Positions 1-64,000 of a DNA stretch of 64,000 nt are shown one piece after another. The DNA lies in the IMG/VR virus record IMGVR_UViG_3300047160_031539, positions 9,633 through 73,632 of that record, one strand, 5' to 3'. The position numbers and the translations under genes were made by a program. Positions within the stretch are counted from its first letter, which is position 1, and each line of letters starts with the position of its first letter. The DNA is from a virus (taxonomy: Duplodnaviria > Caudoviricetes). The notes beneath the pieces were generated by a model. The model saw only the letters and a list, made by a program, of their open reading frames with translations, did no database searches and was not told the origin of the DNA.

Positions 1-104
1 TCCGAAAGGTGAACGACCAGGCCGCCCACCGTGTCGCAGGGGCAACCGCAAAAGACACAGTCCCACACGCCCTGGCTGACGCCGTGGCTGACGCCGTGGC
101 TCAC
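1..104 (-). CDS. Hypothetical Cys/His-rich protein, 5' part only (runs off the window edge)
   Basis: GTG overlaps the TGA of the Prim-Pol gene (GTGA). Reads VSHGVSHGVSQGVWDCVFCGCPCDTVGGLVVHLS with no stop before position 1. Confidence 0.35.
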   Translation of the reverse strand, partial: MSHGVSHGVSQGVWDCVFCGCPCDTVGGLVVHLS

Positions 105-1036
105 GGGAGCCCCCCGAGGAGCCAGCCCCGGGGCTTGCCGAAGGGCACCCGGTCGGCCTCCTGGCACTTGTGCCAGAGTTCCTTCTCCGACCAAGGGGGC
201 TGGCACCGAGGATTGTAGTAAACGGCCAGCACGCTGAAGGCGTCCTCGGCCCCCAGGTCGAAACCGTAGGCCACCGCCCGGGCCACGTACATCGTGACCG
301 AGTGGCCCCCCTGACCGCTGACCGCCGGCCGGCAGGCGTTCACGTAAGCAATCGCCCGCTTGAGCCGGGCGGCCGGGGTATCCGGCAGGTCCGGTGGCCG
401 CCGCGGCACGGCCACCGTCACCTCCGGCGGCCGCAGCCACGACAGGAGCCAGCCAGGAGCCTCCGGGAGGGGGTGGTCCCACGGGGCCCTCTCCCAGGCG
501 TAGGGGCCCTTGCCGTTGACGCTGGGAGGCGCCACCACGTAGCCGCCCCGCCCACGAACGTCGATCGGCAGACGACGGTGGTTCTTGCGGTTAGTGACCT
601 CCAGAACTAGGGGCCAGCGGAAATACCAGTGCTCGCCCCCTGAGCCCGTCCGGGCCAGTGGGCCCTCGGGCAAGAGCCCCCACCGCACCTGCAGACCCAT
701 GAGGGCGTGCACCCCCTCCCCACCGTCGGGCCCCAGGACCCACAGGCCCGAGGCCGGCCCCGTGGCAACGCCCACGTTCGCCCCCGGCCAGCGCCGCCAC
801 CAGTGACGCACCACGAACGGGTCGCTCGTGGCATCCAGGACCCCGTGCTCCGTCCGGGGATGCTTGCCGGCCGAACGGCCACAGGCCTTGCCGCACGAAC
901 AGCGGCCCTCAGCGACCGAGTGCAAGGGCAGAATCTGCCAGCCCAGGCCGGCCAGGGCCAACGCCGCCTCACCCCTCAGGTGGCGCAATTGCGCCACCTG
1001 AGAGGCTTCCGCAGGTTCCTGAATCTCAGACGGCAT
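101..1036 (-). CDS. Bifunctional DNA primase/polymerase (Prim-Pol) domain protein
   Basis: Motifs AALALAGLGWQILPL, GKHP...HGVLDATSD, NVGVATGPASGLWVLGPD, TGSGGEHWYF and IDVRGRGGYVVAPPS. Start is ATG 1036 or GTG 1045. Confidence 0.9.
   Translation of the reverse strand: MPSEIQEPAEASQVAQLRHLRGEAALALAGLGWQILPLHSVAEGRCSCGKACGRSAGKHPRTEHGVLDATSDPFVVRHWWRRWPGANVGVATGPASGLWVLGPDGGEGVHALMGLQVRWGLLPEGPLARTGSGGEHWYFRWPLVLEVTNRKNHRRLPIDVRGRGGYVVAPPSVNGKGPYAWERAPWDHPLPEAPGWLLSWLRPPEVTVAVPRRPPDLPDTPAARLKRAIAYVNACRPAVSGQGGHSVTMYVARAVAYGFDLGAEDAFSVLAVYYNPRCQPPWSEKELWHKCQEADRVPFGKPRGWLLGGLP
977..1000. repeat. 24-bp palindrome, copy 1 (perfect)
   Basis: CAGGTGGCGCAATTGCGCCACCTG inside the 5' end of the Prim-Pol ORF (encodes QVAQLRHL). 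Confidence 0.95.
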
Positions 1037-2642
1037 GGGGCACACTCAGGTATTGGGGGTAAAGCTGCCGGACGAGCTTCTTCCAGTCCTTGCCAGACGG
1101 GACGTGCCGCAAGAGGTCGGAGGGCCACTCGCCCGTCTTCTCGCGGAAGCGGTGGGCCGCCCACCCCGCCGCACGGCCCAGGGCGGCCGCCTGCCCCAGG
1201 CAGGAGTCCCACAACTTTTGTTGTAACTCCAGGGCCACCGAGCCCCGGAAGGGCCCACCGTCACGCTCCTGATGCACCAGGAGCCCCGGTTTGATTCTAA
1301 CGGGCGGCCGCAGGCGGTGGGGCAGGACGTGCCCACAGGTCGGGCACTCGATCGAGCCCTGGAACATACGCCCGCACTTGGGACAGACGACCGGCCGCCG
1401 GGCCTTCTTGGCCTGGGCGTGCCGCCTGTCCACCGTGTCGGCCGCGTCCAGGGTCCACTCCACGTCGTCGTCGGGCCAGCCGTGGTCCCAGACCGCCCCG
1501 GCGTGGTCGAGCAGGTAGGCCACCCCCTTGCCGCCGAAGGGACGCATGATCCGCCCGCACGCCTGGGCGAACAGGACCCGGCTGCCACACCTCCGCAAGA
1601 GGATGCAGGCCGCCAGGCACGGCACGTCCACGCCCTCGACCATCAGGCCGACCTGGCAGATCACCAGGGTCAGGCCCCGCTCGACGTTCCGGACGATCTC
1701 GTCCCGGGCAAAGTCGGTGGTGTTGGCGTCCATGTACTCGGCCGAGATCCCCGCGGCCAGGAACTCCCGGCAGGCGTCCCGTGCCTGGGCCCTCTTGCCG
1801 GCGAACAGGACCGTCGGCAGGCCGGCGGCGTGCTGCTTCCAGGTCGAGACCGGGTCGGCCGTCAACCCCCGCGGCCGCCGGCCGTAACGGGACTGCTTCT
1901 GCCCTTCGGGGGCGTAGCACTCCACCGCCACCAGGTGGCCGTCGGCAATCAGCCGCCCCATCGAACAGGTACACTCGATGGCGTGCCAGAAGTCGCCCAG
2001 CCCCGCCCCGTCCGGCCGGGCCGGAGTGGCCGTCAGCCCGACCACCGCCGCCTGGGGGTAGTGGGCCAGGATCTGCTGGTAGACGTCCAGGCTCCCGTCC
2101 TCGCCCTGGATCGGGTCGAGGTTGTGACACTCATCAGGGATCACCAGGTCGGCCGGCGGGAAACCCACCCAGTCGTTGTTAAGGCTGCGTGAGAGCAGGG
2201 TGTCCCGGCTGGCCACCTGCACCGGCGCCGCGGGGTCACCCCGGACGCCGGCCATCAGGACCCCCGAGGGAATCCCCCAGTCGTCGAACGTGGCCGCCGC
2301 CTGGTCGATCAACCGGCGGCGGTGGGCCAGGAAGAGCACCCGCTTGCCCTTGGCCACCGAGCGGCGGACGATCTCGGCGGCACAGCAGGTCTTGCCCGCC
2401 CCCGTGGGGGCCTGCAGGATGACCCGCCTGGCCCCCTGCACCAGCCGGGAACGTACCCGCTCGACCACGTCCACCTGGTAATCCCGCAAGACCGGCAAGC
2501 CCCGGGGAACCGCAGGAATCGCGGGGGTCTCGGGAATCGCGGGGGTCTCGGGAATCGCGACAGTCTCGGGCGCCGCTACAGGGATTTCCATCCCGTCCGG
2601 CGAGCAGATGAAGGAAAAGAGTTCGCCCTGTTTCATCATCAC
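1026..2642 (-). CDS. SF2 DEAD/DEAH-box helicase with C-terminal Zn ribbon
   Basis: LRDYQ, APTGAGKT (Walker A), DECH, GLTATP, EGVDVP, QACGRIMR, then CPKC...CPTC. Confidence 0.92.
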   Translation of the reverse strand: MMMKQGELFSFICSPDGMEIPVAAPETVAIPETPAIPETPAIPAVPRGLPVLRDYQVDVVERVRSRLVQGARRVILQAPTGAGKTCCAAEIVRRSVAKGKRVLFLAHRRRLIDQAAATFDDWGIPSGVLMAGVRGDPAAPVQVASRDTLLSRSLNNDWVGFPPADLVIPDECHNLDPIQGEDGSLDVYQQILAHYPQAAVVGLTATPARPDGAGLGDFWHAIECTCSMGRLIADGHLVAVECYAPEGQKQSRYGRRPRGLTADPVSTWKQHAAGLPTVLFAGKRAQARDACREFLAAGISAEYMDANTTDFARDEIVRNVERGLTLVICQVGLMVEGVDVPCLAACILLRRCGSRVLFAQACGRIMRPFGGKGVAYLLDHAGAVWDHGWPDDDVEWTLDAADTVDRRHAQAKKARRPVVCPKCGRMFQGSIECPTCGHVLPHRLRPPVRIKPGLLVHQERDGGPFRGSVALELQQKLWDSCLGQAAALGRAAGWAAHRFREKTGEWPSDLLRHVPSGKDWKKLVRQLYPQYLSVPHAV

Positions 2643-3559
2643 AGCTTGCCCTCCGCCTTCAGCTCCTCGTGGCGGTTAAGCGGCATGTGCCCCTGGCCCA
2701 GGCAGTTGTCACAGCCCTGGCCGTGACACCACTCGCAGACCAGGTCCGCCTGGCCGTGCTTCAAAACCTCCAACAGCACCTCGGCCTCCTGCTGCATCCG
2801 GTCCAGGTGGTTCTCCAGATCGACGTGCCTCATGAAGAGGAAGGACTTGAGCCGCTTGCGGATGTCGTTGAGGTAACGCCTCTTGCCCATCTCCGCGATC
2901 AGGCCCTCGCACCAGGCGACGGCCTCCGGAATCGCCCGGTCGCTGAAAACGTCGATCAGCCCGGCCGGCACGACGGTGCCGTGGGCGTCCTTGAGTACCG
3001 CCGGGTTGCCATTGTCCTCGGCCTTCTCCGGCTTGCCGTTGGCGGCGGCCGGCTTGCGGCTCCTCGCGCCCTTCTTTTGCGTCTTGCCGTCCCGGCCGAC
3101 CCTCTCCTCCTGGGGAGACAGGTTCCCCGTCTCCTCGAGCTTCTGGCGGACCCGGCCGACCGCCCGCCGGCTGGCCCCCGTCTTCTTGGCCACCTTGCGG
3201 TCGGACTCCTGCGGGAAGAGGCTCAAGTAGGTCGCCACCGTCTCCTTGATCTGGTCCCGGTCGAGGTGCCGGCGGCCGAAATTCAACTCGAAGCACAGCC
3301 GGCGGGCGTCGTCCTCGTCCTTGCAGGTGATGTGCTCGAAGGTAACGTTGCGATCGGACAGGCCAAGCTCCGCCGCGATCTCAAGCCTGTTCATCCCGTC
3401 AATGATGTTGTTGTGCTGATCGACCAGGATGGGGTAATAGACCTTCCCGGCCCTCTGGATGGCCTCCAGGAGCCTCTGGCGGTCCTCCAGGTTGGGGCCC
3501 GGGATGTCGTCGTACCAGGGCAGGTTGTAGGTTCTTCGCGCGAAGGTAACGTGTCGCAA
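2639..3559 (-). CDS. ParB-like N-terminal domain plus HTH protein
   Basis: LLEAIQRAGKVYYPILVDQHNNIIDGMNRLEIAAELG, then HTH SDRKVAKKTGASRRAVGRVR. AAGGAGG RBS precedes a TTG start. Confidence 0.75.
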   Translation of the reverse strand: MRHVTFARRTYNLPWYDDIPGPNLEDRQRLLEAIQRAGKVYYPILVDQHNNIIDGMNRLEIAAELGLSDRNVTFEHITCKDEDDARRLCFELNFGRRHLDRDQIKETVATYLSLFPQESDRKVAKKTGASRRAVGRVRQKLEETGNLSPQEERVGRDGKTQKKGARSRKPAAANGKPEKAEDNGNPAVLKDAHGTVVPAGLIDVFSDRAIPEAVAWCEGLIAEMGKRRYLNDIRKRLKSFLFMRHVDLENHLDRMQQEAEVLLEVLKHGQADLVCEWCHGQGCDNCLGQGHMPLNRHEELKAEGKL

Positions 3560-3670
3560 GGCAAACCTCCTTAAATGCCGGCCCGCCGCCGCCCCCTGGC
3601 GGTGAGCCGGGGCAACGGGTCTGTGCGTCCGTTCCCCCGACACAGGGGACGGCGGGCGGGTCCGGCAAGA

Positions 3671-3749
3671 CAGTAGGGCGAACGTCAGTGGGGCGAACGT
3701 CAGTGGGGCGAACGTCAGTGGGGCGAACGTCAGTGGGGCGAACGTCAGT
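3671..3749. repeat. Intergenic tandem array of 5 x 15-bp direct repeats
   Basis: CAGT(A/G)GGGCGAACGT at 3671, 3686, 3701, 3716 and 3731, plus a partial CAGT. Confidence 0.95.
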
Positions 3750-4569
3750 TCTGGCTCGGCACGGGCTCGGGGAACGACTCCAGGTGCGTCATGACCCTCT
3801 TATATCCCGCCAGGCTCAGGGAGGCGGGGGTGGCGTCCTCAGCCAGGGCCAGGTGCGAGCGGACGACCTCCCACTTCCAGCCGAGGAGCTTCAGGCGGTC
3901 GTTGACGCGGGCGGTCTTGTTCTGGGCGATAAACTCCTTGGGGGAGATGTTCCTCTTGGAGGCCAAGAGGAGCGAGCCGGGGGCGAAAATCCCCTCGGCC
4001 GACCAGGCGGCGTCCAACTCCTCCAGGGTGGGCTTGCGTACCCCCGAGCCCTGCCTGGGGGCCTCCTGCCTGGGGGCCTCCTGCCTGGGGGCCTCCTGCC
4101 TGGGGGCCCCCTGTTTAGGCCTGGGCAGGGCGGAAGCCGGCAGGGTCGGCAGGCGGGTGAACTGCCGCTTCTGCGGGTCGTAATCGCACCACGCCTGCGG
4201 CAGCCGGTACAGGTAGCGGCCGATGCCGAACTTGACCGCTGTACGCTTCAGGGCGTCACTAAAGGCGGCCTTGCGGCGGTCCCCCTCGTCGGGCTGCTCA
4301 GACGGGCCGCCCACGTCCGTCTTGGTAATCCACTCCTCCCCCAGCCGCAGCCGCAAGCGGCAGATCACCGAGCCGTCCGACAGGCACTGGTACTCGTCCT
4401 GCCAGCCGGTCACGCCCATCACGTCGTCCAGCCGGTCCTGGATCACCCGGGCGTCCACGTAGGGCAAAGCCAGGGCACGGTTGCCCGAGACGACAGCCGG
4501 CTTGAACTTCACCTCCTTGGGGTTGAACGGCTCCGCCAGCATCTCCTGCAGTTCCTCAACGGTCGGCAC
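3745..4569 (-). CDS. Rad52/Rad22-family (Sak-like) single-strand annealing protein
   Basis: PYVDARVIQDRLDDVMGVTGWQ and KAAFSDALKRTAVKFGIGRYLY. Contains a 4 x 15-bp in-frame repeat (4050-4109, QEAPR-type). Confidence 0.9.
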   Translation of the reverse strand: MPTVEELQEMLAEPFNPKEVKFKPAVVSGNRALALPYVDARVIQDRLDDVMGVTGWQDEYQCLSDGSVICRLRLRLGEEWITKTDVGGPSEQPDEGDRRKAAFSDALKRTAVKFGIGRYLYRLPQAWCDYDPQKRQFTRLPTLPASALPRPKQGAPRQEAPRQEAPRQEAPRQGSGVRKPTLEELDAAWSAEGIFAPGSLLLASKRNISPKEFIAQNKTARVNDRLKLLGWKWEVVRSHLALAEDATPASLSLAGYKRVMTHLESFPEPVPSQN

Positions 4570-4572
4570 GGC

Positions 4573-4785
4573 TCACCCCCTCGCCTTCAGGGCCGCGAAC
4601 TCTTCCGCAATCAGGTCGTGGTCGGGGTTCTCGCCCAGGACCCACGACAGGAGACTGATGGAAGCGACAAGCACCTCATGGGCCACACTCGGGCAACCGA
4701 CCACCAGCCCGCCACAGGCAGGGCAAAGACACGAAGAGGCCAGCATCGCGTCACGGTGGGCACGAATCTCGCGTTCGTCTTTCAA
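4573..4785 (-). CDS. Hypothetical protein
   Basis: 70-aa ORF packed between neighbours; CLCPAC motif. Confidence 0.55.
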   Translation of the reverse strand: MKDEREIRAHRDAMLASSCLCPACGGLVVGCPSVAHEVLVASISLLSWVLGENPDHDLIAEEFAALKARG

Positions 4786-5141
4786 GGCAAACTCCTCCAG
4801 TCGTTAACCCGGGCGATCAGGTCGTCCAGCGAGCGGACGACACAGGACAGGCCGCCCAGGCGGTTTACAAGCTCCAGGAACGTGTACTGGGCCTCGGTCG
4901 GGTTGTTGCCGGGCCGCTTGATCTCAATCGCCACCAGGCGGCCCCGGGGGGCCATGACCCCCAGGATGTCCGAGGAACCCACCAGGCCGGCCCGGACGAA
5001 CCGGGTCTTGCCCCCGAGGGCGTTCGGGATGCGGAAGGCGCCCGTGTTGTTACGCCAGGTGAAGAAGTCCGGCTGCAGGGCCAGGTAATCCAGGCACTGC
5101 CTGAGGATCTCCGCCTCCAGGGGGTGCGGCAACTTGGCCAC
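4782..5141 (-). CDS. VRR-NUC domain nuclease
   Basis: EAEILRQCLDYL...WRNNTG...GSSDILG...AIEIKRPG..PTEAQ..FL. Confidence 0.88.
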   Translation of the reverse strand: MAKLPHPLEAEILRQCLDYLALQPDFFTWRNNTGAFRIPNALGGKTRFVRAGLVGSSDILGVMAPRGRLVAIEIKRPGNNPTEAQYTFLELVNRLGGLSCVVRSLDDLIARVNDWRSLP

Positions 5142-5569
5142 TAGACCATCTCCTTGGGCGGCCGGGGGATCACGCCGGGCGAAGTCGTGGGCCGGGAGTA
5201 CTCCTCGCCCTTGAGTTCCCACTGGGCGGCCACGAAGGCGATCTCAAGGTCGGTCTGGGGCCGCCACAGGTGCAGCGTGTGGTCGTGGACGTTGACGTGC
5301 TCTGCCCGGGGGACCGACAGTTGCATGACGCACTCGTCGTCCCGGAAGAAAAGGGACCGGACGTATTCCATCTCCTCCCACGTCGGGGTCCTGTAAGGCA
5401 GGGAGACGCTGACGTGGTCCCAGCCGCCGCCGTCGGAGGCCTGGACGGTCAGCCAGACCTCCCTGAGCGGCACGCGGAACATGCCGTTGTTGCCGTAGCT
5501 GTCGTCACTGGCCCGGGTGCCGTTGCGCAACCGGTAACGGTTGGCCTTCAGGTTGGGAACGTTCCTCAC
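5141..5569 (-). CDS. Conserved phage hypothetical protein
   Basis: WDHVSVS...RTPTWEEMEYVRSLFF...HVNVHDHTLHLWRP is a common phage small-protein signature. Confidence 0.75.
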   Translation of the reverse strand: MRNVPNLKANRYRLRNGTRASDDSYGNNGMFRVPLREVWLTVQASDGGGWDHVSVSLPYRTPTWEEMEYVRSLFFRDDECVMQLSVPRAEHVNVHDHTLHLWRPQTDLEIAFVAAQWELKGEEYSRPTTSPGVIPRPPKEMV

Positions 5570-5793
5570 AAGTGATCTCCGAAATAGTCCTTGGTGCCGG
5601 TCCCCGGCCTGCGACCAATCGCGCGAACACGGACGCCGTCGGGGACGTGGAACCGGCGAGAAGTAATGTCCTCATAAGACGGCACGATGCCCTGGCACAA
5701 CTCCAGGGCACACTCCACGCAAAGGCACTTGCGGCATGACTCGACCCAGCTGGCCGGCTCGTCCCCGCAGCAGTCACAGGTGACGCTTCTCAC
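5566..5793 (-). CDS. Small Cys-rich hypothetical protein
   Basis: GTGA overlaps on both sides; CDCC...CRKCLCVEC. Confidence 0.55.
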   Translation of the reverse strand: MRSVTCDCCGDEPASWVESCRKCLCVECALELCQGIVPSYEDITSRRFHVPDGVRVRAIGRRPGTGTKDYFGDHL

Positions 5794-7127
5794 GGGTCGA
5801 TCTCCACGCACGGGATGTGGGCGGGGCAGTCCTCCCCGGAACCGCCGACGACGACCGCCAGGACCCGCAGGCCGCGACAGTCTTCGGGGGTCGGCCACTC
5901 GCCCCCCAGGATTCCGTCGGTGATGATGACGACAACGTCCGGCTTCCTCTTGCGGGCGGCCTCCAGGCCGGGGGTCATGAGCGTACCGCCGCCGCCCCGG
6001 TTGAGCCGCTCGATGTCGCGGGCCGAGGTTAAACGCACCTCGGCGTGGACCGCCGCGTCACACGCATACCCCCAACACTGCCCCCCGACAGCCAGGACCA
6101 GGCCCAGCACCTCCGAGAGGGCCTCGTCCTCGGCCGTCCGGCTGTCCGCAATCTGGGCCATCATTGAGCCCGACGTGTCCAGGACGACCGCCACGGTCGG
6201 GACCGGACAGTGGGTCGAGGGGGACAGGGGCCACCCGGGACGACCGGCCGAGTGGAGCGACCGGCGACCGGGCCGCCGCCAGGTCCAGTCGGAGGCCCCC
6301 GCCACACTGGCCAGGGCCTGGCGGGCCAGCCCCCGCAGCCGCCGCCGCCAGTCCACCTTCGGCGGCCGCAGGTGCGACTTGGCCCAGGCCATGAGCCCCG
6401 CCGGGACGGAATCCCGGCCGCGGGCGTGTGCCACGGTCGCCAGGGCCGCCCGCCTGAGGGCGATCTCCCGCTCCAGGGGCCCGACGGGGGGCGGAGTCGT
6501 GATTGGACCGTCAGCTCCTCCGGAAGCGGAACGACCGCTTATCCCCCCGCCGGGCCCCGGGGCGGAATCCCCCTCGCCCTCCACCGGGTTGTTCGCACAT
6601 CCCCCACAGGCCCCGCCACAACCCGGGGCCCACAGGACGCAGCCGGGCTGCACCTTCCCGACCTCGGGGTGCCGGTAGTATTCCTCCGCCGTCAGGCCAC
6701 GGGCCATGCCGATGTCCTCGGGCAGGAGCGGCTGGCCCGGCAGGCCCCAGCCGGCCTGCAGCACGTCGTCGTTGATCTCCCGGTCCTGCGCCGCGTTGGC
6801 GCAGACGGCGTCCATGCCCAGCATCCGCTCGGCGTGCTTGCGGACCAGGTGCCCGATCTCGTGGAAGAGCACCGCCGCGACCCCGTCATGGCCGGCGTCC
6901 TTCTTGCCGGCCAGGCGGTCCAGCTTGCCCACCTGCTCCTCCCGATACCAGGCCAGCACCGTCTCCGGGTCGTAGTAGAGCCTCCAGCCCCCATCGACGG
7001 CCAAGGTTCTCAGGCCAGGCTTGGAGACCATCCGCACCTGCCACAGGACCGCCCCCAGGTAGGGGTGGCGGCCGTAGACCCGCATCCGGGCAGCCGCCAC
7101 CACGTCTTCGGCCCTCACCTCACTCAT
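5790..7127 (-). CDS. Metallopeptidase-like (HExxH) plus vWA domain protein (DUF2201-like)
   Basis: TLAVDG..RLYYDPE, VLFHEIGHLVRKH, VAVVLDTSGSM (MIDAS), GGGGT, IIITDG. Confidence 0.88.
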   Translation of the reverse strand: MSEVRAEDVVAAARMRVYGRHPYLGAVLWQVRMVSKPGLRTLAVDGGWRLYYDPETVLAWYREEQVGKLDRLAGKKDAGHDGVAAVLFHEIGHLVRKHAERMLGMDAVCANAAQDREINDDVLQAGWGLPGQPLLPEDIGMARGLTAEEYYRHPEVGKVQPGCVLWAPGCGGACGGCANNPVEGEGDSAPGPGGGISGRSASGGADGPITTPPPVGPLEREIALRRAALATVAHARGRDSVPAGLMAWAKSHLRPPKVDWRRRLRGLARQALASVAGASDWTWRRPGRRSLHSAGRPGWPLSPSTHCPVPTVAVVLDTSGSMMAQIADSRTAEDEALSEVLGLVLAVGGQCWGYACDAAVHAEVRLTSARDIERLNRGGGGTLMTPGLEAARKRKPDVVVIITDGILGGEWPTPEDCRGLRVLAVVVGGSGEDCPAHIPCVEIDP

Positions 7128-7377
7128 GGGCACCCTCCATCCCCGCCAGGGCTTGATCGACCTCCGACGACATCAGAAGCCTCATCTTCTCGTAAGCGGG
7201 ACAGTTCTCCGTCTGCAGCCAGACGATCTTCCCCCGGCCACCACGCAGGGCCACGGCCGTGGGAAGTCTGCCCTGGTCCAGGAGCCGCCGAAGTGTCAGA
7301 AGCTCATGGCGGCTCAGCTGGGGCACGGCCTGGTGCCGCCAGTTCTCCAGCCACTCCGAAAAATCAAAATCGCTCAT
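7120..7377 (-). CDS. Hypothetical protein
   Basis: GGAGG RBS plus ATG directly after palindrome 2. Confidence 0.65.
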   Translation of the reverse strand: MSDFDFSEWLENWRHQAVPQLSRHELLTLRRLLDQGRLPTAVALRGGRGKIVWLQTENCPAYEKMRLLMSSEVDQALAGMEGAHE

Positions 7378-7393
7378 CGGTCCCTCCGGTCCC

Positions 7394-7417
7394 CAGGTGG
7401 CGCAATTGCGCCACCTG
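7394..7417. repeat. 24-bp palindrome, copy 2 (perfect)
   Basis: 5 nt after the stop at 7423, just before the RBS of the 7377 gene. Confidence 0.95.
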
Positions 7418-7422
7418 GCTGC

Positions 7423-7731
7423 TCAACAGTTCAGCCCCTCGGCAATAACCTCCATCACCTCCCGCTCCGTCAGCCGCTTGTTGTGCAGGGTGGTCACGGG
7501 AAGGTAGCGGTGATGGGAGACTTTCAACTGCTCAGGGCTCAGGGGCCCCGCCTCCTCGCCGTCCCGAACCCAGACGTAGTGCCCACGCTTGGTACGGTGC
7601 GGCCTGTAGCGGACCACCACCCAGCACATCACCCAGCGGCGTCGGTACTTGCGCATGTTCCCAAAGAGCCTCGTGAAGAAGTAATGGTCCCAGTCCAGCC
7701 TCTTAGCCCAGCGGCGTGACCAGCGAAACAT
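7423..7731 (-). CDS. Hypothetical protein
   Basis: 102-aa ORF in the operon frame. Confidence 0.55.
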   Translation of the reverse strand: MFRWSRRWAKRLDWDHYFFTRLFGNMRKYRRRWVMCWVVVRYRPHRTKRGHYVWVRDGEEAGPLSPEQLKVSHHRYLPVTTLHNKRLTEREVMEVIAEGLNC

Positions 7732-8191
7732 GGTTGGGCCCCAGGCTTTCGAGCTTGTCCATCTCGGCCTCCAGGGCGGCCCTGGCCTCGGGCATCGGGG
7801 CCTGGCGCAGGGCCAGTTCCCGGTTCACCTCGGCCAGGAGCAACGGCCAGAACTCCTGCCGCGGCGTCTCGTCGAAGGCGAAGAGGAAATGCCGGCAGCC
7901 GGCCGGCTCGCCGAGGCGGCCGTCCGCCTCGAAGCAGGCCGTGGCGAAATACTCTTCCACCTCGCCGACCGTCCCCAGGCCGTCCCCCCGCCAGCCGCAG
8001 TAGCCGACCGCACAGGCGGCCTCGGGCGGCCACCGCTCGTCCTCGACACACTGAAGCGCCTGTGGGTCCGTCGTCACCCCCTGCACCAGCCGCGGGTCGT
8101 CCCGGAGCAGGGCCTCCCGCAGGGCCCGGAGGCCCGGCGTACTGATCCCGGGCACGAACCCGTCCCGCCAACACTTACGCCACGACTCCAT
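7703..8191 (-). CDS. Conserved hypothetical protein resembling a Gemmataceae/Planctomycete family
   Basis: MESWRKCWRDG...GLRALREALLRDDPRLVQG.TT.P...EAACAVGYCGW..DGL.TVGEVEEYF, recognised from memory of planctomycete proteins. Confidence 0.7.
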   Translation of the reverse strand: MESWRKCWRDGFVPGISTPGLRALREALLRDDPRLVQGVTTDPQALQCVEDERWPPEAACAVGYCGWRGDGLGTVGEVEEYFATACFEADGRLGEPAGCRHFLFAFDETPRQEFWPLLLAEVNRELALRQAPMPEARAALEAEMDKLESLGPNHVSLVTPLG

Positions 8192-8711
8192 CGCAAACCT
8201 CCTTCTTCAGGGCAAACGAAGTCATGGCGGCGTTCAGGCCGGCCGACAGGGCCAGCTTGACCGCCTCGACCCCGTCGGCCACGTCCCGGGTAATCCCCCA
8301 GCCGAGGGCACACTCCTCGGCCGCCAGGCACTCCCTCCTCGCCTTGGCCAGGACCGCCCGCCAGCGGCGGTAGGCCTTCTCCTGGCCGGAGTCCCACTCG
8401 GCGTCGGCCAGGAGGACGCGGCATTTAAGGTTCAACTCGGAGACCTTGGCCAGGGTTTGGCCCATCTGTTTCTGGATGGACAGCCTGACACCGGCCACCA
8501 CCGTCTCCCAGGACGACTCGTGAACGTCGATGATCCAGACGATGGCCCCCAGGGTCCTCAGACGCTCAACGCGGGCCAGGGGCACCGTGCCGGGCGGGAA
8601 AAAGTAGCCACTCTGATTGAGGGCCCTGCCGAACCGGCGGAAGTAGGCCGCCGGGTTCGGGATCTTCAGGGCCTCGGGCAGGTCGTAGATGACGAGCACC
8701 GGCCGCGGCAT
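8175..8711 (-). CDS. Hypothetical protein
   Basis: 178-aa ORF; ATG 2 nt after the AAA gene stop. Confidence 0.65.
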   Translation of the reverse strand: MPRPVLVIYDLPEALKIPNPAAYFRRFGRALNQSGYFFPPGTVPLARVERLRTLGAIVWIIDVHESSWETVVAGVRLSIQKQMGQTLAKVSELNLKCRVLLADAEWDSGQEKAYRRWRAVLAKARRECLAAEECALGWGITRDVADGVEAVKLALSAGLNAAMTSFALKKEVCDGVVA

Positions 8712-8713
8712 GG

Positions 8714-9901
8714 TCAGTCCTCCCAGATCTGCATGAACTCGCACAGGACGCCACAGACCTGCCGGGCGGCCGGGCACTTGGCCAGGTCCACCTGGGGCCG
8801 CCGGGCACGGGAGGCCAGGCTCCGGGCCGGCAGGAGCACCACGTCCTTACCCAGTTTCAAATCGAGGCCGCGGCGCAACACCTGGAAGGCCGCCTCCCAC
8901 CGCTGGGCCCGGCGGAGGGGGGACAGCTTCTTGCCATCGACCCCCTGGGTGGCCAGTCCCGCTTCCGAGACGGCCAGGAGGGTCGCGAAGGTCCGGTCTG
9001 GCCTGATCGGGTCGTCCTCCAGCAGGCCGGGGTCGGCCAGGAGGGCCTCCGGATCGGGCAGGTCGGCGTCGGCCAGCCACACGAGCCAGGCCCCCTGGCC
9101 GGCGTCCCCGGAGCCCTCCAGGGCCACGGAGGGCCCCAGGCAGCCCTGGGCCAGGGCCGGGTACAATTCGGGCCGCCGGGCGGCCCGGCAGGAAGCCAGG
9201 AGCCGCAGGGCCGACTCCCAGGTCCGGGGGGTGGCGTAGGCCGGAGGGGTCCTGCCCAGAACCTTGCCCACGTCCTCATGCAGGGCCGCGGGGAACGACC
9301 GGGTGAACGCCGCCCCGAGGGCCCGGGCGTTGGCGTACTCCTTCTCCCAGGCGACCGGGTCCAGGCGGACGGCCCCGTCCTGGCCGCCGTGGCCCATGAG
9401 CCAGGCCGACCAGGCGGCCGGCTCGGGGGACGGCCAGGCCATGTGGACGAACCGGTTGGCCAGGGCTGGCGCCAGGTCCCAGCCCCCCGCCGCCTGGTCC
9501 ACCGGGTTGGCCGCCGCACAGCGGCGGACGCAGGGGGGCAGCCGCTTTCCGGCGATCATGCCGTCCAGGGCCAAACCCATAATCGCCGGCTGCAGGGCCG
9601 GCGGGGTCGAGGAAACCTCATCCAGGAAGACCAGGGCGTCCCGGCCCTCCTCGACCATCCGGTAGGCCCAGGCGGGCATCGGGTAGTTGAGCACACTCTG
9701 GTCGGCGGAGGGGACCGGCACGACCCCGAAGGCCCCCTCGCCACGCTCGGCGGGGCGCAGCATCTCCACGGCCCAGCCGAGGTGCTCGGCCAGGTCGAGG
9801 ATGCGGCGGGTCTTCCCGATGCCAAAATCACCCCAAATCAGCGGCGGCAAACAGCCCGGCGTCTGTAGCACCAGGCTCAGACTCGCGATCTCGTCGGACA
9901 C
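8714..9901 (-). CDS. MoxR-like AAA+ ATPase
   Basis: WGDFGIGKT (Walker A), LVFLDEVS (Walker B), AAANP, ALANRF. GAGGAG RBS plus GTG. Confidence 0.88.
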   Translation of the reverse strand: MSDEIASLSLVLQTPGCLPPLIWGDFGIGKTRRILDLAEHLGWAVEMLRPAERGEGAFGVVPVPSADQSVLNYPMPAWAYRMVEEGRDALVFLDEVSSTPPALQPAIMGLALDGMIAGKRLPPCVRRCAAANPVDQAAGGWDLAPALANRFVHMAWPSPEPAAWSAWLMGHGGQDGAVRLDPVAWEKEYANARALGAAFTRSFPAALHEDVGKVLGRTPPAYATPRTWESALRLLASCRAARRPELYPALAQGCLGPSVALEGSGDAGQGAWLVWLADADLPDPEALLADPGLLEDDPIRPDRTFATLLAVSEAGLATQGVDGKKLSPLRRAQRWEAAFQVLRRGLDLKLGKDVVLLPARSLASRARRPQVDLAKCPAARQVCGVLCEFMQIWED

Positions 9902-9938
9902 GGATTTTCTCTCCTCTTCACGCAAAGGGCGACAGCAC

Positions 9939-9967
9939 ATTCTTTGCGCCGATGAAGAGAATGTCAA
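9939..9967 (-). promoter_or_regulatory. Sigma70-type promoter
   Basis: TTGACA (9967-9962), 17 nt, AAGAAT (9944-9939), 38 nt before the AAA start. Confidence 0.6.
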
Positions 9968-9983
9968 GGGCTGTCGCACGATC

Positions 9984-10007
9984 CAGGTGGCGCAATTGCG
10001 CCACCTG
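9984..10007. repeat. 24-bp palindrome, copy 3 (perfect)
   Basis: 4 nt after the HTH gene stop and 16 nt upstream of TTGACA. Confidence 0.95.
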
Positions 10008-10011
10008 CGCC

Positions 10012-10254
10012 TCAGCCGACGGCCGTCAGCGGGATGTGCGGGCGACCGACCGTCACCCCGGGGACGTGTTCGGGCAGGCGAAAGCCGACCAGGTCGCCGC
10101 GGCGGACCAGCCAGATCCGGCCGATTCGCGAGGCCGGCAGCAGCTTGCGGTGAATCCAGTAGCGGACCCGGTACTCCGGCACCCGGCACAGCCGGGCAAC
10201 GTCCGGCACCGAAAGCGGCTGGTCCGCGAAAATATTGTCTTGGTCCATGAACAC
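10012..10254 (-). CDS. Excisionase/MerR-like (HTH_17-type) DNA-binding protein
   Basis: LSVPDVARLCRVPEYRVRYWIHRKLLPASRIGRIWLVRRGDL. Confidence 0.82.
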   Translation of the reverse strand: MFMDQDNIFADQPLSVPDVARLCRVPEYRVRYWIHRKLLPASRIGRIWLVRRGDLVGFRLPEHVPGVTVGRPHIPLTAVG

Positions 10255-10264
10255 ATCCTACCCC

Positions 10265-10300
10265 AAAAAAGCCCGGCGGGGGAGGTCCTCCCCCGCCGGG
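10265..10300 (-). terminator. Intrinsic terminator
   Basis: 12-bp stem CCCGGCGGGGGA/TCCCCCGCCGGG (10272-10300) followed by C and TTTTTT on the minus strand. Confidence 0.8.
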
Positions 10301-10373
10301 TCGCGTCTATCCGGGCGTCCGCCGCTGGTCGCCCAATCAACGAGCGGTCCACCCGGACAGATTCCCGTGGACA

Positions 10374-11132
10374 CTACCGCCGACCCCGGATGACGGCAGC
10401 GGACCCGCCGGGGCCGACGACGGCCGCCGTGAACCGGCCCCGCCTGCCCTGGTTGAAGAAGACCGCCCCGCCCCCGCTCGACGCGGCGAACGTGCTGCGC
10501 CGGCCCCGGCCCGAGGAGAACACCGCCGCCCCGCCGCCGAACCCGCCGCCGAAACTCGTCCCGGCAACGAACCCGCCGCGGAAGCCGCCCCTCCGACCGG
10601 TGCTGAAGGAGCCGGCGAAGCCCGTGCCGCCGAAACCGCCGCGGCTGAAGCTCCGGAAAAAGGTGCGGTTGGTTGGGAAGAAGCCGCGGAAGCGGTTGTA
10701 GCCGTAGAAAAAGCCGCTGAAGCTGTTGTAGTAGAGCGGTACCGAGAAGCCGGACAGGTACGCCGAGTAGAGCGAGTAGCCCTGGGGGATGTCGTACTCC
10801 GGAGCGTAGGAGTAACTGGAGGGCGACTGGGAGTAGGTGTCCTCGGCGTAGGGCATGGACGGCGGCGGTGCCTGCTGCTGGTAGGACTGCTGATAGTTGT
10901 ACAACGGCTGATAGCGGAAGTTCGGCACGACGTTGAAGCTAAAAGTCTGCGGCACCACCAGGGAGGCAAAAATGGGGAAACTGCACGAGCAGTAGCCGTA
11001 GCCGTAGCTCGGGAACGAGTAGGACGACGGGAAGCCGTAGGACGAGCGGAAGCCGTAGTTGCAGGCCGCGGCCGGCGTGGGCGAGCATGCCAGGGCACAG
11101 GCCAGGAAGACGAAGAGGAGGAGTTTCTTCAT
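10374..11132 (-). CDS. Secreted low-complexity Tyr/Ser/Phe/Gly-rich protein
   Basis: Signal peptide MKKLLLFVFLACALACSPTPAAA, then YGF/SYS repeats and an RGG-rich tail. Confidence 0.7.
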   Translation of the reverse strand: MKKLLLFVFLACALACSPTPAAACNYGFRSSYGFPSSYSFPSYGYGYCSCSFPIFASLVVPQTFSFNVVPNFRYQPLYNYQQSYQQQAPPPSMPYAEDTYSQSPSSYSYAPEYDIPQGYSLYSAYLSGFSVPLYYNSFSGFFYGYNRFRGFFPTNRTFFRSFSRGGFGGTGFAGSFSTGRRGGFRGGFVAGTSFGGGFGGGAAVFSSGRGRRSTFAASSGGGAVFFNQGRRGRFTAAVVGPGGSAAVIRGRR

Positions 11133-11140
11133 GGCATACC

Positions 11141-11248
11141 TCACTTGAACATGAACAAGACCCAGCCGAAATAAATCACGGTCGCCGAGACCAGCATACT
11201 GCACACGGTGCATATTAGCACGCCGATGCAGTCCAGGTCTTTGTCCAC
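11141..11248 (-). CDS. Small membrane peptide (35 aa)
   Basis: GTG-DKDLDCIGVLICTVCSMLVSATVIYFGWVLFMFK-TGA fills the gap exactly; below the ORF-track cutoff. Confidence 0.5.
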   Translation of the reverse strand: MDKDLDCIGVLICTVCSMLVSATVIYFGWVLFMFK

Positions 11249-11253
11249 GTCGT

Positions 11254-11970
11254 TCACTTGGTCCTCTTGTCAATCCAGGCCGCCAAGTCGGCGTATTCGG
11301 CATCGGTGGGAGGCTGCTCCCTGGAGTAAGGCGGGGGCATGGCACCGGCAGCGTCGTGGGGGCGGCCTACGCGGTTCAGGATCTTGAGCATCTGCATGGC
11401 CGACAGGTCCCCGATGGCACCATCGGCCTTGAAGAGGGCGAACGTCGTCTCGTGCTCGGCGGTGTGCATCAGCTTGCCCTCCGTGTGGCAGGCCAGGCAC
11501 TTGTTGAGGACAGCGGGGGCACCGTCCGCCCTGGCTCTCGCCCCAGGGACGGCCGGCGGGGGCCCCCCGCTGTCCCTTGCTCCCCCGCCGTTGCCGCCAT
11601 TGCCATAGCCGGCTCGCTCCAGGGCCGCCAGGCGGGCCAGCACCTCCTCCAGCTTCTGCTCGCAGGACGTCTTGGCGGCCGGCGCCGGGGGTGCCGCCTG
11701 GGGGGCGGCGACCGTGGGGGCTACCCCCGTCGTGGCCACCGCCGTCGTCGGCACCGCCCCGGCCCCGTAGGCGGCGATGACCGATACCGGCGCCAGCACC
11801 GCGATCGGCGTCACGATCTCCTTCACCACAACCCGCTCGACCACCGGATAATACGGGGTGTAGTACGAATAGCTCGGGTAGTAGTAGCTGCTGCGGTAGC
11901 ACCCCCCCGCGGTGAGGCGGGGGCAGGCCACCAGGCAGCCGAGCAGGGCGAACGGCAGCAGGATCTTCAT
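11254..11970 (-). CDS. Exported monoheme c-type cytochrome-like protein
   Basis: Signal peptide MKILLPFALLGCLVA; CxxCH (KCLACH) and a downstream AMPP candidate Met ligand. Confidence 0.72.
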   Translation of the reverse strand: MKILLPFALLGCLVACPRLTAGGCYRSSYYYPSYSYYTPYYPVVERVVVKEIVTPIAVLAPVSVIAAYGAGAVPTTAVATTGVAPTVAAPQAAPPAPAAKTSCEQKLEEVLARLAALERAGYGNGGNGGGARDSGGPPPAVPGARARADGAPAVLNKCLACHTEGKLMHTAEHETTFALFKADGAIGDLSAMQMLKILNRVGRPHDAAGAMPPPYSREQPPTDAEYADLAAWIDKRTK

Positions 11971-12149
11971 GGCTTGGGGCCTTTCTCCTTGGGCTGGGCC
12001 TGGAGCAGGCCGCAGCAGTAGCCGGTGCCGAATGACGTGATGGCCACGATCCAGGTGTAAACCTGCCCCTGCACCTGCGGCAGGCTGGTGACGTACAGCA
12101 GGAAGCCGAGCCCACCGGCGAACAACAACAGTGCGTAGAGGTGGTTCAC
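11967..12149 (-). CDS. Small two-TM membrane protein (holin-like topology)
   Basis: Two hydrophobic segments and a charged C-terminus (QPKEKGPKP). Confidence 0.6.
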   Translation of the reverse strand: MNHLYALLLFAGGLGFLLYVTSLPQVQGQVYTWIVAITSFGTGYCCGLLQAQPKEKGPKP

Positions 12150-12158
12150 GGCAGCCCC

Positions 12159-13844
12159 TCATGGGTTGGGGAACGCCCCCCGTAAGTGTACCTCAACCAG
12201 GGCGTACAGTTCCTCGTGGTGGACACGCTCCAGCGTGTCCGGTGGGTCGGCGACCAGCCCCGCCAGGCCGGGGTTCAGCACCTGGGTGGTGTTGCGGATC
12301 GCCAGCAGCGACCTGGTGAGCTTCTCCGGCGTCGTGTAGTGCTCCCGGGCCACGTCTTCCAGGGCCAGGGAGGTCTCCACGTAGTCGTTGTAGGCGTCGA
12401 GGTACGCCTTCATGATCCTGCCGGTCTCCGCCCGCAGTTGCCTGTCGTCGGCGTTCTCCAGGCCGGCACCGGAGAGCCGGGCGTAGGCCTGCCAGTAGGC
12501 CCGGCGGTCGTTGCGCAGGTGCAGATCCAGGTTGCTGAAGTATTGCCTCGCGAAGTCCAATTGCTGGTCCTTGTCCGCCGCGGCGTTCAGCAACTGCGGC
12601 AGCCTAAAAGTGCGGCGGGCCCAGTCGTTGATGGGCTTCAAAACGTCCTGGTAGTGGCAGTCCTTGCACGACTTGTTCACGTGAATCCGGAAGTCGCGGC
12701 CGAGGCGGAAGGGAGAGTCGTCGCCGCCGATAAAATCCGGGGCGGTAGCTTGCAGGGTACCGTCGGCCTGGCACAGGATGTTCACCTCCAGGCCGTTGGG
12801 AAGAAAGCCGTAATGCTCCTCGGCCTTATGCTTGTAGTCCCCTTTTTTTAGCTGCACCGTGGCGTTGCCTCTGCCCGTGGGGTCGTCCACGTCCAGGGTG
12901 TACCACTCGCCCCCGGTCAAAGCCTGGTCCCGCTCGATCTGGCGGTTCTGCTGGCTGACCCCCGACCGCTTGACCACCGCCCGCACCTCCCGGCCGATGT
13001 CGATCGAGTCCTTCTCGCTGAACTTGATGAGCTTGAAGTAATCGTCTCTCTTCTTGATCCCCAACCAGTCGTAATAGCCCACCCCCGTCTGCTGATTGCT
13101 GAGGGACAGCTGGCGGGCCCCTTGCACCAGGAACCAGTCAGCCCGGACGAAGGGGGCGGCACTCTTCGTCATGGCCAGCAATTGGCCGATCTGGGTGAGG
13201 GCGAGGGCCTTGTAGAACGCCTCCGGGTCCTTCAGGTTCTTGATGACGGTGGCGTGCTCCTCGTCACTGAGCAAGACGAAGCTAGCCGAGCGGATCTTCT
13301 GGGAGACCACCTTCTTCGAGACTTTTTTGACCTCACCGGTCTCGTAGTTGCCGGGGGCGTAATACTTGCCGTCCTTGGGATCGATGCCCCCTCCCCACTT
13401 CTCGATCACCTTCTCCTCAACCAGCTTGTACTCGGCCTTTTCCTGCGTCACGTGGTAATAAGGGTCCGCGTCGGCCAGCAGCTCGCGGACCTTCGCGTCC
13501 CACTTGGGGTCGCGGATGTCGATTCGCAGCACGTCGGGGCTGACGACCGTCGGGCGGATGAACTCGCTGTACCGGGAGATGGCGTTCACGTGCAGGGCAA
13601 TGGCCGTCAGGAAAGCCTGCCACTTGGCGTCCGTCATGCCGTTGCGGTAGAGGAACAGTTGGTACGGCCAGTCGGCGGCGGCCATTGTCGTTTTGAGGTG
13701 ATCGACGCACTGGCCCACCGCCACCGGGGGCAGGACCCCCGTGGCCGCCTTCTTTGCCTCCTGTGCCGCCACATACGTCATGAGCAGCCCGTACAGGACG
13801 ATGGCAGACAATGCGAGGGTTCGCACGAGCTGCCTCTCGGTCAA
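12159..13844 (-). CDS. Large exported protein with a CxxCH heme-binding motif
   Basis: N-terminal hydrophobic signal/anchor; GTLQATAPDFIGGD...IHVNKSCKDCHY. Confidence 0.68.
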   Translation of the reverse strand: MTERQLVRTLALSAIVLYGLLMTYVAAQEAKKAATGVLPPVAVGQCVDHLKTTMAAADWPYQLFLYRNGMTDAKWQAFLTAIALHVNAISRYSEFIRPTVVSPDVLRIDIRDPKWDAKVRELLADADPYYHVTQEKAEYKLVEEKVIEKWGGGIDPKDGKYYAPGNYETGEVKKVSKKVVSQKIRSASFVLLSDEEHATVIKNLKDPEAFYKALALTQIGQLLAMTKSAAPFVRADWFLVQGARQLSLSNQQTGVGYYDWLGIKKRDDYFKLIKFSEKDSIDIGREVRAVVKRSGVSQQNRQIERDQALTGGEWYTLDVDDPTGRGNATVQLKKGDYKHKAEEHYGFLPNGLEVNILCQADGTLQATAPDFIGGDDSPFRLGRDFRIHVNKSCKDCHYQDVLKPINDWARRTFRLPQLLNAAADKDQQLDFARQYFSNLDLHLRNDRRAYWQAYARLSGAGLENADDRQLRAETGRIMKAYLDAYNDYVETSLALEDVAREHYTTPEKLTRSLLAIRNTTQVLNPGLAGLVADPPDTLERVHHEELYALVEVHLRGAFPNP

Positions 13845-13869
13845 GACTGGCGTACAAAACTGCCCTCAA

Positions 13870-14868
13870 TTATTCCGAAGGGACGGGCGGGGCGGCAAGG
13901 CAGGACAGCAGGTCGGCCTCCACGGCGGCCGGCTCGGGCGGCTCCCCGTAGGGCTTCTGGACGTAGACGCGGCCGGCGGCGTGGGCCCAGAGGGCCGCGT
14001 CGGCCAGGGACAAGCCGTGAGACAGGCCCAGGAGCAGGTGGGCCGCGAAACAGTCGCCGGCCCCGACGTGGTTAGCCTGCCGGACAGGGGGCCACCGCAG
14101 CGAAGGGTCGGGCGGCAGGGGCCTGCTGACGGTCCCCTCAAACCCCGGGAGGAAGACCAGGGGCGGCATGGGCCCACAGGTCACGACGGTACACTGCCAG
14201 GCGATCGAGGGGTGGTGACCGGCGTACTCGGCGTTGCACTTGAGCACCGCACCCCGGGCGCACCCCGGCGGCAGCCGCAGGTCAGCCACCACCCGGATGC
14301 CCCGGGACACACAAGCCCGCACCAGGCCGTGGACGGTCGGGCCGTCCAGGAAGCCCTTGCCGTAATCGGAGATCAACAGGCCATGCCAGTCCTGCTCCCG
14401 GACGAGCCGCAGGGCCTGCTCGCGACAGGTGGCCGTCTCCGACGCGGACAGGCCGTGGCAGGCGGGCTCCTTGTCCACGCGGTAGGCGATCCGGCCGTCG
14501 GGCTTCACGTAGCGGTACTTGACCGGGTTGGCCGGGCACTCGAAACAGAGGTCGGTACAGACGCCGGTGGTGAAACAGCGGTCGAGCTTGCGGGACAGGG
14601 GGGCCACCAGGCTCACCTCGCAGCCCCAGTTGCCCAGTTGGCTGGCGGCCCCGGCAGCCCCGCCCGGCCGGAGGTACTCCTGGCCGGTCACGAAACAGCC
14701 ACAGTCGTCCTGGCAGGCCCGGGGCTGGCCCGTGACCCACACGTCCACGATCGGGTCGCCGATCACACAGATCCGTTTGGGGAAGGCCCGGTCGAGGACG
14801 ACAAGGCTTGGGCGTACTTTTCCCAAAGATCCCCGATGATCTTCTGGCTGCACCGCTTCACTGTCCAT
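13870..14868 (-). CDS. PfkB-family sugar kinase, HldE/RfaE (heptose-7-phosphate kinase)-like
   Basis: ICVIGDPIVDVWVTG, PGGAAGAASQL, LLISDYGKGFL, VGAGDCFAA. GGAGG RBS. Confidence 0.85.
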   Translation of the reverse strand: MDSEAVQPEDHRGSLGKVRPSLVVLDRAFPKRICVIGDPIVDVWVTGQPRACQDDCGCFVTGQEYLRPGGAAGAASQLGNWGCEVSLVAPLSRKLDRCFTTGVCTDLCFECPANPVKYRYVKPDGRIAYRVDKEPACHGLSASETATCREQALRLVREQDWHGLLISDYGKGFLDGPTVHGLVRACVSRGIRVVADLRLPPGCARGAVLKCNAEYAGHHPSIAWQCTVVTCGPMPPLVFLPGFEGTVSRPLPPDPSLRWPPVRQANHVGAGDCFAAHLLLGLSHGLSLADAALWAHAAGRVYVQKPYGEPPEPAAVEADLLSCLAAPPVPSE

Positions 14869-15023
14869 GACACCCTCCCCAGGGGACTCGGCCCGAAAAA
14901 CGCCTCCGCCACGGACGGGCTGCCCGCGACCGCTTCCAGCCGCCGGCACGCCCCGTGCGGCGTCCGCTTGCCACGCCCCCGCTTCCGCCCACACAGGGGG
15001 CACAGGTTAGGGCCGCGAGCCAT
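14763..15023 (-). CDS. Hypothetical protein with a CxxC motif
   Basis: MARGPNLCPLCGRKR; overlaps the kinase gene by about 100 nt, so uncertain. Confidence 0.35.
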   Translation of the reverse strand: MARGPNLCPLCGRKRGRGKRTPHGACRRLEAVAGSPSVAEAFFGPSPLGRVSWTVKRCSQKIIGDLWEKYAQALSSSTGPSPNGSV

Positions 15024-15685
15024 CACGACCCCCCGCCGCGAATTTCAGGTGGCGCAATTGCGCCACCTGAAGAAGTCGTCCAGAACGCCACGTTGCGCAT
15101 GAGCCCGTGCCCCGACAGGTTGCCCTCGTACCAGACCTCCCGGGCCACGACGGCATGACCCCCGCGGCCGACCGCGGCCAGCAGCCGATCCTCGGTGACG
15201 TAGCAGTGGGGGTAGTCCCTGCCGTCATCGAGATCCTCGTCGAGGATCTGCACGTCGAAGGCAGCGTTTTCGCCCCTGGCCAACAAGTCGGCCAGGTGCT
15301 CGTCCAGGCCCTCCAGCGGGACGTGCTTGAGACAGGAGAAGCTCACGACCAGGTCGTGCGTGGCCCCGTCCCACGGCACGCCCGCGTCCGTGAAGGAGGC
15401 CCGCTCGAGGGGGAAGTCCAGGAACCTCTCCCGGGCCATCCGCAAGAGTGCCAGGGACGCCTCAACGCCGCTGTAGGTCAGGGAGGGGTGATTGAGGACC
15501 AGCGTCCGGGCCAGCAGACCCGAATGACAGCCCAGCTCCAGGACAGTACGGATGCCGGCCCGCGTGATCCTCGGCCCGACGAACGCGGCGGCCTGCAGGT
15601 ACTCGCGGTTGAGCAGCCAGCCGACCTCCTCGTCGGTGGCGTGACTGCCCTCGTCGAACCACTCGCCGATCGTCTTTTTGCTCAC
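15023..15685 (-). CDS. Class I SAM-dependent methyltransferase
   Basis: VLELGCHSG, YSGVEAS, HDLVVSFSCLKHVP. Confidence 0.8.
   Translation of the reverse strand: MSKKTIGEWFDEGSHATDEEVGWLLNREYLQAAAFVGPRITRAGIRTVLELGCHSGLLARTLVLNHPSLTYSGVEASLALLRMARERFLDFPLERASFTDAGVPWDGATHDLVVSFSCLKHVPLEGLDEHLADLLARGENAAFDVQILDEDLDDGRDYPHCYVTEDRLLAAVGRGGHAVVAREVWYEGNLSGHGLMRNVAFWTTSSGGAIAPPEIRGGGS
15046..15069. repeat. 24-bp palindrome, copy 4 (perfect)
   Basis: Within the last codons of the methyltransferase (GGAIAPP). Confidence 0.95.
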
Positions 15686-16854
15686 GCCTGGACCACCTCC
15701 AGCCGGGGCAACGCGAAGGCGATCTCGCCGCGGAAACCCGCCGAGCGTTCCCTCAGAATCAACTCGTCCCGGAAGTGGCCCAGGACGGTCAGGTACACGT
15801 CGGGCTCCAGGGCACGGGAGTCTTTCTCGGTCAGGATGGGAATGTTCGTCCCCGGGCAGCGGCGGCCGGCCTTCCGCGGGTCGCGGTCGCTGGCATACTC
15901 GACCAGACCCGGGTCCACGTCGGCGAACTGCAGGACGGTGTTGGCTTTCGAGCTGGCCCCCAGGAGGTGGACCCGCTTGCCCGCCCTGCTACAGCCCACG
16001 AGATACCTCAACAGTTCCCTGCGGTGCTGGCGGACCTGGGAGGCGAACCCCACCAGGTTGTAGTCAAGGCCCGGCGGCGGCACCCCCTGCCCACGCCTGC
16101 CGTAAACCCGGAGCGAGCCGCCGTTAGAGTCGTTGACGCTCGAAGAGACCGCCCGCATCCCGGCCAGGTCCAGACAAAAAGCCAGGCTCGGCAGGTCGTA
16201 GTAGCACAGGTGCTCGTGCAGGATGGAGTCGTAAGACAGGTTGGCGATCATCGCCGCCAGGTCGGCCACCTCCACGCACCAGATGCCCTCGGGGGTCAGG
16301 CAGTCCCGGACGGCCGAGGCGAACTTCACCGGGTCGTCGGCGTCGTAGAGGCAGGCCACCGTGTAGACCAGGTCGAAGGAGGGCCACTCCTTCGGCAGGG
16401 CGGCGGGGAAAAAACCCCGGACGCGGTTGACGGTCGGCGGGCACTCCACGTCGGCCGGGTCGATGCCGTAGCGGCCGCGGGCACAGGCCGGCGTGTGGGC
16501 CAGGAGCGTGCCGTCGTTGCAGCCCACGTCCAGCACCTTGCGGGCCGCCAGCGGGTCATCGGCGGTCAGGCCCCACGCCTCCCCGGCCAGGTTGCGGAGG
16601 TGCTGGTGCATCGTGGCACTGATGCCCGAGCGGTAGTAGTAGGAGCGGAACTGAAGCTCCGGATCGACCGTGTGGCGGAGTTGCACCAGGTTGCACCCCG
16701 GGCACTGGCACAGGACCAGTGGGTAGGACGGCGGGTCGGGCTCGCCGGGCCCGGGGAACTGGCCGGCCAGCCGGTGGCGGCCGAGGTCCAACACGTCCTC
16801 CAGGCCGTCGGTGCCGCACAGACGGCAGGCGTCGGCCCGCTCGCAATCGGCCAT
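15682..16854 (-). CDS. NDP-hexose C-methyltransferase family protein (Zn-binding, SAM and C-terminal domains)
   Basis: CRLCG...VLDLG...PLVLCQC..CNLVQL, VLDVGCNDGTLL, ILHEHLCYY, LGASSKANTVLQF. Confidence 0.88.
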   Translation of the reverse strand: MADCERADACRLCGTDGLEDVLDLGRHRLAGQFPGPGEPDPPSYPLVLCQCPGCNLVQLRHTVDPELQFRSYYYRSGISATMHQHLRNLAGEAWGLTADDPLAARKVLDVGCNDGTLLAHTPACARGRYGIDPADVECPPTVNRVRGFFPAALPKEWPSFDLVYTVACLYDADDPVKFASAVRDCLTPEGIWCVEVADLAAMIANLSYDSILHEHLCYYDLPSLAFCLDLAGMRAVSSSVNDSNGGSLRVYGRRGQGVPPPGLDYNLVGFASQVRQHRRELLRYLVGCSRAGKRVHLLGASSKANTVLQFADVDPGLVEYASDRDPRKAGRRCPGTNIPILTEKDSRALEPDVYLTVLGHFRDELILRERSAGFRGEIAFALPRLEVVQA

Positions 16855-16867
16855 CGTCACGCACCCC

Positions 16868-17180
16868 CTACTTGGCCTTGGGGATCGGCTTGTTGGCGAA
16901 ATACTGCAGCTTGGTCTTCTTGCCGGCACGGAAGGCGTTCCAGGCCGTGATCGACTTGGCGTACTGGACCCGGAAGGCCGACTCGGCCTTCTCCTTGCGG
17001 TCCTTGATGTCGCCCGATGCAGGGGCGGAACTCGCCGGCGGCCAGGATGCGGCGGTAGACCATGAGCCGCCGCTCCTTGATGCCCCGGTCGCCCGGGACC
17101 GGGTCCATCTCCACGAACTCCCGAACCAGTGCCAGGGTCACGCGGACGGTCTTGGGCTTCTCCACATAACGGCGGGCCAT
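16868..17180 (-). pseudogene. Probable internally deleted and frameshifted gene remnant (ParB/DNA-binding-like)
   Basis: The N-terminal frame (MARRYVEKP...RRILAAGEFRP) and a different C-terminal frame (...SITAWNAFRAGKKTKLQYFANKPIPKAK-TAG 16868) both look protein-like and meet near 17020. Confidence 0.45.
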
Positions 17181-17181
17181 C

Positions 17182-18045
17182 TCAGCACCTCCAGAAGGCG
17201 AGCACCCGGGCGGCCAGGTGACCCAGGTAGGCGTCCGGGGACCATTCATAACACGGCAGAGAGAAAGTCGGCAAGGCCAAGGGGTCGATGTTCTCCAGGC
17301 GGCCGAAGACGTAATAGCGGTCCTGGCGGTAGGTGTCCTCGTCGTCGATGACGATCACGGGACGGTTGAAAAAGCCGGCGTACCGCGGCGAGGTCGGCGA
17401 GCCGCCGCCGCCGCCCTTGGAGGTCGGCAGGACGAACAGGAAGTGGCTGACGGGGGCGAACATGTCTGCCAGATCCTCGACCCGGCTCTGCCAGGGGTAA
17501 GTGGCCACCTGGACACCTTCCTCGCAGCACCGGTCGATGTAATCGGCGTACTGGACGGCCAGCGTGTCGGGGCCGCAGGCGTAGAAAGACAACCCGTGCG
17601 ACCTCGCCCATGCCCCCATCTCCCGGACGTGCTTCTTGGGCTCGACGTGCCCGAACGTGGCCAGGCACGTCGGCAAGGTCGCGGCCGGCACCAGGGGGCC
17701 GAAGACGGGCATCCGCACCAGTTCGGGGCCGTAGACGTGATTGGCCTGCATTCCCGAGCGGGTCCAGACGAAACTCGGGTAGTGGCCCGGCGTGGGCACG
17801 CAGTCGTTGTTGTGCAGGACGCCGAAGGGCTTACCGTCGGCGGCCAGGACGCACAGGTGCCGGTCGATAAGTTCCCGCGGGTAGAGGTCGGACACCGTCA
17901 CGGCCAGGTAAACGTCCGCCTCGCACGCCCGGGGGTGGGAGGCGATCACGACCTCGTGGACACTCGAGTGGCGGGCCAGCGTGCGCAGCCAGTTGCCGAC
18001 CGCCTCGTAGACCCAGCCGCCCGGGTAAAGAAAAGCGACCTTCAC
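17182..18045 (-). CDS. Putative glycosyltransferase (GT-B/GT4-like)
   Basis: KVAFLYP..., ATFGHVEPKKHV and RPVIVID, inside the sugar cluster. Confidence 0.6.
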   Translation of the reverse strand: MKVAFLYPGGWVYEAVGNWLRTLARHSSVHEVVIASHPRACEADVYLAVTVSDLYPRELIDRHLCVLAADGKPFGVLHNNDCVPTPGHYPSFVWTRSGMQANHVYGPELVRMPVFGPLVPAATLPTCLATFGHVEPKKHVREMGAWARSHGLSFYACGPDTLAVQYADYIDRCCEEGVQVATYPWQSRVEDLADMFAPVSHFLFVLPTSKGGGGGSPTSPRYAGFFNRPVIVIDDEDTYRQDRYYVFGRLENIDPLALPTFSLPCYEWSPDAYLGHLAARVLAFWRC

Positions 18046-18728
18046 GGGTTCCTCCGCAACACCAGGGAGGCGAAGGTGTAATCGTAGACCCACGGCGAGA
18101 AGTGCGACCAGTCGGGCTCCCCACGCCAGCAACCGACGGCGTCGTAGGGCCGCCCCAGCCGGCCCAGGAGGGCCATCAGGGCCCGCAGAGAGGACTCGCT
18201 GTAGGTGCGCAGGTGCCCCCCCACCAGCCGCTTGCCGGTCGGGTGAAAGTCGGCCGTCAGAACCAGAAGACCCCCCGGCCTCACCTTCCCCAGGAGCCTG
18301 TCGGCGAAACCAAAGTCGTCCCCGACGTGCTCGATCACCGACAGGCAGGCCACCACGTCGTAAGGGCCCTCACGCCACGACTGCAAGTCCGAGTTGCCGA
18401 AGCGGATGTTCTGGCCGATCAGGGCCCCCTGTGCCGCCACCCGGGCTGCACAGTCTCCCGGGTCAATCTGGGTCACGTCCGCCCCACAGCGGGCGGCCGC
18501 GGGACTGAACAGGCCGCCGCCGCCGCCCACGTCCAGGACCGTCTGGGCGTCGGAACGGGTGCAACACCGCAGGGCCAGGGCGTACTCCCAGAAGCAGGAC
18601 GGGTGCGGGATGCCGGGCGGGGCCGGTGCCAGGTGGGCCTTCATCCCGTACAGGAAACCCAGTTCGGGGTCCAGAAGGTTGAAGTCGGCCGGGTTGAGCA
18701 GCTTGGAGTAGGTCGGCAGGTCTCTCAC
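18042..18728 (-). CDS. Class I SAM methyltransferase (paralogue B)
   Basis: WEYALAL, VLDVGGGGG, YDVVACLSVIEH. Confidence 0.85.
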   Translation of the reverse strand: MRDLPTYSKLLNPADFNLLDPELGFLYGMKAHLAPAPPGIPHPSCFWEYALALRCCTRSDAQTVLDVGGGGGLFSPAAARCGADVTQIDPGDCAARVAAQGALIGQNIRFGNSDLQSWREGPYDVVACLSVIEHVGDDFGFADRLLGKVRPGGLLVLTADFHPTGKRLVGGHLRTYSESSLRALMALLGRLGRPYDAVGCWRGEPDWSHFSPWVYDYTFASLVLRRNP

Positions 18729-19417
18729 AACTCCCTCTGGAGAACGAGCGAGGCAAAAGTGTAATCGCAGACTTCCGGCGTGAAACCGGACCAGTCCGGC
18801 GGGTGAGGCCACCACGAGACCGTGCCCAGCCGCCCCAAATCCCAGTCCGTACCGAAGGGCCTGACCAGTTCCTCCAGGCGGGCCTCGTTGTAGGTCCGCA
18901 GGTGCCCCGTCACCCGGGGCTGGCCGGACGGGTGGAAGTCGGTCGTCAGGACGATCAGGCCCCCGACCCGCGTCCTCCGCAGCAACTCCTCGAGGAACGC
19001 AACATCATCGGGCGTGTGCTCGATCACGCTCACGGAGGCCACCACGTCGTACTCTTCCGGTGAATGCTCGTGGAGATAACACTGCCTGAACGCCATGGGC
19101 CGGCCCACGCGGGCGGCCTGGGCGGCCACCAGGGGGCCGAAGTGCCCGGGGTCAATCTGGGTCACTTCCAGGCCGCAGCGGGCCGCCGCGGGGCTCAGGA
19201 GGCCGCCGCCGCCGCCAACGTCCAGAAAGGTCCCGGCCCCCGACCGCAGGGCACACCGCAGGGCCAGGGCGTACTCCCAGTAACGGTTGGGGTGCGGCAC
19301 GTCCGGCGGGCAGGGGCTCAGGTGGGCGTTCATGCCGTAGAGGAAGCCCAACTCGGGGTCGAGGAAGTCGTAGTCCCCCGGCCGGAGCACCCTGGAATAG
19401 GTCGGCAAGTCTCTCAC
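18725..19417 (-). CDS. Class I SAM methyltransferase (paralogue A)
   Basis: WEYALAL, FLDVGGGGG, YDVVASVSVIEH; colinear with 18042-18728. Confidence 0.85.
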   Translation of the reverse strand: MRDLPTYSRVLRPGDYDFLDPELGFLYGMNAHLSPCPPDVPHPNRYWEYALALRCALRSGAGTFLDVGGGGGLLSPAAARCGLEVTQIDPGHFGPLVAAQAARVGRPMAFRQCYLHEHSPEEYDVVASVSVIEHTPDDVAFLEELLRRTRVGGLIVLTTDFHPSGQPRVTGHLRTYNEARLEELVRPFGTDWDLGRLGTVSWWPHPPDWSGFTPEVCDYTFASLVLQREL

Positions 19418-19429
19418 GGTCGGTCCCTC

Positions 19430-19453
19430 CCGGTGGCGCAAATGCGCCACCTG
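19430..19453. repeat. 24-bp palindrome, copy 5 (variant CCGGTGGCGCAAATGCGCCACCTG)
   Basis: 4 nt after the stop at 19458 and abutting the GGAGG RBS of the 19417 gene. Confidence 0.92.
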
Positions 19454-19457
19454 ACAC

Positions 19458-20234
19458 TCAACCGGGCTCGGAAGCCAGGTAGTCCTTCAGCCGTTCGTAG
19501 TCGGCCGCCGAGACGACCGACGGCACGTCGTGCCGCCTGGGCATCCGGGACCGCCACCGCCGGTACTGGGCGTAGTCGTGCGTGTGGATGTAGTGCCGCG
19601 GATTACCCGTCTGGTACTGGTTGACCGACACCTTGCCCGCCAGGAGGCTGGCCAGGTAGTGCTCAAGCCCCGGATAGCCCCTGACCGCCCCCACGTCGAA
19701 GACGCCCGCCAGGGCGGCCGTCCTGGAGGCAAAAAAGGCCGTGTTGACCGAGTCGGACCAGCGGAAGCCGGAATAGTCGGCCCCGGCGTCCAGGTCGGCC
19801 AGCATCGCCCGCACCGAACCGGGCCAGGGGATGATGTCCTCGGCCGTGTGGACGTAGTAAGGGTAGCCCCAGTAACCGGCACACTCCAGCCCCTGCCGCA
19901 GGGTGATGGACGCCCCGATCTGGTGGTCGGCGTCCTCGGGGCTGGCCAGGACCGTGACCCGCTTCATCACCTCCCAGAGCAGGTCCCGCTCGGCACCCGT
20001 GGGGACCTGGAGGATCGGCAAAAGGGCCGAGGCCGTCACCACTACCCGTGCCTCCCGGCGGTCGGGGTGACGGCCCAGGCCACGGGCGATCCCCTGGTAA
20101 AGGCTCACCGCCTCCAGAAGCCACTCCATGTGGTCCTTGGCGCCGACCATGACGGCGCCGGGGGAGCCGGCCACCGCCCCCTTGGCGTGCGAACCACACC
20201 AGGAAATCCCCACGAGTACGGCGGGCAGAGGCAT
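19458..20234 (-). CDS. Putative GT-A-like glycosyltransferase (paralogue of 21001-21687)
   Basis: QIGASITLRQGLECAG..GYPYYVHTAEDIIP (xED motif), within the sugar cluster. Confidence 0.5.
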   Translation of the reverse strand: MPLPAVLVGISWCGSHAKGAVAGSPGAVMVGAKDHMEWLLEAVSLYQGIARGLGRHPDRREARVVVTASALLPILQVPTGAERDLLWEVMKRVTVLASPEDADHQIGASITLRQGLECAGYWGYPYYVHTAEDIIPWPGSVRAMLADLDAGADYSGFRWSDSVNTAFFASRTAALAGVFDVGAVRGYPGLEHYLASLLAGKVSVNQYQTGNPRHYIHTHDYAQYRRWRSRMPRRHDVPSVVSAADYERLKDYLASEPG

Positions 20235-20242
20235 CGGGGTCC

Positions 20243-21004
20243 TCAGCCGAGACGGTTCAGGCAGTCCACGACCTCGGCGGCCGTGGGGTTGACGAGGTAG
20301 TGGTTCAGGGGCGAGCGGACGAAGTGCCGCGAGTCACCGCCGCCGGAGTGGACGCACAGCCGCGTGAGATAAAACCCGTTGGCGCAGACCAGGTGACTGG
20401 TCGAGCCGCCAACGAAACCCAGTGAGCCGGCGATCAGGGAACACTCCTGGAGGTAGTCACAGCCGGTGCGGTCGATGACCCTGTCCGTCGAGACCCTCTC
20501 GCCGGCCGCCCCGACCTGCACCACCGGGTGGCGGCAAGACTCCACCAACTCAACGTGCCCGGCGGCCGACAGGTCGCAGCCGGCCAGGACGACGTAGCCG
20601 GGCCTCACGTAAAGGGGCGAGTCGGGTCCCAGAAGCGGGCAGTCGTAGTGAATCGGCAAGCCCCCGGGCAGGCCGACCGAGGCCGCGATATAGTCCGGCA
20701 GGGGGCGATCCGGGGTCGAGCGGTAGCCCAGGTGGAAGACGGCGTCGTAGCCGTCTTCCGGCACCGGCATCTGCCACGGCTGGACACCACAGCCGGCGTG
20801 CTCCATGCGGTACCCGGGGCTGACGACGAACCGGCGGACGAAGGACTGGTAGCCGATCAGGGGCCCGAGGTTGCGGCAGTGCTCCGAGGTATAGAAGTCG
20901 CAGCGGGCCGCCCGGTCGTAGCAGAGCCTCCGGGCCGCCGGCAAGGCGTAGAGACAGTCACCCCGCTTGCCGGGGTGCGTGACGGCGATGACCCTCTCGC
21001 TCAC
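20243..21004 (-). CDS. GT9 (heptosyltransferase)-like glycosyltransferase
   Basis: HPGKRGDCLYALPAARRL, VVQVGAAGE, LIAGSLGFVGGSTSHLVCA. Confidence 0.65.
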   Translation of the reverse strand: MSERVIAVTHPGKRGDCLYALPAARRLCYDRAARCDFYTSEHCRNLGPLIGYQSFVRRFVVSPGYRMEHAGCGVQPWQMPVPEDGYDAVFHLGYRSTPDRPLPDYIAASVGLPGGLPIHYDCPLLGPDSPLYVRPGYVVLAGCDLSAAGHVELVESCRHPVVQVGAAGERVSTDRVIDRTGCDYLQECSLIAGSLGFVGGSTSHLVCANGFYLTRLCVHSGGGDSRHFVRSPLNHYLVNPTAAEVVDCLNRLG

Positions 21005-21687
21005 AGGCCAACCTCCTTGCACCACCGCCGCCACTCCGGCCAGTCATGCGTGTGCCGGTAGAGGCGGCCCAACTCCAGCCGTGCCACTGCCCGACCCTCC
21101 AGGAGCTGCCCCAGATAACGCTCCAGGCAGGGACCCGACCCGTCCTGCCAGACGGCACAGGGGTCAAAGAGGCCGGCCAGGCGGCCGACCTGGCAGCCGA
21201 AAAACTGGGCGTTGACCTGGCCCGGCGACCACGCCTGGCCCACGTACTCGTAACCCCCGACCGTCAGGTGCTCCAGCATGGTGGCAACGGCATCGGGTGT
21301 CGGGAAAATATCCTCACAAGTGTGAATCAGACAGTCGTAGCCCAGCTTGCCCGCACACTCCAGGCCCAGCCGGATCGTCCAGGCCGCCCCCTGCTGGTGG
21401 CCGGGGTTCTGGGCCATCGTCACGAACCGCGACCACCTGAACGCCTCCCAGTACCAGTCCCGCTCCAGGTTGTTCTGCTGCACGTCCACGTCCGGCCAGC
21501 CCGGCCAGCCCGTGATCGAGACGAAGAAGTGCCGCGGGGACAGACCAGGGCAGCGGAAGCGGTAAAGCTCCAGGGCCGAACACAGCCAGCGGGCGTGGTC
21601 CTCGCCCCGCATCTGGTTGGCCCAGTCGCCGCCGCGGTAGTGCTCGGCACAGTGCCCAAAGTTGATCGCCACCTTGGTGTTGGTCAT
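21001..21687 (-). CDS. Putative GT-A-like glycosyltransferase (paralogue of 19458-20234)
   Basis: QQGAAWTIRLGLECAG..GYDCLIHTCEDIFP. Confidence 0.5.
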   Translation of the reverse strand: MTNTKVAINFGHCAEHYRGGDWANQMRGEDHARWLCSALELYRFRCPGLSPRHFFVSITGWPGWPDVDVQQNNLERDWYWEAFRWSRFVTMAQNPGHQQGAAWTIRLGLECAGKLGYDCLIHTCEDIFPTPDAVATMLEHLTVGGYEYVGQAWSPGQVNAQFFGCQVGRLAGLFDPCAVWQDGSGPCLERYLGQLLEGRAVARLELGRLYRHTHDWPEWRRWCKEVGL

Positions 21688-21688
21688 T

Positions 21689-21928
21689 TTACCCTCGTTT
21701 TGGCCTGTGCCTCGGCCGACCCGACTTCTTCGGGGCCCTGTTCGGCGTCTGCGTCTGCGCCTGCACCTGCGCCTTGATGTCGAGCAATGCCCTGTCCATG
21801 CAGTCGTAAAGATACTTGATCATATGGTCGGCGATCCCTCTGAACCCCTGGGCACAGAACCGCTCGTGCGTGCGGATAATCAGGCCAGCCAGGGCGTCCG
21901 CACCATAGTCTTTGGCTTCTTGGTCCAC
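21689..21928 (-). CDS. Hypothetical protein
   Basis: GGAGG RBS plus GTG after palindrome 6. Confidence 0.6.
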   Translation of the reverse strand: MDQEAKDYGADALAGLIIRTHERFCAQGFRGIADHMIKYLYDCMDRALLDIKAQVQAQTQTPNRAPKKSGRPRHRPKRG

Positions 21929-21946
21929 GGAAACCTCCCTTCATGC

Positions 21947-21970
21947 CAGGTGGCGCAATTGCGCCACCTG
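21947..21970. repeat. 24-bp palindrome, copy 6 (perfect)
   Basis: Intergenic between 21988 and 21928. Confidence 0.95.
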
Positions 21971-21987
21971 AAGCTCTAGCCCAGCTT

Positions 21988-22281
21988 TCATTTCTCAATC
22001 TCCCTGTAAAGGTGCTCCAGGCCAAAGGCCCGGATCATCGTGTCCACCGCCGACCGCCGCAGGAAATGCGTCCGGTCGGGCCCATCGTCCTCCTCGTTCC
22101 TCCCCTCAAGGTCCAGGACGATGGCCTTGTGGAAGTTGTGGGCGGCCATGAAGCCGTCGATATACGCCATCCCCTCGGGGTTCCTCCCCAGGTACTCACT
22201 GATGAACTCCTCGTAGCAGGCGATCAGGCGTCCGGTCAATTCCTCGACCACCCCCCGGTCAGCCGCAACAACCTTATCCAC
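21988..22281 (-). CDS. Hypothetical protein
   Basis: 97-aa acidic ORF with a GGAGG RBS. Confidence 0.65.
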   Translation of the reverse strand: MDKVVAADRGVVEELTGRLIACYEEFISEYLGRNPEGMAYIDGFMAAHNFHKAIVLDLEGRNEEDDGPDRTHFLRRSAVDTMIRAFGLEHLYREIEK

Positions 22282-22627
22282 TCGCCACCTCCTTTAACTC
22301 CTGCAGGCCGACCTCGAAGTCGGTCAACTCCTCCGTCCAGAACGACCACTCCCAGACTTGCCCCCCGTGCCACTTCACGCAGCACAGGCTCACCACCCTC
22401 GCCGGCCCCCCGTCCAGGCCGTACAGCACTTTTCCCGTCTCCCCGAGGGCCGCCTTGACCGGGTCCACGCGGTCAGCCGGCATGTCAAACAGCACCGTCC
22501 AGTTCCGACGCGAACGGCCAGAAAAAACCACCGGGGAGTCGCCGTAACACATCGGCCCGGCGGTCAGCTGCAGCCGCAGGCCGCCGTACTCGACGAATTG
22601 CGGGCCCTTCTTCTTCACCCGAACCAC
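22274..22627 (-). CDS. Hypothetical protein
   Basis: 117-aa ORF overlapping both neighbours. Confidence 0.55.
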   Translation of the reverse strand: MVRVKKKGPQFVEYGGLRLQLTAGPMCYGDSPVVFSGRSRRNWTVLFDMPADRVDPVKAALGETGKVLYGLDGGPARVVSLCCVKWHGGQVWEWSFWTEELTDFEVGLQELKEVASG

Positions 22628-24513
22628 CCCCTCGCCTCCATCAGGGCGATGACCTCGTCCGGCTTCTCCCGGAGGTACAGGAGCGGCAGATAGTTGCCCT
22701 TGGACGTGAACGCCGGGTTGGTCCAGGCCGAGGCCATCCGCTCGTCGAAGGCGACCAGCCGCTTGGGGTGAATGCTGTTACCGTCGGGCCGCCACCACAT
22801 CGCCACCCGCTTGCCCAGGTAGTGGGCGAAGATCCCCAGACCGCACTGGTAGCTGACGAAGAACTGGGACCGCCGCAGGAGGGCCATCGTCTCGCCAATC
22901 TCAAATTTCCCGATCAGGTTGTAACAGGAGACCCCGGCCTCCTCCATGCCCCTCTTGACGTAGTGGTCCCAGTAGGACATGTCGTAAGGGGCCCCGACCA
23001 GGACGATCTTGAGGTCGCGGGCGGAAACGGACTTGGCCAGCGTGACCCAGTCCTTGGGCTCCCACAGGAAGCCGCGGTTGTGGCCTTCGTCCACATTTCC
23101 CGATTCGGGGCCCAAATAGAAAGCGACGAAAGGAGAGAGGGCCCGGCCGACCTCGTCGCCCCGCTCGGTGCCCGACCAGTCGAAGTCGTCCACCACGGAC
23201 CAGTCGATCGGGTGCTCGGGCAGCCACTCCTCCAGCCGCCGGCCGTCCTCCAGCACCTTGTTGGGCACCAGGTAGTGAAAGCCGTTGTGCTCGCCGTCGG
23301 ACAGGTAACGCCAGCGACCCTTTTCGTCGTTCTTCTTCTCGTCCTCCTCGTAGCCGGCGTCCAGGACGGGCACGTCCAGGACTGTGGCGGACCTGACGAA
23401 GGGGAAGCGTTTGACGAAGGGGATGGCCCGGCGGTCGATCTCCCGGCGCATGTCGCCGCACAGGACCAGGTCGATGGCCCCCCCGGCGGCCACGGCCTTG
23501 ATCTTGTGCAGGACCCAGAGGATGTCGCCGATGCCGTTGGGCACGGCGTAGGCCACTCCGGCACCCTTGGGCCGCTCGAAGCGGAGGACCTCCGAGAGCC
23601 ACTCGCGGGCGGCGTCCACCATGCCGCCGTCGCCCCGGTAGACGCGGAAGCGGTAGTGGGCCTCGAAGAAGGAGGCCACCTGGTTGTCCTCGCAGGGCGG
23701 CACCGAACGCCAGTCGGCCGGGACCAGGTGCATCGTCGTCGGGCACGGGTCGTGGAACTGCACCGGGCTGTGGTCCCTCCAGATGGAGAGGGAGGGCGTG
23801 CCGGTCGCACTGGCACACTTGCCGGGGCCCGAGTCGATACCCACGAACGCCTCGGCCATGTGGATCAGGGCCGCGATCGTCTCGGCGTCGCCGCTGCCGA
23901 ACTCCCCCCAGATGTCGCCCTTGCCGACCGGGGGACGGAAGACTCGCTTGTTGTCGGCCAGGGGGGAGCGGCCGTCCCAGTCCAGGAGGACCGGCACCCG
24001 GCCGGCGGCCAGGGCGTGGTCGATCAGCACCTTGGCCTGCCAGTGGGACAGGTTCTTCTTCCAGGTCGAGGTGTTGCCCTCGTAGTGGATGACGAAGGCG
24101 TTGTACTTCTCCGCCGCGACCTCCCTGCAGCCGATGGACCGCAGGTAGTTGGCCACCTTCCCCCGGCAGTCGCCCGACAGCTTGATCTCGTAGCGGGCCA
24201 GCTCCCGGTCCCAGCCCAGGCCAAAGACCTCCTGCAGGCAGTTGGTGATCTTGGAGTTGGGCCGGTCGCCGAAGTGCAGGTAGTTCTCGTACCAGCCGAT
24301 GTCGGCAACCGTGTCGTAGAGCTTGTGCGGTGGCTCGGGCTCCTGGTCGTGCCACACGGCGTTGCAGAAGCCGCGGAGGGCCGAGTGCTTGCCCCGGCCG
24401 CAGCGGACGTCGATCTGCCAGTCGGGGCGGTGCTTTTTCAGGTGCTTGAGCACCACAACGAACTGCACCACGTCGCCCAGCCCGTGGCTGAAACGCAGGA
24501 GAATCTTGGCCAC
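22615..24513 (-). CDS. Tandem two-domain GT9 (ADP-heptose:heptosyltransferase-like) glycosyltransferase
   Basis: Two GT9 N-motifs (FSHGLGDVV; VPNGIGDILW) and two C-motifs (AEAFVGIDSGPGK; SQFFVSYQCGLG). Confidence 0.85.
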   Translation of the reverse strand: MAKILLRFSHGLGDVVQFVVVLKHLKKHRPDWQIDVRCGRGKHSALRGFCNAVWHDQEPEPPHKLYDTVADIGWYENYLHFGDRPNSKITNCLQEVFGLGWDRELARYEIKLSGDCRGKVANYLRSIGCREVAAEKYNAFVIHYEGNTSTWKKNLSHWQAKVLIDHALAAGRVPVLLDWDGRSPLADNKRVFRPPVGKGDIWGEFGSGDAETIAALIHMAEAFVGIDSGPGKCASATGTPSLSIWRDHSPVQFHDPCPTTMHLVPADWRSVPPCEDNQVASFFEAHYRFRVYRGDGGMVDAAREWLSEVLRFERPKGAGVAYAVPNGIGDILWVLHKIKAVAAGGAIDLVLCGDMRREIDRRAIPFVKRFPFVRSATVLDVPVLDAGYEEDEKKNDEKGRWRYLSDGEHNGFHYLVPNKVLEDGRRLEEWLPEHPIDWSVVDDFDWSGTERGDEVGRALSPFVAFYLGPESGNVDEGHNRGFLWEPKDWVTLAKSVSARDLKIVLVGAPYDMSYWDHYVKRGMEEAGVSCYNLIGKFEIGETMALLRRSQFFVSYQCGLGIFAHYLGKRVAMWWRPDGNSIHPKRLVAFDERMASAWTNPAFTSKGNYLPLLYLREKPDEVIALMEARGWFG

Positions 24514-24744
24514 CTACCCCTCCCTGTACGTCGCTATCTCGCGAACGTCCCGGTTCAGAAGCCACTCCAGGCAGCACGCACACCCCACCAGCTCCTCGCG
24601 ACGAGTCACCTCAAAGGTGAAAGCAAGTCGCCCACAGGCGACCACACACTCCCCGTTGGCGCTCCCGCCGCCGTCGGCGTCCCGCAGGAAGTAATGCCAC
24701 TTCGAGAACGAAGCTGAACTACTCGACGTACTCGACGTGCTCAT
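24514..24744 (-). CDS. His/Cys Zn-finger miniprotein (family of 39099-39720)
   Basis: WHY...ACGR...GCACCLEWLLNRDVREIA aligns with the three miniproteins at 39.1-39.7 kb. Confidence 0.6.
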   Translation of the reverse strand: MSTSSTSSSSASFSKWHYFLRDADGGGSANGECVVACGRLAFTFEVTRREELVGCACCLEWLLNRDVREIATYREG

Positions 24745-24771
24745 TATCTTAACCGACAAACAAAACGTCAA
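24743..24771 (-). promoter_or_regulatory. Sigma70-type promoter
   Basis: TTGACG (24771-24766), 17 nt, GATAAT (24748-24743). The -10 overlaps the ATG of the 24744 gene, which is a caveat. Confidence 0.55.
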
Positions 24772-24780
24772 CGGAAGGCT

Positions 24781-24804
24781 CAGGTGGCGCAAATGCGCCA
24801 CCTG
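24781..24804. repeat. 24-bp palindrome, copy 7 (variant with AAAT centre)
   Basis: 2 nt after the GT9 stop and 9 nt upstream of TTGACG. Confidence 0.93.
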
Positions 24805-24806
24805 AC

Positions 24807-26117
24807 TCAACCTGAGCAGCAACGCAAGACCGCCTCGGCCACCGCCTCGGGCCGGATCATCTCCAGGCAGCGGGGGATGGGCGGGTCGCCGGGGACGGGC
24901 TGCTCGCACAAACTGCCGTCCTTCTGGTCGTTGTCGCCCAGGGGGACCGTCCGCGACCGCCAGCAGCCCCCCTCGCGGCAGCAGGACAGGAGGCCGACCG
25001 TGTGCAGGGTCTGCTGCAGCGGGTAGGCGTTCCAGGGCACGGGCTCCCGACCCCCCAGGATGCACACGTAGGGCTTCTTCGAGGCGGCGGCCAGGTGCAT
25101 CAGCAGAGTCGTGCCGCCCACGGCCCCCTGGGCGTGGTGGAGCAGGCGGACCAACTGGCGGTCGTCCGTCTTGCCCCGCAGGTCCACCACGCCGTCGAGG
25201 TCGGGGTGGCTGTGGCCGTTGTCCCCCTTGCCGACCTGAACAAATTGCACCCGGCCCCGCAGGAGGTCCACCAGCCGCTGGTAGTTCCGCTTCCCCCAGT
25301 GCTTGGCCGTGTAGTCGCTCTTGGTCCCGGCATTAAGCACCCAATACTGCTGGGCCCGGCCCGTCACCTCGTGGACCTGGGGCAGCCAGGCCTTCTCCTG
25401 CTCACTCAGCCAGATCATGGGCCGGTTGGTCGCCAGCGGGCAGGGGACGCGGAGGTTGTCGGCCAGAAACTCACAGTAAGCCTGCAGGAAGTGGATGGCC
25501 CTCTGGTTGCACTCGTTGACCGCGGGGTAGTGGGTCTGGCAGACCTCAAAGCCCCGCTGGCGGGCCTGGTCGAGGGAGACCACGTCAGGGTTGTGCTCCC
25601 AGAACGCCTGGGCGGTCGTGTCCACGGCAACCTCGAACTGGCCGGGGTTGGCCCTGTGGAGACTGTGGATGGCCGCCGTCATCACCAGCACGTCACCCGG
25701 TGACAGGTGGTTGACCAGGATCAGGCGGCGGGGCTCGGGCACGAGGGTTCGCGGCCTCCAGGCACAGGACTGACAGTCGTGGAGGGTGATTTCATCAAAC
25801 GAACCGTCCACTTTCAAGCGGGAGGGGCAACGGCACTGGAAGACCTCCAGTTCCTTGTCGCCCCCTCAGCCCGTCGAGCACCAGCGTTTCCGGACGGAGC
25901 CGTCCTCGTTGCGGACCCGCCTGTAGAGGTGCGGGCAACGGGGCACCTTGGCGGCAAGGGACCGGATGTCATTGTCGGCCTCGCGGTCGTAAAGGACCTT
26001 GTAGGCCAGGTCGTTGACGTAGAGCCAGCAGACCCGGCAGGACTTCCCGTCCCAGGGAGATCCCGTCGGCGGCAGCAGGGCATCGGCGTGCCCGCAGGGG
26101 CGGCCCATGAGGTTCAA
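24807..26117 (-). CDS. Cys-rich domain plus GT9 glycosyltransferase, candidate selenoprotein (in-frame UGA at 25868-25866)
   Basis: ORFs 25866-26117 and 24807-25817 share a frame, separated only by TGA: ...RWCSTG*GGDKELEVFQCRCPSRLK...HDCQSC...NHLSPGDVLVM. GT9 motifs VQFVQVG, DLRGKTDDRQL, GAVGGTTLLMHLAAA. Confidence 0.7.
25823..25868 (-). promoter_or_regulatory. Bacterial SECIS-like hairpin immediately 3' of the in-frame UGA
   Basis: UGA-GGGGGCGAC-AA-GG-A-ACUGGA-GGUCU-UCCAGU-G-CC-GUUGCCCCU: 9-bp lower stem, 6-bp upper stem and an apical AGGUCU. Confidence 0.7.
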
Positions 26118-27100
26118 CTGGTAATGACGATATTGACGCCTCCGTTACAACAGGAGACGCCGCTGGGCGGCACACGCAGGTTAAAATTGTCGAACTCAAA
26201 GAACGGCGGGGAGCAGGAGGCGCTGGAGCCGTCGTCTTTTTGCGTGGCAAAGACGCTACTATCATTGTTACAGCAAAAACGCAGTTTGAATTTCGACGGC
26301 GTCGGGATGCCGACCGCGTTGTCGCAGAAGAAGGCCATCGCGATCACGCCCTTGCCGGCGCACCTGCCGTCGTAACGGTCAATAAGGGCGTAAAGCCACC
26401 AAATGGGGAAGATTAGTCCCTGCCAAAAGGGATCTTTAATCATGAAGCTCAACGGGGCGGCCAGGTAGGCCAGGGGCACGACCAGGCCGCCCAGACAGCC
26501 GCAGCCCGCCCGGTTGACGAAGGTCGCGACCAAAGTCTGCGGCAGAAGTTGGGCCGGCGGGGTGGACGGGCAGCAGGCCACCTGGACCGGCGGGGGCCCC
26601 CCCGAGGAGGACGCCGACGACGAGTAAGACGAGTGCAGGGAAGGGCTGGTGCTCAGGAGGATGTTGACCAGGCCCGCACAGGGCGAATTTAACAGACCGC
26701 CGAGGTTGACACCCTTGAACAGGGCGTTGAGGGTCACGTTACTCTCGACATCGACACAGTAAAGATTCACCGAGTCGGGCGAGTAGACCTGGCCCCCGAC
26801 CGACAGTCCGAACTGGCTCGCGGTCAACCCGTCGCCGCCGCAGTAGAAGTCGAGTGGGATGCTCGCACCGGGCGTACACGTCAAGATCGGGGCGTTGGCC
26901 GTCCAGTGCTGCGTGCCGGGGGTGTTGTTGAGCGTCACAGTGGTGTCGTCCAGACAGCCGCAGCCCGAGACGTTCGTCAGGCGGGCCGTGATCTGGCTCC
27001 ACATGTACGGCTGGACCGTAAAATAGGGGGCGCAGCACGGGCACACGACCCGGTAGCGGGGCGGCCCGGAGGGCGAGGACGAGACGGCGGCAACGACCAT
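26114..27100 (-). CDS. Cys-rich virion-associated protein with two repeat domains
   Basis: CPCC...ITARLTNVSGCGCLD and CCP...LVATFVNRAGCGCLGG repeats. Confidence 0.65.
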   Translation of the reverse strand: MVVAAVSSSPSGPPRYRVVCPCCAPYFTVQPYMWSQITARLTNVSGCGCLDDTTVTLNNTPGTQHWTANAPILTCTPGASIPLDFYCGGDGLTASQFGLSVGGQVYSPDSVNLYCVDVESNVTLNALFKGVNLGGLLNSPCAGLVNILLSTSPSLHSSYSSSASSSGGPPPVQVACCPSTPPAQLLPQTLVATFVNRAGCGCLGGLVVPLAYLAAPLSFMIKDPFWQGLIFPIWWLYALIDRYDGRCAGKGVIAMAFFCDNAVGIPTPSKFKLRFCCNNDSSVFATQKDDGSSASCSPPFFEFDNFNLRVPPSGVSCCNGGVNIVITS

Positions 27101-27112
27101 AGCCCGTACCTC

Positions 27113-27604
27113 TCAGGAAGTGACGATGACGTTGCACATGCCCACGCAGCACGGCATGCCGACCGGGTCGTTCAGGTTAATGCCGTTGAAGGGCACACTC
27201 ATGACCGGGTTCTGCTGGCCGTCGGAGCAGTGGCAGACCGGGTGGGGGACCGGCTTGACGGTCTGGGTGTAGGTCTGGGTGTTGCACTGGACCGTCAGGC
27301 GGAAGTCGTCACAGAGCAGGCCCGAGCCGCCGCAGGAGAAAGTCACCGACAAGTTGCCCTGGGGGCAGGAGCCCGGCCCGACGAGCGGGCCGGAGACCCA
27401 GGCACCGGCCTCCGGAGGCCCCGGGGCCCGCGTGAGGGCCACCGTCAGGCCGTCCAGGCAGCCGCAGTCCTGGCCGGGGATCGCCACGAAGGAGGCGTAG
27501 AGCGTGCTCCAGGCGACCGGCACCTGGCTGAACTCCCCCTGACAGCAGGGGCAGAGGGTCAGGTAGCGCGACGGCCCTGGCGAAGACGAGGCGGGTGAAG
27601 CCAT
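27113..27604 (-). CDS. Cys-rich virion-associated protein with one repeat domain
   Basis: CPCC...LYASFVAIPGQDCGCLDG...GINLNDPVGMPCC; GGAGG RBS after palindrome 8. Confidence 0.65.
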   Translation of the reverse strand: MASPASSSPGPSRYLTLCPCCQGEFSQVPVAWSTLYASFVAIPGQDCGCLDGLTVALTRAPGPPEAGAWVSGPLVGPGSCPQGNLSVTFSCGGSGLLCDDFRLTVQCNTQTYTQTVKPVPHPVCHCSDGQQNPVMSVPFNGINLNDPVGMPCCVGMCNVIVTS

Positions 27605-27617
27605 GCGAGGTCCCTCC

Positions 27618-27641
27618 CAGGTGGCGCAATTGCGCCACCTG
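27618..27641. repeat. 24-bp palindrome, copy 8 (perfect)
   Basis: 6 nt after the stop at 27648, before the RBS. Confidence 0.95.
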
Positions 27642-27647
27642 ATTCTA

Positions 27648-30600
27648 TCAGGGAACGATCGTAACACCGATGTTCGCGAAGCGGCAGCAGGGCGTGCCGA
27701 TGTTGTCGTTGTTGTTGATGCCCGTAAAAGTCAGAGACAGGGGCGAGCAACTGCAAGGGCTCGGGTTGTAAGTCGTCGAGATCGACGACGTGTTGCACTG
27801 GAAGATGAGCTGGAAGCCGGTGCAGGCCGTCTGGCCGGCCGGGCAGCGGAGCTGGAGGTTCAGGGTGGGGTTGCCCGTGCAGGTCGTCGGGATGTTGGCC
27901 GACTGCCAGGAGTTCACGACGCCGTTAAAAGTCAGGGTCACCTGCACCCCGTCGATGCAGGGGCAGCTCGGGGCCGAGATCGTCGCGTGCAGGACCGCCG
28001 GCAGCAGGAACGGGGCGCAGCAGCCGGTCGAGATCGTTCCCCCAACCACCGAGGAAGACGACAGCGACGGTAAGGGCGAGGAGGGCGAGGAAGGCGAAAT
28101 CGCCGAGGAGGACGGCGACGGGGAAGAGGGCGAGGAAGAAAGCGACGGCGAGGAAGGCGAGGACAGGAGAACCGAGGACGAAGACGACGAGGGGGACGAG
28201 GGGCTGCTGGCCGGGCTGACGCAGCAGGGCAGGACGACCGAGATGCCGTTCATGGCCGCCGTGCCGGCCACGCTGGCCGTGCGGACGCCCGTAGGGCAAG
28301 GCGTCGGCTGCTGGAACGACACCTCCGTGCCCAGGTCGCCCACCGAGGTGTCCAGGCCCGAGTCCGTCATGCCCGGCGGCGGGGTAATGACGATGCCGCC
28401 GATCTCGTGGAAGCTGCAGAAGAGCAGGCTGTTGGGCCCACAGCCCAGGGACGGGGCCTGCGGGTTGGGGGCATTGGTCTGCTGGCCGGCCCCGGTGGGG
28501 GCACCGGCCTGGCCGACCGAGGTACACAGGGCCGTGATCCCGTCGGCCCCGCCCGTCGTGCTCCAGATGCCCGGCCCGGGGCTGGCCGGGGCCACCCGCC
28601 AGTAGGCGTACCCCTGGGCCGTCGTCCCCAGGGCCGTGAAGGCCCCGCCCGTGGCCAGGAATGTCCAGTTGGGGTCGGGCGTGAACGTCCCGGCCGTCTG
28701 GTCCACGGTGAGCCAGGTCAGCATGATGTCCCCGGCCTGCGTCCCGGGGGGCACGGGCACGCTGACCGACGTGCCCGCGTCGTGCGTCCAGCCCCGGATA
28801 ATGCACTGGCAGCCAGCCGACGACGGGCCCGAGGACGAGACCGAAGGCGACGGCGAGGCAGACAGGGACGCCAAGGGCGAGGGAGAAGAGGACAGGGAGA
28901 CCGACGACGGGAAGGAAGCGGAGAACGACGAGGACAGGGACAGGGCGCTCAGGGACGACGCCGAGGGCGACGAGGGGGAGGAGGACAGGGAGATGCCGAC
29001 GCAGCAGGGGACAACCGTGCTGATGCCGGCCATGAAGGCCAGGGGGCCGCTGACGGTGGCGTGGAAGGGACCGACCATGCCGACCATCGGCTGCCTGTAG
29101 GAGACCTCCACGGCCGTCCCGCCCGTGTTGACGACCGTGTCCTGGCCCGACTCCGTGAAGCCCGGCGGCTGTGTAATGACCGCCGGGTTGACGGGCAGTT
29201 CGTGGAAGCTCGCGAAGACCAGGTTGTTGGCCGCCGTGGCCACGACGGCCGGGGCCAGGGCGTTGTCCGAGCGGGTGATCTGGGCCACGCCCGTGGGGAT
29301 GCCGGCCTGGCCGATCGCTGCCATGACCATCGAGATCTCGTAGTTGTCCACCCAGTTGCTGGCCGGCTCGTTGGCCCCGGCGACCTTGTAGTACACGAAG
29401 CCGCGGATGCGGAAGTTCGTCGCCCAGGTCACGGGCGGCGATTTGACGCACAACGTCCAGGACGGGTCCGGCACGAAGGCACCGCCGCCACCACCCGGGT
29501 TAACGTCCTGCCTCGTCGTGTCGGCCGTGATGAAGGCCAGGAGCAGGTCGCCGGGCTGGTAGCCGGGGGGCGGCAGGATGGACAGGGTCTCGACACTGTA
29601 GCCCTGGACAAAGCCGCGGACGATGCAGGGGCAGTAGGACGACGACGACGACAGGGACAAGGAGCGGGCCGAGATCGAGGGGGCCGAGACGGAGGAGGCC
29701 AGGACGCAGCAGGGCAAGACGACCGAGGCCCCGGCCATCGTGCGGACGCCCGGCACCGAGGCCGTCCGGATACCCGTGGGGCCCACGGCCCCGAACTGGT
29801 AGGAGACCTCCGTGCCCAGGTCGCCCACCGCCGTGTCCAGGCCGCTGTCCGTCATGCCGGGCGGCTGGGTAATGAACGCCCCGCCGAACTCGTGGAAAGA
29901 GCAGAAGAGCAGCCCGTTGGGGGCCCCCGGCGTCGAGGGGGCCTGCGGGTTGGGCGAGGCGGTAAGCTGGATTGCCCCGGCGGGAATGCCGGCGTTGCCG
30001 ACCGCGGTCTCCAGGACCGTCATGGCGATCCCGTCCACGCCGTCGGACCAGGCCGCCGCCGGCTCATTGGCCTGTGCGACCTTCCAGTAGACGAAAGCCC
30101 TCAGAGACTTGTCGCTCCCGTAGAGCCAGTAGTCGCTCCGGAGCAGGAGGTTCCAGGACGGGTCGGGACTGAAGGAGCCGCCGTTGGGGTCACCCGCGTC
30201 GTCGTAGGACGTGTCGGCCGTGATGAAGGCCAGCAGGATATCGCCCGGCTGCGTTCCGGCCGGCGGGTTCACCAGCAGGAACGTCTGGCCGATGGCAATG
30301 GCCCCGTAGGACCAGCCGCGGATCTCGCACTGGCAGGCCCCCGAGGCGGAGGAGACCGACGCACTGGGCGAGGCCAGCGTGATCGGCAGGGCCGGCGACG
30401 ACGGGGAGGACGGGCCCACCAGGGGCGGCCCCACGGGCAAGGGCGGCCCGACCGAACTCGGCGAAAACGACGAGGACGGCGACGACGGCGAGGAAGCCGG
30501 GGAAGAAACGTGGGCCGCCGACGAGGCCGCCGAGGAGGCCACCGCCGGGGAAGACGCCACGGGAGACGTTATACCGGCCGAGACCGCCGAGGAAGGCAAG

Positions 30601-30998
30601 AAGCCGAAGGGAAACTGCAGGCCCGAGGGTGAGGACGACGAACTCGAGCTGACCGGGGCAAAACTCAGCAGGGACGACGAGGAGAGCGACGGGAAGGGCG
30701 CCGGCGCCGGACAGCAGGCCAGGCTGATGGCGTAGAGGGGCAGGCCGGCACCGCCGGGGTGGTTGCCGACCAGGCGGCCGCGGTAGGAGCCGGGCACGAC
30801 CGGGATGCCGTTGGGCTCCCAGACGTAGCAGGCCTCGCGGTCGCGGAGCTTGCCCTGCCCGTCCCACTTCTGCACGTAGGCCGCGTAGACGCCGCCGCCG
30901 GCCGACCCGGTGACCCGGACCAGCTCCCGCAGGGGCGGGTACGACGGCAGCCGGGGCCCCAGAAAGGGCGGGTTCGTGTTGGTGCTGGCCCGGACCAT
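27648..30998 (-). CDS. 1116-aa modular tail-fibre-like protein with Ser-rich linkers
   Basis: Shared N-terminal domain, three ~190-aa internal repeats (C.C.IRG...PPG.Q.GD...), poly-Ser/Pro linkers and a C-terminal Cys-rich domain. Confidence 0.7.
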   Translation of the reverse strand: MVRASTNTNPPFLGPRLPSYPPLRELVRVTGSAGGGVYAAYVQKWDGQGKLRDREACYVWEPNGIPVVPGSYRGRLVGNHPGGAGLPLYAISLACCPAPAPFPSLSSSSLLSFAPVSSSSSSSPSGLQFPFGFLPSSAVSAGITSPVASSPAVASSAASSAAHVSSPASSPSSPSSSFSPSSVGPPLPVGPPLVGPSSPSSPALPITLASPSASVSSASGACQCEIRGWSYGAIAIGQTFLLVNPPAGTQPGDILLAFITADTSYDDAGDPNGGSFSPDPSWNLLLRSDYWLYGSDKSLRAFVYWKVAQANEPAAAWSDGVDGIAMTVLETAVGNAGIPAGAIQLTASPNPQAPSTPGAPNGLLFCSFHEFGGAFITQPPGMTDSGLDTAVGDLGTEVSYQFGAVGPTGIRTASVPGVRTMAGASVVLPCCVLASSVSAPSISARSLSLSSSSSYCPCIVRGFVQGYSVETLSILPPPGYQPGDLLLAFITADTTRQDVNPGGGGGAFVPDPSWTLCVKSPPVTWATNFRIRGFVYYKVAGANEPASNWVDNYEISMVMAAIGQAGIPTGVAQITRSDNALAPAVVATAANNLVFASFHELPVNPAVITQPPGFTESGQDTVVNTGGTAVEVSYRQPMVGMVGPFHATVSGPLAFMAGISTVVPCCVGISLSSSPSSPSASSLSALSLSSSFSASFPSSVSLSSSPSPLASLSASPSPSVSSSGPSSAGCQCIIRGWTHDAGTSVSVPVPPGTQAGDIMLTWLTVDQTAGTFTPDPNWTFLATGGAFTALGTTAQGYAYWRVAPASPGPGIWSTTGGADGITALCTSVGQAGAPTGAGQQTNAPNPQAPSLGCGPNSLLFCSFHEIGGIVITPPPGMTDSGLDTSVGDLGTEVSFQQPTPCPTGVRTASVAGTAAMNGISVVLPCCVSPASSPSSPSSSSSSVLLSSPSSPSLSSSPSSPSPSSSAISPSSPSSPLPSLSSSSVVGGTISTGCCAPFLLPAVLHATISAPSCPCIDGVQVTLTFNGVVNSWQSANIPTTCTGNPTLNLQLRCPAGQTACTGFQLIFQCNTSSISTTYNPSPCSCSPLSLTFTGINNNDNIGTPCCRFANIGVTIVP

Positions 30999-31016
30999 TG
31001 CACCAGTCTACCCGCC

Positions 31017-33374
31017 TCAGCCCACGTAGCCGTTCTGGATGTCGGGCCTCGTGACCGTGCTCTGCGTGATCGAGCCGAACATGCAGATGCCGTACTGAGT
31101 CAGGGCCTGCGTGTTGGTCAGGCCGGCCACCGGGAAAGCCACCAGACCCGGCGGGTTGCCGGAGACGGGCCCCACGAAGCCCGGCGCCTGCTGCGTCCAG
31201 AACACCTGGAAATCGTCGCCCTGCACGCCGTTGTGGGCGGTCACGAAGACCTTGTTCGACTCAACCAGGTTCACGGGCCCCACCAACTGGGTGGTCTGGT
31301 AGAGCATCTCGATCGAGACAAGCGGCTTGCCGGGGAGTGGCTGGCAAGTCACGTTGTCGAGGTGGGCCTCGACGGGGTGGTGCTGGCCCGTGATCTGGTT
31401 GACCGGTGCGGCCACGACGCCGATCCCGCAGACGAACGTGCTGTCCGAGACGGTGAGCGTCAGGGGGTTTCCGGGGTGCGAGTAGTAGGGCAAGGTCACG
31501 CCCCGGGTACAGCCCTCCACGTCCCAGTTGGTGAAGGTCAGTTGCGTCTGCGGGTAGTCGGAGGTCCAGGCCCCCCAGGTGTACTGCGTGTTCGGCCCCT
31601 TCTCCAGGGTGCCGCGGTAGGTGAAGCCGTCCAGGGTCAGCCCGTAGGAGTCGTAGCCGTAGATGGTCCACTGGTAGATGTTCCAGGACGATCCATTCAG
31701 GAGGGTGCCGCCGCCCTTGCTGTTGGGGCCGATCCCGCCCGGAGCGCAACCCAAGAACCAGAAGGAAAGGTAGTTGTTGGTGGCCCCGTACCCCTCGTTA
31801 TTTTCCCACTTCAAGACCGGGGTGTCGTAGGGGGTGTAAACGACGGACTGGCCGGCCACCGTCGGGTCGGCCCCCTGGTAGGCGGGGACGGGGAGGGAGG
31901 CAGGCACCTGCTTCTGGCCGATGACGTAAGAGTACGAATAAGGCGCGTGGCCCGTGACGTTGGCCGCCGCGTTGTTCGTGACGATGTGACGTGTGCCGAA
32001 GAAGTAAAAACCCGCCCCCTCGGCCTCGTTGGAGTCGCGGTTGCCGTCGCCGATACAGCGGCACACGAAGTTGGAATCAAAGGTGTTATTGGCGTCCTGG
32101 GGGAACTTGGTGCCGATGCCCGCGGACGCGGCCCGGTAGACGAAGTTGCCCTGGACTAGCCCGTAGTGGGCGTTGTAGGTGGCGATGGCCCAGCGGTGGA
32201 AGGGGCTGGCACTGCTGGTCCTGTCCGGGTCGTCGCCCCAGACGGAGCAGCCGACGATCTCCCACTGGTAGGGCCCCTGCGGCGGGTAGGGGCCGATCAT
32301 CCCGTTGGGCCCGAACGGGACGCGGTTGTACTGGTTATTCCCGACGTGGATCAGGGAACCGTTGCTCGAGAAGGTCGTGTTGTCCTCGGCCGCACTCCCC
32401 AGCGTTCGCCCCAGCGACTTCAGGCAGGCGTAGTTGACGCGGACGGTGCCGTAGCCGGTCGGCAGGATGTGGCCGCGGGTGCCCTGGGCGTGGGCACTCT
32501 GAAAGACGACGGAACGGGACAGGTTGCCGACGTGGGGCAGGGCCGGAGGCGCGATGGCACTCCCGGCGAACAGCGTCCCGTCGAGGTTGTGGCCGCCGTA
32601 GTGGTTGTTGGCCAGCGTGCCGGTCAGGAACACGGTCATGCCGTCGGCCGAGACCGAGGCGATGGTCATCTCCTCGGTCTGGTTAACGTAGCCCCCCCAG
32701 ACGGTCGCTTCCACCTGGTTGAGCTGGTGGGTGTCGGGGATGACGACCACGTCGCCCGGCAGCCAGCCCTGGACCGGGTAGGGGAAGGCCAGCTTGGCCG
32801 AACCGCCCGCGGGCTCGGCCTCGACCCGGGCGAAGGAGGTTTTCACCTCCCCCTGGACCAGCAGGTTCCCAAAAGACACGAGGCCGGGGAAATACTGCTC
32901 GGGATCGGTGGTCAGGTCCGTCGGGGTGTCGCTGAAGGTGATCGTCGAGGGGTTGGCGTGCGTGATCGGGGCCGCGGGCGTGCCGACCTCCAGGGTCCCC
33001 GAGGGGGCGACGAGGAACTGGGCCACGGTGAGGCCGGTCGTCACCGCCGGGGAGAAGGCCAGGGTCCCGCCGACCAGGAGGCCCAGGGAGGCGGCCGAGG
33101 GCGTGTCCACGGTAACGACCATGCCGGCCGAGACCACCGTGCGGTCGGCGCCGGTCGGGACCACGCCCGTATTCCAGACGCCGGGGTCCGACCAGTTACC
33201 CGACCGGACGCTGTAGACCGTCCAGGCGGCACAGGGGTTGGGCACGCCCGGCGAGTGCGTGGGCGTGAGGCTGAAAAGCCCCGTGAAGTTGTTCTGGAAG
33301 TACGCGGGGAAGCTGGGAGGCCCGACGGCCCCCACGACCTGGCCCGTCGCGTAAGCGGTGGCGGTCTGTACCAT
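31017..33374 (-). CDS. G8-domain plus parallel beta-helix protein (tailspike/depolymerase-like)
   Basis: SVRSGNWSDPGVWNTGVVPTGADRTVV (G8), HVGNLSRSVVF..RGH, repeated V.GN/F..N strands. ATG overlaps the upstream TGA. Confidence 0.75.
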   Translation of the reverse strand: MVQTATAYATGQVVGAVGPPSFPAYFQNNFTGLFSLTPTHSPGVPNPCAAWTVYSVRSGNWSDPGVWNTGVVPTGADRTVVSAGMVVTVDTPSAASLGLLVGGTLAFSPAVTTGLTVAQFLVAPSGTLEVGTPAAPITHANPSTITFSDTPTDLTTDPEQYFPGLVSFGNLLVQGEVKTSFARVEAEPAGGSAKLAFPYPVQGWLPGDVVVIPDTHQLNQVEATVWGGYVNQTEEMTIASVSADGMTVFLTGTLANNHYGGHNLDGTLFAGSAIAPPALPHVGNLSRSVVFQSAHAQGTRGHILPTGYGTVRVNYACLKSLGRTLGSAAEDNTTFSSNGSLIHVGNNQYNRVPFGPNGMIGPYPPQGPYQWEIVGCSVWGDDPDRTSSASPFHRWAIATYNAHYGLVQGNFVYRAASAGIGTKFPQDANNTFDSNFVCRCIGDGNRDSNEAEGAGFYFFGTRHIVTNNAAANVTGHAPYSYSYVIGQKQVPASLPVPAYQGADPTVAGQSVVYTPYDTPVLKWENNEGYGATNNYLSFWFLGCAPGGIGPNSKGGGTLLNGSSWNIYQWTIYGYDSYGLTLDGFTYRGTLEKGPNTQYTWGAWTSDYPQTQLTFTNWDVEGCTRGVTLPYYSHPGNPLTLTVSDSTFVCGIGVVAAPVNQITGQHHPVEAHLDNVTCQPLPGKPLVSIEMLYQTTQLVGPVNLVESNKVFVTAHNGVQGDDFQVFWTQQAPGFVGPVSGNPPGLVAFPVAGLTNTQALTQYGICMFGSITQSTVTRPDIQNGYVG

Positions 33375-33658
33375 CAGGGGCTCGCGTCCGTGTAGGTCGC
33401 CGAGACGGTGTAGGTACTGCCGCCCGGCGGCAGGCCCGTGGCGGTCCCGGAGAGGAGTCCCGACGGCGACAGCGTGACCCCCGGCGGTAGGTTCGACGCG
33501 GCGTAGGCCGGGGGACTGTAGGGGGCAATGCCGCCCGAGGCGGACGACTGCAACTGGTAACTGAACGGTGTGCCGATCACGATCGTGGGCGGCGTCGAGA
33601 CGGTGGCGGCCAGGGCCGGGGCGACGGCACCCTGGGCCGTAGCGGTCGAGGTTTGCAC
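33374..33658 (-). CDS. Putative Ig (He_PIG-like) domain protein
   Basis: TPFSYQLQSSASGGIAPY...NLPPGVTLSPSGLLSGT; GGAGG RBS plus GTG. Confidence 0.72.
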   Translation of the reverse strand: MQTSTATAQGAVAPALAATVSTPPTIVIGTPFSYQLQSSASGGIAPYSPPAYAASNLPPGVTLSPSGLLSGTATGLPPGGSTYTVSATYTDASP

Positions 33659-33668
33659 AAGGGCCTCC

Positions 33669-33692
33669 CAGGTGGCGCAATTGCGCCACCTG
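33669..33692. repeat. 24-bp palindrome, copy 9 (perfect)
   Basis: Immediately upstream of the RBS of the 33658 gene. Confidence 0.95.
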
Positions 33693-33768
33693 ATTTCTCC
33701 GGGCAGGCGGGCCGGCCACCTTGCCCAACGCGGCCCGCCCCCCCGGCGGTTGTGGTACAACGCCGACT

Positions 33769-33933
33769 CTACCCGGCCCGGCGGCCCTCCACAAGGGCCA
33801 GGCGCGACGCGGCATTGTCGTGGATACGCGACCACAGATACCGCCCCCAGGCATTTTTGGCCACAAAGGCCCTGTGCCAGCGGGCCAGGGCGTAGGCCAG
33901 CACCCGCCTCACCCTCTGGGGGTCCGCTCGCAT
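33769..33933 (-). CDS. Hypothetical basic protein (54 aa)
   Basis: ATG 4 nt after the 33938 stop; MRADPQRVRRVLAYALARWH... Confidence 0.45.
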   Translation of the reverse strand: MRADPQRVRRVLAYALARWHRAFVAKNAWGRYLWSRIHDNAASRLALVEGRRAG

Positions 33934-33937
33934 CGCC

Positions 33938-34198
33938 TCACCTCCTGCACAGATTCTTGAGTTCGGCCAGGACGCCCCGGCGGTCCAACGCCCAGGCGCA
34001 CACGAAGGCCCCCAGGATGCCGCCGAACTGCTTCTTGATCTCGTAGAGCGTGGGGAAGCGCCCCGTCTCGGCGATCCGGGCCCGCAGGTAGGCCTCCAGC
34101 TTCTCCTCCGTGCAGCGGTTGTCCTTGGCCCTCAGGTCGAAGTCCGAGGCGTCCATGCCCCTCCACGTGCCCTTCTGCCGCCGCTTGCGCATGCTCAC
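33938..34198 (-). CDS. LexA-N-terminal-like winged-helix DNA-binding protein
   Basis: EKLEAYLRARIAETGRFPTLYEIKKQFG resembles LexA FIRDHISQTGMPPTRAEIAQRLG; there is no peptidase domain. Confidence 0.55.
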   Translation of the reverse strand: MSMRKRRQKGTWRGMDASDFDLRAKDNRCTEEKLEAYLRARIAETGRFPTLYEIKKQFGGILGAFVCAWALDRRGVLAELKNLCRR

Positions 34199-34224
34199 CC
34201 CCAGAAGGCCAGGCAGCCCCGCCT

Positions 34225-34611
34225 TCAGGACGGCTGGACCGTAAAGCCCGTCGGCCCGCCCGAGACCACCGTGAAGTTACAGTCCCCCGTGAACGGCCCG
34301 AAACTCCCGTCGTTGGCCGTCATCGTGATCGTCACGACCGCCGAACCGGCCTTGTTCCCCTGCACCGCGAACGTGGTCGCCCCCGTCACCGACGAGGTCG
34401 CCACCCCCGAGCCGTCGTCGCTCGTGGCGATGGTCGCCGTCGCCGACACGTCCAAGGTTTCCCCGGCGGCGTTGGTCGCGTAACACACGTACCCGCTGGG
34501 ATTGTTCGGGTCGTTGGTGATCGTGAAATCACCCACGTCCTTCTCGCCCTTCTTCATCAGGCGGCCCGGACGGACCCCCTGCTTGAACTTCGACCGCAAC
34601 TTGCCCGTCAT
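34225..34611 (-). CDS. Ig-like (Big_2-type) beta protein
   Basis: ATSDDGSGVATSSVTG...VQGNKAGSAVVTIT. Confidence 0.55.
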   Translation of the reverse strand: MTGKLRSKFKQGVRPGRLMKKGEKDVGDFTITNDPNNPSGYVCYATNAAGETLDVSATATIATSDDGSGVATSSVTGATTFAVQGNKAGSAVVTITMTANDGSFGPFTGDCNFTVVSGGPTGFTVQPS

Positions 34612-34638
34612 CGCTCGCTCCTCGGTTAGAGACCACTC

Positions 34639-34860
34639 TCAGGAACTCGGCGGACTCGGCTTGACCGTCATTCCCACCGGCACGTCGTCGGCGGGGTTGT
34701 TGAGCACCTCCTGGATCAACTTCACGCTCTTGTCCAGGCCCTCGAGCGCCACCACCCCACGCTCCAGGAGGGCCAGGAGCCGCCCGAACAGTTCGGGGTT
34801 CACCTGCGACATCATCTCGGCCATCTGGCACACGGCCCGGATCTGGTCTCGGCTGTCCAC
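34639..34860 (-). CDS. Hypothetical coiled-coil protein
   Basis: 73-aa ORF with a GGAGG-like RBS. Confidence 0.5.
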   Translation of the reverse strand: MDSRDQIRAVCQMAEMMSQVNPELFGRLLALLERGVVALEGLDKSVKLIQEVLNNPADDVPVGMTVKPSPPSS

Positions 34861-35029
34861 CGCGGCCTCCCGTCTGCGTGGGGCTGGGAGCTATCCTAAC
34901 ATCCTCCCCGCCCCCTTGCGCATAGTCGCCCCCTCTGACCGCCGGGACTGGCCCTCCCTCCCCCCCGACCGTCACGACCGAGGATCGGTTAGACAGTGTG
35001 GCGTCTACGCACACCCCCCTGATCGCTGC

Positions 35030-35518
35030 TTATACCCTGAGTTTCCCAAGGCTTTCCAGCCCCCAGTCGGCCACGGGGAGGCCTCCCGCGCGGACCTCGG
35101 CGAGGAACCGCTTGGCGGCGTCCAGCCCGCAGACCAAACAGACGGGGACCCCGAACCGGCGGTAGAGGGCCAGTTGCTCCCGGACCTGCCAACGGGCCTT
35201 ACGCGGCAGCACGTCTGGCCGTTTGATCTCCACAATCAGCAGCAGCCTCCTTTGCTTGCCGCTGCCCCCGAAGACCGCTAGGTCTACCCGGGCCGCCCCG
35301 GAGCCCTTACACCTCACCTCCCCTCGGGCCATGTACCCCATCTCCCGGAGGTGCCGGTAGACGTAAGCCTGGATCTCGAACTCGGTCGGCTTCGCCGCCC
35401 ACCGCAGTTCCAGCCGGACCTCCTCTCCCGCGGCCAGTCGTGCCTTCAGTTCCCTCGTCTTCCTCGCGAACGCCATCCCGCCCCTGGGGGGCTTCCTCAC
35501 ACTCTTCGGGACCTTCAC
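35030..35518 (-). CDS. PD-(D/E)xK (restriction-endonuclease-fold) nuclease
   Basis: EFEIQAYVYRHL...GEV...RVDLAVF...LIVEIKRP...Q; GAGGAGG RBS. Confidence 0.72.
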   Translation of the reverse strand: MKVPKSVRKPPRGGMAFARKTRELKARLAAGEEVRLELRWAAKPTEFEIQAYVYRHLREMGYMARGEVRCKGSGAARVDLAVFGGSGKQRRLLLIVEIKRPDVLPRKARWQVREQLALYRRFGVPVCLVCGLDAAKRFLAEVRAGGLPVADWGLESLGKLRV

Positions 35519-35842
35519 ACTTCCCTCCTCCCCCGCAATGCTTAGGGGCGCCGGTGAGGGCGCAGACTGCACCCTGGGAGGTGCAGTCGCGTGCCGCGGG
35601 TATGCCGTATGAGTCACGCTTTTTGCAGCTACTTGCGGCTTTCCTGGGGTGCCAGTGCCGGCCCGTGATGCCCACCCCGCCTCGTCGCCGCTTTCGCCCG
35701 GCGGATCAACCTGGTCGAAAGGCTTGCCCACAACTCGCGGCGCTCGACCGCTCGGCATGTGGCGTTGGCCGGCTACTCTTGCCATTCAGGGGCCTATGTG
35801 CTAGAAAAGAGTCGCCGGGTAGCAACGGCAAACCTCTTCTCT

Positions 35843-35880
35843 GGACAGGCCGGGAGTGCTAGCCCGGCCTGTCCTCTTTT
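35843..35880 (+). other. Anti-repeat/repeat hairpin followed by a U-rich tract
   Basis: GGACAGGCCGGG (35843-35854) is the reverse complement of CCCGGCCTGTCC in both array repeats. Confidence 0.7.
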
Positions 35881-35972
35881 ATACCCCCCCCTTTTACTCG
35901 GCGGGGGACACGGCGTGGTGCTTGATGGTCAGGAAAGCCCGGCCTGTCCTCTTTTATACCCCTCCCTTTTAC
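35861..35972. CRISPR. CRISPR-like mini-array (repeat-spacer-repeat) with a self-matching spacer; no cas genes seen
   Basis: 37-bp repeats at 35861-35897 and 35936-35972 (1 mismatch). The 38-nt spacer 35898-35935 is identical to 39256-39293. Confidence 0.55.
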
Positions 35973-35993
35973 CGTCACCGGAGCTTTTGATCA

Positions 35994-36248
35994 ATGCCAG
36001 ACTGTCAACTCGACACCCTGCCGGACGAGGACGACGCCCTCAAGCGATTCTTCCTGGCGGACGTGCGGGACTCAAGTCCCGCCCGCGTCGGGAAGGCCCC
36101 CCGGCAACTCGCCGGGGCCGCGATCATGCTCCTGAACGCGGCCTTCGGGCTCTCCCGGCCCACCCGGGCGGCCCTGCACGCCAGCGTGGAGGCCATCCTG
36201 TGGACCCTGGACACCGAGTATGGACTTCGGCCGCCGACCTTACCATAA
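35994..36248 (+). CDS. Hypothetical protein
   Basis: 84-aa plus-strand ORF starting 21 nt after the mini-array and followed by terminators. Confidence 0.55.
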   Translation: MPDCQLDTLPDEDDALKRFFLADVRDSSPARVGKAPRQLAGAAIMLLNAAFGLSRPTRAALHASVEAILWTLDTEYGLRPPTLP

Positions 36249-36306
36249 TGGGGCCGTTGGGAAGCCAGGACGTGTGCCGCTGGTTGCGGCACACAACTCC
36301 CTGAGT

Positions 36307-36350
36307 AACTCCCCCGGCCGGCGGGTAAGCGGTCGGGGGAGTTCTCTTTT
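36307..36350 (+). terminator. Intrinsic terminator-like hairpin 1
   Basis: AACTCCCCCGGCCG/CGGTCGGGGGAGTT stem followed by CTCTTTT. Confidence 0.65.
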
Positions 36351-36428
36351 GGCGGCGACCGTGGTACGATTTTCCTGGTTGGTCTTCTGTAGTGCCCCCC
36401 GGCTCGTTGCCGGGGAAGGCTGCGCATG

Positions 36429-36470
36429 ACTCCCCCGGACGACTCCAGGCGTCCGGGGGAGTTTTCCTTT
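36429..36470 (+). terminator. Intrinsic terminator-like hairpin 2
   Basis: ACTCCCCCGGACG/CGTCCGGGGGAGT stem followed by TTTCCTTT. Confidence 0.7.
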
Positions 36471-36494
36471 CAGGTGGCGCAATTGCGCCACCTG
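36471..36494. repeat. 24-bp palindrome, copy 10 (perfect)
   Basis: Between terminator 2 and a candidate plus-strand promoter. Confidence 0.95.
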
Positions 36495-36496
36495 AC

Positions 36497-36524
36497 TTGC
36501 GTTTTCTCGCCCGAAAGGGATAAT
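36497..36524 (+). promoter_or_regulatory. Candidate sigma70 promoter for DHH-WYL
   Basis: TTGCGT, 16 nt, GATAAT. Confidence 0.4.
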
Positions 36525-36648
36525 GGCCGCCGGAAGGAACGGAAATTCCTTCCTCCTCACTCCCGACGCCCGAAACGTCGGGACCATCCTGCGGACGGCG
36601 GGTGCCGGTCTCCTTTCCCGGCACCCGCCGTTTTTCCAAGGAGTCGCC

Positions 36649-37518
36649 GTGTCCAAACCCCTCGTCCTCTTCCACGCCTCGTGCGCCGACGGCTTCTGTG
36701 CCGCCTGGATCGCCCACCGGGCCCTGGGAGACTGGGCCGACTACGTGGCCGTTAACTACGGCCAGGAGCCGCCCGACGTGACCGGCAGGCCCGTCTACAT
36801 CCTCGATTTCAGCTACAAGCGAGACGTTCTGGACGGGATGCTGCAAAAAGCTCAAAGCATCGTCCTGCTCGACCACCACAAGACCGCCGAGGCCGAACTG
36901 CGGCCTTTCGTGCTGGCCGGCGAGGATAGGCCGCGAAACCTGACCGTCTTCTTCGACCTGTCCAAGTCCGGGGGCCGCCTGGCCTGGGAGTACTTCTTCC
37001 CCGGCAAGCCGGCCCCGTGGCTGGTGGACTACACCGAGGACCGCGACCTGTGGCGGTGGGCACTGCCCGACTCCAGGGCCATCAGTGCCTACATCGCCTC
37101 CCACCCGTTTGAGTTCTGGCGGTGGGACGTGTGGGGGGCGTGCCCGATCGGGGACGCACCCTGGCGTGGCTGGATTCTGGAGGGGGAGGCCATCCTCCGC
37201 TACCAAGAGAAGGTCGTGAGCGAGCAGGCCAAGACCGCCGCCGAGGTCGAGATCGGCGGCTACAAGGTTCTGGCCGCCAACGCCGCCGAGGTCGAGATCG
37301 GCGGCTACAAGGTTCTGGCCGTCAACGCCACCCTGCTCACCAGTGAGATCGCCGGGAAGCTGGCCGAGGGCAGGCCGTTCGGGGCGACCTTCTTCGTCCG
37401 CAAGGACGGCAAGAAGGTCTGGTCGTTGCGGTCCCGGGAGGGCGGCATCGACGTGTCGGAAGTGGCCAAGGCCCTGGGCGGCGGCGGCCACCGGGACGCC
37501 GCCGGCTTTGTGGAGTAA
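36649..37518 (+). CDS. DHH/DHHA1-family phosphoesterase
   Basis: LFHASCADGFCAA, YILDFS, LLDHHKT, WSLRS, LGGGGHRDAAGF; AAGGAG RBS. Contains a 45-bp tandem duplication (37237-37326). Confidence 0.9.
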   Translation: MSKPLVLFHASCADGFCAAWIAHRALGDWADYVAVNYGQEPPDVTGRPVYILDFSYKRDVLDGMLQKAQSIVLLDHHKTAEAELRPFVLAGEDRPRNLTVFFDLSKSGGRLAWEYFFPGKPAPWLVDYTEDRDLWRWALPDSRAISAYIASHPFEFWRWDVWGACPIGDAPWRGWILEGEAILRYQEKVVSEQAKTAAEVEIGGYKVLAANAAEVEIGGYKVLAVNATLLTSEIAGKLAEGRPFGATFFVRKDGKKVWSLRSREGGIDVSEVAKALGGGGHRDAAGFVE

Positions 37519-37522
37519 CCTC

Positions 37523-37777
37523 GTGGACACGGTCACGTTCCGCTACAAAAACCACCGCGGCGAGGAGGCCGTCCGGCGGGTGCGGCCGATCCGGGTCTGG
37601 TTCGGCTCGACGGCCTTCCACCCCGGGCCGGGCTGGCTCCTGGAGGCCTGGGACCTCGACCGGCAGGCCACCCGGGACTTCGCCATGTCCAACATGCTCA
37701 GCGGGTGGGAGCGAATCCTCCCTCAGTGCCCGGCCAAGGAACTGGATGAGGCCACCGGGCAGCAGGCCGTGGCGTAG
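37523..37777 (+). CDS. Stand-alone WYL-domain protein
   Basis: VTFRYKNHRGEEAVRRVRPIRVWFG...WLLEAWDLDRQATRDFAM. Confidence 0.82.
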   Translation: MDTVTFRYKNHRGEEAVRRVRPIRVWFGSTAFHPGPGWLLEAWDLDRQATRDFAMSNMLSGWERILPQCPAKELDEATGQQAVA

Positions 37778-38046
37778 AGGGGCAGGCCCTGCCAGGAGCC
37801 GACCAGGCGGCAGTCGTAGACGCCCTGGGAGACCAGGGGCAGCGAGTTGGCCTCGAAGACGTAGGCCTGCTCCCGGTCCCTGAGTGGCGGGGTCCCCGGG
37901 CACTGTTCGACCTGGCAGGGGTAGTAGGTGACGGGGAAGACGACGGAGCCGGGCCCCGTCACCCGGACCAGCTGGGACAGTGCCGGGTAGAGGGGGTGTT
38001 GGTTAAGCCCCAGGAAGGGCGGGGCCAGGTTGTCGGACTGGTCCAT
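37723..38046 (-). CDS. Stand-alone copy of the shared fibre N-terminal domain
   Basis: PPFLG...LYP.L.QLVRVTG...RDRE.AYVFE.N...RLVG...GLPLYA.ACC. Confidence 0.7.
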   Translation of the reverse strand: MDQSDNLAPPFLGLNQHPLYPALSQLVRVTGPGSVVFPVTYYPCQVEQCPGTPPLRDREQAYVFEANSLPLVSQGVYDCRLVGSWQGLPLYATACCPVASSSSLAGH

Positions 38047-38050
38047 CGGC

Positions 38051-39106
38051 TCACCCCGGCCACGAGACGATAACCCGGCCGTCGGCCCCGTTGGCACCGA
38101 ACGGGATGCCCACGACGCCACTGCCGCCCCCGCCGCCGCCGGGGGCTACCCCGTTGACCCCGAAGCCGTTGCTGCCGCCGCCGGCACCGCCGGCACCCCC
38201 CGCGTCGGGCCCCGGGCCGCCGGCGCCGGCCGTGCCGCCACCGGACGGGCCCGTGGTGCCGTTGCCGCCGGGGCCGCCGGGGCCCCCCGCACCGGCGGCA
38301 CCTCCTCCGCCACCCCCGGCAGCCGTCGCCCCTGGCCCGACAGTGCCGCCCGTGCCACCGCTGTTCTTGAGTGTGCCAATGCTTGCGGACGCTTGCCCGC
38401 CCTGGCCGCCGTTGTGGCCGCCGCCTGTCCCGCCCTTGGCCAGCACGGTGAGGTTGCTCACAAACCACGAGTCCTGGCCGAGGGCCCCGAAAGGCCGCCC
38501 GCCGCTCCCGCCGCAGCCCACGTAGCCCGAAACGGCAACGCCCGGGGTTACGACGATTGCACCGAGGGAGGCGTAGGCTCCGCCGCCGCCGCCGCCGCCG
38601 TTCCCGGACGCACCGAGCGACGTGGTTCCCTGGGCCCCGCCGCCGCCGGCCCCCGTACAGCGGGCCTTCACCAAGGTAACGCCGGCCGGGGGGATGAAGG
38701 AAAAATTGCCGCAGACGGTGAAGGTCTGGCTGGTGAGGGTGGCCGAGGAGGCGGCCGCGGACGAGGCGACCGCCGAAGAGGTCGGGGAAAACGACACGGA
38801 GGACGGGACGGCCTTCCGGCAGCAGGCGACGGCGTAGAGGGGCAGGCCGCCGAAGCTGCCCACCAGGCGGCCGTCGTAGATCGCCCCACCCAGGGGCTGG
38901 CTGTTGGGCTCGAAGACGTAGGCCGGCTCGCGGTCGCGGACGGCCAGGTTGCCGGTGTACTGCTGGGTCATGCAGGGGTAGATCGGGAAGGGCTGGCCCA
39001 GGAGGGCCGGCCCGGTGACCCGGAGCAGTTGGGGCAGTTCGGGGTAGAGGGGGTGCTCGTTCTGGCCGAGGAAGGGCGACACCGTGTTGGTGCTGACCTC
39101 AGCCAC
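38051..39106 (-). CDS. Gly-rich tail-fibre-like protein with the shared N-terminal domain
   Basis: Shared domain, Ser linker, FSFIPPAGVTLVKARCTGAGGGG and Gly-rich repeats ending GADGRVIVSW. Confidence 0.75.
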   Translation of the reverse strand: MAEVSTNTVSPFLGQNEHPLYPELPQLLRVTGPALLGQPFPIYPCMTQQYTGNLAVRDREPAYVFEPNSQPLGGAIYDGRLVGSFGGLPLYAVACCRKAVPSSVSFSPTSSAVASSAAASSATLTSQTFTVCGNFSFIPPAGVTLVKARCTGAGGGGAQGTTSLGASGNGGGGGGGAYASLGAIVVTPGVAVSGYVGCGGSGGRPFGALGQDSWFVSNLTVLAKGGTGGGHNGGQGGQASASIGTLKNSGGTGGTVGPGATAAGGGGGGAAGAGGPGGPGGNGTTGPSGGGTAGAGGPGPDAGGAGGAGGGSNGFGVNGVAPGGGGGGSGVVGIPFGANGADGRVIVSWPG

Positions 39107-39296
39107 GGGCGATTTCTCTCATGTCGGTATCGGACTGACGCTGGGCCAGTAAGAGCAGGCAGGTCGGGCAGGTAACGTTCTCGTCGTTGATACAGCACTC
39201 GCCGTCCGTCACCGACTTGCCGCAGACGGCCTTCCGTGGGGCCGGCACGGACCACTCGGCGGGGGACACGGCGTGGTGCTTGATGGTCAGGAACAA
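39099..39296 (-). CDS. His/Cys Zn-finger miniprotein; codons 2-14 match the mini-array spacer
   Basis: HH...AVCGK...VTCPTCL...DMREIARG. Confidence 0.65.
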   Translation of the reverse strand: MFLTIKHHAVSPAEWSVPAPRKAVCGKSVTDGECCINDENVTCPTCLLLLAQRQSDTDMREIARG

Positions 39297-39299
39297 GGG

Positions 39300-39512
39300 T
39301 CACCCCTTCGCGATGGCCTCCAGGTCCCGGACAAGTAAAGCCCGCCTGCAGGCCGGACAGGTGGCGTCCTCGGGGGCTGTCGTCAGCCGAACGGGCCCCA
39401 CCCACTTGCCACAGACCGCGGGCAACGTCCCGTCCCCCGAGCCCATTAAACAGGGTTGGTAAACGTGGACCCAGAGCCAGTCGGCCGGGGGCGCAACCGG
39501 GTCGTAGTTCAC
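39300..39512 (-). CDS. His/Cys Zn-finger miniprotein
   Basis: VH...AVCGK...ATCPAC...RDLEAIAKG. Confidence 0.65.
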   Translation of the reverse strand: MNYDPVAPPADWLWVHVYQPCLMGSGDGTLPAVCGKWVGPVRLTTAPEDATCPACRRALLVRDLEAIAKG

Positions 39513-39516
39513 GATC

Positions 39517-39720
39517 TCACCCCTTCGCGACCTCGGCCAGGTCCCGCCTGTCCAGGAAGGCCAGGCAGTCCGGGCAGGTGCAGTCGTCCCGTTCACTTGC
39601 CAGGTCCCAGCCGCGGACCTGCTTGCCACACAGGGCGACGATTGGGGTTCCCATAGTCTGCGGTCGCTCCACGGGCCGGCCCAGGTGGCGGACCCGGGAA
39701 CGTGTGGTGTCGTCGGGCAC
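39517..39720 (-). CDS. His/Cys Zn-finger miniprotein
   Basis: RH...ALCGK...CTCPDCL...RDLAEVAKG. Confidence 0.65.
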   Translation of the reverse strand: MPDDTTRSRVRHLGRPVERPQTMGTPIVALCGKQVRGWDLASERDDCTCPDCLAFLDRRDLAEVAKG

Positions 39721-39723
39721 GGC

Positions 39724-41019
39724 TCAGTCCTCCCGGTGTTGCACCAGGGGCCAGGGCTGGTCGGGCCCGCGGAGGACTTCCGTCCGCCAGGCCAGCCGCC
39801 CTTCCCTTTGATACCAGCATACCCCGTCGCACAGGCTGCCGGTGAAAAAGTTGATCGCCCCGGCGTAGACCTGGGTCAGGTAGCCGGCCGTGCCGCGGGT
39901 GACGCGGTTGTAGTACTGCTGGGCCCGTTCCGCGGCGATCGTGGCCGCGGTTGCCGCGTCGGCCGCCACCGGGAGGTTGTTCACGTCATAGCTGACCTGG
40001 AAGTCGTCCCAGATGTAATGGGTGCCCGGCGAGTTGCTGTAGGGGCTGGGGCCCGTCACCGTGACCGAGTAGAGGGGCGTGCTGGCCCACTGGAGGGCGT
40101 CCCGCCGAACCGTCTCCTCGGTGCCGTACTGGGCGTTGTAACGGTGGAAATAGATCGTGACCTTCCCCGGGACGCGGCCGGCCCCCGCGTCGATCCACTC
40201 CAGGTCTTCCTCCAGGGAGGACAGGTACTGCGACTGGAGGCTCGTGAAGGCCGCGTCCGTGCCCATCAGGGACACGATCCCGTAGGGGGCACTCTTGGTC
40301 AGGTTGACCGAGATCGTGAGCCCCAGAAGGTCCAGGACGCTGCAAAGGGCATCCCAGCAGGAAACCCCCGGGAAGACGAAGCCCTCCGGGGTGCCGGCCG
40401 GGGTGATCGGCAGGCCGGGGTAGGCGCCCAGGACGGGCATCTGGCCCCACAGGTCGGCGACCATCGCGTTCCAGTTCCAGGGCGTACCGCCGCCTGGGGT
40501 ACTTAGGCTGTAGAACTGGCCTGGGTAGGCTGGGGAGATCACGTTGTACTGAGAAGTTGTGGGGGCCTGGAACCATGCGTTAGATAGGAGGCCCCGGGGG
40601 TCGGTCAGTTCGACCAGGTAGATGGCGTTGGGACTGGAGGCGAGGCCCCGGGTGACGCAACGGGCCTGGGTGAGGGCCAGGTTCTGAAGGAGGATGCCGT
40701 TGGTCGCGGGCTGGCCCGACCCGCCGGTGACGTTCTGCAGGTTAAAGAAATCGTCGAGGTTGAGCTGGAAATTGGTCTTGTAGAGGCCCGAGGCACCCAG
40801 GAGGGTGGTGATCTGGTTGTAGCCGGCCCGGCCCAGGAGCACCCAGCCCCTGGCCGGCCAGCGGTGGCCGGGACAGTAAAAGGCGTTGGCGAAGGCCAGT
40901 TCGGGCACCCGGGGCCGGTTGAACCTGTCCCGCAGGCCCCGGACCAGGGCGGGGTCTACCAGGGGGACGGAGTAGAGGACCGTGCCGCCCGCCGACACGA
41001 TGTTAAGGCAGTTGGGCAT
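39724..41019 (-). CDS. Putative tail tip/hub structural protein
   Basis: 431-aa, Thr/Gly/Tyr-rich; sits directly upstream of fibre genes. No family motif recognised. Confidence 0.5.
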   Translation of the reverse strand: MPNCLNIVSAGGTVLYSVPLVDPALVRGLRDRFNRPRVPELAFANAFYCPGHRWPARGWVLLGRAGYNQITTLLGASGLYKTNFQLNLDDFFNLQNVTGGSGQPATNGILLQNLALTQARCVTRGLASSPNAIYLVELTDPRGLLSNAWFQAPTTSQYNVISPAYPGQFYSLSTPGGGTPWNWNAMVADLWGQMPVLGAYPGLPITPAGTPEGFVFPGVSCWDALCSVLDLLGLTISVNLTKSAPYGIVSLMGTDAAFTSLQSQYLSSLEEDLEWIDAGAGRVPGKVTIYFHRYNAQYGTEETVRRDALQWASTPLYSVTVTGPSPYSNSPGTHYIWDDFQVSYDVNNLPVAADAATAATIAAERAQQYYNRVTRGTAGYLTQVYAGAINFFTGSLCDGVCWYQREGRLAWRTEVLRGPDQPWPLVQHRED

Positions 41020-41395
41020 CGTAAGAGCCGGGGCTGGCCATCCTCATCTCGTCGGGCACCAGGTATATCTCGTAGGGGCCGCCGACCTGGTCGAGGGCCG
41101 CCTGGGGCGCCTGACCGACGCGATAGAGTAGCACGGGCCTGGCCAGCACCTGGTCGTTCAGGAAAGGCGGCTCCTGGCCCTCTGGCACCGGCTCGAAGGA
41201 GGGGTGCCAGACCTCCAGGACGAAGCTCAGGGGCAGTTCCTGCAGGTGGGCTGTGATGACCCGGGCGTCCGCTGGCAGCCCCTCAAGGATGCGGACGTTG
41301 ATGTGGTCAGCCCACCGCCACGTCTGAAAGAGGTCCAGCACGTCCGTCGGGCTCACCTTCAGCAGTTTGATCCGCCGCTCATACCACTTAGTCAT
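41003..41395 (-). CDS. Hypothetical protein
   Basis: 130-aa ORF; EVWHPSFEPVPEG. Confidence 0.6.
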   Translation of the reverse strand: MTKWYERRIKLLKVSPTDVLDLFQTWRWADHINVRILEGLPADARVITAHLQELPLSFVLEVWHPSFEPVPEGQEPPFLNDQVLARPVLLYRVGQAPQAALDQVGGPYEIYLVPDEMRMASPGSYDAQLP

Positions 41396-41486
41396 CGTGG
41401 CCCTTGCGGAAATAGACGTTGGAACGCTCCATGCCCATCCAGACCAGGAGCAGGACCAGGATCGCCACGTCCACCCAGTTGTCCAT
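41388..41486 (-). CDS. Small membrane peptide (32 aa)
   Basis: MDNWVDVAILVLLLVWMGMERSNVYFRKGHDD. Confidence 0.45.
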   Translation of the reverse strand: MDNWVDVAILVLLLVWMGMERSNVYFRKGHDD

Positions 41487-41505
41487 GATACGGCTCAGAT
41501 CGAGT

Positions 41506-41529
41506 CAGGTGGCGCAATTGCGCCACCGG
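41506..41529. repeat. 24-bp palindrome, copy 11 (variant ending CCGG)
   Basis: 1 nt after the stop at 41531. Confidence 0.93.
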
Positions 41530-41530
41530 G

Positions 41531-41797
41531 TCAGCCTTCCAGACGGCGGTAGCGGCGGGCGAAGTTGTCGGGGCTCACCGTGAACTTGAGGCCCCGGTCG
41601 GGACCCTCCAGGGCCAGGACCAGGATCTTCTCCTGGTAGGTCGGCACGTCCACCACGTCCACGTCCAGAACCTCGTAGCGGCAGCCCTGGCAGCCGGCCG
41701 GCCACTCCGGGAGGTACACGTAGACGCCCAGGGTGATCCTCTCCCGGGTCGATACCTCGGCCCGGCCCCCGTCCCAACTGTCACGCACGAGTGACAT
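41531..41797 (-). CDS. Hypothetical protein
   Basis: GGAGGA RBS plus ATG at 41797. Confidence 0.6.
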   Translation of the reverse strand: MSLVRDSWDGGRAEVSTRERITLGVYVYLPEWPAGCQGCRYEVLDVDVVDVPTYQEKILVLALEGPDRGLKFTVSPDNFARRYRRLEG

Positions 41798-42029
41798 CGG
41801 TCCTCCTTGCGGAGCCCCTTGCGGAGCCCCTTGCGGGCTCAAAAAGTTCCCCGGCCGCCACCTCGGCCGGCGAGGCTTCCGACAGGGCGATCACGTAGGG
41901 GATCACGCTCCGGTAGCGGTGGACGCCCGTGGGGGGCGGGTCCAGGACCAGCAGGAACGGCTGGCCGTACTCCGTACACATCCGGCGGGCCAGGTCCCTC
42001 AGGTACTGCTCGGTGTCATTCGGTGCCAT
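41781..42029 (-). CDS. Hypothetical protein
   Basis: MAPNDTEQYLRDLARRMC...; overlaps both neighbours. Confidence 0.5.
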   Translation of the reverse strand: MAPNDTEQYLRDLARRMCTEYGQPFLLVLDPPPTGVHRYRSVIPYVIALSEASPAEVAAGELFEPARGSARGSARRTDVTRA

Positions 42030-43557
42030 GACCCAGAATCTCCACCGCCCGGGTGCCCTTCTGGCCGCGGACCCCAAAGTGGCCCAGGAGCAGGTCCACC
42101 GCCGTCGCCGCACTCACGAGGGCCGCGTTCAGCGTGCTGTCGAACAGGTAGTCCCCCACCACGAACAGCCCGGGGTGCCCCTCGGCTTCGGGCTGGTGCT
42201 CGCCCCGAAGCTCCCCGACCGGCCAGCCGCCCGGCTGGGCGTTGACCGAGCCGATGAAGCGGTCCACCTGGGCCTCGGCCAGCGTTTCCTGCGCCCCTGC
42301 CCTCTGGAAGTCCGGCAGGGATTCTACCAACCGCTCGACGATCTCGGTATCCGTGTCGTTGCCCGAACACTGGATGAGCGCGCTGCCGCCGGCCAGGAGC
42401 ACCGACAGGCAGTGGCCCGGCCCACAGCCCCAGCGTTTATCCTCGTCGTAGAAACAGCACCCGCCCCCGAGGTCTTGCATCCAGAACTCGCCCGGCATGC
42501 CCATCTGGGCCCACCAGTTCTCCCGAAAGTTCATGGAGACCCGCAGGTAGTGGGCCGGCAGGTCGTAATGGGCCAAGAGGCGGTGGACGGCCTCGTTCAG
42601 GTTGCGGTTGAGGAAGGCCACCTGCTCCAGCCAGTGGTTGGGCACGGCCAGGACCACGGCGTCGAAGCGGCCTCCCAGGTCTTGCCCGTTGTTGCGCCAG
42701 CCGACGAACTGCTGGCCGTTCTTGCTCCTGTCGATCCAGCGGGCCCGGTGGCAGACCCGCACGTCCGCGTCGATCTGCTGGGCCAGGCACAGGGAGACCT
42801 GCTCGATGCCGCCCCGGACGTGGTAAAGCTGCATGTACCGGTCGTTGTCGAGCAAGACGTTCTTGATCCCGTTCAGGCCGTTACACGTTCTCGGTTCGGT
42901 CGCCAGGTCGGAGTGACAGGCCGTCTCAATGTAGCGGCAGGCCACCGGGTCGTGATCGACCTCCTCCCGCAGGCACTCGCGGAACGTGCGGTTGGCCCAG
43001 GGGTGCTCGTTGTCCGGCTGCCAGCGGGCCGCGTACCTCTCCAGGGGCATCAGGTCGGCACAGCGTTTGTGGAAGTGCTCGATGCGCTTGCGGGTGTCGT
43101 GGCCGTGAAACTCTTCCACCTCGTCAAGGTTGCGCAGGCAGCGGCCGTCCAGGACGACACCGCCCCCGCTCATGTTGACGGTCTCCAGGCCGAGGTCTTC
43201 CTCGATCAGGATCCGCAAGGGGTCGGGCTTGCCCCCCTCCCCGGGGAGGTACTCGTACAACTCGGCCACGCCGCTCTCAAAGGGCGTGCCGTCACTGAAG
43301 CAGTCCGTCATCAGCTTGCCGCCCAGGCGGTCGGACGCCTCCAGCAGCGTCACGTCGGCCCCGGGGAAGCGTTGGTTGAGCAGGTAGGCCGTAAAGAGCC
43401 CGCCGGGGCCGCCCCCCACGACGGCCACGGAAGGGCCGCCCTTTGGCACCCTGGGGGGAGGCCCCGGCGGCTCCTGCCGGACCCACCGGCCCGAGCCGGC
43501 GTAAGCCCAGCCCGGCCCCGGCGGCTCGCTGCCATAACACTCCTCGGCCACGGCCAC
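42016..43557 (-). CDS. FAD-dependent oxidoreductase (flavin amine oxidase family)
   Basis: VAVVGGGPGG (Rossmann), TLLEASDRLGGK, C-terminal LFVVGDY...TLNAALVSA. Confidence 0.88.
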   Translation of the reverse strand: MAVAEECYGSEPPGPGWAYAGSGRWVRQEPPGPPPRVPKGGPSVAVVGGGPGGLFTAYLLNQRFPGADVTLLEASDRLGGKLMTDCFSDGTPFESGVAELYEYLPGEGGKPDPLRILIEEDLGLETVNMSGGGVVLDGRCLRNLDEVEEFHGHDTRKRIEHFHKRCADLMPLERYAARWQPDNEHPWANRTFRECLREEVDHDPVACRYIETACHSDLATEPRTCNGLNGIKNVLLDNDRYMQLYHVRGGIEQVSLCLAQQIDADVRVCHRARWIDRSKNGQQFVGWRNNGQDLGGRFDAVVLAVPNHWLEQVAFLNRNLNEAVHRLLAHYDLPAHYLRVSMNFRENWWAQMGMPGEFWMQDLGGGCCFYDEDKRWGCGPGHCLSVLLAGGSALIQCSGNDTDTEIVERLVESLPDFQRAGAQETLAEAQVDRFIGSVNAQPGGWPVGELRGEHQPEAEGHPGLFVVGDYLFDSTLNAALVSAATAVDLLLGHFGVRGQKGTRAVEILGHGTE

Positions 43558-43558
43558 C

Positions 43559-44191
43559 TCACACGAAGACGTTAGCCAGGTTACTGCCGGCCAGGATCAG
43601 GGCGTCGAAGGTCGTCTTCTGGACGTTGCCCATGTTTTGGGCGTTCAGCGAATTTAACTCGGCAATGCCGAACAGGAAGCTGACCGGCTTGGGGTCGGGC
43701 CCGGGGCCGTTCAAGGGGATATTGGCCGTCTGATTCACGCCGGGCGGGTCCTCCAGGGGCCAGCCCCTCTGGATGGCAGTTAGCTCCCAGGTCAACCCGT
43801 ACAGGTTCTCCTGGTTGAGCAGGTCGAAGGGGATAATTACCACAGGGACACTGCCGCCCAGCATCCCCATGAGGGTACGGCCGGTGGTCTCCCGGCCCAG
43901 GCTGTCCGTGGGTCCCTTCACGCCGGGGGGCAGTACCTCGACCAGGACCGTGTCCGTGCCGTGGTAGTCCTCCGGGTGGAGGAAGAGAAATATTTTCAGG
44001 TACAGCATGTCGCCCAGGGGCAGGGGCGTGTCCACCTGGGCACTGCTGGCCACGCGGGCGATGCCGGTCTGGACGATCCGGGAGTCCAGTACCCCCGGGG
44101 GCTGGTTGCCCAGGTAGATGACTGTCGCCTGCGGGTTGGCCACCCCCGTGGGGGCGTCCCGCCGCTCCAACTGCTCCAGTCGCGGGATCAT
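43559..44191 (-). CDS. Exported protein with a Planctomycete-type N-terminal signal
   Basis: MIPRLEQLERRDAP resembles the planctomycete extracellular motif (RLExLExRxxP). Confidence 0.65.
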   Translation of the reverse strand: MIPRLEQLERRDAPTGVANPQATVIYLGNQPPGVLDSRIVQTGIARVASSAQVDTPLPLGDMLYLKIFLFLHPEDYHGTDTVLVEVLPPGVKGPTDSLGRETTGRTLMGMLGGSVPVVIIPFDLLNQENLYGLTWELTAIQRGWPLEDPPGVNQTANIPLNGPGPDPKPVSFLFGIAELNSLNAQNMGNVQKTTFDALILAGSNLANVFV

Positions 44192-44454
44192 CAGTACACC
44201 GTGTTGGGTTCGGGAACCGGTTGCGGGGGCAGTTCCACCTGGCCGCCCAGGGCCCTGGCCACGGCCTGCGCCGGAGTTCCGCCGGGGATGCCGTCAGCGG
44301 GAGAGTAGCGGTAGCCGACCGTCAGGGCCTCGGCGTAGGCGGCCAGCAGATCGGGGCCCTTCCAGTGCCAGTCGAGACCCAGTTCCAGGGTGCCGATCGG
44401 GCCCTCATGATCGGCTACGTGGACGCGGGCCCTCCAGTTGTCCGCCACCGTCAC
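44191..44454 (-). CDS. Hypothetical protein
   Basis: GTGA/TGATG-coupled 87-aa ORF. Confidence 0.6.
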   Translation of the reverse strand: MTVADNWRARVHVADHEGPIGTLELGLDWHWKGPDLLAAYAEALTVGYRYSPADGIPGGTPAQAVARALGGQVELPPQPVPEPNTVY

Positions 44455-46781
44455 CTCCGGGGTAAAACCTTCGTGCGCAGACTGCCGTCCAGTATACCGA
44501 CGATGAAGGCACAGTATTCGGGGTCCTTGGCGGCGAAGTCGGCGGCATCCCCGTAGAGCTTCTCGACGCCCATCGAGATGACCTCAGTCGCGCCGAAGTC
44601 GTAATAGCGGCCGACGTAGACGCCGCCGGAGCCGAAGGCTTTGTCGAATTCGTCCTTCCAGCCGACCTCGTCGTCCTCGTAACTGCCCCCCGGATTCAGC
44701 TCCTTGAGCTTCCGCATGGGCTCGTTGCCGACGCGGTACTTGAGGAAGGCCCGGGCGGCCTCCTTGGCGCCGGGCATCTCATCCTCGATGCCGTGGGCCA
44801 TCTCGTGGACCCAGGTCGTGGCGGGCGTGATCTCCCCCACGGCAATCTGGTTGTTGCCGAAATACTTGGCCCGGTAAGAGCCGGCGTGCCCCTCGATGCC
44901 GAACTGCGGCAGGTCAGTGCCGTGGGCGCCCTTGCCCACAATGCCGCTGAGGAAATCGACCGCGGGAGTCAGGGCCTTGGTCGTGTATTCGCCGACCTCC
45001 GGTGGCAGGGGCGCGACCTGAACCGGCGAGGGGTCGGGCACGGCCAGGGCCTTCTTGGTGGCCTGGCGGACATCGCCCTTTTCGTAGAGGGCATCCCTCT
45101 CCTGGCTGAGGGCTCCCCGCCGTGCCCGGAGTTCGTCGATTTTCGCCTTGGCCTCCAGGTACGCTTTCTTGCCCCGGTCCGTCTTGGCCTTGTTGAACCT
45201 CTTCTCGAGGCCCGGGAGGTCCATGTGCAGAAGCGACAGATCCTGGCTGAGTCGGAGGTCTTCCCGGAAGATATCCTCGAGACGCCGGGTCCTTGACTCG
45301 CCGAGCGACTCCAGGGCTGCCAGGGCTCGGACCTTCTCGTGGGCGGCCTTGGCCTGGCTGATGCGGTTCTGGATGGGGCCGTCGGGGTTGAGCGCGTCCT
45401 CGACCTTCTGGTGCATGAACCGGCGGGTGTCGTAGGTCCCGCCGTAGTCGGGGTCCTGCAAGTCGAGACCGTAGTGCTCGAAGATCTCCCGCCTGACCTC
45501 CTCCGGGTTGCTCGTGAACTGAGCGTCGTGGATCGCCCGGGCGGCGAGATCTACGTCTTGTTTCGTACGGAGGGGCCCGAGCACATCGCCAAACACGGTG
45601 ACGTAGGGGGCCTTGGTCTCGTCGAAGAGGGGGTGGGTCTTGGCGGCCGGGGCGGGCTCGGGAGGCCCAGGGGGCTGCTGGCCGGGGGCCCTCATGACCG
45701 ATACGAAATGCATGCCCGATTTGGGATCGTGGACGATTTCCTCCCTCTCCTCGGGGGTGAGGAGGGAGGGCTGGTCGTGACGGTGCAGGAGGACCTTACC
45801 CTCGTTAGCCATGCGCAGGATGGCCTCGTCGAAAGACTCCTTGGTGAACATCCCCTCAGGCATGACACGACGCATGTCTCTGAGCAGGACCGTGCTCTCG
45901 TTCCCCCCCAAGGAGTTCAGGGCATCACTGACCGCCTTGTCCGCGGCCTCCGACGTGAGGGCAGATGGCGCCGGTGGCTGCACCGGGGACGGTGGCGTCA
46001 CTCCGCCACCACCGGCCTGCAGCCGGGCCAGCACCCCCTGCACCAGCTGCTCCCGGAGTTTGCCGGGGATCTTCTGACCGTGCTCGCGGTGGAGATCCCG
46101 GAGTTGTTTGACGCTGAGGAGGGCCAGGTGGCCGGCGACCGACTCGGGCGTGTGGTGCGTCCCCTTGCCCGAGATCACCTCGCCGACGGCCTTCACCGCG
46201 GCCTCGCCGGCCTGGCCCGTGCCCTTCTTGATGAACCTGCCGTCGGGCCCCCGCGGGTGCTGGAGCTTGTCCCACTTGGCCGCCAGTGCCACCCCCATTG
46301 CGGCCCCGAGTCCCTGCTGGCCCAGCACCTCCAGGGCCCGCTCGCCGTAGAGCCCGTAGAGGATCTCGGCGATCATCTCCGCCCGCTGCCGTACGTCCCC
46401 CAGTTGTTCCTCCGACATCTCCGCCCCGCCCCAGACCCAGGGCCGCTTGGTCGCCGACAGGTCCACGGAACCGGTCACGGACAGCCGGGCCGACAGGTGC
46501 TGGCGGCGGCGGCGGACCTTCCAGGACCGGGTCTTCTTGGTCCGCTTGGACTTGGGGCTGGCCTTCTTCGGGGGCGACGGCGTGTCGGAGGGGCTGCTGC
46601 TGACATCTGGCGGGGTCGGCGTCTCCAGGACGGACTCGGGGACCGTCTCGGGCTCGGCGGGCTGGGCCAGGGCCACCTCGACGGCCGTCAGGGCCTCCTC
46701 CAGCGTCCGCGACAGGGGCAGGGCGTGCAGGAGCAGCGTGGCGTAGCGTTTGGCCCCGTCCATTTCCGTTCGCACGTCCAA
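44451..46781 (-). CDS. Multidomain putative virion-delivered protein with a C-terminal zincin metallopeptidase
   Basis: WDKLQHPRGPDGRFIKKG motif; TWVHEMAHGIE (HExxH) and a downstream TEVISMG. Confidence 0.7.
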   Translation of the reverse strand: MDVRTEMDGAKRYATLLLHALPLSRTLEEALTAVEVALAQPAEPETVPESVLETPTPPDVSSSPSDTPSPPKKASPKSKRTKKTRSWKVRRRRQHLSARLSVTGSVDLSATKRPWVWGGAEMSEEQLGDVRQRAEMIAEILYGLYGERALEVLGQQGLGAAMGVALAAKWDKLQHPRGPDGRFIKKGTGQAGEAAVKAVGEVISGKGTHHTPESVAGHLALLSVKQLRDLHREHGQKIPGKLREQLVQGVLARLQAGGGGVTPPSPVQPPAPSALTSEAADKAVSDALNSLGGNESTVLLRDMRRVMPEGMFTKESFDEAILRMANEGKVLLHRHDQPSLLTPEEREEIVHDPKSGMHFVSVMRAPGQQPPGPPEPAPAAKTHPLFDETKAPYVTVFGDVLGPLRTKQDVDLAARAIHDAQFTSNPEEVRREIFEHYGLDLQDPDYGGTYDTRRFMHQKVEDALNPDGPIQNRISQAKAAHEKVRALAALESLGESRTRRLEDIFREDLRLSQDLSLLHMDLPGLEKRFNKAKTDRGKKAYLEAKAKIDELRARRGALSQERDALYEKGDVRQATKKALAVPDPSPVQVAPLPPEVGEYTTKALTPAVDFLSGIVGKGAHGTDLPQFGIEGHAGSYRAKYFGNNQIAVGEITPATTWVHEMAHGIEDEMPGAKEAARAFLKYRVGNEPMRKLKELNPGGSYEDDEVGWKDEFDKAFGSGGVYVGRYYDFGATEVISMGVEKLYGDAADFAAKDPEYCAFIVGILDGSLRTKVLPRR

Positions 46782-46794
46782 GCCACGACTCCCC

Positions 46795-46818
46795 CAGGTG
46801 GCGCAATTGCGCCACCTG
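46795..46818. repeat. 24-bp palindrome, copy 12 (perfect)
   Basis: 2 nt after the portal stop. Confidence 0.95.
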
Positions 46819-46820
46819 CG

Positions 46821-48401
46821 CTAGGCCGCCCTCGAAGCCTTCAGGATGCGGGCGGCGATGTCGCGGATGCGGTCGGCCTCCGCCACCGAAAAGGCCATCG
46901 CCCCCGTCCCCGGCGGTTCCTGGCGAACCGGCGAGCCCGGCGGCTGTGTCCGCCACGCCCCGCCGTCGGCCCCGGGCCCGTCGTGGTAGGGGTTGGGCCC
47001 CCGGGCCTCCTTGCCGGGCATCTGGCCGCTGACCGGCTGGTGGGGGTCGTGCCCACGCTCCCTGTCCTGGCCCTGGGCACGAACCAACTGCTGCTTCGTC
47101 TGCAACAAGTTCTTCACCTTCACGCACCAGCGGGCAGCGGGACCGAAATTCCACCGCACGAGCGGCCCCAACACCTGCCGGCAGAACAATTCGAGCAGGG
47201 CGTCGGCCAGCCGCTGCTGCAACAACATGAAAGCCTCGAGCGGGATCGCCCGGCCCGAATAACCGGAGCCCGTCTCGGCGGCGGCCATCAACTCGGGGGG
47301 CACGCCGATGCCGTAGCGGATCTGGTCGCACAGGTACTGGATGTAGGCAATGAGGCCCGCCCCGTCCAGCGTCCCCTCGGGCAGGTGGAACTCCCACTCG
47401 TCCCCGCCGCCCAGGTCGCCCGGGTACTTGGTCGAGGGCATGCCGACCCCGGCACCGGCCTTGTACCACTCGCACATCTGCCGGGCCATGTCGCGTCCCC
47501 AGCGGACGCTGTTGCCCTGGCTGTCCATCGTCGAGCCGGGCGTGCCGGGCGGGCAGACGAAACTCTTGTCGGGGTACTTGATGACCGGCCCGGCGTAGCC
47601 GAAGCGGTAGAAGCCGCCGTCCACGACCGTCTCGGCCGCGTCCTTCCAGGCCAGCCGCCGCCACGGCCGCCAGGCCCCCAGCAACTGGCTCTGGCCGTAG
47701 AACTGGCTGTACCGGGGATTGTGTGCGTACCAGAGTGCCTTCGCGGGAACGTCCTGGGAGGCCATCCACAGGTCCGTGACGCCCGGGGCCGCCCCCGCGA
47801 CCCGCTCCAGTTGCTTCTGCTCGGGGCTCAGCTCCTTCTGGACCGCCACCTGCTTCACGCGCACGCCCACGGGCCTGGTGTCCTGGGTGAGCAGGTACAC
47901 GTCGCGGGGCGAGAACTGGAGCAGGCCGTCCCACTCCAGGTACTTGTCCTGGCGGTAGAGGTTCTCCCCGGCGATCCAGCCGTACTCGTAGCCGGCCTGG
48001 AGCAGGGGCACCCCGCGGTCCCAGTAGCGGTGGCAGTGCTCCAGCACGAAGCCGGCCACCTCGGGGCTGTCGCTGATGGGCTTGCCGTTGGGGTCGCCCT
48101 CCTTGGGCCCGCCCCAGAACTCCGCCCCGGCGATGCCGGACTTGAAGTAGTTGAGGGCACTGAGGACGACCGGGTGGATCATCATCAGCTCGATGTCCCG
48201 CAGCAGGTAGAACTGCGGGACGACCTCGGCCGACCACAGGGCCCACAGGGGCAGGGTCGGGCGGTAGCCCTGGGTCAGGGGCTCGCCGATCAGACGCTGC
48301 TCCAGTTCGGTACGTGCGACGTGCGGCAGGAGCACGTTGGCGTTGCCGTTGGCGTTGCCGTTGCCATTCTGTGCCGGTGCCGGTGCGGTCGGGTCCATCA
48401 C
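46821..48401 (-). CDS. Portal protein (Mu gp29/DUF935-like)
   Basis: HPVVLSAL, AGYEYGW, YAHNPRYSQFYGQSQLLGAWRPW, RFGYAGPVIKYP, IRYGIGVP. Confidence 0.75.
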   Translation of the reverse strand: MMDPTAPAPAQNGNGNANGNANVLLPHVARTELEQRLIGEPLTQGYRPTLPLWALWSAEVVPQFYLLRDIELMMIHPVVLSALNYFKSGIAGAEFWGGPKEGDPNGKPISDSPEVAGFVLEHCHRYWDRGVPLLQAGYEYGWIAGENLYRQDKYLEWDGLLQFSPRDVYLLTQDTRPVGVRVKQVAVQKELSPEQKQLERVAGAAPGVTDLWMASQDVPAKALWYAHNPRYSQFYGQSQLLGAWRPWRRLAWKDAAETVVDGGFYRFGYAGPVIKYPDKSFVCPPGTPGSTMDSQGNSVRWGRDMARQMCEWYKAGAGVGMPSTKYPGDLGGGDEWEFHLPEGTLDGAGLIAYIQYLCDQIRYGIGVPPELMAAAETGSGYSGRAIPLEAFMLLQQRLADALLELFCRQVLGPLVRWNFGPAARWCVKVKNLLQTKQQLVRAQGQDRERGHDPHQPVSGQMPGKEARGPNPYHDGPGADGGAWRTQPPGSPVRQEPPGTGAMAFSVAEADRIRDIAARILKASRAA

Positions 48402-49111
48402 TGCCTCAGTTGCGCATTGTTGGGCGGCAGGATGCCGATGCCGCTGATCCCGCCGATCTGGGCGTTGTAGGCGGCCAGGGCCGAGTTCTGGTCCGTGGGG
48501 GCCACCGGCAGGCCGATCGCGTCGGGCAGTTTGGCGTCCCCGCGGACGTGGAGCGCCGGGTTGAAGGGCACGATGTCGTTGAGGTCCATCCGCGTCGGGG
48601 CCCGCGGCAGCATGTAGTGCAACTCCCAGTAGGCGTAAAAGATCGGCACCCCGCTCCAGTTGCCGATGAGCAGGTTGGCCGCACGCTGGATTCTATCGGG
48701 GACCGGCGTGATGCCGCCAACGTACTTGAGCCCCGGGATCGGGACCGGGTAGCCGGCCCGCATGGCCCAGCCGCGGAGGACGAAGCGGAAGTCCGAGGTG
48801 GCCATCCGCTGGATCACGTCCACCGTCGCGACCGACGAGCCCACCGGGTAGGGCGCCTGCGTCGTGTCCAGGTTATTGTCGTTGATATAGACCTGCGCCA
48901 GCGTATCGGGGTCGTAGTCCTGCCGCGGCAGGGGCTTGTGCAGGGCCATGCCGGAATCGAGTGAGACCTCGACCCAGCAGCGGTAGTCCAGCCACGAAGC
49001 GGCCGGGTCGCTGACCCAGGGCAGTGCCAGGTCCTGCTCCGGGTTGGTGTTGAGATCATCGATATTCGTGACCTGACCGGCGAAGTCAGGACTGAACGGG
49101 TCAAAGGGCAT
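48398..49111 (-). CDS. Putative tail/baseplate structural protein
   Basis: Follows the tape-measure region; GGAGG RBS. Confidence 0.5.
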   Translation of the reverse strand: MPFDPFSPDFAGQVTNIDDLNTNPEQDLALPWVSDPAASWLDYRCWVEVSLDSGMALHKPLPRQDYDPDTLAQVYINDNNLDTTQAPYPVGSSVATVDVIQRMATSDFRFVLRGWAMRAGYPVPIPGLKYVGGITPVPDRIQRAANLLIGNWSGVPIFYAYWELHYMLPRAPTRMDLNDIVPFNPALHVRGDAKLPDAIGLPVAPTDQNSALAAYNAQIGGISGIGILPPNNAQLRQ

Positions 49112-49120
49112 TGGGTCCTC

Positions 49121-49144
49121 CAGGTGGCGCAATTGCGCCACCTG
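49121..49144. repeat. 24-bp palindrome, copy 13 (perfect)
   Basis: 3 nt after the stop at 49148, overlapping into the RBS. Confidence 0.95.
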
Positions 49145-49147
49145 ATT

Positions 49148-50608
49148 CTAGCCGCCGAAGGGCACTTGGGGCGGGGTGCCGCCACCCAGGTCCACGATCA
49201 CGTCCTGGTTGGGGTTCAGTTGGTTGGTCAGCCAGGACGAGGAGCCCATGACGGTCGAGAGGGTCGCGGCCGCCCACAGGCCCCCCGTCGAGCCCGGCAG
49301 CCACCGCCAGATGCCACTGGCGTTGAGCAGGCTGGGCAGGTCCGTCAGGAGGGTCCAGACGGCCTCGAAGGTGACGGTCTTACTGTCGAGGTAGAGGCCC
49401 TCGTCCACCGAGAAGTCAATGGGGATGGCGTAGCCCGTTTTTACCTTGGGCTGGACGGCCACGGCGGTCGGCTGGCTGAAAAGTTGCCGGAAGAAGGCGA
49501 TGGCCGTCGTCACGATCGTGAAGGGCAGCGGGTTGGCCGGCTTCGGCAGGGGCTTGGGCGTGCCCGGCGGGGCGGTGTCGGCCAGGTACGTGAATTTACC
49601 GTTGGCCGACTGGCTCATGCGGTAATACCACAGGGCACAGAAGTTCTCGTAGGCGATGCGCCTCGGCTGGTCGCCGCGGACGGTGTAGGTGGCCTTGAGC
49701 GAGATCGTCCAGATGTTGGCCGCCCCCAGGAAGACTTTCTTGCCCGAGCGGCGGATCGACATCGTGCCGCGGGCATCCGTGCAGTAGAGCGGCAGGCCCA
49801 TCGGCGGCAGTTCCTCGGCCACGTACTCCCAGTCGCACTTCCGCTTGTCCCGGCTGTAGTTGAAGGACCGCCGCACGACCCGGAACTTGGTCAGGTCGAT
49901 CTGCAGGTTCATCCAGGCCAGGCGGAAGGCGTCCACGGTCGTGGGGACGGTGCGGTCGATGACCGTGCTGCGGGTGATCGGCACCTCCAGGGTCCCGTGG
50001 ATCGCCAGGCCCGAGTAGCCGTCCTCGCCGAAGGTCAGCGAGCACTCGTAGTTCCACTGGAGCACCGTGGCCAGGACCGGGACCAGAATCCCGATCCGCG
50101 GCAGGCCGGGCGTTGGCGGGATGGTAGGGGCCGGGGCCGGTGTCACCAGGCCGGGCAGTTCGGGCACCCGGCACGTCACCTGCCAGGACACGAAGGCCCC
50201 GTTGCCCTGCCCCAGGGGCTTGAAGTCGAGGACCTTGGGCATCGGGCCCCAGGCCACGTCCCGGAGGCCGCCGCCGCCGGGCGGGTTGATCGTAAAAGGC
50301 CCGAACCCCCTGCCGGTGTAAGTCAGCGTGCCGGCGTGGGCACTGAGACGCTGCCGCAGGAGCGTCATGGAAGTATCCGTGCCACTGCCGGGCACCTGCA
50401 GGAGGGGGTTGGAGAGGGTGACGTGGCCGTCCACCTGCAGCGTCCACTCGACGAACATCGTCGTCCTGTGGGCCTCGTCCTGGACGACGCGGCCCGACTG
50501 CTTGCTCGTGTACAGCGACGAGAACGTCACGCCGTTGTAGGCCAGTTGGCCGATGTCGGGCAGGGGCGCGATGCCCGTCGAGGTCAGGAAGTTGGACGGG
50601 GAAGGCAT
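49148..50608 (-). CDS. Putative distal tail/hub protein
   Basis: Directly after the tape-measure-like gene (TGATG coupling); beta-rich. Confidence 0.5.
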   Translation of the reverse strand: MPSPSNFLTSTGIAPLPDIGQLAYNGVTFSSLYTSKQSGRVVQDEAHRTTMFVEWTLQVDGHVTLSNPLLQVPGSGTDTSMTLLRQRLSAHAGTLTYTGRGFGPFTINPPGGGGLRDVAWGPMPKVLDFKPLGQGNGAFVSWQVTCRVPELPGLVTPAPAPTIPPTPGLPRIGILVPVLATVLQWNYECSLTFGEDGYSGLAIHGTLEVPITRSTVIDRTVPTTVDAFRLAWMNLQIDLTKFRVVRRSFNYSRDKRKCDWEYVAEELPPMGLPLYCTDARGTMSIRRSGKKVFLGAANIWTISLKATYTVRGDQPRRIAYENFCALWYYRMSQSANGKFTYLADTAPPGTPKPLPKPANPLPFTIVTTAIAFFRQLFSQPTAVAVQPKVKTGYAIPIDFSVDEGLYLDSKTVTFEAVWTLLTDLPSLLNASGIWRWLPGSTGGLWAAATLSTVMGSSSWLTNQLNPNQDVIVDLGGGTPPQVPFGG

Positions 50609-52320
50609 CAGCGGGCTCCTGGTTGGGCCCCCTCGCGGAAGGCGGGGCCGAAGTGTCGGGTCATCCACTCCATCGGGTCCTGGCCGGGCTTGGTCCAGTC
50701 GTTGAGCTGGTCGAGGCCGCGGTTGGTCTCCTCGGCGATCTTGCGTTTGATGTCCTCGACCTTGCCGCTGAGGATCGGGATGTGCTCGGCCGCGATGGTC
50801 AGGAGGTTGATGCCCAGTTCGACCAGGGGCAAGAGTTGTTCCAGCCGTTCCATCGCGGCGATGATGACGGGTGTCATGCGTGCCATGATGTTGGCCTTGG
50901 CGTCCTCGTACTTCTGCTGGAGCGAGCTGGACGCCTGGACGTACTGGGCCAGGGCCGGCCCGACCTCCTGGGCCCGGCGCAATTCACCCAAGGTCTGCGT
51001 CACGTCGGCCAGGGCCTGGGCAGTTGCCACCTGGGGGCTGTAGGCGCCGTAGCGTTCCGCGAAGCCGTCCAGGGCGTGCATGAAGCCGGCTAGGGCCTGG
51101 GTGGCGGCCCCGACCGTGCTGGCGAAGAAGCCCAGGACGTTCCAGGACAAGAGGGCGTTGTCGCCGAGTTTCGACAGGGCATCCCCGGTCGCCTCGGCAA
51201 AGCGGGCCGGGTTGGTGTCGGGGGAGACGAGGGCGGTCGTAAAATCCCCCAGGCCCCGGATCGCCCCGGCCACGGCAGCACGGTAGGCGCTCAGGGCCTC
51301 GGTGATGCCCACGACGGCTGCCACGGCGACCCCGGCCGCCCCGGCCCCGCCGCCGACCGCCGAGGCGATGTCCAGGCCGGCCCCGACGGCCTTGCCGAAG
51401 ACGCCCCCCAAGGTGCCGCGAAGGGCCTTGGCGATGGACAGGAGGGGGTTCTCCTTCTCCTCGTCCTTGGGGTAGAGCCGCTTGTAGGCCGCATCGATGG
51501 CGCCCCTTTGCACCTCGGCCCGCCGACGCTTCCGGGCCTCCCGCTCGGCGTACTGCTCGGGCGTCAGCACGTCGAGGGCCTTCTGGGTGGCGACCGCTAA
51601 CTGCTTCCTGCGTTCGGTAAGCTGCTGCTCCATGAAGGCCAGTTGGGCGAGCGTGTCGGGGTCCATCGAGGCCTGCAGCCGCTCCATCTCCTGGCGGAAG
51701 GCCGCCCACTTAGCCTCCAGGTCCACGACCGGCACGACCTCGGGCGGCCCGTGGATCTGCTCCTCCAGGTCCCGGCGGGCCTGGGCCAGCATCTCCCGGG
51801 TGGCCCTCTCGGCCTGCTCCTGCTGGTAGGCCAGTTGCGCCATCTCCTGGGCGTTCTGCCAGGTGATGGTGCCCAGTTTCTCCGTGGCGTACTCGGCCGA
51901 CACCTGGGCCTGGGCCAGTTGGCGGGTGATCTCGGCGAAGGCCCGGGCCTGATAGACGGCCGGGCCCAGGGCGTCGGCCAGGTCGCGGAAGCGGTCGGCG
52001 GCCTGCTGCTCCAACTGGACCCACTCGTTGAGCCCCGAGACCGCACTCGCCAGGGCGGCGGGGTCCAGGGCCTCCTGGAGGGCATTGATGCGTTCCCGCA
52101 GGCCCTCCAGGAAGTTGACTGTGGGCGGCAGGCCGATGGGCGGCAGGCCCGGCAGGCCGGGGATGTCTCCCCCCGAAGGCGGCCCGCCGGGGCCGGCACC
52201 GCCGCCGGGTCCCGGCGGCCCGCCACCCCCTGCCCCGCCTCCGCCTCCACCGCCCCCGCCGCCGCCTGCGCCACCGGGCGGCCCGGTGGCCACGATTTTG
52301 AGGATCGCTTCGTCTGCCAC
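50608..52320 (-). CDS. Tape-measure-like protein
   Basis: 570-aa Ala/Leu/Gln helical coiled coil with a central hydrophobic stretch, following the tube-like gene. Confidence 0.65.
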   Translation of the reverse strand: MADEAILKIVATGPPGGAGGGGGGGGGGGAGGGGPPGPGGGAGPGGPPSGGDIPGLPGLPPIGLPPTVNFLEGLRERINALQEALDPAALASAVSGLNEWVQLEQQAADRFRDLADALGPAVYQARAFAEITRQLAQAQVSAEYATEKLGTITWQNAQEMAQLAYQQEQAERATREMLAQARRDLEEQIHGPPEVVPVVDLEAKWAAFRQEMERLQASMDPDTLAQLAFMEQQLTERRKQLAVATQKALDVLTPEQYAEREARKRRRAEVQRGAIDAAYKRLYPKDEEKENPLLSIAKALRGTLGGVFGKAVGAGLDIASAVGGGAGAAGVAVAAVVGITEALSAYRAAVAGAIRGLGDFTTALVSPDTNPARFAEATGDALSKLGDNALLSWNVLGFFASTVGAATQALAGFMHALDGFAERYGAYSPQVATAQALADVTQTLGELRRAQEVGPALAQYVQASSSLQQKYEDAKANIMARMTPVIIAAMERLEQLLPLVELGINLLTIAAEHIPILSGKVEDIKRKIAEETNRGLDQLNDWTKPGQDPMEWMTRHFGPAFREGAQPGAR

Positions 52321-52341
52321 AAGTCCCCCTCGGCTACGCCT

Positions 52342-52863
52342 TTACGTGCAGACGAAGGGCACGTTCCACGTCACCGAGCCGAGGATCGTCAAGTAGGGGA
52401 ACAGGATGTACTCGATGGGCAGTTCCCGCATCTTGCTCGTCATTAAAAAGGCGGACTGGCTGTTGGGGGCTACGACGCACGAGAGGGCCGTCAGGCTCTG
52501 GGGCGTCGTCGGCGGGTTGCCCAGGATGGCCGTCAGGACCATCGACTGGCCGAAGGTCGTCCACCGCTGGCCGATGGCCTGCACGGCCGGCGAGAGGGAG
52601 TTGGCGACCCGCTGGCCCGTGGCCTGGAGCGAGTCCAGAAGGCCCTGCTTCCACTCCAGGCCCCGCAGACGTAGCCGCCAGTCCTGGCCGCGGTAAATCG
52701 CCTCGACCAACGTCATGCCATAAGCGTCGGTCTCGGCGATCTCCTGGCCCTTGATGGTCGCCGTGATCTCGAAACCGTCGTCGTTCTGGGTCCCCAGGAC
52801 GAAGGCGTTCCAGGTGCCCAGGTACGGGCCCGAGATCGGCACGACGAGGCCGGCCTGTGCCAT
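52342..52863 (-). CDS. Tail tube-like protein
   Basis: 173 aa; LGTQNDDGFEIT...ETDAYGMTLVEAIYRG; directly before the TMP-like gene. Confidence 0.55.
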   Translation of the reverse strand: MAQAGLVVPISGPYLGTWNAFVLGTQNDDGFEITATIKGQEIAETDAYGMTLVEAIYRGQDWRLRLRGLEWKQGLLDSLQATGQRVANSLSPAVQAIGQRWTTFGQSMVLTAILGNPPTTPQSLTALSCVVAPNSQSAFLMTSKMRELPIEYILFPYLTILGSVTWNVPFVCT

Positions 52864-52864
52864 T

Positions 52865-53278
52865 TTACTGCCCCCCCAGGGGGACAGAGCCTGCCCCCAC
52901 TTTTGGCTCCTGGTCGGTCACGCCGACGCCACCGGCGGCGACTTCCCGAATGTCGGCGTCCGGCCAGCCCTCCAGTTCGGCGATCTGGGCCATATTGGCC
53001 TTCCACTCCGGGCTGTCCCTGCACTCCGGGCAGGTGACGGCCCGGCTCTCGGCCGAGTGGACGCAGGGCGTCGTCCGGTCGCCCTGGACTAAAGGCGTCA
53101 CCTGCTTTAGGCCCCGCTGGCAGGCGATGTAGCCCCGGACGCCGCCCAGGGTCAGGGGCCCCAGGGCCGTCGGGGTCGTCGTGGACGGCGTCTGGGCCGG
53201 CCCCGCGTCGTCCCAGACGAAGTAGTGGATGCGGACCTGCTTCCTGTCCGGCAGCATCTTGATGACGACCTGCATCAT
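52865..53278 (-). CDS. His/Cys Zn-binding small protein
   Basis: RIHY...IAC...SAESRAVTCPEC; paralogue of 53275-53529. Confidence 0.6.
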   Translation of the reverse strand: MMQVVIKMLPDRKQVRIHYFVWDDAGPAQTPSTTTPTALGPLTLGGVRGYIACQRGLKQVTPLVQGDRTTPCVHSAESRAVTCPECRDSPEWKANMAQIAELEGWPDADIREVAAGGVGVTDQEPKVGAGSVPLGGQ

Positions 53279-53529
53279 CGAACCGGCCTCCCCCTGCCGG
53301 CACGCACCTGGGCCAGCCCCTGCTTGTACTCCTCGGTCTCCTTGCACTCCCGGCAGGTGACGGCCGTCGGCTCGGCCGAGCGGTGGTAGGGCACCGGCCT
53401 GTTGTAGCCGGCCGAGAGCTGCGTCAGGCTGGGCGAGCAGGCGATCCGCTCCCCGTCCGGCGTGGCCAGGGAGTAGTGGACCACCACCTGCAGGGTGCCG
53501 TCGGGGAGGATCGCTTCGAGAGGTTCCAC
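53275..53529 (-). CDS. His/Cys Zn-binding small protein
   Basis: VHY...IAC...SAEPTAVTCREC; GAGGAGG RBS. Confidence 0.6.
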   Translation of the reverse strand: MEPLEAILPDGTLQVVVHYSLATPDGERIACSPSLTQLSAGYNRPVPYHRSAEPTAVTCRECKETEEYKQGLAQVRAGRGRPVR

Positions 53530-53540
53530 GCCACCCTCCT

Positions 53541-53564
53541 CAGGTGGCGCAATTGCGCCACCGG
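53541..53564. repeat. 24-bp palindrome, copy 14 (variant ending CCGG)
   Basis: 2 nt after the stop at 53567. Confidence 0.93.
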
Positions 53565-53566
53565 GG

Positions 53567-54109
53567 TCAACTGAAGACCTGCAGGGCCTGCATCCGCCGG
53601 GCGTCCTCGAAGCGGATTTCCGCCACGAGGGCCTCGGGACGGTCGCCGGCCTTGCCGCCGAACCATTCTCCGCCGATCAGGGACGGCACGTCCATGCCCG
53701 CGAAGTGGGCCGGCTCGCAGAAGCCGTAGACTTCCACGGCCTGCGGGTTCATTTCGACCAGGAGCGTGTTGGCCGCCTGGAGCAGGAGCCAGTCCATGTG
53801 CAGGGCAACGGCCAGGGCGTTGGCACGGGCGTTGAAACCGATTTCGGCGGCCAGCTTGCGGGCCAGGAGTTGGTCGCCGATACGGTCCTGGGGCACCGTG
53901 ACGCGCATCGAGAGAGTGAGGGCGAAGCTGAAGTATTCGTCCAGCGAATTCATCGAGCGGCAGGAGGACGGCCCCTGGCAGATCGCCACGAAGTAGTTAC
54001 CGGCCTTGGCCTGGGGCTTCCCGTCGGGCATGACCTCGCAGGTGCGGGCGTCGTAGCCGAGGTCCGTGCGGAGGCGGTCGCGGGCGGCCAGGAGGAGCGC
54101 GTCGATCAT
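53567..54109 (-). CDS. Putative tail terminator/completion protein
   Basis: 180 aa; size and position in the neck region. Confidence 0.45.
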   Translation of the reverse strand: MIDALLLAARDRLRTDLGYDARTCEVMPDGKPQAKAGNYFVAICQGPSSCRSMNSLDEYFSFALTLSMRVTVPQDRIGDQLLARKLAAEIGFNARANALAVALHMDWLLLQAANTLLVEMNPQAVEVYGFCEPAHFAGMDVPSLIGGEWFGGKAGDRPEALVAEIRFEDARRMQALQVFS

Positions 54110-54399
54110 TGCTTACGGACCTGCTCCTCGAGGGCGATAGCGGACTCTTCGGCCGGAACGCCCAGGCCGCAGACCATCATGGCCCAGATCCTGTAGGCAT
54201 CGACCTCGCCGCAGGGCGTGACCCGGACGGGCTTGCCGGCCAGGCCCGTGTCGGACTGGCCCAGGAGGCCCCCCAGGATGTGGGCCCGCTGGCGGGCGGC
54301 CAGGAGTTCGGGCAGGGAGCCGCCGACCCGCTTGATGAGGTCCATGACCTCCTTGCGGTTGGCACGGTCGTCGAATGACCCGAACTGGCTCCGGCCCAC
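54106..54399 (-). CDS. Hypothetical protein
   Basis: GTG overlaps the upstream TAG; an alternative ATG lies at 54345. Confidence 0.5.
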   Translation of the reverse strand: MGRSQFGSFDDRANRKEVMDLIKRVGGSLPELLAARQRAHILGGLLGQSDTGLAGKPVRVTPCGEVDAYRIWAMMVCGLGVPAEESAIALEEQVRKQ

Positions 54400-54656
54400 T
54401 ACCACACCTCCGCGACATGGCCACAGTCCGCCGCTTTGATGAAGACCATCCTCTTCGTACCGCAGTGGGCCTTCTGGCAACAGGGTTCGTCCGAGTAAAC
54501 AGAATGCCTGGTGATCTCAACCTTCTCGCCACAGGTTGGGCAAATGATCTTTTCCGGCAAGGCGGTTTCGGCGGACTTCTCCCACCCCGGCGGAAGGGCT
54601 GGCCAATGCCGCCGTACCAGTTGCTCTTTCCTTACCGCCCACTCGGAATCCGTCAC
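54399..54656 (-). CDS. Zn-ribbon small protein
   Basis: CPTCG...CC..HCG. Confidence 0.55.
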   Translation of the reverse strand: MTDSEWAVRKEQLVRRHWPALPPGWEKSAETALPEKIICPTCGEKVEITRHSVYSDEPCCQKAHCGTKRMVFIKAADCGHVAEVW

Positions 54657-55296
54657 AGTTTCTCGTCCCTCCGCAGCCTGGCGAACCCCTGATCCCGGGC
54701 CATTTTCTGGGCCTCCTCCTCACCGTAGCCGGCCCGCTTGGCCAGGGCCAGGGTGGCCTCCATGCTCAGCCGCGGGGCCACCTCGAAGTCGTGCAGGGCG
54801 TCGTAGGCGTGACAGCCCTCTAGGCAGTCGTCGAGGAGACGCTCGGTCCAGGCGTCGAGTCGAAAACAATTGACGCCGAACTGCCGGGAGAGGATGGCTC
54901 TTCGGGCGATCTGACGGCGAAAAAATGATGCAGGGCAATACTCTCTTTCGTCATGACGGCCAGGAACTCGATCGCCATGGCGTAGGAAAGGTCCGCGGGG
55001 CTCCTGGCCCCGCACAGGGCCGACACGAAGTCGTAGGCCGCCTTGTTGAGGGCATTCCTCTTTTCGGGCGGCACCTCGCCCTTCTCGTCGCGGAACTGCC
55101 GGTCGGCCGCCGTCCAGGCGTTGGTAACGGCGATCACGTCCACCACGAAAACGGGCAGGTCGCCGATCTGGACCTTCCGCCGGCCCTTGGCCCCGACGTG
55201 GATAATGTCGTCGGAGGGCCCCGAGCCGTTGACGGAGGCCCGCAACTCGGCGGCGACCTGGGGGCTGGGGATCTCGGGCTCTGCGGTGGGGGTCAT
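54653..55296 (-). CDS. Tail assembly chaperone, -1 frameshifted long form (GT-like, ~214 aa)
   Basis: Slippery T TTT TTC at 54925-54919 joins the 54820-55296 frame to an open -1 frame (FFRRQIARRAILSRQFG...) ending at 54653. Confidence 0.65.
54820..55296 (-). CDS. Tail assembly chaperone, short form (G-like)
   Basis: 158 aa, helical and acidic; contains the slippery heptamer near its 3' end. Confidence 0.62.
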   Translation of the reverse strand: MTPTAEPEIPSPQVAAELRASVNGSGPSDDIIHVGAKGRRKVQIGDLPVFVVDVIAVTNAWTAADRQFRDEKGEVPPEKRNALNKAAYDFVSALCGARSPADLSYAMAIEFLAVMTKESIALHHFFAVRSPEEPSSPGSSASIVFDSTPGPSVSSTTA

Positions 55297-55868
55297 GGGT
55301 TAGCCCTGAAGAAGTCAATGACAAGGTCGATGAAGCCGGCACGGGCGTGCCGTGCCACGAACCCCCACCAGGCCTCCGGCCAGCGGACGGGGGCCGGCCA
55401 GAGGGGCCGGCGGGGTATGTGAATCCGGTAGCCGTAGACGCCCCGGTGGTGCGTCCACGCCCATCGGCGCCTGGTGCCCACTGTAACGGCGTTCTGCTGA
55501 ACGCGGAAGACCTGCAGCGGCCTGCGGGGTATCGTCAGGTGGCCGCCGTCGGGGTCGGCCGGGTTCAGGGACTGCTCCAGGCCGTCCCGGACCCGCAGAA
55601 TCTCGTAGGGCTTCCGGCGTCTGGGCGAACGGCGAATGGTGACGGGAGACAGTTCTTTCCACTTCAGGCCGCTGCCGTCGGTCAGACCCCGGGCCCTGAC
55701 CAGGAACGCCTCGTGGACCTTCTGGAGGGCCGCCAGGCCGACGCGGATCAGCAGGGGGCGGTGGCGGGTCGCCTTCAGGTAGAGACGCGGCAGGGCCCGC
55801 ATGAGGAGCCGGATCTGGGCCGGCCGGGCGTAGAGGACGACCAGCTTGTCAGCCGCCGCAGTGGCCAT
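55293..55868 (-). CDS. Phage virion morphogenesis protein (Mu gpG-like)
   Basis: GLKWKELSPVTI...IL...GLEQSL...VTVGT..WAWTHHRG...IPRRP. Confidence 0.75.
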   Translation of the reverse strand: MATAAADKLVVLYARPAQIRLLMRALPRLYLKATRHRPLLIRVGLAALQKVHEAFLVRARGLTDGSGLKWKELSPVTIRRSPRRRKPYEILRVRDGLEQSLNPADPDGGHLTIPRRPLQVFRVQQNAVTVGTRRRWAWTHHRGVYGYRIHIPRRPLWPAPVRWPEAWWGFVARHARAGFIDLVIDFFRANP

Positions 55869-56049
55869 CCATCCAGCCCTTAAAGCCCGAGCGGGCCTTG
55901 CCGTAAGCGGCCGCGGCCGCGATGCGTTTGGCGTGGGCCATCGACTTGGGCGTCGTGTTACCGATCTTGCCCGAGTGCTTGTAGCTGTGCAGCATCTCGG
56001 CGATGTTGCCGCGGATCGTCTGTTTCCCCTTGCCCGGCTTGAGCGGCAT
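55849..56049 (-). CDS. Small basic phage protein
   Basis: MPLKPGKGKQTIRGNIAEM...RIAAAAAY..AR. Confidence 0.65.
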   Translation of the reverse strand: MPLKPGKGKQTIRGNIAEMLHSYKHSGKIGNTTPKSMAHAKRIAAAAAYGKARSGFKGWMDGHCGG

Positions 56050-56057
56050 GACTCATC

Positions 56058-56345
56058 TCACTTTCTCCGGCGGATAGTAAAACCGCTGTGCTGCCCGTCT
56101 CCCAGCGGTAGCGGCGTTTCGCTCACCGGGGCGATGGCCAGGCGCGCCTCGCAGCCGTCCACGGACACGGAGGCGCCGTTGATGTCCAGGCCGACCGGCA
56201 GGCCGGGGAAGCGGAATTTCTCGCCGCAGACCTCGCACCGGATCGTGATGTCGGCCATGAACTGGCCCGTGTCCTCCAGGCGGTTGATCACGGCCTCCGT
56301 GAAGAACTCCGGGTGGGAACACTGCCTGTCGGGTGACTCGCTCAT
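56058..56345 (-). CDS. Small Zn-binding hypothetical protein
   Basis: CSH...CEVC; ATGA coupling. Confidence 0.6.
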   Translation of the reverse strand: MSESPDRQCSHPEFFTEAVINRLEDTGQFMADITIRCEVCGEKFRFPGLPVGLDINGASVSVDGCEARLAIAPVSETPLPLGDGQHSGFTIRRRK

Positions 56346-56914
56346 CGCAGCCCCAGCATCTTGAAGCGGATCGAGACCGTCACCCCCACGATAGCACCCG
56401 CCGCCGAGGGTGACGAGGCCTTGCCTCCGCCGCCGGGGCTCGCCGAGGAACTGGCCGTGACACTGGCCTTGCCCACGAACCGGAACAAGTCGGGCATCGT
56501 GCATTGGACGTTGCCCAGAGCCGGGGTGGGGGCCGTGCCCACCGTTCGCGTCTGCTGGACGGCGTTGGCCGAGAAGGCGCCAATGCTCAGGAGGAAGCTG
56601 GCCGTGCCCGAGAGCAGGGTGAAGGTACACCAGGCCAGGTCAAACCAGAAGGCGTCCCCGAGGTTGCCCTGCCAGACGACGTAGGACAGGTTACTGGCCA
56701 GGGGCTGCGTGCAGGTGAACTCGACGACGGCCAGGCCGGCCTGGTGGTAGGGGCAGGGGATGGGAGGGGCGTTCTCGATCGAGGGCGGGCTGACGTTGTA
56801 GAGGTCGCCCTCGGCGGACGGCATGACGGCGGTCGTACCGGACGGGGTGAGGGCGGCGGCGTAGGGGACACCGCCGGTCATCCTCGGCACGTTGGTGTTG
56901 GCGAACGTCGTCAT
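56342..56914 (-). CDS. Putative virion structural protein
   Basis: Beta-rich, Thr/Ala/Gly-rich, in the head-neck region. Confidence 0.5.
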   Translation of the reverse strand: MTTFANTNVPRMTGGVPYAAALTPSGTTAVMPSAEGDLYNVSPPSIENAPPIPCPYHQAGLAVVEFTCTQPLASNLSYVVWQGNLGDAFWFDLAWCTFTLLSGTASFLLSIGAFSANAVQQTRTVGTAPTPALGNVQCTMPDLFRFVGKASVTASSSASPGGGGKASSPSAAGAIVGVTVSIRFKMLGLR

Positions 56915-56918
56915 GAGA

Positions 56919-57611
56919 CTACGCGGCCGCGAAGCAGGCGTTGATATTGGTCTGGACGGCACTGCCGCCGGCCGCCACGACGATGCTCATGGGGTTGCCC
57001 GGCGTGTTGATCAGGCCGTCGCCCTCGCCGGAGCCCGAGCCCCAGTTGGGACTCGTGGGCAGTGTGATGTCGTAGACGATCCCGTTGGTCGTCGGCAGGT
57101 CGAAGGCCCAGAGGATGTTGATCCCGTCCTTGATCTGGACGACCGGCTGGCTGGCCCAGGTGACGGTCCCGCCCAGGACGGAGATCTTGAGCGAACGCAG
57201 CCGCCAGGCCCGGTTGGCCTGGCCGGCCTGGGTCAGCGTGTTGGTGGCGTTGGTGGCCACGCTGTTGGCGAAGATCGTGGACGTGCCCAAAAGCGCGTTC
57301 TGGTAGCTGTCGTCCCCGCTGGCGGCGATGATCACCGTCGCCGAGCCCGTCGTCCGGGTGAAGAGGGCCTGGTAGGCCAGGAGGCCCTTCACGTCGGACC
57401 ACCAGCTGCCGTTGACCGTCGTCGAGAGGACGTTGGCCCCCGACGCGAAGGGCGTCATGGCCACCGGGTCGAAGCGCACGCCGTCGGGACTGCCCAGGAA
57501 GGAGACCGTCCCCGTCCAGGCGCCGCTGACGCCGATGCCGACGCGGCTCTGCTGGCCCGTGAAGAGCGTCAGACCCATGCCCGTCGCGTTCAAGACTTCC
57601 TGAATCTTCAC
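56919..57611 (-). CDS. Putative virion structural protein
   Basis: GGAGG RBS plus GTG after palindrome 15; two beta-sandwich-like halves. Confidence 0.55.
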   Translation of the reverse strand: MKIQEVLNATGMGLTLFTGQQSRVGIGVSGAWTGTVSFLGSPDGVRFDPVAMTPFASGANVLSTTVNGSWWSDVKGLLAYQALFTRTTGSATVIIAASGDDSYQNALLGTSTIFANSVATNATNTLTQAGQANRAWRLRSLKISVLGGTVTWASQPVVQIKDGINILWAFDLPTTNGIVYDITLPTSPNWGSGSGEGDGLINTPGNPMSIVVAAGGSAVQTNINACFAAA

Positions 57612-57624
57612 GGCCCACCTCCGT

Positions 57625-57648
57625 CAGGTGGCGCAATTGCGCCACCTG
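57625..57648. repeat. 24-bp palindrome, copy 15 (perfect)
   Basis: Between the 57660 stop and the RBS of 57611. Confidence 0.95.
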
Positions 57649-57659
57649 AAACTCAAGCC

Positions 57660-58424
57660 CTACCATTCCAGCCAGGTCACGCTGTTCCAGTCCACGTACT
57701 GGCCGTACTGGGTTGAAACCGAATCGGACAGGGGCTGCTCGACCCGGAGTTTAGCGTAATCGTAACGGGTGTCCACGGTGACGTTCGTGATGAACGGGTG
57801 CCCGGCCGTCCGCTGGGGGGCCCCGGCGACGTTCATCACGCCGACGCGGACCAGTTTCAACTCCTCCTTGACCTCCTTGGCCTCGTCCTCGACGCCCTGG
57901 GGCGGCGTCTGGCCCCTGCGGCGGCCCAGCCAGCGGGCCGCCAGGGCACTGGCCCAGCGTTTGACCGAGCCGTTCTGGGCGGCGTTGGCCCGGAGCACCT
58001 GGTCGTCGTAGCGGGAAAGGCAGTAGTCCTGCACCTCGGCCGTGCCGAACTGGCAGGCCTTGAGCATCCTCTGGGCCAGGGCCAGGTTGACCCCCGACTC
58101 CAGACACTGGGCCCCCGGCGGGATGTCCGCCTGGGTCGGCAGGACGTTGAGGACCGTGTCGCCGACCCGGGCCGTCTGGGAGACCACGACCTCCAGGACG
58201 GCCGGCATGCCGCCGCCGTCGAACTCCTCGACCGAGCCGGCCAGGACGGGGAAGACCAGGGCCATGACCTGGATCTGCGTGCTGCCCGGCGGGGCGTCGG
58301 CCCGGACGGTGATCGTCTGGGCGGTGGCCAGCCCGTGGTCGTCCAGCCTCAGTTGCCCGCCCTCCGTCGAGTAGAAATCGTAGACATCGGAGGGTTGACA
58401 GTACAGATCGTTGAGGGACGGCAT
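57660..58424 (-). CDS. Head-tail adaptor (Mu gp36/DUF1320-like) with an insertion
   Basis: YCQPSDV..., EVQDYCLSRY, WASALAARWLGRRRG, ELKLVRVG. Confidence 0.68.
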   Translation of the reverse strand: MPSLNDLYCQPSDVYDFYSTEGGQLRLDDHGLATAQTITVRADAPPGSTQIQVMALVFPVLAGSVEEFDGGGMPAVLEVVVSQTARVGDTVLNVLPTQADIPPGAQCLESGVNLALAQRMLKACQFGTAEVQDYCLSRYDDQVLRANAAQNGSVKRWASALAARWLGRRRGQTPPQGVEDEAKEVKEELKLVRVGVMNVAGAPQRTAGHPFITNVTVDTRYDYAKLRVEQPLSDSVSTQYGQYVDWNSVTWLEW

Positions 58425-59635
58425 CAGAAACCACTGACGGTCGCGGGGCAGACCACCTTGGGGACGTAAAGGAGCGGAACGGCGTTCAGGAGGCCGATCA
58501 GGTCCACGGCCGAGGGCTGGGTAACGTACTCGTGCCAGAAGTGGTAGCCCCGGCGGAGGACGCCCGGCATGCCCGGGTTTTCCACCACGTACTCGCCGCC
58601 GTGGTAAATCTGGCTCCACTCGCTGGACGGGCGGGTCAGGAAGAACGCCGTGTTGTCGGGCACCATCTTGGTGAGCGTGGCGGTCGAGGGGGCGGTCGAG
58701 TAGCTGGGGTCGATCTGGCTGTTGATCACCAGCACCTCGTCCGTGATGTGCCAGGTGATGGTCGGGTCGGCCCGGAGGATCGCCTCGAAGTCGCCGGTCG
58801 GCTCGCCGTCGGCCCCCGTCTCGGGCACGTTGTCGTACTCCGCGAACGGCGTGTTGGCGGAGCCGGCCGTGTTGCGCACCTCGTTGTTGGTGAGCACCCG
58901 GTACCACGTCGGGCTGTTGACCCACACGTCCGTCAAGGCGTAGCCCGAGAGCTGCATGAAGGCGGCCTTGATCGACATGATCTGCTGGATCAGGGGGGCC
59001 CCCGGGTTCGACCACGGCACGGTAAGGATATTCCCGGTCCCCAACATGTTGAGCTGGTTCTTGTTGCCGGGCGGGACCTGGAAGGGGACCTGGAAGCCGA
59101 AGGCGTTGGTGCCGGTCAACTGGCCGATCGAGACCAGGATGTTGTCGCCCTGGTAATTCAGGTACAGATTGTCCTGCAGCATCCCCGAGGTCATGACCTC
59201 GACGACGTTGTTGAACTGCCGGGCGATGTGGCCGATCATCCGCTGGATGTAATTCTGCCCGCCCGTGTCGATGACCGAGTTGGGGCCGATGACGGGGGAG
59301 AGGTTGCCCAGCTCCTCGTAGGTGAGCGGGATCTTCATGTGGAAGCGGGCGCAGGAGACCGGCACGCTGCCGATCGGGTTGACCGGGATCGTGGCGGGGC
59401 CGGTGCCGGGGGCACGGCCCTGGGCGATGACGCGGGTCGTGTCGAAGATCCGGAAGGTCGCGTAGCGGGTGTCGCCCTGGACCGTGTGCGGGCCCGTCAG
59501 GGAGACCTTCTCGCCGTCGAACTTGTTGGTCTGGAAGCCCATCCACCGCCCCAGCCGTCCCTGGCCCGGCCGGATGCGGCTGATGACCTTGAGGATGACC
59601 TGGGGCTGCAGGAGTTCGTGAAGGGAGACCGTCAT
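58424..59635 (-). CDS. Major capsid protein (lambda gpE-like, HK97 fold)
   Basis: 403 aa following protease and decoration genes; IARQFNNVVEVMTSGMLQ, PDNTAFF, AVPLLYVPK. Confidence 0.78.
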   Translation of the reverse strand: MTVSLHELLQPQVILKVISRIRPGQGRLGRWMGFQTNKFDGEKVSLTGPHTVQGDTRYATFRIFDTTRVIAQGRAPGTGPATIPVNPIGSVPVSCARFHMKIPLTYEELGNLSPVIGPNSVIDTGGQNYIQRMIGHIARQFNNVVEVMTSGMLQDNLYLNYQGDNILVSIGQLTGTNAFGFQVPFQVPPGNKNQLNMLGTGNILTVPWSNPGAPLIQQIMSIKAAFMQLSGYALTDVWVNSPTWYRVLTNNEVRNTAGSANTPFAEYDNVPETGADGEPTGDFEAILRADPTITWHITDEVLVINSQIDPSYSTAPSTATLTKMVPDNTAFFLTRPSSEWSQIYHGGEYVVENPGMPGVLRRGYHFWHEYVTQPSAVDLIGLLNAVPLLYVPKVVCPATVSGF

Positions 59636-59666
59636 CGTCTTTTACTCCTCGGTTGGGTCTCCCCGC

Positions 59667-60461
59667 TCAGGAAACGGTGATGGTGTTGGCCCCGGCCGAA
59701 TCGTTCTGGGCAATCCACTTGGTGGCGCCGGGGTTGGAGAAGAGGGTCAGGCCGCCGCCGATCAGCTGCCCGGCCGTCGAGAAGGTCAGCGTGTTGGCAC
59801 TGGCGTTGTTGAACGCCACGATGTTGCCGCCCTCGTTGCTGGTGATGGCGAAGTTCTGGTTGGCGACCACGCGGAGGCCGATCGTGATGCCGTTCTGGAT
59901 GGGCGGCAGGGTGAGCGTGACCGGGCCCGTGGCGCCCGTGTTGTCGAACTGGGCCGCGTTGTCCTGGGGGACGACGACCGTGTAATTGGCCGTGATCGAC
60001 TCAAACCGTCTCCAGGGGAAGTAGTGCAGGCCCGGGATGTTGAAAACGTCGTCGAAGGTGAAGCGGTCGGCCATCTGCTGGCGGGCCTGGTAGTCCAGGC
60101 CGATGATGGCGGCCGCCTTGACCGGGCCCGAGACGAGCAGGCCGTAGAAGCGGGGCTGGGGGGCGCCCGTCAGGATGTTCTGCAGGCGGATGGCCGTCAG
60201 GAGGACGCCCGCGGCCACCTCGGAGCCGTCGGTGTTGCCGGCCAGGTAGTTGGTGTAGGTCCCGTCGGCCGTCCTCTGCCCGAGGAGGAGCCCCACCCGC
60301 AACTCGTAGGTCGGGGTGTTGCCCGGGTCGGTACACAGGCTGGAGATTGTCCCGCCGATGATGAGGCCCAGGCCGGCCGGCCCCCAGCGGAAGGCGCTTT
60401 CGTAGGTCTCGGCCGGCGGCTGGACGCCGGGCTGGAGTCCCCAAACGTCAGTGTAGAACAA
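59667..60461 (-). CDS. Head decoration protein (lambda gpD-like N-terminus) with C-terminal extension
   Basis: LRVGLLLGQRTADGTYTNY...DGSEVAAGVL. Confidence 0.72.
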   Translation of the reverse strand: MFYTDVWGLQPGVQPPAETYESAFRWGPAGLGLIIGGTISSLCTDPGNTPTYELRVGLLLGQRTADGTYTNYLAGNTDGSEVAAGVLLTAIRLQNILTGAPQPRFYGLLVSGPVKAAAIIGLDYQARQQMADRFTFDDVFNIPGLHYFPWRRFESITANYTVVVPQDNAAQFDNTGATGPVTLTLPPIQNGITIGLRVVANQNFAITSNEGGNIVAFNNASANTLTFSTAGQLIGGGLTLFSNPGATKWIAQNDSAGANTITVS

Positions 60462-60478
60462 CTTTTGGCCCTCCGAAT

Positions 60479-60502
60479 CGGGTGGCGCAACTGCGCCACC
60501 TG
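60479..60502. repeat. 24-bp palindrome, copy 16 (variant CGGGTGGCGCAACTGCGCCACCTG)
   Basis: 1 nt after the protease/scaffold stop. Confidence 0.9.
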
Positions 60503-60503
60503 G

Positions 60504-62099
60504 CTACTTCCCGTTGGCCTGGGGGACGTTGATGCCAACATTCCGGCAGAACTCGTCGGCGACATCGTCCATGCGCTTCTGGCTGATCTCGCCGGGGTGG
60601 GCGTCCTGGGGGTGGTCCTGCTGGGTGGCGTGGCGGGACAGGAGGAGGTCGGGCAGGCTCACCATCGTCTCGACCACTTCCAGGGCGGCGTTGGCCGTGT
60701 CGTGGATGGTGCCGTCGTCGGCGATGGACAGCCGGGCGTCCTTGACCATTGCCAGGACCTTCTCGCGGAAGGCGGGGCTGGGGTTCCGGCGGCAGGCGGC
60801 CTCGACGCGGCGGTCGCGGACGGCCTTGGCCTCGGCCAGCATCCGCTGCTGGAGGGCGGCAGTCTTTCTGCCCTCGACCTCCTGGTGGGAGAGCATGGCA
60901 TCGACCATCGCCCGTGCGGTCGGGTCGGTGATGCCCTTGGCCTTCTCCCGGGCGTCGGCCAGGCTCATGTACAGGGGCGGCTGCTCCTGGACGACGTTCA
61001 TCCGCTGGCCGGGCGGGTTGGGCGGCAGGTCGTTGGGGTTCTTGCCCCCGGGCGGCTGATTGGTCAGGTTGTTGGGGTCAGTGCCCATGTCAGCTCCCAT
61101 CTTGCCGCCCTCTTTCATTTTCGACATCACGGCCTTGTACAGGCGCTCGAGGAAATTGTCCCCCGTCGTGCCCTCCTCCAGGAGCACGCCCATCGTCTCC
61201 AGGAGGTCGCCGATCACCTCGTGGACCGGGATGTCCCCGTCGGAATCGACGAGGCTGGGCTCCATGCCGGGCATCCCCGGCATCCCGGGCTGTCCGGGCT
61301 CGCCGGGCGGGGTGGTCCCGGGGGCCGGCGTGCCCTCGGGCTTGGCCGGCACGTCGCCGACCTTGGCATCCCCGGGGGGGCCCTTGGCAGGACCACTAGG
61401 GGGCTCCTTGGGCTTGGGCTTGGGCTTGGCGGCGGCCTCCATCAACTCGGGGGCGGCCAGGGGGATGCCGCCCGAGTAGAGGGAGAAGGCCACCGGGTAG
61501 GCCGGCTTGAGGAGGGTGCCCTCGCCCGAGAGGAGGCCGGCCCGGGAGAAGGCGAGGCCCTTGCCGGGGGCGTAGGAGGCGCCGGGGTGGGCCGGGTCGA
61601 AGGCCTGGGTGTGCAGGAGGCCGGCCCAGGACATGGCCGCGGCCACCGACGGGAAGGGCTGCTGCTTGGAGATCCGCGGGCGGGTGGTCAGGGCCAGGTG
61701 GCCGACGACGCCCTCCCACTTGCGGCCGTCGCCGTCCATGAAGGACGTGATCCAGGGGCTGGTCCAGCGGATGGTCTTGGGCAGTTTCTTGGCGATCTCG
61801 GGGTCCTGCACGTCCACGAGCGACCACAGGCCCTCGCCGTGCAGTCGCCAGTCGGAGACCCAGCCGGCGTTGTTGAGCAGGTTCTGGGCGGCCTTCTGGG
61901 GGGCGGTGAGGGGGACGGCGGTGGGCTGGTGCTCGACGGGGACCGGGATGGACAGTCCCGCCTGCAGCATCCGCTTGCCCTGGTCGTGCAGGTGGCGGAT
62001 GCCCTCGGGCGTGAAGCGGATCGTCCGCGGCAGGTTGGTTTCCTGGTCGAGGTACCAGTAGGTCCCGGGCCCCGGGATGACTTCCTTCCAGACGAGCAT
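60504..62099 (-). CDS. Capsid maturation protease/scaffold (Mu gpI-like)
   Basis: PVPVEHQ...AGWVSDW..HGEGLW...RWTSPWI...VGHLALTTRP, followed by a Pro-rich linker and a helical scaffold. Confidence 0.78.
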   Translation of the reverse strand: MLVWKEVIPGPGTYWYLDQETNLPRTIRFTPEGIRHLHDQGKRMLQAGLSIPVPVEHQPTAVPLTAPQKAAQNLLNNAGWVSDWRLHGEGLWSLVDVQDPEIAKKLPKTIRWTSPWITSFMDGDGRKWEGVVGHLALTTRPRISKQQPFPSVAAAMSWAGLLHTQAFDPAHPGASYAPGKGLAFSRAGLLSGEGTLLKPAYPVAFSLYSGGIPLAAPELMEAAAKPKPKPKEPPSGPAKGPPGDAKVGDVPAKPEGTPAPGTTPPGEPGQPGMPGMPGMEPSLVDSDGDIPVHEVIGDLLETMGVLLEEGTTGDNFLERLYKAVMSKMKEGGKMGADMGTDPNNLTNQPPGGKNPNDLPPNPPGQRMNVVQEQPPLYMSLADAREKAKGITDPTARAMVDAMLSHQEVEGRKTAALQQRMLAEAKAVRDRRVEAACRRNPSPAFREKVLAMVKDARLSIADDGTIHDTANAALEVVETMVSLPDLLLSRHATQQDHPQDAHPGEISQKRMDDVADEFCRNVGINVPQANGK

Positions 62100-62202
62100 T
62101 GTCTTGTCCGGCGTGTAAATCCCTGATTTTTCAGGGATTTGGGTTCGGGCGGCTCTGGTGAAGCCTCCGTTGACCTCACGCTACCCGAAGTGCCGGACGA
62201 GT

Positions 62203-62208
62203 TGTCAA
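62203..62208 (-). promoter_or_regulatory. Candidate -35 box of the head-operon promoter
   Basis: TTGACA in an AT-richer intergenic region upstream of the protease; no clean -10 at 17 nt (TAGCGT at 19 nt). Confidence 0.3.
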
Positions 62209-62232
62209 GAAGAATTTCTCAGGTGCCCTTCG

Positions 62233-62256
62233 CAGGTGGCGCAATTGCGCCACCTG
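62233..62256. repeat. 24-bp palindrome, copy 17 (perfect)
   Basis: 2 nt after the stop at 62259 and 24 nt upstream of TTGACA. Confidence 0.95.
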
Positions 62257-62258
62257 AA

Positions 62259-62525
62259 TCAGGTCTCGGGGGGCTGGTCGGGGGGCGGCATGGTGCCGTC
62301 GGCCATGCAGACGCGGGGGGACGGCCGGGTACCGGTCTGGGCGATCAACTGGTTGACCATGCGGGCCTTGGCGATTTCCAGGTTGAAGATGAGGAGCGGC
62401 ACGGGCCAGACGCCGTCCTGGACGATGTCGCAGGAGCCGTCGGCCTTGAGGCGGAGGGCGAAGGTCCCCATGACGGTGGTGGGGTCGCCGGGCAGGCCGA
62501 AGCCCTGGGGGAATGACACGGGCAA
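62259..62525 (-). CDS. Hypothetical protein
   Basis: 88-aa ORF; AGGAG RBS. Confidence 0.6.
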   Translation of the reverse strand: MPVSFPQGFGLPGDPTTVMGTFALRLKADGSCDIVQDGVWPVPLLIFNLEIAKARMVNQLIAQTGTRPSPRVCMADGTMPPPDQPPET

Positions 62526-62528
62526 CTC

Positions 62529-63836
62529 CTAGAAATATTGGGCCTGGCGGCCGGGGCCGCACTGGTAGGGGCCGGCCTGGACGGGGCCCTGGAAGGTGAC
62601 CCTGCCGGTGAAGCCGACGGCGTTATTGGGGTCAATGATCGCACTGGTGGCGTCGATGTTGGCGGCGTTGACGGTGAGAGGCCTTACGTCGCCGGCCTTG
62701 GTGAGGGTCGAGCCGCGGGCCAGGTTGGCCTGGGCGATGGTGCCGTCGGCCTGCCAGGCGAGGACGGAGCCGTCCAGCACGTTGACCAGGGCGTAGGTCT
62801 GGCCGGTGCCGGTGACGAGGACGCCGGAGCCGGAATAGACGTTGAGCGGGTTGGGCGCCTGGCTCTGGCCGCCGCCCGAGACGCTGGAGGCGCTCGTGAC
62901 GCCGCCGATCTGGACGGTGCCGGTGGCGCCCGTGTAGGTCAGGGAGCCACTGACGCCGACGCCGGGGCCCAGGTCGAGGCGGCCGCCGCCGTCCACGGTG
63001 GCACTGGACAGGAAGGCGACCTCGGCCGGCAGCATGGCGATACCGACCGAGGTGCCGACGACGCCGACGGTGTTGAAGGGGTTAATCCCCAGGAAGCGGA
63101 CGGCGTAGGGGTCCTGGGCGCCGCCGGCGTTGATGACCTGGAAGTTACAGCGGTTGGGCCCCAGGTCGTAGCGTTCCCGGGTGGGTCCCGAGCCGACGGC
63201 GCCCTGGCCCAGGAGGACGGGTAGTGAGGTGACCAGGGAGCCGAGCTTCAGGTAAGTCGGCCGGTACTCGTAGTAGCCGTTGGGGTTACGTTCGGGGAGG
63301 CCGACGGTGCCGGTGAAGGACTGCCAGCGGGTGTAGGAGTTGAGCTTGAACGAGGCGAACTGGTCGATGTTCCACAGGAGGGGGACGGACGTGTTGGCCA
63401 CCACGCAGTCGTCGCCGCTTTGGGGGAGGGCGTTGACGTTGTTGCGCAGCCAGTTCTGGGCGTTCAGAACGTCGCTCGGGCTGCTGTTGGGGGTCGTATG
63501 GGTCTGGGTGACGGCGGCGCCGCCGGTGGCACTGAAGACGAGGCCGCCGGGCATGCCGGCGAAGGGGGTGCCGGGGACCAGGGAGGTGGCGGTGACGACG
63601 TTGCTGCTGACGGCCCAGGTCTCCTCGTTGAACTCGGGTGGTGCGGTGGCCTGGGCGGCGAGGAGGGCCTGCCAGGCGGCGGCGGCGGTGGCGGTGGTGT
63701 CGGTCGAGAGGCAGGTGTAGGAGACGGACTTGCCGTTGATGGTGGCGGTCAGCAGGCCGCCGGTCGAGACGGCGGTGACGGTGGCCGTCTCGACCTGCTG
63801 GGTGGCCTGGGCATTCCCGACCCACTGGACGATCAT
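62529..63836 (-). CDS. Putative beta-rich virion structural protein
   Basis: 435 aa, Thr/Ala/Gly/Asn-rich; the C-terminal half resembles a beta-helix. Confidence 0.55.
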   Translation of the reverse strand: MIVQWVGNAQATQQVETATVTAVSTGGLLTATINGKSVSYTCLSTDTTATAAAAWQALLAAQATAPPEFNEETWAVSSNVVTATSLVPGTPFAGMPGGLVFSATGGAAVTQTHTTPNSSPSDVLNAQNWLRNNVNALPQSGDDCVVANTSVPLLWNIDQFASFKLNSYTRWQSFTGTVGLPERNPNGYYEYRPTYLKLGSLVTSLPVLLGQGAVGSGPTRERYDLGPNRCNFQVINAGGAQDPYAVRFLGINPFNTVGVVGTSVGIAMLPAEVAFLSSATVDGGGRLDLGPGVGVSGSLTYTGATGTVQIGGVTSASSVSGGGQSQAPNPLNVYSGSGVLVTGTGQTYALVNVLDGSVLAWQADGTIAQANLARGSTLTKAGDVRPLTVNAANIDATSAIIDPNNAVGFTGRVTFQGPVQAGPYQCGPGRQAQYF

Positions 63837-64000
63837 GGCGGTTGCCTCAGCTCACGCTCGAAGGAGAGGGCCCGTTCGGCCAGTTTGAGGGCACACTCGG
63901 CGGCCTCGGTGTCTTTGAGGCCCCACCGCTTCAGTTCCCCGAACGCCCGCCAGAAGAGCTTCTCGGCGTCCGTCTGGCGGGGCAGGGGCCTGGGCTTCGC
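63833..64000 (-). CDS. Hypothetical protein, 3' end only
   Basis: Open frame AKPRPLPRQTDAEKLFWRAFGELKRWG...RQPP-TGA overlapping the next ATG (ATGA). Confidence 0.55.
   Translation of the reverse strand, partial: AKPRPLPRQTDAEKLFWRAFGELKRWGLKDTEAAECALKLAERALSFERELRQPP

Follow-up and report, generated by a model that had tools for sequence, protein, structure and literature searches.

A strictly conserved 24-bp palindrome dispersed over the gene junctions of an uncultured phage, a candidate docking site for a dimeric DNA-binding protein

The window analysed here is a stretch of 64,000 nucleotides, bases 9633–73632 of a 73,632-bp virus record (IMGVR_UViG_3300047160_031539) from an uncultured phage, which encodes a PrimPol, a helicase and a Rad52-like protein. 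A 24-bp palindrome occurs in this window 17 times, against zero copies expected and none found in 100 dinucleotide-preserving shuffles. A sequence-only reading of the window had located these 17 copies, counted twelve of them as perfect, noted an invariant core with three kinds of centre, and described gaps of 1.75–6.4 kb without any clustering. All of these observations were reproduced, and the motif search across the full record that the same reading had proposed yielded three more copies, 20 in all. It is clear that the array is a real feature, of a kind that is known from other phages and is unexplained there.

Perfect copies lie at 977–1000, between the helicase and PrimPol genes; at 7394–7417, with a stop codon 5 nt before and the next start 16 nt on; and at 9984–10007, 4 nt past the stop of an HTH_17 gene, where the −35 element of a sigma70-like promoter (10/12) follows 16 nt downstream. 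The perfect copy at 15046–15069 is the only one within an open reading frame, in its last 15 codons. The copy at 19430–19453 has the centre AAAT and a changed outer position; that at 24781–24804 has the centre AAAT, a stop 2 nt before it and the −35 element of another sigma70-like promoter (10/12) 9 nt downstream. Further perfect copies were found at 21947–21970, at 27618–27641 (GGAGGG and then ATG directly after), at 33669–33692 and at 36471–36494, the last in the only plus-strand gene island, 7 nt past a canonical plus-strand terminator (36428–36463). An outer position is changed in the copies at 41506–41529 (stop 1 nt before) and 53541–53564 (stop 2 nt before), and the copies at 46795–46818 (stop 2 nt before), 49121–49144 (stop 3 nt before, ATG 9 nt on) and 57625–57648 (three genes downstream of the major head protein gene) are perfect. 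The centre AACT is present at 60479–60502, 1 nt past the stop of a 531-aa gene that precedes the head genes, and the final copy, at 62233–62256, is again perfect, with a stop 2 nt before and TTGACA-N17-TAGCGT 24 nt downstream.

Both 8-nt arms of the 20-nt sequence GGTGGCGC-N4-GCGCCACC were invariant in all 20 copies, and a search of the window at up to three mismatches found no further, degenerate copies. The centres seen were AATT, AAAT and AACT, and outer variation in the window copies was confined to positions 2 and 23. There were 0 changes in 320 positions of the 16-base core and 10 in 160 centre and outer positions (Fisher P = 1.4e-5), which indicates that the exact sequence is under selection and not pairing alone, although some invariance of the core is to be expected of a young hairpin family, because single stem mutations are harmful. 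In 16/20 copies the centre is the self-complementary AATT, so that the dyad symmetry is continuous through the middle, and the flanks lean to a symmetric T...A extension (T at −1 in 13/20, P = 1e-6; A at +1 in 9/20). Five of the six outer changes are one and the same half-site variant (CA to CC), occurring in either arm. The pair 2/23 varies in five copies and its pairing is broken in four of them; the copy at genome position 2534 carries a compensating double change there. Transitions that preserve pairing through G-U were possible in RNA at 160 core positions and none was observed. The sequence common to the copies is only 24–26 bp long, and their flanks are unrelated.

The spacing of the copies was significantly even. 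The coefficient of variation of the gaps was 0.37, compared with ~0.9 under three null models, and 0/20,000 simulations were as even (P < 5e-5). Spacing measured in base pairs was also more even than the number of genes per block (CV ~0.46). If the copy at 36471 were absent, the gap there would be 7.8 kb.

Nineteen of the 20 copies occupy junctions, where they separate co-directional genes of the coding (−) strand, each placed past a stop codon and ahead of the following RBS. In the sequence-only reading fifteen of the window copies had been counted as intergenic; the mostly intergenic position holds, but by our own gene calls the number is 16/17, the exception being the copy at 15046. Thirteen copies begin 1–6 nt past a stop codon (the eleven already reported for the window among them), and in about 14/20 the next start codon is only 9–19 nt away, a distance too short for a promoter, so transcription must pass through those copies. 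A promoter-like site follows only ~4 copies. Junctions that lack the motif are mostly those of overlapping, translationally coupled genes, and otherwise of genes no more than 12 nt apart. Genome-wide punctuation, as the array had been called, is an accurate description. The fit between stop and RBS is weak evidence for a translational role, because any non-coding insert must show it in a genome so densely packed.

In the predicted mRNA fold, every copy forms a stable, perfect 10-bp stem with a 4-nt loop and the RBS is left free. We rejected a Rho-independent terminator, as the GC-rich hairpin is present but the U tract is absent and the tail is purine-rich (the RBS). A T-rich tail was seen only at the copy at 36471, on the plus strand only, and ordinary hairpin-plus-U terminators exist elsewhere in the phage. 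A T7-type RNase III site, an irregular hairpin some two helical turns long that includes an internal loop, agrees with the palindrome in its intergenic position only and was also rejected.

Upstream of terL, a non-coding block dense in repeats contains three direct copies of the half-site CAGGTGGCGC (genome positions 1688, 1698 and 1726; spacing 10 and 28 nt); these half-sites are without partner arms for the full 10-bp hairpin. An iteron array (5 × 15 nt) lies right after the gene of a ParB-like protein (window about 3560–3640).

This ParB-like protein (2639–3559, minus strand; 306 aa) is the first of two candidate binders. It has a ParB-type N-domain, an HTH fold and a C-terminal Cys cluster, and it matched PHROG ParB-like families and, by sequence, a pNOB8-type ParB-N domain in the PDB. 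The best fold matches of its structural model (pLDDT >90 over residues about 20–150) were all ParB, Spo0J, Noc or KorB. The CTP-binding motif GERR(x)R is replaced by DGMNR, which the alignment places with the DGHHR motifs of ParB-like nuclease and methylase-fusion families. In 12 viral loci encoding homologues no dispersed palindromes were found, only two local clusters, and the iteron array could be the true target of this protein. No ParA-type ATPase or KorA-type co-repressor partner was found among the ~60 proteins scanned (~40 small proteins were outside the scan); the sole ATPase found besides the helicase is a MoxR-like AAA+ protein (GIGKT, FLDE) adjoining a DUF2201/VWA gene. The second candidate (10012–10248, minus strand) is a 78-aa MerR-like DNA-binding protein (Pfam HTH_17, E 4.2e-9, 37 bits against a cut-off of 27). 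We found no link between the palindromes and either the ParB/KorB-fold or the MerR-like HTH protein.

The motif was absent from all relatives found; these are the nearest available, with 30–68% MCP identity, and its absence there may reflect sampling. Judged by this absence, the motif has probably expanded in the present phage lineage. At the junction equivalent to window position 60479, hairpins that bear no relation to the palindrome, each with T after it, are present in the relatives L039 and L041. Relatives showed no hairpin at two further corresponding junctions. No multi-copy source was detected in 185,579 species genomes or 241 million metagenome records, and the motif is thus not an abundant host repeat of the REP or MITE kind, an origin against which the sequence-only reading had set its own view. 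Matches in genomes and metagenomes were single and unrelated, except for two small palindrome families. In a Ktedonobacteraceae (Chloroflexota) genome the same 18-mer stands, without variation, at the apex of a family of long-hairpin repeats, and in an uncultivated bacterium the same palindrome occurs as a conserved triple cluster. If these two cases are not a coincidence, a widespread cellular protein would read the sequence and be exploited by the phage.

To our knowledge, reports of dispersed, strictly conserved palindromes go back to 2015 or earlier and cover several phage groups; a binder or a function has been shown for few of them. The precedents named in the sequence-only reading agree with the array to differing degrees: stoperators lack symmetry and have a direction, and the hairpins of T7 RNase III sites are longer and irregular. 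Palindromic sites of the ParB/KorB type, such as parS, and the dyads of Cluster O mycobacteriophages are closer. In Cluster O (Corndog and relatives) a 17-bp dyad repeat, TGTTCGG-N3-CCGAACA, has an unexplained function, and its authors predict a dimeric DNA-binding protein for it (PMC4351075). As in our phage, one short dyad sequence is present in tens of copies genome-wide, the arms are invariant and the centre variable, and the copies are mostly intergenic and mostly away from promoters; a protein with a ParB-like domain is likewise encoded, as are glycosyltransferases (PMC4351075). The two arrays differ in repeat length (24 bp here, 17 bp there), in placement (19/20 in junctions here, about a third inside genes there) and in distribution (even here, denser toward one end there), and the Cluster O motif is common to all five phages whereas ours is in no relative found.

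The IncP plasmid RK2, on which KorB is associated with 12 palindromic OB operators (PMC11790492), offers a similar combination of a dispersed palindrome and a protein with a ParB N-domain and HTH fold on a mobile replicon of ~60–70 kb. A KorB-type clamp travels some 1.5 kb by sliding away from the site where it was loaded, so spacing would matter. In contrast to the sites of KorB, ParB and Noc (OB 13 bp, parS 16 bp), ours is 24 bp long, and unlike ParB and KorB the phage protein has no GERR CTP motif, no ParA/KorA partner that we could find and homologues without dispersed palindromes. Microbacterium Cluster EG phages have 18-bp inverted repeats, GATCAACC-NN-GGTTGATC, which are also situated in short intergenic gaps, 14–22 bp before starts compared with 9–19 nt here (PMC7302621), but there 8–10 copies are gathered at one genome end and are common to related phages, whereas here 20 are evenly spread. 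Cluster A stoperators (L5 gp71) resemble our array as many dispersed intergenic sites, which are thought to stop read-through when bound (summarised in PMC4351075). They were rejected as an equivalent: they are asymmetric, transcription-oriented and occur in temperate phages whose repressor is known, whereas the palindromic symmetry of the sequence here is perfect and the ~60 proteins scanned yielded no integrase or immunity repressor. REP/REPIN sequences (PMC3733652) share with our copies the form of GC-rich 20–40 bp palindromes after stops in operons, but a REP/REPIN-RAYT element was rejected too, as there was no GTAG/CGTC head, no RAYT or Y1 transposase match among the proteins scanned and no high-copy family in the host genomes searched.

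We give about an even chance to the view that a dimeric protein with sequence specificity and a genome-wide role docks at the palindrome on double-stranded DNA. The binder may be phage-encoded, either the ParB/KorB-fold or the 78-aa MerR-like protein, or it may be a host factor. With a copy every 1.7–6.4 kb, no part of the chromosome would be far from a site, and the role could be the loading of a spreading or sliding protein, a block to read-through transcription, or the guiding of a DNA-modifying or organising activity. The even spread suits a genome-wide role, not the control of individual promoters. Copies would be found between stop and RBS because this is the only place where a 24-bp non-coding insert fits in a tightly packed genome. 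The ParB N-domain with an HTH fold defines a class of proteins that bind dispersed palindromes, and we counted the modelled fold in favour of docking on DNA.

Alternatively, the site might act in the mRNA, where the 10-bp GC-rich hairpin would be a barrier to 3′-to-5′ exonucleases, a processing mark or a site for a sequence-specific RNA-binding protein (an antiterminator or translational repressor), and long one-strand transcripts would be divided into 2–6 kb blocks, each opening with its own strong RBS. We consider this possible but tend to doubt it. There is established precedent in host REP hairpins, which stabilise the mRNA upstream of them, and the coding-strand position between co-directional genes, the tight distances to stop (13 copies) and start (about 14 copies), a hairpin that dominates every predicted fold with the RBS free, and the marking of block boundaries where other junctions are mostly overlapping or coupled are all consistent with such a role, as are the compensating double change and the hairpins of L039 and L041. 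However, stem variants are absent from the core (0/320), though the pair 2/23 is broken in four of the five copies in which it varies; a self-complementary loop is needless for an RNA hairpin; the half-sites near terL are unable to form one; and the stem is too short and regular for classical RNase III and lacks the U tract for intrinsic termination. The hairpin-free junctions of relatives speak against it as well, and the copy at 36471 comes after a plus-strand terminator, so transcription would rarely reach an mRNA element at that place. The evidence leans to sequence-specific recognition on DNA as against an RNA hairpin.

Another role at the DNA level that requires a signal symmetric between the strands and regular in spacing, for example hairpin or cruciform priming for a PrimPol/helicase replisome, or secondary packaging sites tied to the terL half-sites, seems to us very unlikely. 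The palindrome would give an identical hairpin on both strands, an AT centre with GC arms favours cruciform extrusion, and the even spacing, the replication genes and the half-site cluster fit, but the tie in sequence is limited to the proximity of that one cluster, the iteron array is a better origin candidate, and we know of no precedent for such an arrangement of priming signals or secondary packaging sites. We find it equally hard to believe in a mini-repeat, selfish or produced mechanically (REP- or REPIN-like), that has spread through the permissive gaps of one lineage without function for the phage. A lineage expansion, the unrelated flanks and the Ktedonobacteraceae family, which shows that the palindrome can belong to a proliferating element, would agree with this, but a selfish spread predicts neither the even spacing nor the small largest gap, the invariant core against a variable rest indicates purifying selection, no GTAG/CGTC head or target-site duplications are visible, no transposase or RAYT was found among roughly 60 proteins scanned, and the genome and metagenome searches gave no multi-copy source.

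A more specific form of docking on DNA, in which the copies are regularly spaced loading sites from which one protein spreads in the manner of ParB/KorB, without the canonical CTP motif, and so coats, marks or silences the entire chromosome of the phage, is in our opinion unlikely; the coating protein would be the ParB-fold phage protein lacking the CTP motif or a hijacked host factor. The present case is unusually clean, with 24 bp, 20 copies, none degenerate, even spacing and two candidate DNA-binding proteins on the same genome, and a 24-bp duplex with two small proteins is simple enough to be approached in vitro, with an answer that might account for an entire class of features in phage genomes. 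Should the role be coating or marking of the whole genome, it would bear on the shielding or organisation of phage DNA.

The palindrome array is a real and statistically robust feature, selected for exact sequence and even spacing. The sequence-only reading had claimed 17 copies of GGTGGCGC-N4-GCGCCACC in the window, and all of them were present exactly where it had placed them, whereas 100 dinucleotide-preserving shuffles gave no match. When the 24-mer was searched with up to three mismatches, the same 17 window sites only were recovered, and the array is therefore without degenerate copies. That reading had also counted twelve perfect copies with variation only in the centre and outer bases; our search likewise gave 12 perfect copies out of 17, and the changes were AAAT (two copies) or AACT (one copy) in the centre and substitutions at outer positions 2 and 23.

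The whole 73,632-bp IMG/VR record (L083, GC about 68%, CheckV completeness 86%), of which the window covers positions 9633-73632, contains 20 copies. The gene for the large terminase subunit (L083:1-1540) is truncated by the record start, and the gene order of a relative places the terminase homologue just ahead of the counterpart of the gene that stands at the opposite end of the phage record. The cut terminase gene and this gene order suggest that the genome is circularly permuted and near-complete. A terL Walker A segment was seen upstream of the first gene call at the start of L083, and the remainder of terL may be an open ORF on the minus strand at the record's other end (window 63833-64000).

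The gaps between successive copies range from 1,729 to 6,417 bp, with a coefficient of variation (CV) of 0.37. Three null models were used (random positions, a random pick of all junctions and a random pick of non-overlapping junctions), for which the mean CV was 0.88-0.93; in each model, none of 20,000 simulations was as even as the observed array, and a maximum gap no larger than that of the array was also rare (P about 1e-4). The blocks varied less in length, measured in bp, than in gene content (1 to 9 genes each), and the constrained quantity seems to be physical distance rather than gene count.

A codon-usage gene call gave about 96 genes, only three of them on the plus strand. Among the products identified were replication-type proteins (a helicase, a Rad52-like annealase and PrimPol), a sugar cassette (GT9 heptosyltransferase, C-methyltransferase and PfkB kinase), an amine oxidase, the major head protein, a tape-measure-like protein and the large terminase. 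The replication region also encodes a DUF2201 metallopeptidase/VWA protein and a MoxR-like AAA+ ATPase with GIGKT and FLDE motifs (window 5790-7127 and 8714-9901), two proteins that typically occur together in MoxR-VWA systems. The sole plus-strand gene island (window 35994-37777) encodes a DHHA1-domain phosphoesterase and an 84-aa WYL-domain protein. The copies occupy 19 of the 95 gene junctions; the copy-free junctions are mostly overlaps or gaps of 12 nt or less, and 11 of the copy-bearing gaps measure 36-64 nt, barely more than the motif and a ribosome-binding site (RBS). On the coding strand, 13 of the 20 copies start 1-6 nt past a stop codon and about 14 end 9-19 nt ahead of the next start codon, with a GGAGG-like RBS abutting the palindrome. 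This tight fit is no independent support for a translational role, because any 24-bp non-coding insert must show it in this genome.

We then compared the positions within the palindrome. The 16 core positions carried no change in 320 sites, whereas the eight centre and outer positions carried 10 in 160 (Fisher P=1.4e-5); the core is therefore held by selection, and the copies are not merely young. Transitions that would preserve pairing as G-U were not seen at any of the 160 eligible core positions, and the pair 2/23 is broken in four of the five copies that vary there. The centre AATT is self-complementary, the flanks lean to a symmetric T...A extension (T at -1 in 13 of 20 copies, P=1e-6; A at +1 in nine of 20), and an identical half-site variant, which makes up five of the six outer changes, occurs in either arm. 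Judged from the sequences, these symmetric features suggest that what is recognised is a particular sequence of two-fold symmetry.

Half-sites were also found in a 420-nt non-coding block upstream of terL, outside the window. Here (L083:1600-1760) three direct copies of the arm CAGGTGGCGC are spaced by 10 and 28 nt, and this 10-mer has no other occurrence in the genome beyond the full sites. The block further contains a dense run of GGCGCC-containing repeats (about nine GGCGCC sites), a perfect palindrome of 28 bp (GGCGCCTGTCCAGT/ACTGGACAGGCGCC) and, closer to terL, two repeats of about 35 nt that are richer in AT; it may serve as a pac site or in control. Direct half-sites are unable to fold into the complete 10-bp hairpin, and this speaks for recognition at the DNA level. 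The reading we prefer, with moderate confidence, is that the palindrome is a putative docking site on double-stranded DNA, where a dimeric protein would bind and act genome-wide.

The other possibility raised by the sequence-only reading was an mRNA hairpin, which might act, for example, as an exonuclease barrier or as the site of an RNA-binding protein; we consider this the main rival, though less likely than the docking site. When six contexts were folded, the palindrome formed the dominant hairpin of 8-11 bp and the RBS was left largely free, which is compatible with this explanation. On the other hand, the half-site array near terL cannot pair fully, and the copy at 36471, in the sole plus-strand island, lies 7 nt past a canonical plus-strand terminator (36428-36463), so that an mRNA element there would seldom be transcribed. 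Removal of this copy would leave a local gap of 7.8 kb. At the junction that corresponds to the one with the copy at 60479, two relatives (L039 and L041) have their own unrelated hairpins followed by T, and at two other equivalent junctions the relatives have a stop codon and RBS only.

A selfish repeat is improbable. That the palindrome could be an abundant host REP or MITE, which the sequence-only reading held would refute its interpretation, was looked for and is ruled out: the exact 20-mer gave only single matches, in 14 stretches from diverse species among 185,579 species genomes and in 19 stretches of metagenomes. In an IMG/VR search for the core, no other contig had more than one match in the fetched stretch. 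The relatives, which were identified from their major head proteins (30-68% identity) and from a neighbouring gene, have the structural gene order in common; their fetched loci contained no repeated palindrome of any sequence, and in five whole relative records motif matches were no higher than the control level. The tetranucleotide similarity of the phage to hosts did not discriminate between them.

Two kinds of bacterial match were found, and we treat both as leads only. Homologous bacterial metagenome contigs carry GTGGCGCAAyTGCGCCAC three times within about 170 nt (L076:3352-3524; L064:348-520; L075:9908-10080; L078:7741-7913), with GGTCACTACAA after each of the first two copies. This cluster is a conserved non-coding element with varying neighbours, Fic/CysS on one side and BNR, multicopper-oxidase or unknown genes on the other, and it had no Rfam, tRNA or tmRNA match. 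In a Ktedonobacteraceae MAG, the same 18-mer palindrome forms the apex of five hairpin repeats (L103:78-95; L098:1501-1518; L104:175-192; L105:49-66; L106:1499-1516); the apex is invariant, and the outer stems vary among copies and are complementary within each. The longest repeats have arms of up to 60-80 nt, and three copies lie at contig ends. A perfect palindrome carries only half its length in information, so these matches may be coincidence in a very large database, and no homologue of any phage protein was found on those bacterial contigs.

Some other DNA-level signal is similarly improbable. Several further candidates were rejected. A Chi-like site does not fit, since outside the palindromes the half-site 8-mer occurs five times forward and four times reverse and is unenriched over the roughly six per strand estimated from base composition. 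Of the sigma70-like promoters in the first 40 kb, the best two follow copies by 16 and 9 nt, and two more promoter-like sites do so by 24 and 12 nt; only about four copies thus precede a promoter-like site, and the unphased distances to the -35 element (9, 12, 16 and 24 nt) argue against classical operator or activator geometry. A phage RNA polymerase promoter was dismissed because the large proteins yielded no RNA polymerase and the palindrome has no direction. The copies have no U tract, the bases downstream being purine-rich RBS, and the phage has canonical terminators elsewhere, which rules out an intrinsic terminator. One of these, with a 13-bp stem and CTTTTTT (10300-10272, minus strand), lies directly upstream of the 78-aa HTH_17 gene, which is boxed in by this terminator and a palindrome copy. 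The next gene follows most copies too closely for a promoter to fit in between, and transcription must therefore pass across these copies.

Two phage proteins are candidate binders, and neither was tied to the palindrome by any test run. The first is a 306-aa protein (window 2639-3559) assigned by sequence to ParB-like PHROG families and the pNOB8-type ParB-N structure. Its predicted model is confident over residues 20-150, and the best fold matches of the model are all ParB, Spo0J, Noc or KorB and span the N-domain and HTH. It has DGMNR in place of the GERR CTP motif, and a C-terminal Cys cluster. We rejected a link to the array by co-occurrence: close homologues were absent from viral contigs, the distant ones are mostly fused to DNA methyltransferases, and 12 viral loci with homologues had no dispersed palindromes. 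Local palindrome clusters occurred in two of these 12 loci and in none of 45 control loci. Each has three identical palindromes (TTGCCAGC/GCTGGCAA at L089:18039-18310 and ACGCGCA-N5-TGCGCGT at L094:4323-4500), which may be parS-like sites for the local ParB-N and HTH homologues. A partition system was rejected, as ParA was not found among the proteins scanned and the ATPase is MoxR-like. Five tandem 15-nt iterons (CGTTCGCCCCACTGA; window 3560-3640) follow the ParB-like gene directly, between it and the Rad52-like gene, and may be a replication origin or the real target of the ParB-like protein. The second candidate is the 78-aa HTH_17/MerR-like DNA-binding protein (window 10012-10248), whose stop codon lies 4 nt ahead of a copy; a precedent comes from phage D29, in which a small MerR-like repressor binds GC-rich repeats (PMC12266134).

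The precedents named by the sequence-only reading fit unevenly: the palindrome lacks a defining feature of stoperators and of T7 RNase III sites, as it does of REP elements and of intrinsic terminators. Other analogues are the phiC31 CIR repressor sites and the P1 C1 operators. The closest case in the literature is that of the Cluster O mycobacteriophages, with more than 30 copies of a 17-bp dyad repeat that has invariant arms and a variable centre and lies mostly off promoters; these phages encode a ParB-like domain protein, and the authors predict that dimeric DNA-binding proteins act on the repeats, the function being unexplained (PMC4351075). In Microbacterium Cluster EG phages, an 18-bp inverted repeat is present in 8-10 copies located 14-22 bp ahead of start codons (PMC7302621). 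This kind of array is already known, though unexplained, and the present one is marked out by its length, even spacing and lineage-specific appearance. On plasmid RK2, KorB, a ParB-family clamp loaded at dispersed palindromic OB sites, acts about 1.5 kb away (PMC11790492), and such clamp action at a distance would give meaning to the spacing of the copies.

Follow-up and report, generated by a model that had tools for sequence, protein, structure and literature searches.

Recoding of UGA as selenocysteine (Sec) by SelB, which reads a SECIS element placed within the open reading frame, is a textbook decoding mechanism. In bacterial genes of this type, such as E. coli fdhF, the UGA occupies a Cys column and a stem-loop follows immediately 3' within the coding sequence; in fdhF, whose sequence we verified in 5419 of 5426 E. 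coli genomes, the apical hexamer AGGUCU starts at +18. With respect to viruses, a 2021 review of viral recoding gives the glutathione peroxidase (GPx) genes of poxviruses as the only viral selenoproteins, the fowlpox SECIS being located within the coding region (PMC8310308), and phages and glycosyltransferases are both absent from a 2026 review of the prokaryotic selenoproteome (PMC13188914). In the literature searchable here, we found neither a phage-encoded selenoprotein nor a selenoprotein among GT9 or other glycosyltransferases. Two further systems serve as references at the protein level: TibC, an autotransporter protein O-heptosyltransferase of the GT9 family with a Cys4 iron finger (C339, C342, C358, C370; PMC4358343), and the large subunit of [NiFeSe] hydrogenase, where Sec takes the place of a Cys within a CxxC metal-ligand motif (PMC13582414). 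The candidate described below resembles fdhF in the placement of its UGA and stem-loop. Novelty lies in the soil phage as carrier and in GT9 as the protein family; the mechanism is already known.

The window, i.e. the whole 64,000-nt stretch of DNA that was analysed, comprises bases 9633-73632 of a linear 73.6-kb IMG/VR record of an uncultured soil phage (86% complete according to CheckV; 68% G+C). Its minus strand carries nearly all of the genes, among them those for portal, helicase, primase-polymerase and Rad52. On this strand, a Cys-rich ORF (80–83 aa, depending on the start) runs from TTG 26117 to the TGA at 25868-25866, followed by a GT9 ORF that can begin at TTG 25817 at the earliest and stops at 24807. 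The initial annotation had placed both ORFs in one frame with the TGA as their sole separator, and read-through translation bore this out, yielding a 433-aa product in which Sec would be residue 81 (84 when counted from TTG 26117). Sixteen codons separate the UGA from TTG 25817, and there is no possible start codon between them. Since homologues begin with M-x-RPCGH, ATG 26108 (MGRPCGH) is the probable true start of the Cys-rich ORF. The IMG gene calls at the locus consist of an 80-aa protein and a 311-aa protein starting at GTG 25742 (P0002). The features of the locus are listed in Table 1.

Table 1. Features of the candidate selenoprotein locus, in window coordinates.
Feature	Position	Strand	Basis
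Whole candidate selenoprotein gene, probable start ATG 26108 to stop 24809-24807	24807..26108	-	Read-through translation, homologue coverage, M-x-RPCGH starts
In-frame UGA, proposed selenocysteine codon	25866..25868	-	Invariant Cys column; TGA in L081, L082, L083, L084/L085, L086, L169
Two-tier SECIS-like hairpin adjoining the UGA on its 3' side	25823..25865	-	Folding, MFE -26.7 to -33.3 kcal/mol, z ~ -3
Conserved apical stem-loop, 6 bp + 5-nt loop GGUCU (25845-25841)	25835..25851	-	RNAalifold consensus of 7 Sec forms
N-terminal Cys-rich domain	25743..26108	-	Conserved columns, AF2 model
GT9 (GT-B fold) catalytic core, as modelled	24810..25742	-	PF01075, structure alignment of residues 124-437
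GGAGG (25759-25755) + GTG (25742-25740), possible internal start of the 311-aa short form	25740..25759	-	Sequence; gene call P0002
Neighbouring 632-aa protein with two GT9-like halves, same glycosylation block	22615..24513	-	PF01075 47.8 bits, 2 stretches

We consider it highly likely that the UGA encodes Sec. In the proposed mechanism, the gene from 26108 to 24807 would constitute a single open reading frame, in which host SelB together with Sec-tRNA(Sec) would decode the UGA, directed by a bacterial-type SECIS hairpin inside the frame with its apical loop 20 nt past the UGA. The product would be a 433-aa enzyme that fuses a Cys/Sec-rich N-terminal domain to a GT9 core of the heptosyltransferase type, with a C-x3-U knuckle predicted to face a C-x2-C knuckle within the N-terminal domain.

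The TGA itself is real in the sequence data: short contigs from two further soil-metagenome runs contain it with 0 differing letters, this read support consisting of Logan contigs at a low depth of 2–5, at which minor TGC/TGT variants are possible. One of the two runs may be the sample from which the phage record itself derives. About 40 of the 61 candidate ORFs of the window end in TGA; because TGA is the usual stop there, the phage shows no general reassignment of this codon. Scanning the window for other in-frame TGA junctions (a scan that was not exhaustive, as it missed the known case) led us to examine a match at 27115, which was ruled out as a second recoded junction: two paralogues simply adjoin there.

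The family of the protein is large: a representative search with 50% clustering gave 1963 clusters with E up to 0.001. Dozens of homologues of 410–440 aa cover 93–98% of the read-through protein, so the fusion of the N-terminal domain to a GT9 core is the rule. At the position of the UGA, Cys was present in 22 of the 22 homologues first aligned (23-sequence alignment) and in at least 90% of a 58-sequence alignment; in these Cys forms, a C-x-x-C knuckle ends with this residue. A Cys at this column of the N-terminal-domain homologues is what the initial annotation had led us to look for. A number of database proteins of 340–352 aa begin with MLDVF(E/Q)C, a few residues past the UGA column, and the contigs fetched for them showed an in-frame TGA precisely at the Cys column in every case, with the upstream frame encoding the conserved N-terminal block (CPHL.RR.RD..G....R.C..G). 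One more Sec form, L169, came from a metagenome scan that returned three loci. This amounts to six further Sec-type homologues from other assemblies (L081, L082, L083, L084/L085, L086 and L169; L084 and L085 are identical in sequence and counted once), that is, seven independent Sec-type sequences including the window.

These seven sequences are mutually ~45–55% identical around the UGA, and the stop at the column is TGA in all of them (TAA or TAG in 0/7). The block upstream (CPHL.RR.RD..G....R.C) is conserved in the Sec forms as it is in the Cys forms, and an extra Gly distinguishes all Sec forms (C-x-x-G-U) from the Cys forms (C-x-x-C). The six other Sec forms share the motif C-x-x-G-[TGA]-4 codons-M-L-D-V-F-E/Q-C. 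The window's 16 codons from the UGA to the next possible start have retained the family's peptide LEVFQCRCP, a conservation that would make little sense without ribosomes translating past the UGA. Fusion is usual among the homologues, and six others carry both the TGA and the hairpin described below; the reading of the locus as a candidate Sec gene gained support from the Cys column and from these six. Gene callers had split or truncated all seven Sec-type genes; if Sec decoding is confirmed, standard gene callers split such genes systematically, with seven of seven miscalled here.

Within one half of the family tree, Sec forms are interspersed with Cys forms. The well-supported part of the tree requires a minimum of three switches between the two states (five by parsimony), and the terminal branches are long. 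Scattered Sec forms on long branches argue for long retention as opposed to a fresh nonsense mutation. This bears on the possibility that the locus is a pseudogene or an assembly error, in which the long form was lost through mutation of TGC/TGT to TGA and a short form from GTG 25742 is tolerated. A single third-base change would suffice for this, and short forms are functional architectures elsewhere. However, six other homologues, although deeply diverged, share the TGA and are conserved on either side of it, and the contigs of the two further runs contain it as well; we regard this explanation as largely refuted already and extremely improbable.

Other searches of the family were less productive. 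A single-protein search for related loci in viral contigs gave no match; the 83-aa N-terminal piece as sole query returned the window's own call only, and residues 1–45 of P0014 returned only P0014 itself. The single match of a DNA pattern scan in viral contigs, L173, was a false positive. A protein recovered in the representative search, P0128, begins at the Sec column. Viruses and bacteria also have short forms of ~310 aa, and no N-terminal domain is encoded upstream of these; they were therefore ruled out as hidden Sec forms and represent a real second architecture.

Refolding of the 43 nt that follow the window's UGA confirmed the two-tier hairpin previously proposed for them, with a lower stem of 9 bp (25865-25857 with 25831-25823) and an upper stem of 6 bp that carries a GGUCU loop, and showed two additional pairs. 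Its minimum free energy (MFE) is -33.3 kcal/mol over 66 nt (z -3.3; 0/200 dinucleotide shuffles were as good) and -26.7 kcal/mol over 54 nt (z -2.95). The apical hexamer AGGUCU is shared with fdhF; counted from the UGA, it starts at +20 here and at +18 in fdhF, both positions being as initially annotated.

The seven Sec forms align without gaps from the UGA on. For these sequences, RNAalifold returned a 6-bp stem at columns 18-23 / 29-34 enclosing a 5-nt loop, and a seventh pair (U-G) is present in six of the seven. The loop begins 20 nt past the UGA in 7/7; its sequence is GGUCU in the window and—unlike fdhF—CGUGU in the other six. Stem cells are paired to 98% in the seven Sec forms, as compared to 22–45% for slid controls. 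The lower stem is found in most Sec forms in variable register, and the per-sequence MFE of the hairpins ranges from -11.9 to -27.6 kcal/mol. The apical stem is built from the codons of the conserved peptide L-D/E-V-F-E/Q, and one of its pairs covaries: position 3 of the Leu codon pairs with position 1 of the Glu/Gln codon, as G-C in four sequences and as C-G in three. The amino acid switches along with it (Gln with CUG, Glu with CUC), so that the pair is kept, and even the window and its sister sequence L081 have opposite states. This covariation consists of a single pair in seven sequences, with 12 of 500 shuffles reaching its score and the other pairs being invariant.

Bacterial SECIS elements are described as having a loop of 3–9 nt, an upper stem of 4–16 bp, a G at loop position 1 or 2, 16–37 nt between the UGA and the loop, and an MFE of at most -7.5 kcal/mol (PMC13188914). 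The hairpin of the seven Sec forms falls within all of these limits, with a loop of 5 nt, a stem of 6–7 bp, a spacing of 20 nt and an MFE in the accepted range. No Rfam SECIS family matched positions 25650–26000 up to E = 10; the Rfam models are lineage-specific.

We also inspected the Cys forms for this structure. The apical stem is kept in three close Cys forms of the same clade (L001, L002, L182), of which L001 and L182 were folded; both gave two-tier hairpins (z -3.5 and -2.3), shifted towards the Cys codon by one codon. A further Cys form, L183, has one mismatch in the apical stem. No such hairpin was obtained upon folding of the distant Cys forms L003, L005, L087 and L167 (z -0.96 to +1.84), and distant Cys forms use peptides such as LKVFS and LNLFP, which are unable to form the stem. 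The hairpin is therefore not exclusive to UGA-bearing genes, and its retention in Cys forms inside the Sec-bearing clade is as expected of recent Sec-to-Cys replacements. In the simplest reading of the sequences, the SECIS would have arisen in one clade and would survive as a fossil in these replacements, a history with which the tree is in agreement. As proof of Sec, the hairpin would not suffice by itself; what counts most is the recurrent UGA at an invariant Cys column.

The most serious rival to Sec decoding is a split gene with restart, in which translation stops at the UGA to release an 80-aa peptide and the glycosyltransferase is initiated separately, the hairpin serving translational coupling or being incidental. 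Potential restart sites are the AUG four codons downstream in the other homologues, and TTG 25817 or GTG 25742 in the window. The AUG lies exactly four codons past the TGA in six of the seven Sec forms and is where gene callers start; in the window, GGAGG precedes GTG 25742 by 12 nt, and natural short forms start at the residue equivalent to this GTG. Yet the break would then have fallen on an invariant Cys codon in at least three independent lineages, always as TGA, and a cut at this point would run through a compact, confidently modelled module. The Met is present in the Cys form L183/P0015 too, and the window has GAA in its place and no start for 16 codons, the peptide there being conserved. 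We deem this rival quite improbable. Stop-restart may nonetheless coexist with Sec decoding as a fail-safe, and the internal GGAGG...GTG start may, judging from the sequence, give rise to a short form besides the Sec form, because many natural homologues begin exactly there.

Sec decoding in the phage would draw on machinery supplied in trans. Searching the 73.6-kb phage record revealed no SelA, SelB, tRNA-Sec or any tRNA, and decoding would therefore depend on the host. In this respect, the gene differs from fdhF-type genes, as it is phage-borne, has no Sec machinery of its own in the record and encodes a GT9 glycosyltransferase in place of an oxidoreductase. It resembles the poxvirus GPx genes, since a viral gene would rely on the host's Sec machinery and the SECIS-like element is within the coding region as in fowlpox. 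Unlike the poxvirus genes—captured host genes of eukaryotic viruses with a eukaryotic SECIS—it is a phage gene with a bacterial-type element, from a family that has no known selenoprotein member. If confirmed, it would mean that phages can exploit the host machinery for the 21st amino acid. Such phages would need Sec-competent hosts, and this offers a testable handle on host range.

Which host this could be was approached from several sides. The runs holding the window sequence are soil metagenomes. Among 185,579 species genomes, a long-form homologue was present in one Gemmataceae metagenome-assembled genome (MAG) only, as a Cys form. The same MAG (G001) includes a short contig with a portal 56% identical to that of the window, and of 401 sampled Planctomycetota genomes it is the one with a window-type portal; this link to Gemmataceae consists of short contigs binned into one MAG. 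G001 encodes SelB in full length, scoring above the curated cut-off, as well as a SelD that has an in-frame TGA of its own. In sampled Gemmataceae genomes, SelB was found in 37 of 41 and SelD in 5 of 5. Tetranucleotide usage did not discriminate, and a DNA search of 151 Gemmataceae genomes gave weak matches only, none exceeding 76% identity or 240 bp. Based on these sequence comparisons, a Sec-competent planctomycete is a plausible rather than a demonstrated host for the phage.

The host evidence is also relevant to SECIS-independent read-through, whereby a near-cognate Cys or Trp tRNA would decode a leaky UGA, perhaps with the hairpin as a stimulator, and no selenium would be involved. Such read-through would account for a frame that is clearly meant to be read through, and it would sit well with host Sec machinery being unproven for this phage. 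Against it speak the position, spacing and loop of the hairpin, which fit the rules of SelB-type SECIS elements, and the exclusive use of UGA at the Cys column, a classic Sec signature; besides, most sampled genomes of the one candidate host family have SelB. We therefore assign this explanation a very low probability and retain decoding by host SelB as the preferred reading.

The catalytic part is, on the grounds of the structural model, clearly assigned to GT9 with a GT-B fold. A PF01075 match scored 39 bits (cut-off 22) over residues 209-370, and an AlphaFold2 model built from the 58-sequence alignment had a pLDDT of 91.8. Structure alignment by VIA-align of model residues 124-437 to GT9 structures gave Z-scores of 24.4 for 3tov (a Veillonella GT9), 21.9 for WaaF (1psw), 20.2 for TibC (4rap) and 20.0 for WaaC (2h1h), as compared to at most 11.4 for other GT-B enzymes. 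The protein thus resembles GT9 heptosyltransferases in fold and in its PF01075 score above the gathering threshold. Unlike those enzymes, it has very low sequence similarity to them, an extra Cys/Sec-rich N-terminal domain of 125 aa and an extra set of Cys residues at the C-terminus. NCBIfam heptosyltransferase equivalogs all scored far below their cut-offs, and a profile search of the PDB returned WaaF only (E 9e-4).

In the Cys-rich domain, the conserved residues (P0001 numbering) are C8, C27, C30, C61-P-H63, C80-x3-U84, C95-x-C97 and C115-x2-C118. Residues 60-125 were confidently modelled (pLDDT ~95 in the full AF2 model), with the second C-x-x-C (C115-x2-C118) at a helix start, and a fold search with the N-terminal domain returned no recognised fold (Z at most 2.6). 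Motifs and secondary structure suggest two small metal sites, one formed by C61-P-H63 and C95-x-C/H97 and the other by C80-x3-U84 and C115-x2-C118. Most likely, the N-terminal domain is a metal-binding or redox-sensitive module. As in the large subunit of [NiFeSe] hydrogenase, Sec would take the place of the second Cys of a CxxC-type knuckle facing another CxxC; unlike there, protein and metal site are unrelated, the knuckle is C-x3-U with an extra Gly, and the metal is putative. If confirmed, the case would show that Sec is possible in an enzyme that is not an oxidoreductase, in an apparent metal-binding knuckle.

Near the C-terminus of the GT9 core lies a second conserved Cys set (C379, C380, C385, C404 and C417). 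Judged from sequence, this set (C379/C380, C385, C404 and C417) lies late in the C-lobe, at a place comparable to that of the Cys4 iron finger of TibC, of which it is reminiscent. As in TibC and AAH, a GT9 core is combined with an N-terminal add-on domain, and Ser-rich proteins, which might be acceptors, are encoded next to the phage gene. Unlike TibC, however, the phage protein has 3tov as its nearest structure (Z 24.4 versus 20.2 for TibC), the alignment starts at model residue 124, and the N-terminal beta-barrel of TibC does not align with the phage protein.

Downstream of the gene, at lower coordinates, are encoded the 632-aa double GT9, three methyltransferases (one of the sugar C-methyltransferase type) and a PfkB kinase. 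The latter bears a likeness to heptose-7-phosphate kinase (E 4e-12, far below the cut-off), which would be a weak hint at ADP-heptose as the donor for the GT9 enzyme. Directly upstream are genes for three paralogous proteins rich in Ser, Pro and Cys. Going by this neighbourhood, it is plausible that the GT9 enzyme glycosylates virion proteins or the host envelope, and the Ser-rich neighbours, encoded at 26114-30998, are its possible protein acceptors.

The coupling of glycosylation to selenium or redox state, raised in the initial annotation, is speculation. In its most elaborate version, Sec would act as a ligand or redox switch in the new Cys-rich domain, which would serve sensing or recognition, and the supply of selenium together with the host's SelB would decide between the full-length and the short form, thereby tuning the glycosylation of Ser-rich virion proteins; we rate this version as unlikely. 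The start of the short form in such a switch would be either the conserved AUG just past the UGA or the internal GTG.

The hairpin is not confined to the Sec forms, the homologues with TGA at the Cys column: it is kept in the Cys-form homologues nearest to them, where it lies one codon closer to the Cys codon. Folding of two of these, L001 and L182, retained both the apical stem-loop and the lower stem. Hairpins of this kind look like fossil SECIS elements left after recent Sec-to-Cys replacement.

A second feature of the Sec forms is an AUG exactly four codons past the UGA in six of the seven, at which gene-caller starts were placed and whose U and G lengthen the SECIS stem; in the window, GAA occupies the position of the others' AUG. 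This AUG could serve as a restart site upon failed Sec insertion.

Beyond these forms, a representative search placed the GT9 core of the selenoprotein in a family of about 1963 clusters at 50% identity, in which it is also fused to many different N- or C-terminal extensions (P0129, P0130, P0150 and P0166 among others), yielding proteins of 600–1350 aa. Given this number of extensions and clusters, the Cys/Sec domain is just one of numerous add-ons to the core.

Inspecting the genes around the selenoprotein gene revealed three consecutive Ser/Pro/Cys-rich paralogues directly upstream, without a Pfam match for any of the three, and a sugar-modification cluster. The paralogues share a similar C-terminal tail, ...CC....N(I/V).VT(S/P), and the largest is internally repetitive, with three repeats, and has extended runs of Ser. 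They are candidate fibre proteins and possibly the acceptors of the neighbouring glycosyltransferases. Adjoining them is a protein with a G8 domain, a domain uncommon in phages.

With respect to the host, the sole lead is a Gemmataceae MAG (G001) holding short contigs of a related phage, whose portal is 56% identical to that of the window; these contigs derive from a prophage or else from phage DNA that was binned along with the host's. The SelD gene of this MAG itself carries an in-frame TGA (context SCAG-U-AGK), at the known Sec/Cys site, with a hairpin (GCGCAG-GUU-CUGCGC) ~30 nt past it. Elsewhere in the window, the replication module contains a DUF2201/VWA-like protein.

Features of the window and of homologous loci
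Feature	Location	Strand	Remarks
Primase-polymerase	window 101-1045		near DUF2201/VWA-like protein
Helicase	window 1026-2642		near DUF2201/VWA-like protein
Rad52	window 3745-4569		near DUF2201/VWA-like protein
DUF2201 putative metallopeptidase plus VWA-like protein	window 5790-7133	-	
Sugar-modification cluster	window 13870-24513	-	
PfkB kinase	window 13870-15003	-	faintly resembles heptose-7-phosphate kinase (sub-threshold match, E 4e-12)
Methyltransferase	window 15023-15685	-	
C-methyltransferase type	window 15682-16929	-	PF08421+PF08484
Methyltransferase	window 18725-19450	-	
632-aa protein	within window 13870-24513	-	two GT9-like halves
Ser/Pro/Cys-rich ORFs	window 26114-30998	-	328, 184 and 1116 aa
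949-aa protein, G8 domain	window 31017-33866	-	PF10162, 38 bits
Hairpins, Cys forms	L001:3211-3264, L182:1274-1327, L002:3211		
AUG, Sec forms	L081:3001, L082:2120, L083:414, L084:3001, L086:80		4 codons past UGA
AUG, Sec form L169	4 codons after TGA 1802		
L087 and L192	G001 contigs, 6.7 kb and about 3.2 kb		Cys-form long GT9 and portal
SelD TGA, G001	L190:2392-2394	-

Follow-up and report, generated by a model that had tools for sequence, protein, structure and literature searches.

Does a phage genome that carries two direct repeats around a copy of one of its own gene starts hold a working CRISPR-type guide, or does it preserve the trace of an event that only left a CRISPR-like layout behind? 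The question is raised by a soil phage genome, an IMG/VR virus record of 73.6 kb (~86% complete according to CheckV, 68% GC), from which a stretch of 64,000 nucleotides, hereafter the window, was analysed. An earlier reading of the letters alone (the sequence-only reading) had seen in this locus a CRISPR-like mini-array and had proposed that it produces a guide or antisense RNA by which the phage regulates its own gene. Here we consider the geometry of the unit, the source of its insert and its surroundings, and weigh the explanations for its origin and its possible use.

The unit, its reads and its source gene

The unit has a repeat-insert-repeat layout of 37-38-37 nt (Table 1). Its left and right repeats, R1 and R2, differ at one position only (repeat position 28, which is C at 35888 and T at 35963) and share a longest common exact stretch of 27 nt. 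The insert, or 'spacer', is identical to the start of a Zn-ribbon miniprotein gene, gene C, and the identity extends to 40 nt once the preceding AC is counted (35896-35935 = 39254-39293). Both the pair of 37-bp repeats with a single mismatch and the 38-nt spacer with its extension to 40 nt had been reported in the sequence-only reading, and they are reproduced here exactly. In terms of size, therefore, the unit corresponds to what is expected from a mini-array, namely at least two direct repeats of 23-55 nt around a unique spacer of similar size.

The arrangement is singular in this genome. The 37-nt repeat has no further copy in the window, and none in the virus record of 73.6 kb as a whole; two repeat matches were obtained in none of 100 shuffles. 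With tandem repeats and a 24-nt palindrome family set aside, all other dispersed exact repeats in the genome are shorter than the 40-nt match. Additionally, a genome-wide scan for X-Y-X arrangements with a period of 52-100 nt returned one unit only, R1-insert-R2, and no unit in block shuffles. Homology at the junctions of the unit amounts to 2 nt (AC) at one end and 0 nt at the other.

Table 1. Positions of the repeat-insert-repeat unit, its donor and the surrounding features in the window.
Feature	Positions	Strand	Basis or remark
Non-coding stretch, ~515 nt	35477-35993		frame-specific GC: no codon periodicity; database gene call
Second terminator-like hairpin with U-rich tail	35802-35842	-	back to back with the main hairpin
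Main hairpin: perfect, 12 bp, GC-rich, intrinsic-terminator-like, cruciform-capable	35843-35883	+	folding, terminator score
R1, left copy of the 37-nt direct repeat	35861-35897
Insert ('spacer'), 38 nt	35898-35935		exact copy of 39256-39293
R2, right copy of the 37-nt direct repeat	35936-35972
84-aa ORF, with GGAG at 35980-35983	35994-36248	+	first gene of the plus-strand block
DHH/DHHA1 phosphoesterase	36523 or about 36650 to 37518	+
Small WYL-domain protein	ends 37777	+
Zn-ribbon miniprotein gene C, 65 codons	39099-39296	-	last of three tandem paralogues
Donor/protospacer	39256-39293	-	codons 2-13 and 2 nt of codon 14 of gene C
Zn-ribbon paralogue B	39300-39512	-
Zn-ribbon paralogue A	39517-39720	-

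The unit is carried by reads. Logan unitigs of 151 nt, the length of a read, from three runs of soil metagenomes (X2, X3 and X4) cover the junctions; verification of the assembly had been advised in the sequence-only reading. The X3 unitig (35853-36003) contains R1, the insert, R2 and the sequence beyond with 0 differences; the X2 unitig (35785-35935) contains R1 and the insert, likewise with 0 differences; and the X4 unitig (35798-35948) contains R1 and the insert with a single population variant, C>T at 35884, inside R1. Contigs from four runs show the filled site only, and none of them skips the 75 nt, at a depth of just ~2x; the donor region 39228-39391 has no read cover in these runs. Logan k-mers are 31 nt long, and the 27-nt identity between R1 and R2 is shorter than that, so the assembly graph is left unbranched at the unit. 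Although the contig was assembled from a metagenome and repeats are part of the feature, the idea that an assembly artefact or a chimeric junction makes the unit is thus effectively refuted and retains a negligible probability, since single read-length unitigs from three runs span R1 and the insert or the whole unit with at most one difference.

Gene C and its paralogues A and B have in common the pattern P-x-(D/E)-W ... VCGK ... CPxC ... IAKG. The start codon of gene C is a TTG (39296-39294). It lies 9 nt downstream of a Shine-Dalgarno sequence, AAGGGG, that overlaps the end of gene B, and the copied 38 nt open at the first base past it. The N-terminal residues encoded by the copied stretch, AVSPAEW in C, have a counterpart in B, VAPPADW, which identifies the gene as the source and the intergenic copy as derived; copying is thereby shown to have run from the gene to the intergenic stretch. 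The insert was also considered as an old paralogue remnant, a candidate that we rejected because the paralogues are only ~76-83% alike, against 100% identity for the copy.

On the minus strand, the 5' flank of the donor is TTG (39296-39294), identical with the start codon of gene C, and on the plus strand it is CAC, the AC of which coincides with the end of the repeat. The 5' TTG that had been pointed out as a TTN-like PAM is thus present, on the minus strand. Among random 38-mers of this genome, 5.4% have a 5'-TTN flank in one orientation or the other, and this figure has to be read with the TTG having been noticed post hoc and being also a start codon.

The site of the unit and the search for CRISPR components

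R1-insert-R2 sits at the right end of the non-coding stretch. The gene to its left, which had been taken for an ORF of 251 aa, is 148 aa long according to the database gene call (35030-35476, leftward), in agreement with the GC profile, and it is this shorter length that leaves ~515 nt without coding sequence. The PD-(D/E)xK identity suggested for this gene had a D...EIK motif as its sole basis and is not sustained: the gene product has no match in Pfam, in PADLOC or in a PDB sequence search, and the predicted fold is of low confidence (pLDDT 59), with Foldseek matches that are meaningless. Phage genes lie essentially all on the minus strand, as judged by frame-specific GC, with a single clear plus-strand block (35994-37777) formed by the 84-aa ORF, the DHH phosphoesterase and the WYL protein; the presence of the last two to the right of the unit had been recognized before and is confirmed. 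A distance of 21 nt separates the end of R2 from the ATG of the 84-aa ORF, and a search for look-alikes of the encoded protein gave none that was usable. The WYL domain matches the PADLOC model for CRISPR-associated WYL proteins (E = 4.9e-9), and PADLOC returned no other defence-system match among the neighbouring genes beyond this bare domain.

The left border of the duplication falls inside the loop of the main hairpin. The arms of this hairpin (35843-35854 and 35863-35874) enclose an 8-nt loop and are followed by TCTTTTATA, with a predicted folding energy of -28.1 kcal/mol (z = -5.7). R1 takes in the final 2 nt of the loop and the 3' arm of the hairpin, followed by a T-rich tract and a C-run. 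The first 14 nt of the repeat include the 3' arm, the pairing partner of which is present only upstream of R1, and the repeat alone has no structure in either orientation (0 to -1.5 kcal/mol). The self-contained repeat that is characteristic of mini-arrays is therefore not what we find, as pairing depends on the flank of R1. Since its border cuts across a terminator hairpin, the repeat resembles duplicated local sequence and no imported repeat. The duplicated tract is also locally AT-rich, ranking among the lowest 1-11% of the 40-mers of the genome by GC.

The 12-nt stretch at 35843-35854, described in the sequence-only reading as an anti-repeat, does pair perfectly with 35863-35874, but it is merely the 5' arm of the terminator hairpin. 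The same reading had proposed that this stretch switches its pairing from R1 to R2 and thereby exposes the spacer. Judging by the fold and the position of the hairpin, such a switch is kinetically unlikely, because on the plus strand the hairpin and its U-tract would form with R1 before the insert is transcribed. Within the intergenic stretch, including the plus strand upstream of the insert, no sigma-70-like promoter was found. RNA runs containing the locus are not listed either, a result that carries no weight for or against its expression. The repeat was also considered as a recurrent promoter-like motif of the phage and rejected, given that the motif is not recurrent in the genome.

The repeat was compared with several sequence collections. 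Scans with exact 20-22-nt repeat cores, in which a host repeat diverging within the core would be missed, found no other copy in IMG/VR, none in the species genomes of GTDB and no true match in JGI metagenome contigs; the sole JGI match (L010) is an unrelated AT-rich ATPase gene and a product of chance. With blastn, the full repeat gave nothing against plasmids and only a 17-nt chance match against phages, within the tailspike gene of a Salmonella phage (E = 6). The CRISPR-DR families of Rfam do not match the unit at E <= 10, and Rfam applied over the whole window at the gathering threshold yielded nothing credible; a match to NrsZ, with 20.7 bits vs a threshold of 76.9 bits, reflects the repeated hairpin-like layout only. 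Comparison with CRISPR repeats, which had been suggested as a check of the mini-array, hence produced no match in the collections searched, and the host repeat family that accompanies mini-arrays was not found in IMG/VR, JGI, GTDB, plasmids, phages or Rfam.

In line with the earlier remark that no cas gene is visible, profile searches with Cas1, Cas2, Cas4 and TnpB/Cas12f nuclease-bridge models gave no match in the ~86%-complete phage record. Two other kinds of guide were considered and rejected: (i) a type II tracrRNA:crRNA pair, as the 12-nt complement lies on the strand of R1, 6 nt upstream of it, and makes the terminator hairpin, and (ii) an omega-RNA or bridge-RNA-type guide, as TnpB-type models matched nothing and no gene for a recombinase was noticed.

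The phage is an orphan in the collections searched, where the left gene finds only itself and the neighbouring proteins of 431 aa and 776 aa have no relatives. IMG/VR contains neither the 24-nt palindrome nor the insert, and exact-protein look-ups returned no other contig carrying proteins of the phage. Homologues of the DHH protein reach up to 62% identity and are located in non-syntenic, unrelated phage contexts. An empty-site allele, with a single copy of the repeat, was found neither among the relatives sought nor in the read contigs (~2x). Concerning the host, the protein atlas assigns mixed taxa to the phage proteins, leaning weakly towards Planctomycetota, and the amine-oxidase gene has no relative in GTDB and gives no host pointer.

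Origin of the unit

The explanation that we tentatively put first is that the unit is the scar of a Cas1-Cas2-type integration at a non-CRISPR site of the phage genome. According to this explanation, a Cas1-Cas2-like integrase of a host would have captured a 38-bp phage fragment, the start of gene C beside 5'-TTG, and would have inserted it through two staggered attacks 37 bp apart. The integration site would have been the AT-richer stretch that starts in the loop of the cruciform-capable terminator hairpin, and the ancestral site would have carried a single copy of the repeat. Gap repair would then have duplicated 37 bp of ordinary local sequence, giving rise to the repeat-spacer-repeat unit with its 37-38-37 geometry. 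The unit may since have persisted, at the upstream edge of the plus-strand block, as a neutral or nearly neutral one-spacer 'neo-CRISPR' scar. The geometry, the direction of copying, the read support and the absence of the repeat from the collections and of cas genes from the record are results, whereas the identity of the enzyme and the neutrality of the scar are inferred.

CRISPR adaptation, with its staggered integration by Cas1-Cas2, is to our knowledge the sole process that duplicates 23-55 bp around an insert of 26-50 bp; the target duplications made by transposases and casposases measure 2-15 bp. TTN-type PAMs and 36-37-nt repeats co-occur in several type I subtypes. The donor of the phage insert has the flank 5'-TTG, a candidate PAM with the chance level for TTN given above. 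In addition, junction homology of 2 + 0 nt fits integration better than homology-driven recombination. The two 40-bp copies were also considered as attL and attR of a 3.4-kb element lying between them, a candidate that we rejected because it leaves the 37-bp duplication unexplained.

Integration of this kind has been described experimentally. In E. coli, off-array integration yields new repeat-spacer-repeat units, according to the account of Nivala 2018 that is conveyed by 10.1101/148544, PMC6698737 and PMC7054753. To the extent that these neo-CRISPR units (Nivala, Shipman and Church 2018) are portrayed there, the phage unit resembles them in its spacer-sized insert, in the repeat-length duplication of an ordinary, non-CRISPR target sequence, in junctions between insert and target that are practically free of homology (2 nt, AC, and 0 nt) and in an insert drawn from DNA present in the cell. 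It departs from the same accounts in three respects: (i) it lies in a virus genome and not in a bacterial chromosome or plasmid, (ii) its insert is the virus's own DNA, and (iii) it comes from a natural population and not from cells overproducing Cas1-Cas2. As for the choice of site, E. coli Cas1-Cas2 acting in vitro on CRISPR-less plasmids prefers sites beside a cruciform-prone inverted repeat, as summarised in PMC5389526, and the phage site, which borders an inverted repeat and a tract richer in AT, is similar to this preference.

Racrs and solitary repeat units (Camara-Wilpert et al. 2023, PMC10651486) are also comparable: like the phage unit, they are elements of repeat size located between phage genes, next to candidate accessory or anti-defence genes. 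By analogy, a solitary repeat unit could serve as a natural landing site for the Cas1-Cas2 of a host. Racrs, however, mimic a known host repeat including its hairpin (PMC10651486), whereas the phage repeat is unstructured on its own and resembles no known repeat.

An origin by FoSTeS/MMBIR-type template switching at the hairpin, with no CRISPR enzyme involved and with CRISPR-like sizes arising by coincidence, is somewhat unlikely in our view. In such a course, the replication fork would stall at the hairpin and the nascent strand, ending in ...TTTTAC, would jump to the AC at 39254-39255, 3.4 kb off; 38 nt would be copied there, followed by a return upstream to 35861. The strong hairpin exactly at the left border, the 2-nt microhomology at the first junction and the occurrence of one event only in the genome are consistent with this course. 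The second junction, however, has no homology, both lengths lie within the narrow range of CRISPR repeats and spacers and are nearly equal, and the TTN flank of the donor would have to be a coincidence of the 5.4% kind.

Should the Cas1-Cas2-type scar be the correct explanation, the unit would document, in nature, that CRISPR adaptation machinery wrote into the genome of a virus and not into a host array, and it would illustrate how ordinary sequence can give rise to a virus-borne mini-array with one spacer. Phage genomes would then hold datable footprints of encounters with adaptation-active hosts, in which the length of the duplication reports the length of the host repeat and the flank of the donor reports the PAM. 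If the enzyme was other than Cas1-Cas2, an undescribed process would be at work in high-GC soil phages, producing insertions of CRISPR size together with long duplications of the target.

An integration scar of the proposed type also bears on what becomes of its transcripts. As the duplicated sequence is the repeat of no detectable CRISPR system, Cas proteins probably neither process nor load a transcript of the unit, which would explain why the self-match is tolerated. The involvement of CRISPR machinery claimed in the sequence-only reading is accordingly upheld for the origin of the unit, through adaptation enzymes, and not for its use. In the same sense, the description 'CRISPR-like' holds for the geometry and probably for the origin, but for function nothing in the analysis speaks in favour of a working guide or regulator.

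Possible uses of the unit

That the unit is a working virus-borne mini-array or guide, with repeats belonging to the CRISPR-Cas system of the host or to another effector and with a crRNA that represses gene C or attacks sibling phages, appears quite unlikely. The repeat-spacer-repeat architecture has typical sizes and, read on the minus strand, the unit would come with a type I/V-style 5'-TTG PAM and with two hairpins and a U-tail after the last repeat. The nearby WYL gene, with its match to the CRISPR-associated model, points in the same direction. Virus-borne mini-arrays are known, and their spacers tend to target regions near the array (PMC6858448). Like the arrays of Medvedeva et al. 2019 (PMC6858448), the phage unit places few spacers, or just one, between repeats in a virus lacking cas genes, and its spacer matches the same kind of virus at a position close to the array.

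Several results stand against such a use. Known mini-arrays carry the recognisable repeat of the host together with a leader (PMC6858448), whereas the phage repeat matches nothing searched; it occurs in no array or genome examined and in no Rfam CRISPR-DR family, and its boundary splits a hairpin that needs the flanking sequence. In the mini-arrays described for SPV1 and SPV2, the virus's own cognate locus is mismatched or deleted, by which self-targeting is avoided (PMC6858448). No such escape is seen in the phage unit, where the match is 38/38 (40/40 with AC) beside a 5'-TTG flank, and with a DNA-cleaving system, this combination of complete self-identity and PAM-like flank would be suicidal. 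Moreover, the record holds no Cas1, Cas2, Cas4 or TnpB-type genes, and IMG/VR contains no relative of the insert or of the phage that could serve as a target. For annotation, the locus carries a warning: repeat-spacer-repeat geometry combined with a perfect self-match does not indicate a working CRISPR guide.

A narrower proposal is that the phage makes a self-directed guide RNA that times or silences gene C and the downstream tail-region genes by means of a host Cas complex with an undescribed repeat family or of another effector; this we regard as very doubtful. CreA/CreR-type RNAs, scaRNA and the long tracrRNA are located in cas loci and have degenerate cognate repeats, and they pair only partially with promoter regions, hence no cleavage follows. 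The phage unit shares with them a repeat-like/spacer-like/repeat-like build aimed at a gene of its own genome. Its match, however, is perfect, 38 nt long and placed within coding sequence, and it has neither a cas locus nor repeat similarity. The self-regulating guide or antisense RNA put forward in the sequence-only reading thus receives no support from the repeat searches, the folding, the search for cas genes or the perfect self-match. Were a self-directed guide nevertheless true, it would represent CRISPR-type autoregulation invented by a virus.

Regulation independent of Cas proteins, in which an RNA of the insert transcribed from the plus strand pairs with the start of gene C over its first 38-40 coding nt, likewise seems quite improbable. 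The insert would be reached by read-through of the hairpin or as part of a long 5' UTR of the 84-aa gene, and expression of the plus-strand block would in this manner be coupled to repression of the late Zn-ribbon genes and the genes downstream. On the other hand, a promoter-like site was not found on the plus strand upstream, transcription of this strand should end at the hairpin and U-tract before the insert is reached, and support from conservation is absent because no relatives were found. Consistent with an antisense action, R1-insert-R2 is present in three soil samples, and a plus-strand RNA would, by its predicted sequence, be perfectly complementary to the gene C mRNA directly after the start codon. 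An incidental antisense effect on gene C is possible; given the short distance from the end of R2 to the ATG of the 84-aa ORF, transcripts of this gene starting upstream of R2 would contain the insert, with its 38-40 nt complementary to the beginning of the gene C coding sequence.

A dispersed palindrome family

A palindromic element with the core GGTGGCGCAATTGCGCCACC, whose usual form is the perfect 24-nt palindrome CAGGTGGCGCAATTGCGCCACCTG, occurs in 20 copies across the 73.6-kb genome, three of them to the left of the window and the other 17 within it (see table). Most copies are intergenic and sit, in the orientation of the minus (gene) strand, immediately upstream of the GGAGG ribosome-binding site of the following gene. 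No other IMG/VR contig contains the element. Its members may act as an operator specific to this phage, as hairpins for RNA processing or stability, or as a family of terminators.

The plus-strand block

According to GC-frame analysis of positions 1-64000 of the window, the minus strand carries practically all genes, and the sole clear plus-strand block comprises the 84-aa ORF and the genes for a DHH phosphoesterase and a WYL protein. The end of this block overlaps the 3' end of a minus-strand gene (37723-38121) by 55 nt, and the block as a whole resembles an accessory (moron-like) module in inverted orientation. The stretch that separates the 84-aa ORF from the DHH gene (36250-36650) is marked by a sigma-70-like promoter match, a terminator-like hairpin and one 24-nt palindrome copy. 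Since homologues span only 87% of the 331-aa DHH ORF, the true start of this gene is probably near 36650.

Paralogues, duplications and auxiliary genes

Three Zn-ribbon miniprotein paralogues of 65-70 aa are arranged in tandem within the tail-region gene block and share the pattern VCGK...CPxC...IAKG-COOH. Only 3-8 nt separate each start from the preceding stop, and each Shine-Dalgarno sequence falls within the conserved C-terminal codons. The paralogues belong to no Pfam family, their sole match being a sub-threshold one to DUF3039.

The genes for a 132-aa protein and a 351-aa glycine-rich-domain protein have in common a stretch of ~270 nt with 72-79% identity, which is a domain duplicated between these adjacent tail-region genes. 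Near-perfect in-frame tandem repeats are found at three further places.

A gene situated among those of the structural region encodes a PF01593 flavin amine oxidase (E = 7e-23), and a 632-aa protein carries a glycosyltransferase family 9 (heptosyltransferase) domain; both are auxiliary genes unusual in phage.

Positions of the features in the window
Feature	Position	Detail
Palindrome copies	979, 7396, 9986, 15048, 19432, 21949, 24783, 27620, 33671, 36473, 41508, 46797, 49123, 53543, 57627, 60481, 62235	
Plus-strand block	35994-37777	
Promoter match	36221-36249	
Hairpin	36428-36463	14-bp stem
Palindrome copy before DHH gene	36470-36495	
Zn-ribbon paralogues	39099-39720	
Duplicated stretch, first pair	37833-38032 vs 38890-39089	
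Duplicated stretch, second pair	37750-37820 vs 38810-38880	
Tandem repeat	3671-3749	15-nt unit x5.3
Tandem repeat	4050-4113	15-nt unit x4.3
Tandem repeat	37236-37329	45-nt unit x2.1, within DHH gene
Flavin amine oxidase	42016-43557	
Glycosyltransferase family 9 protein	22615-24513
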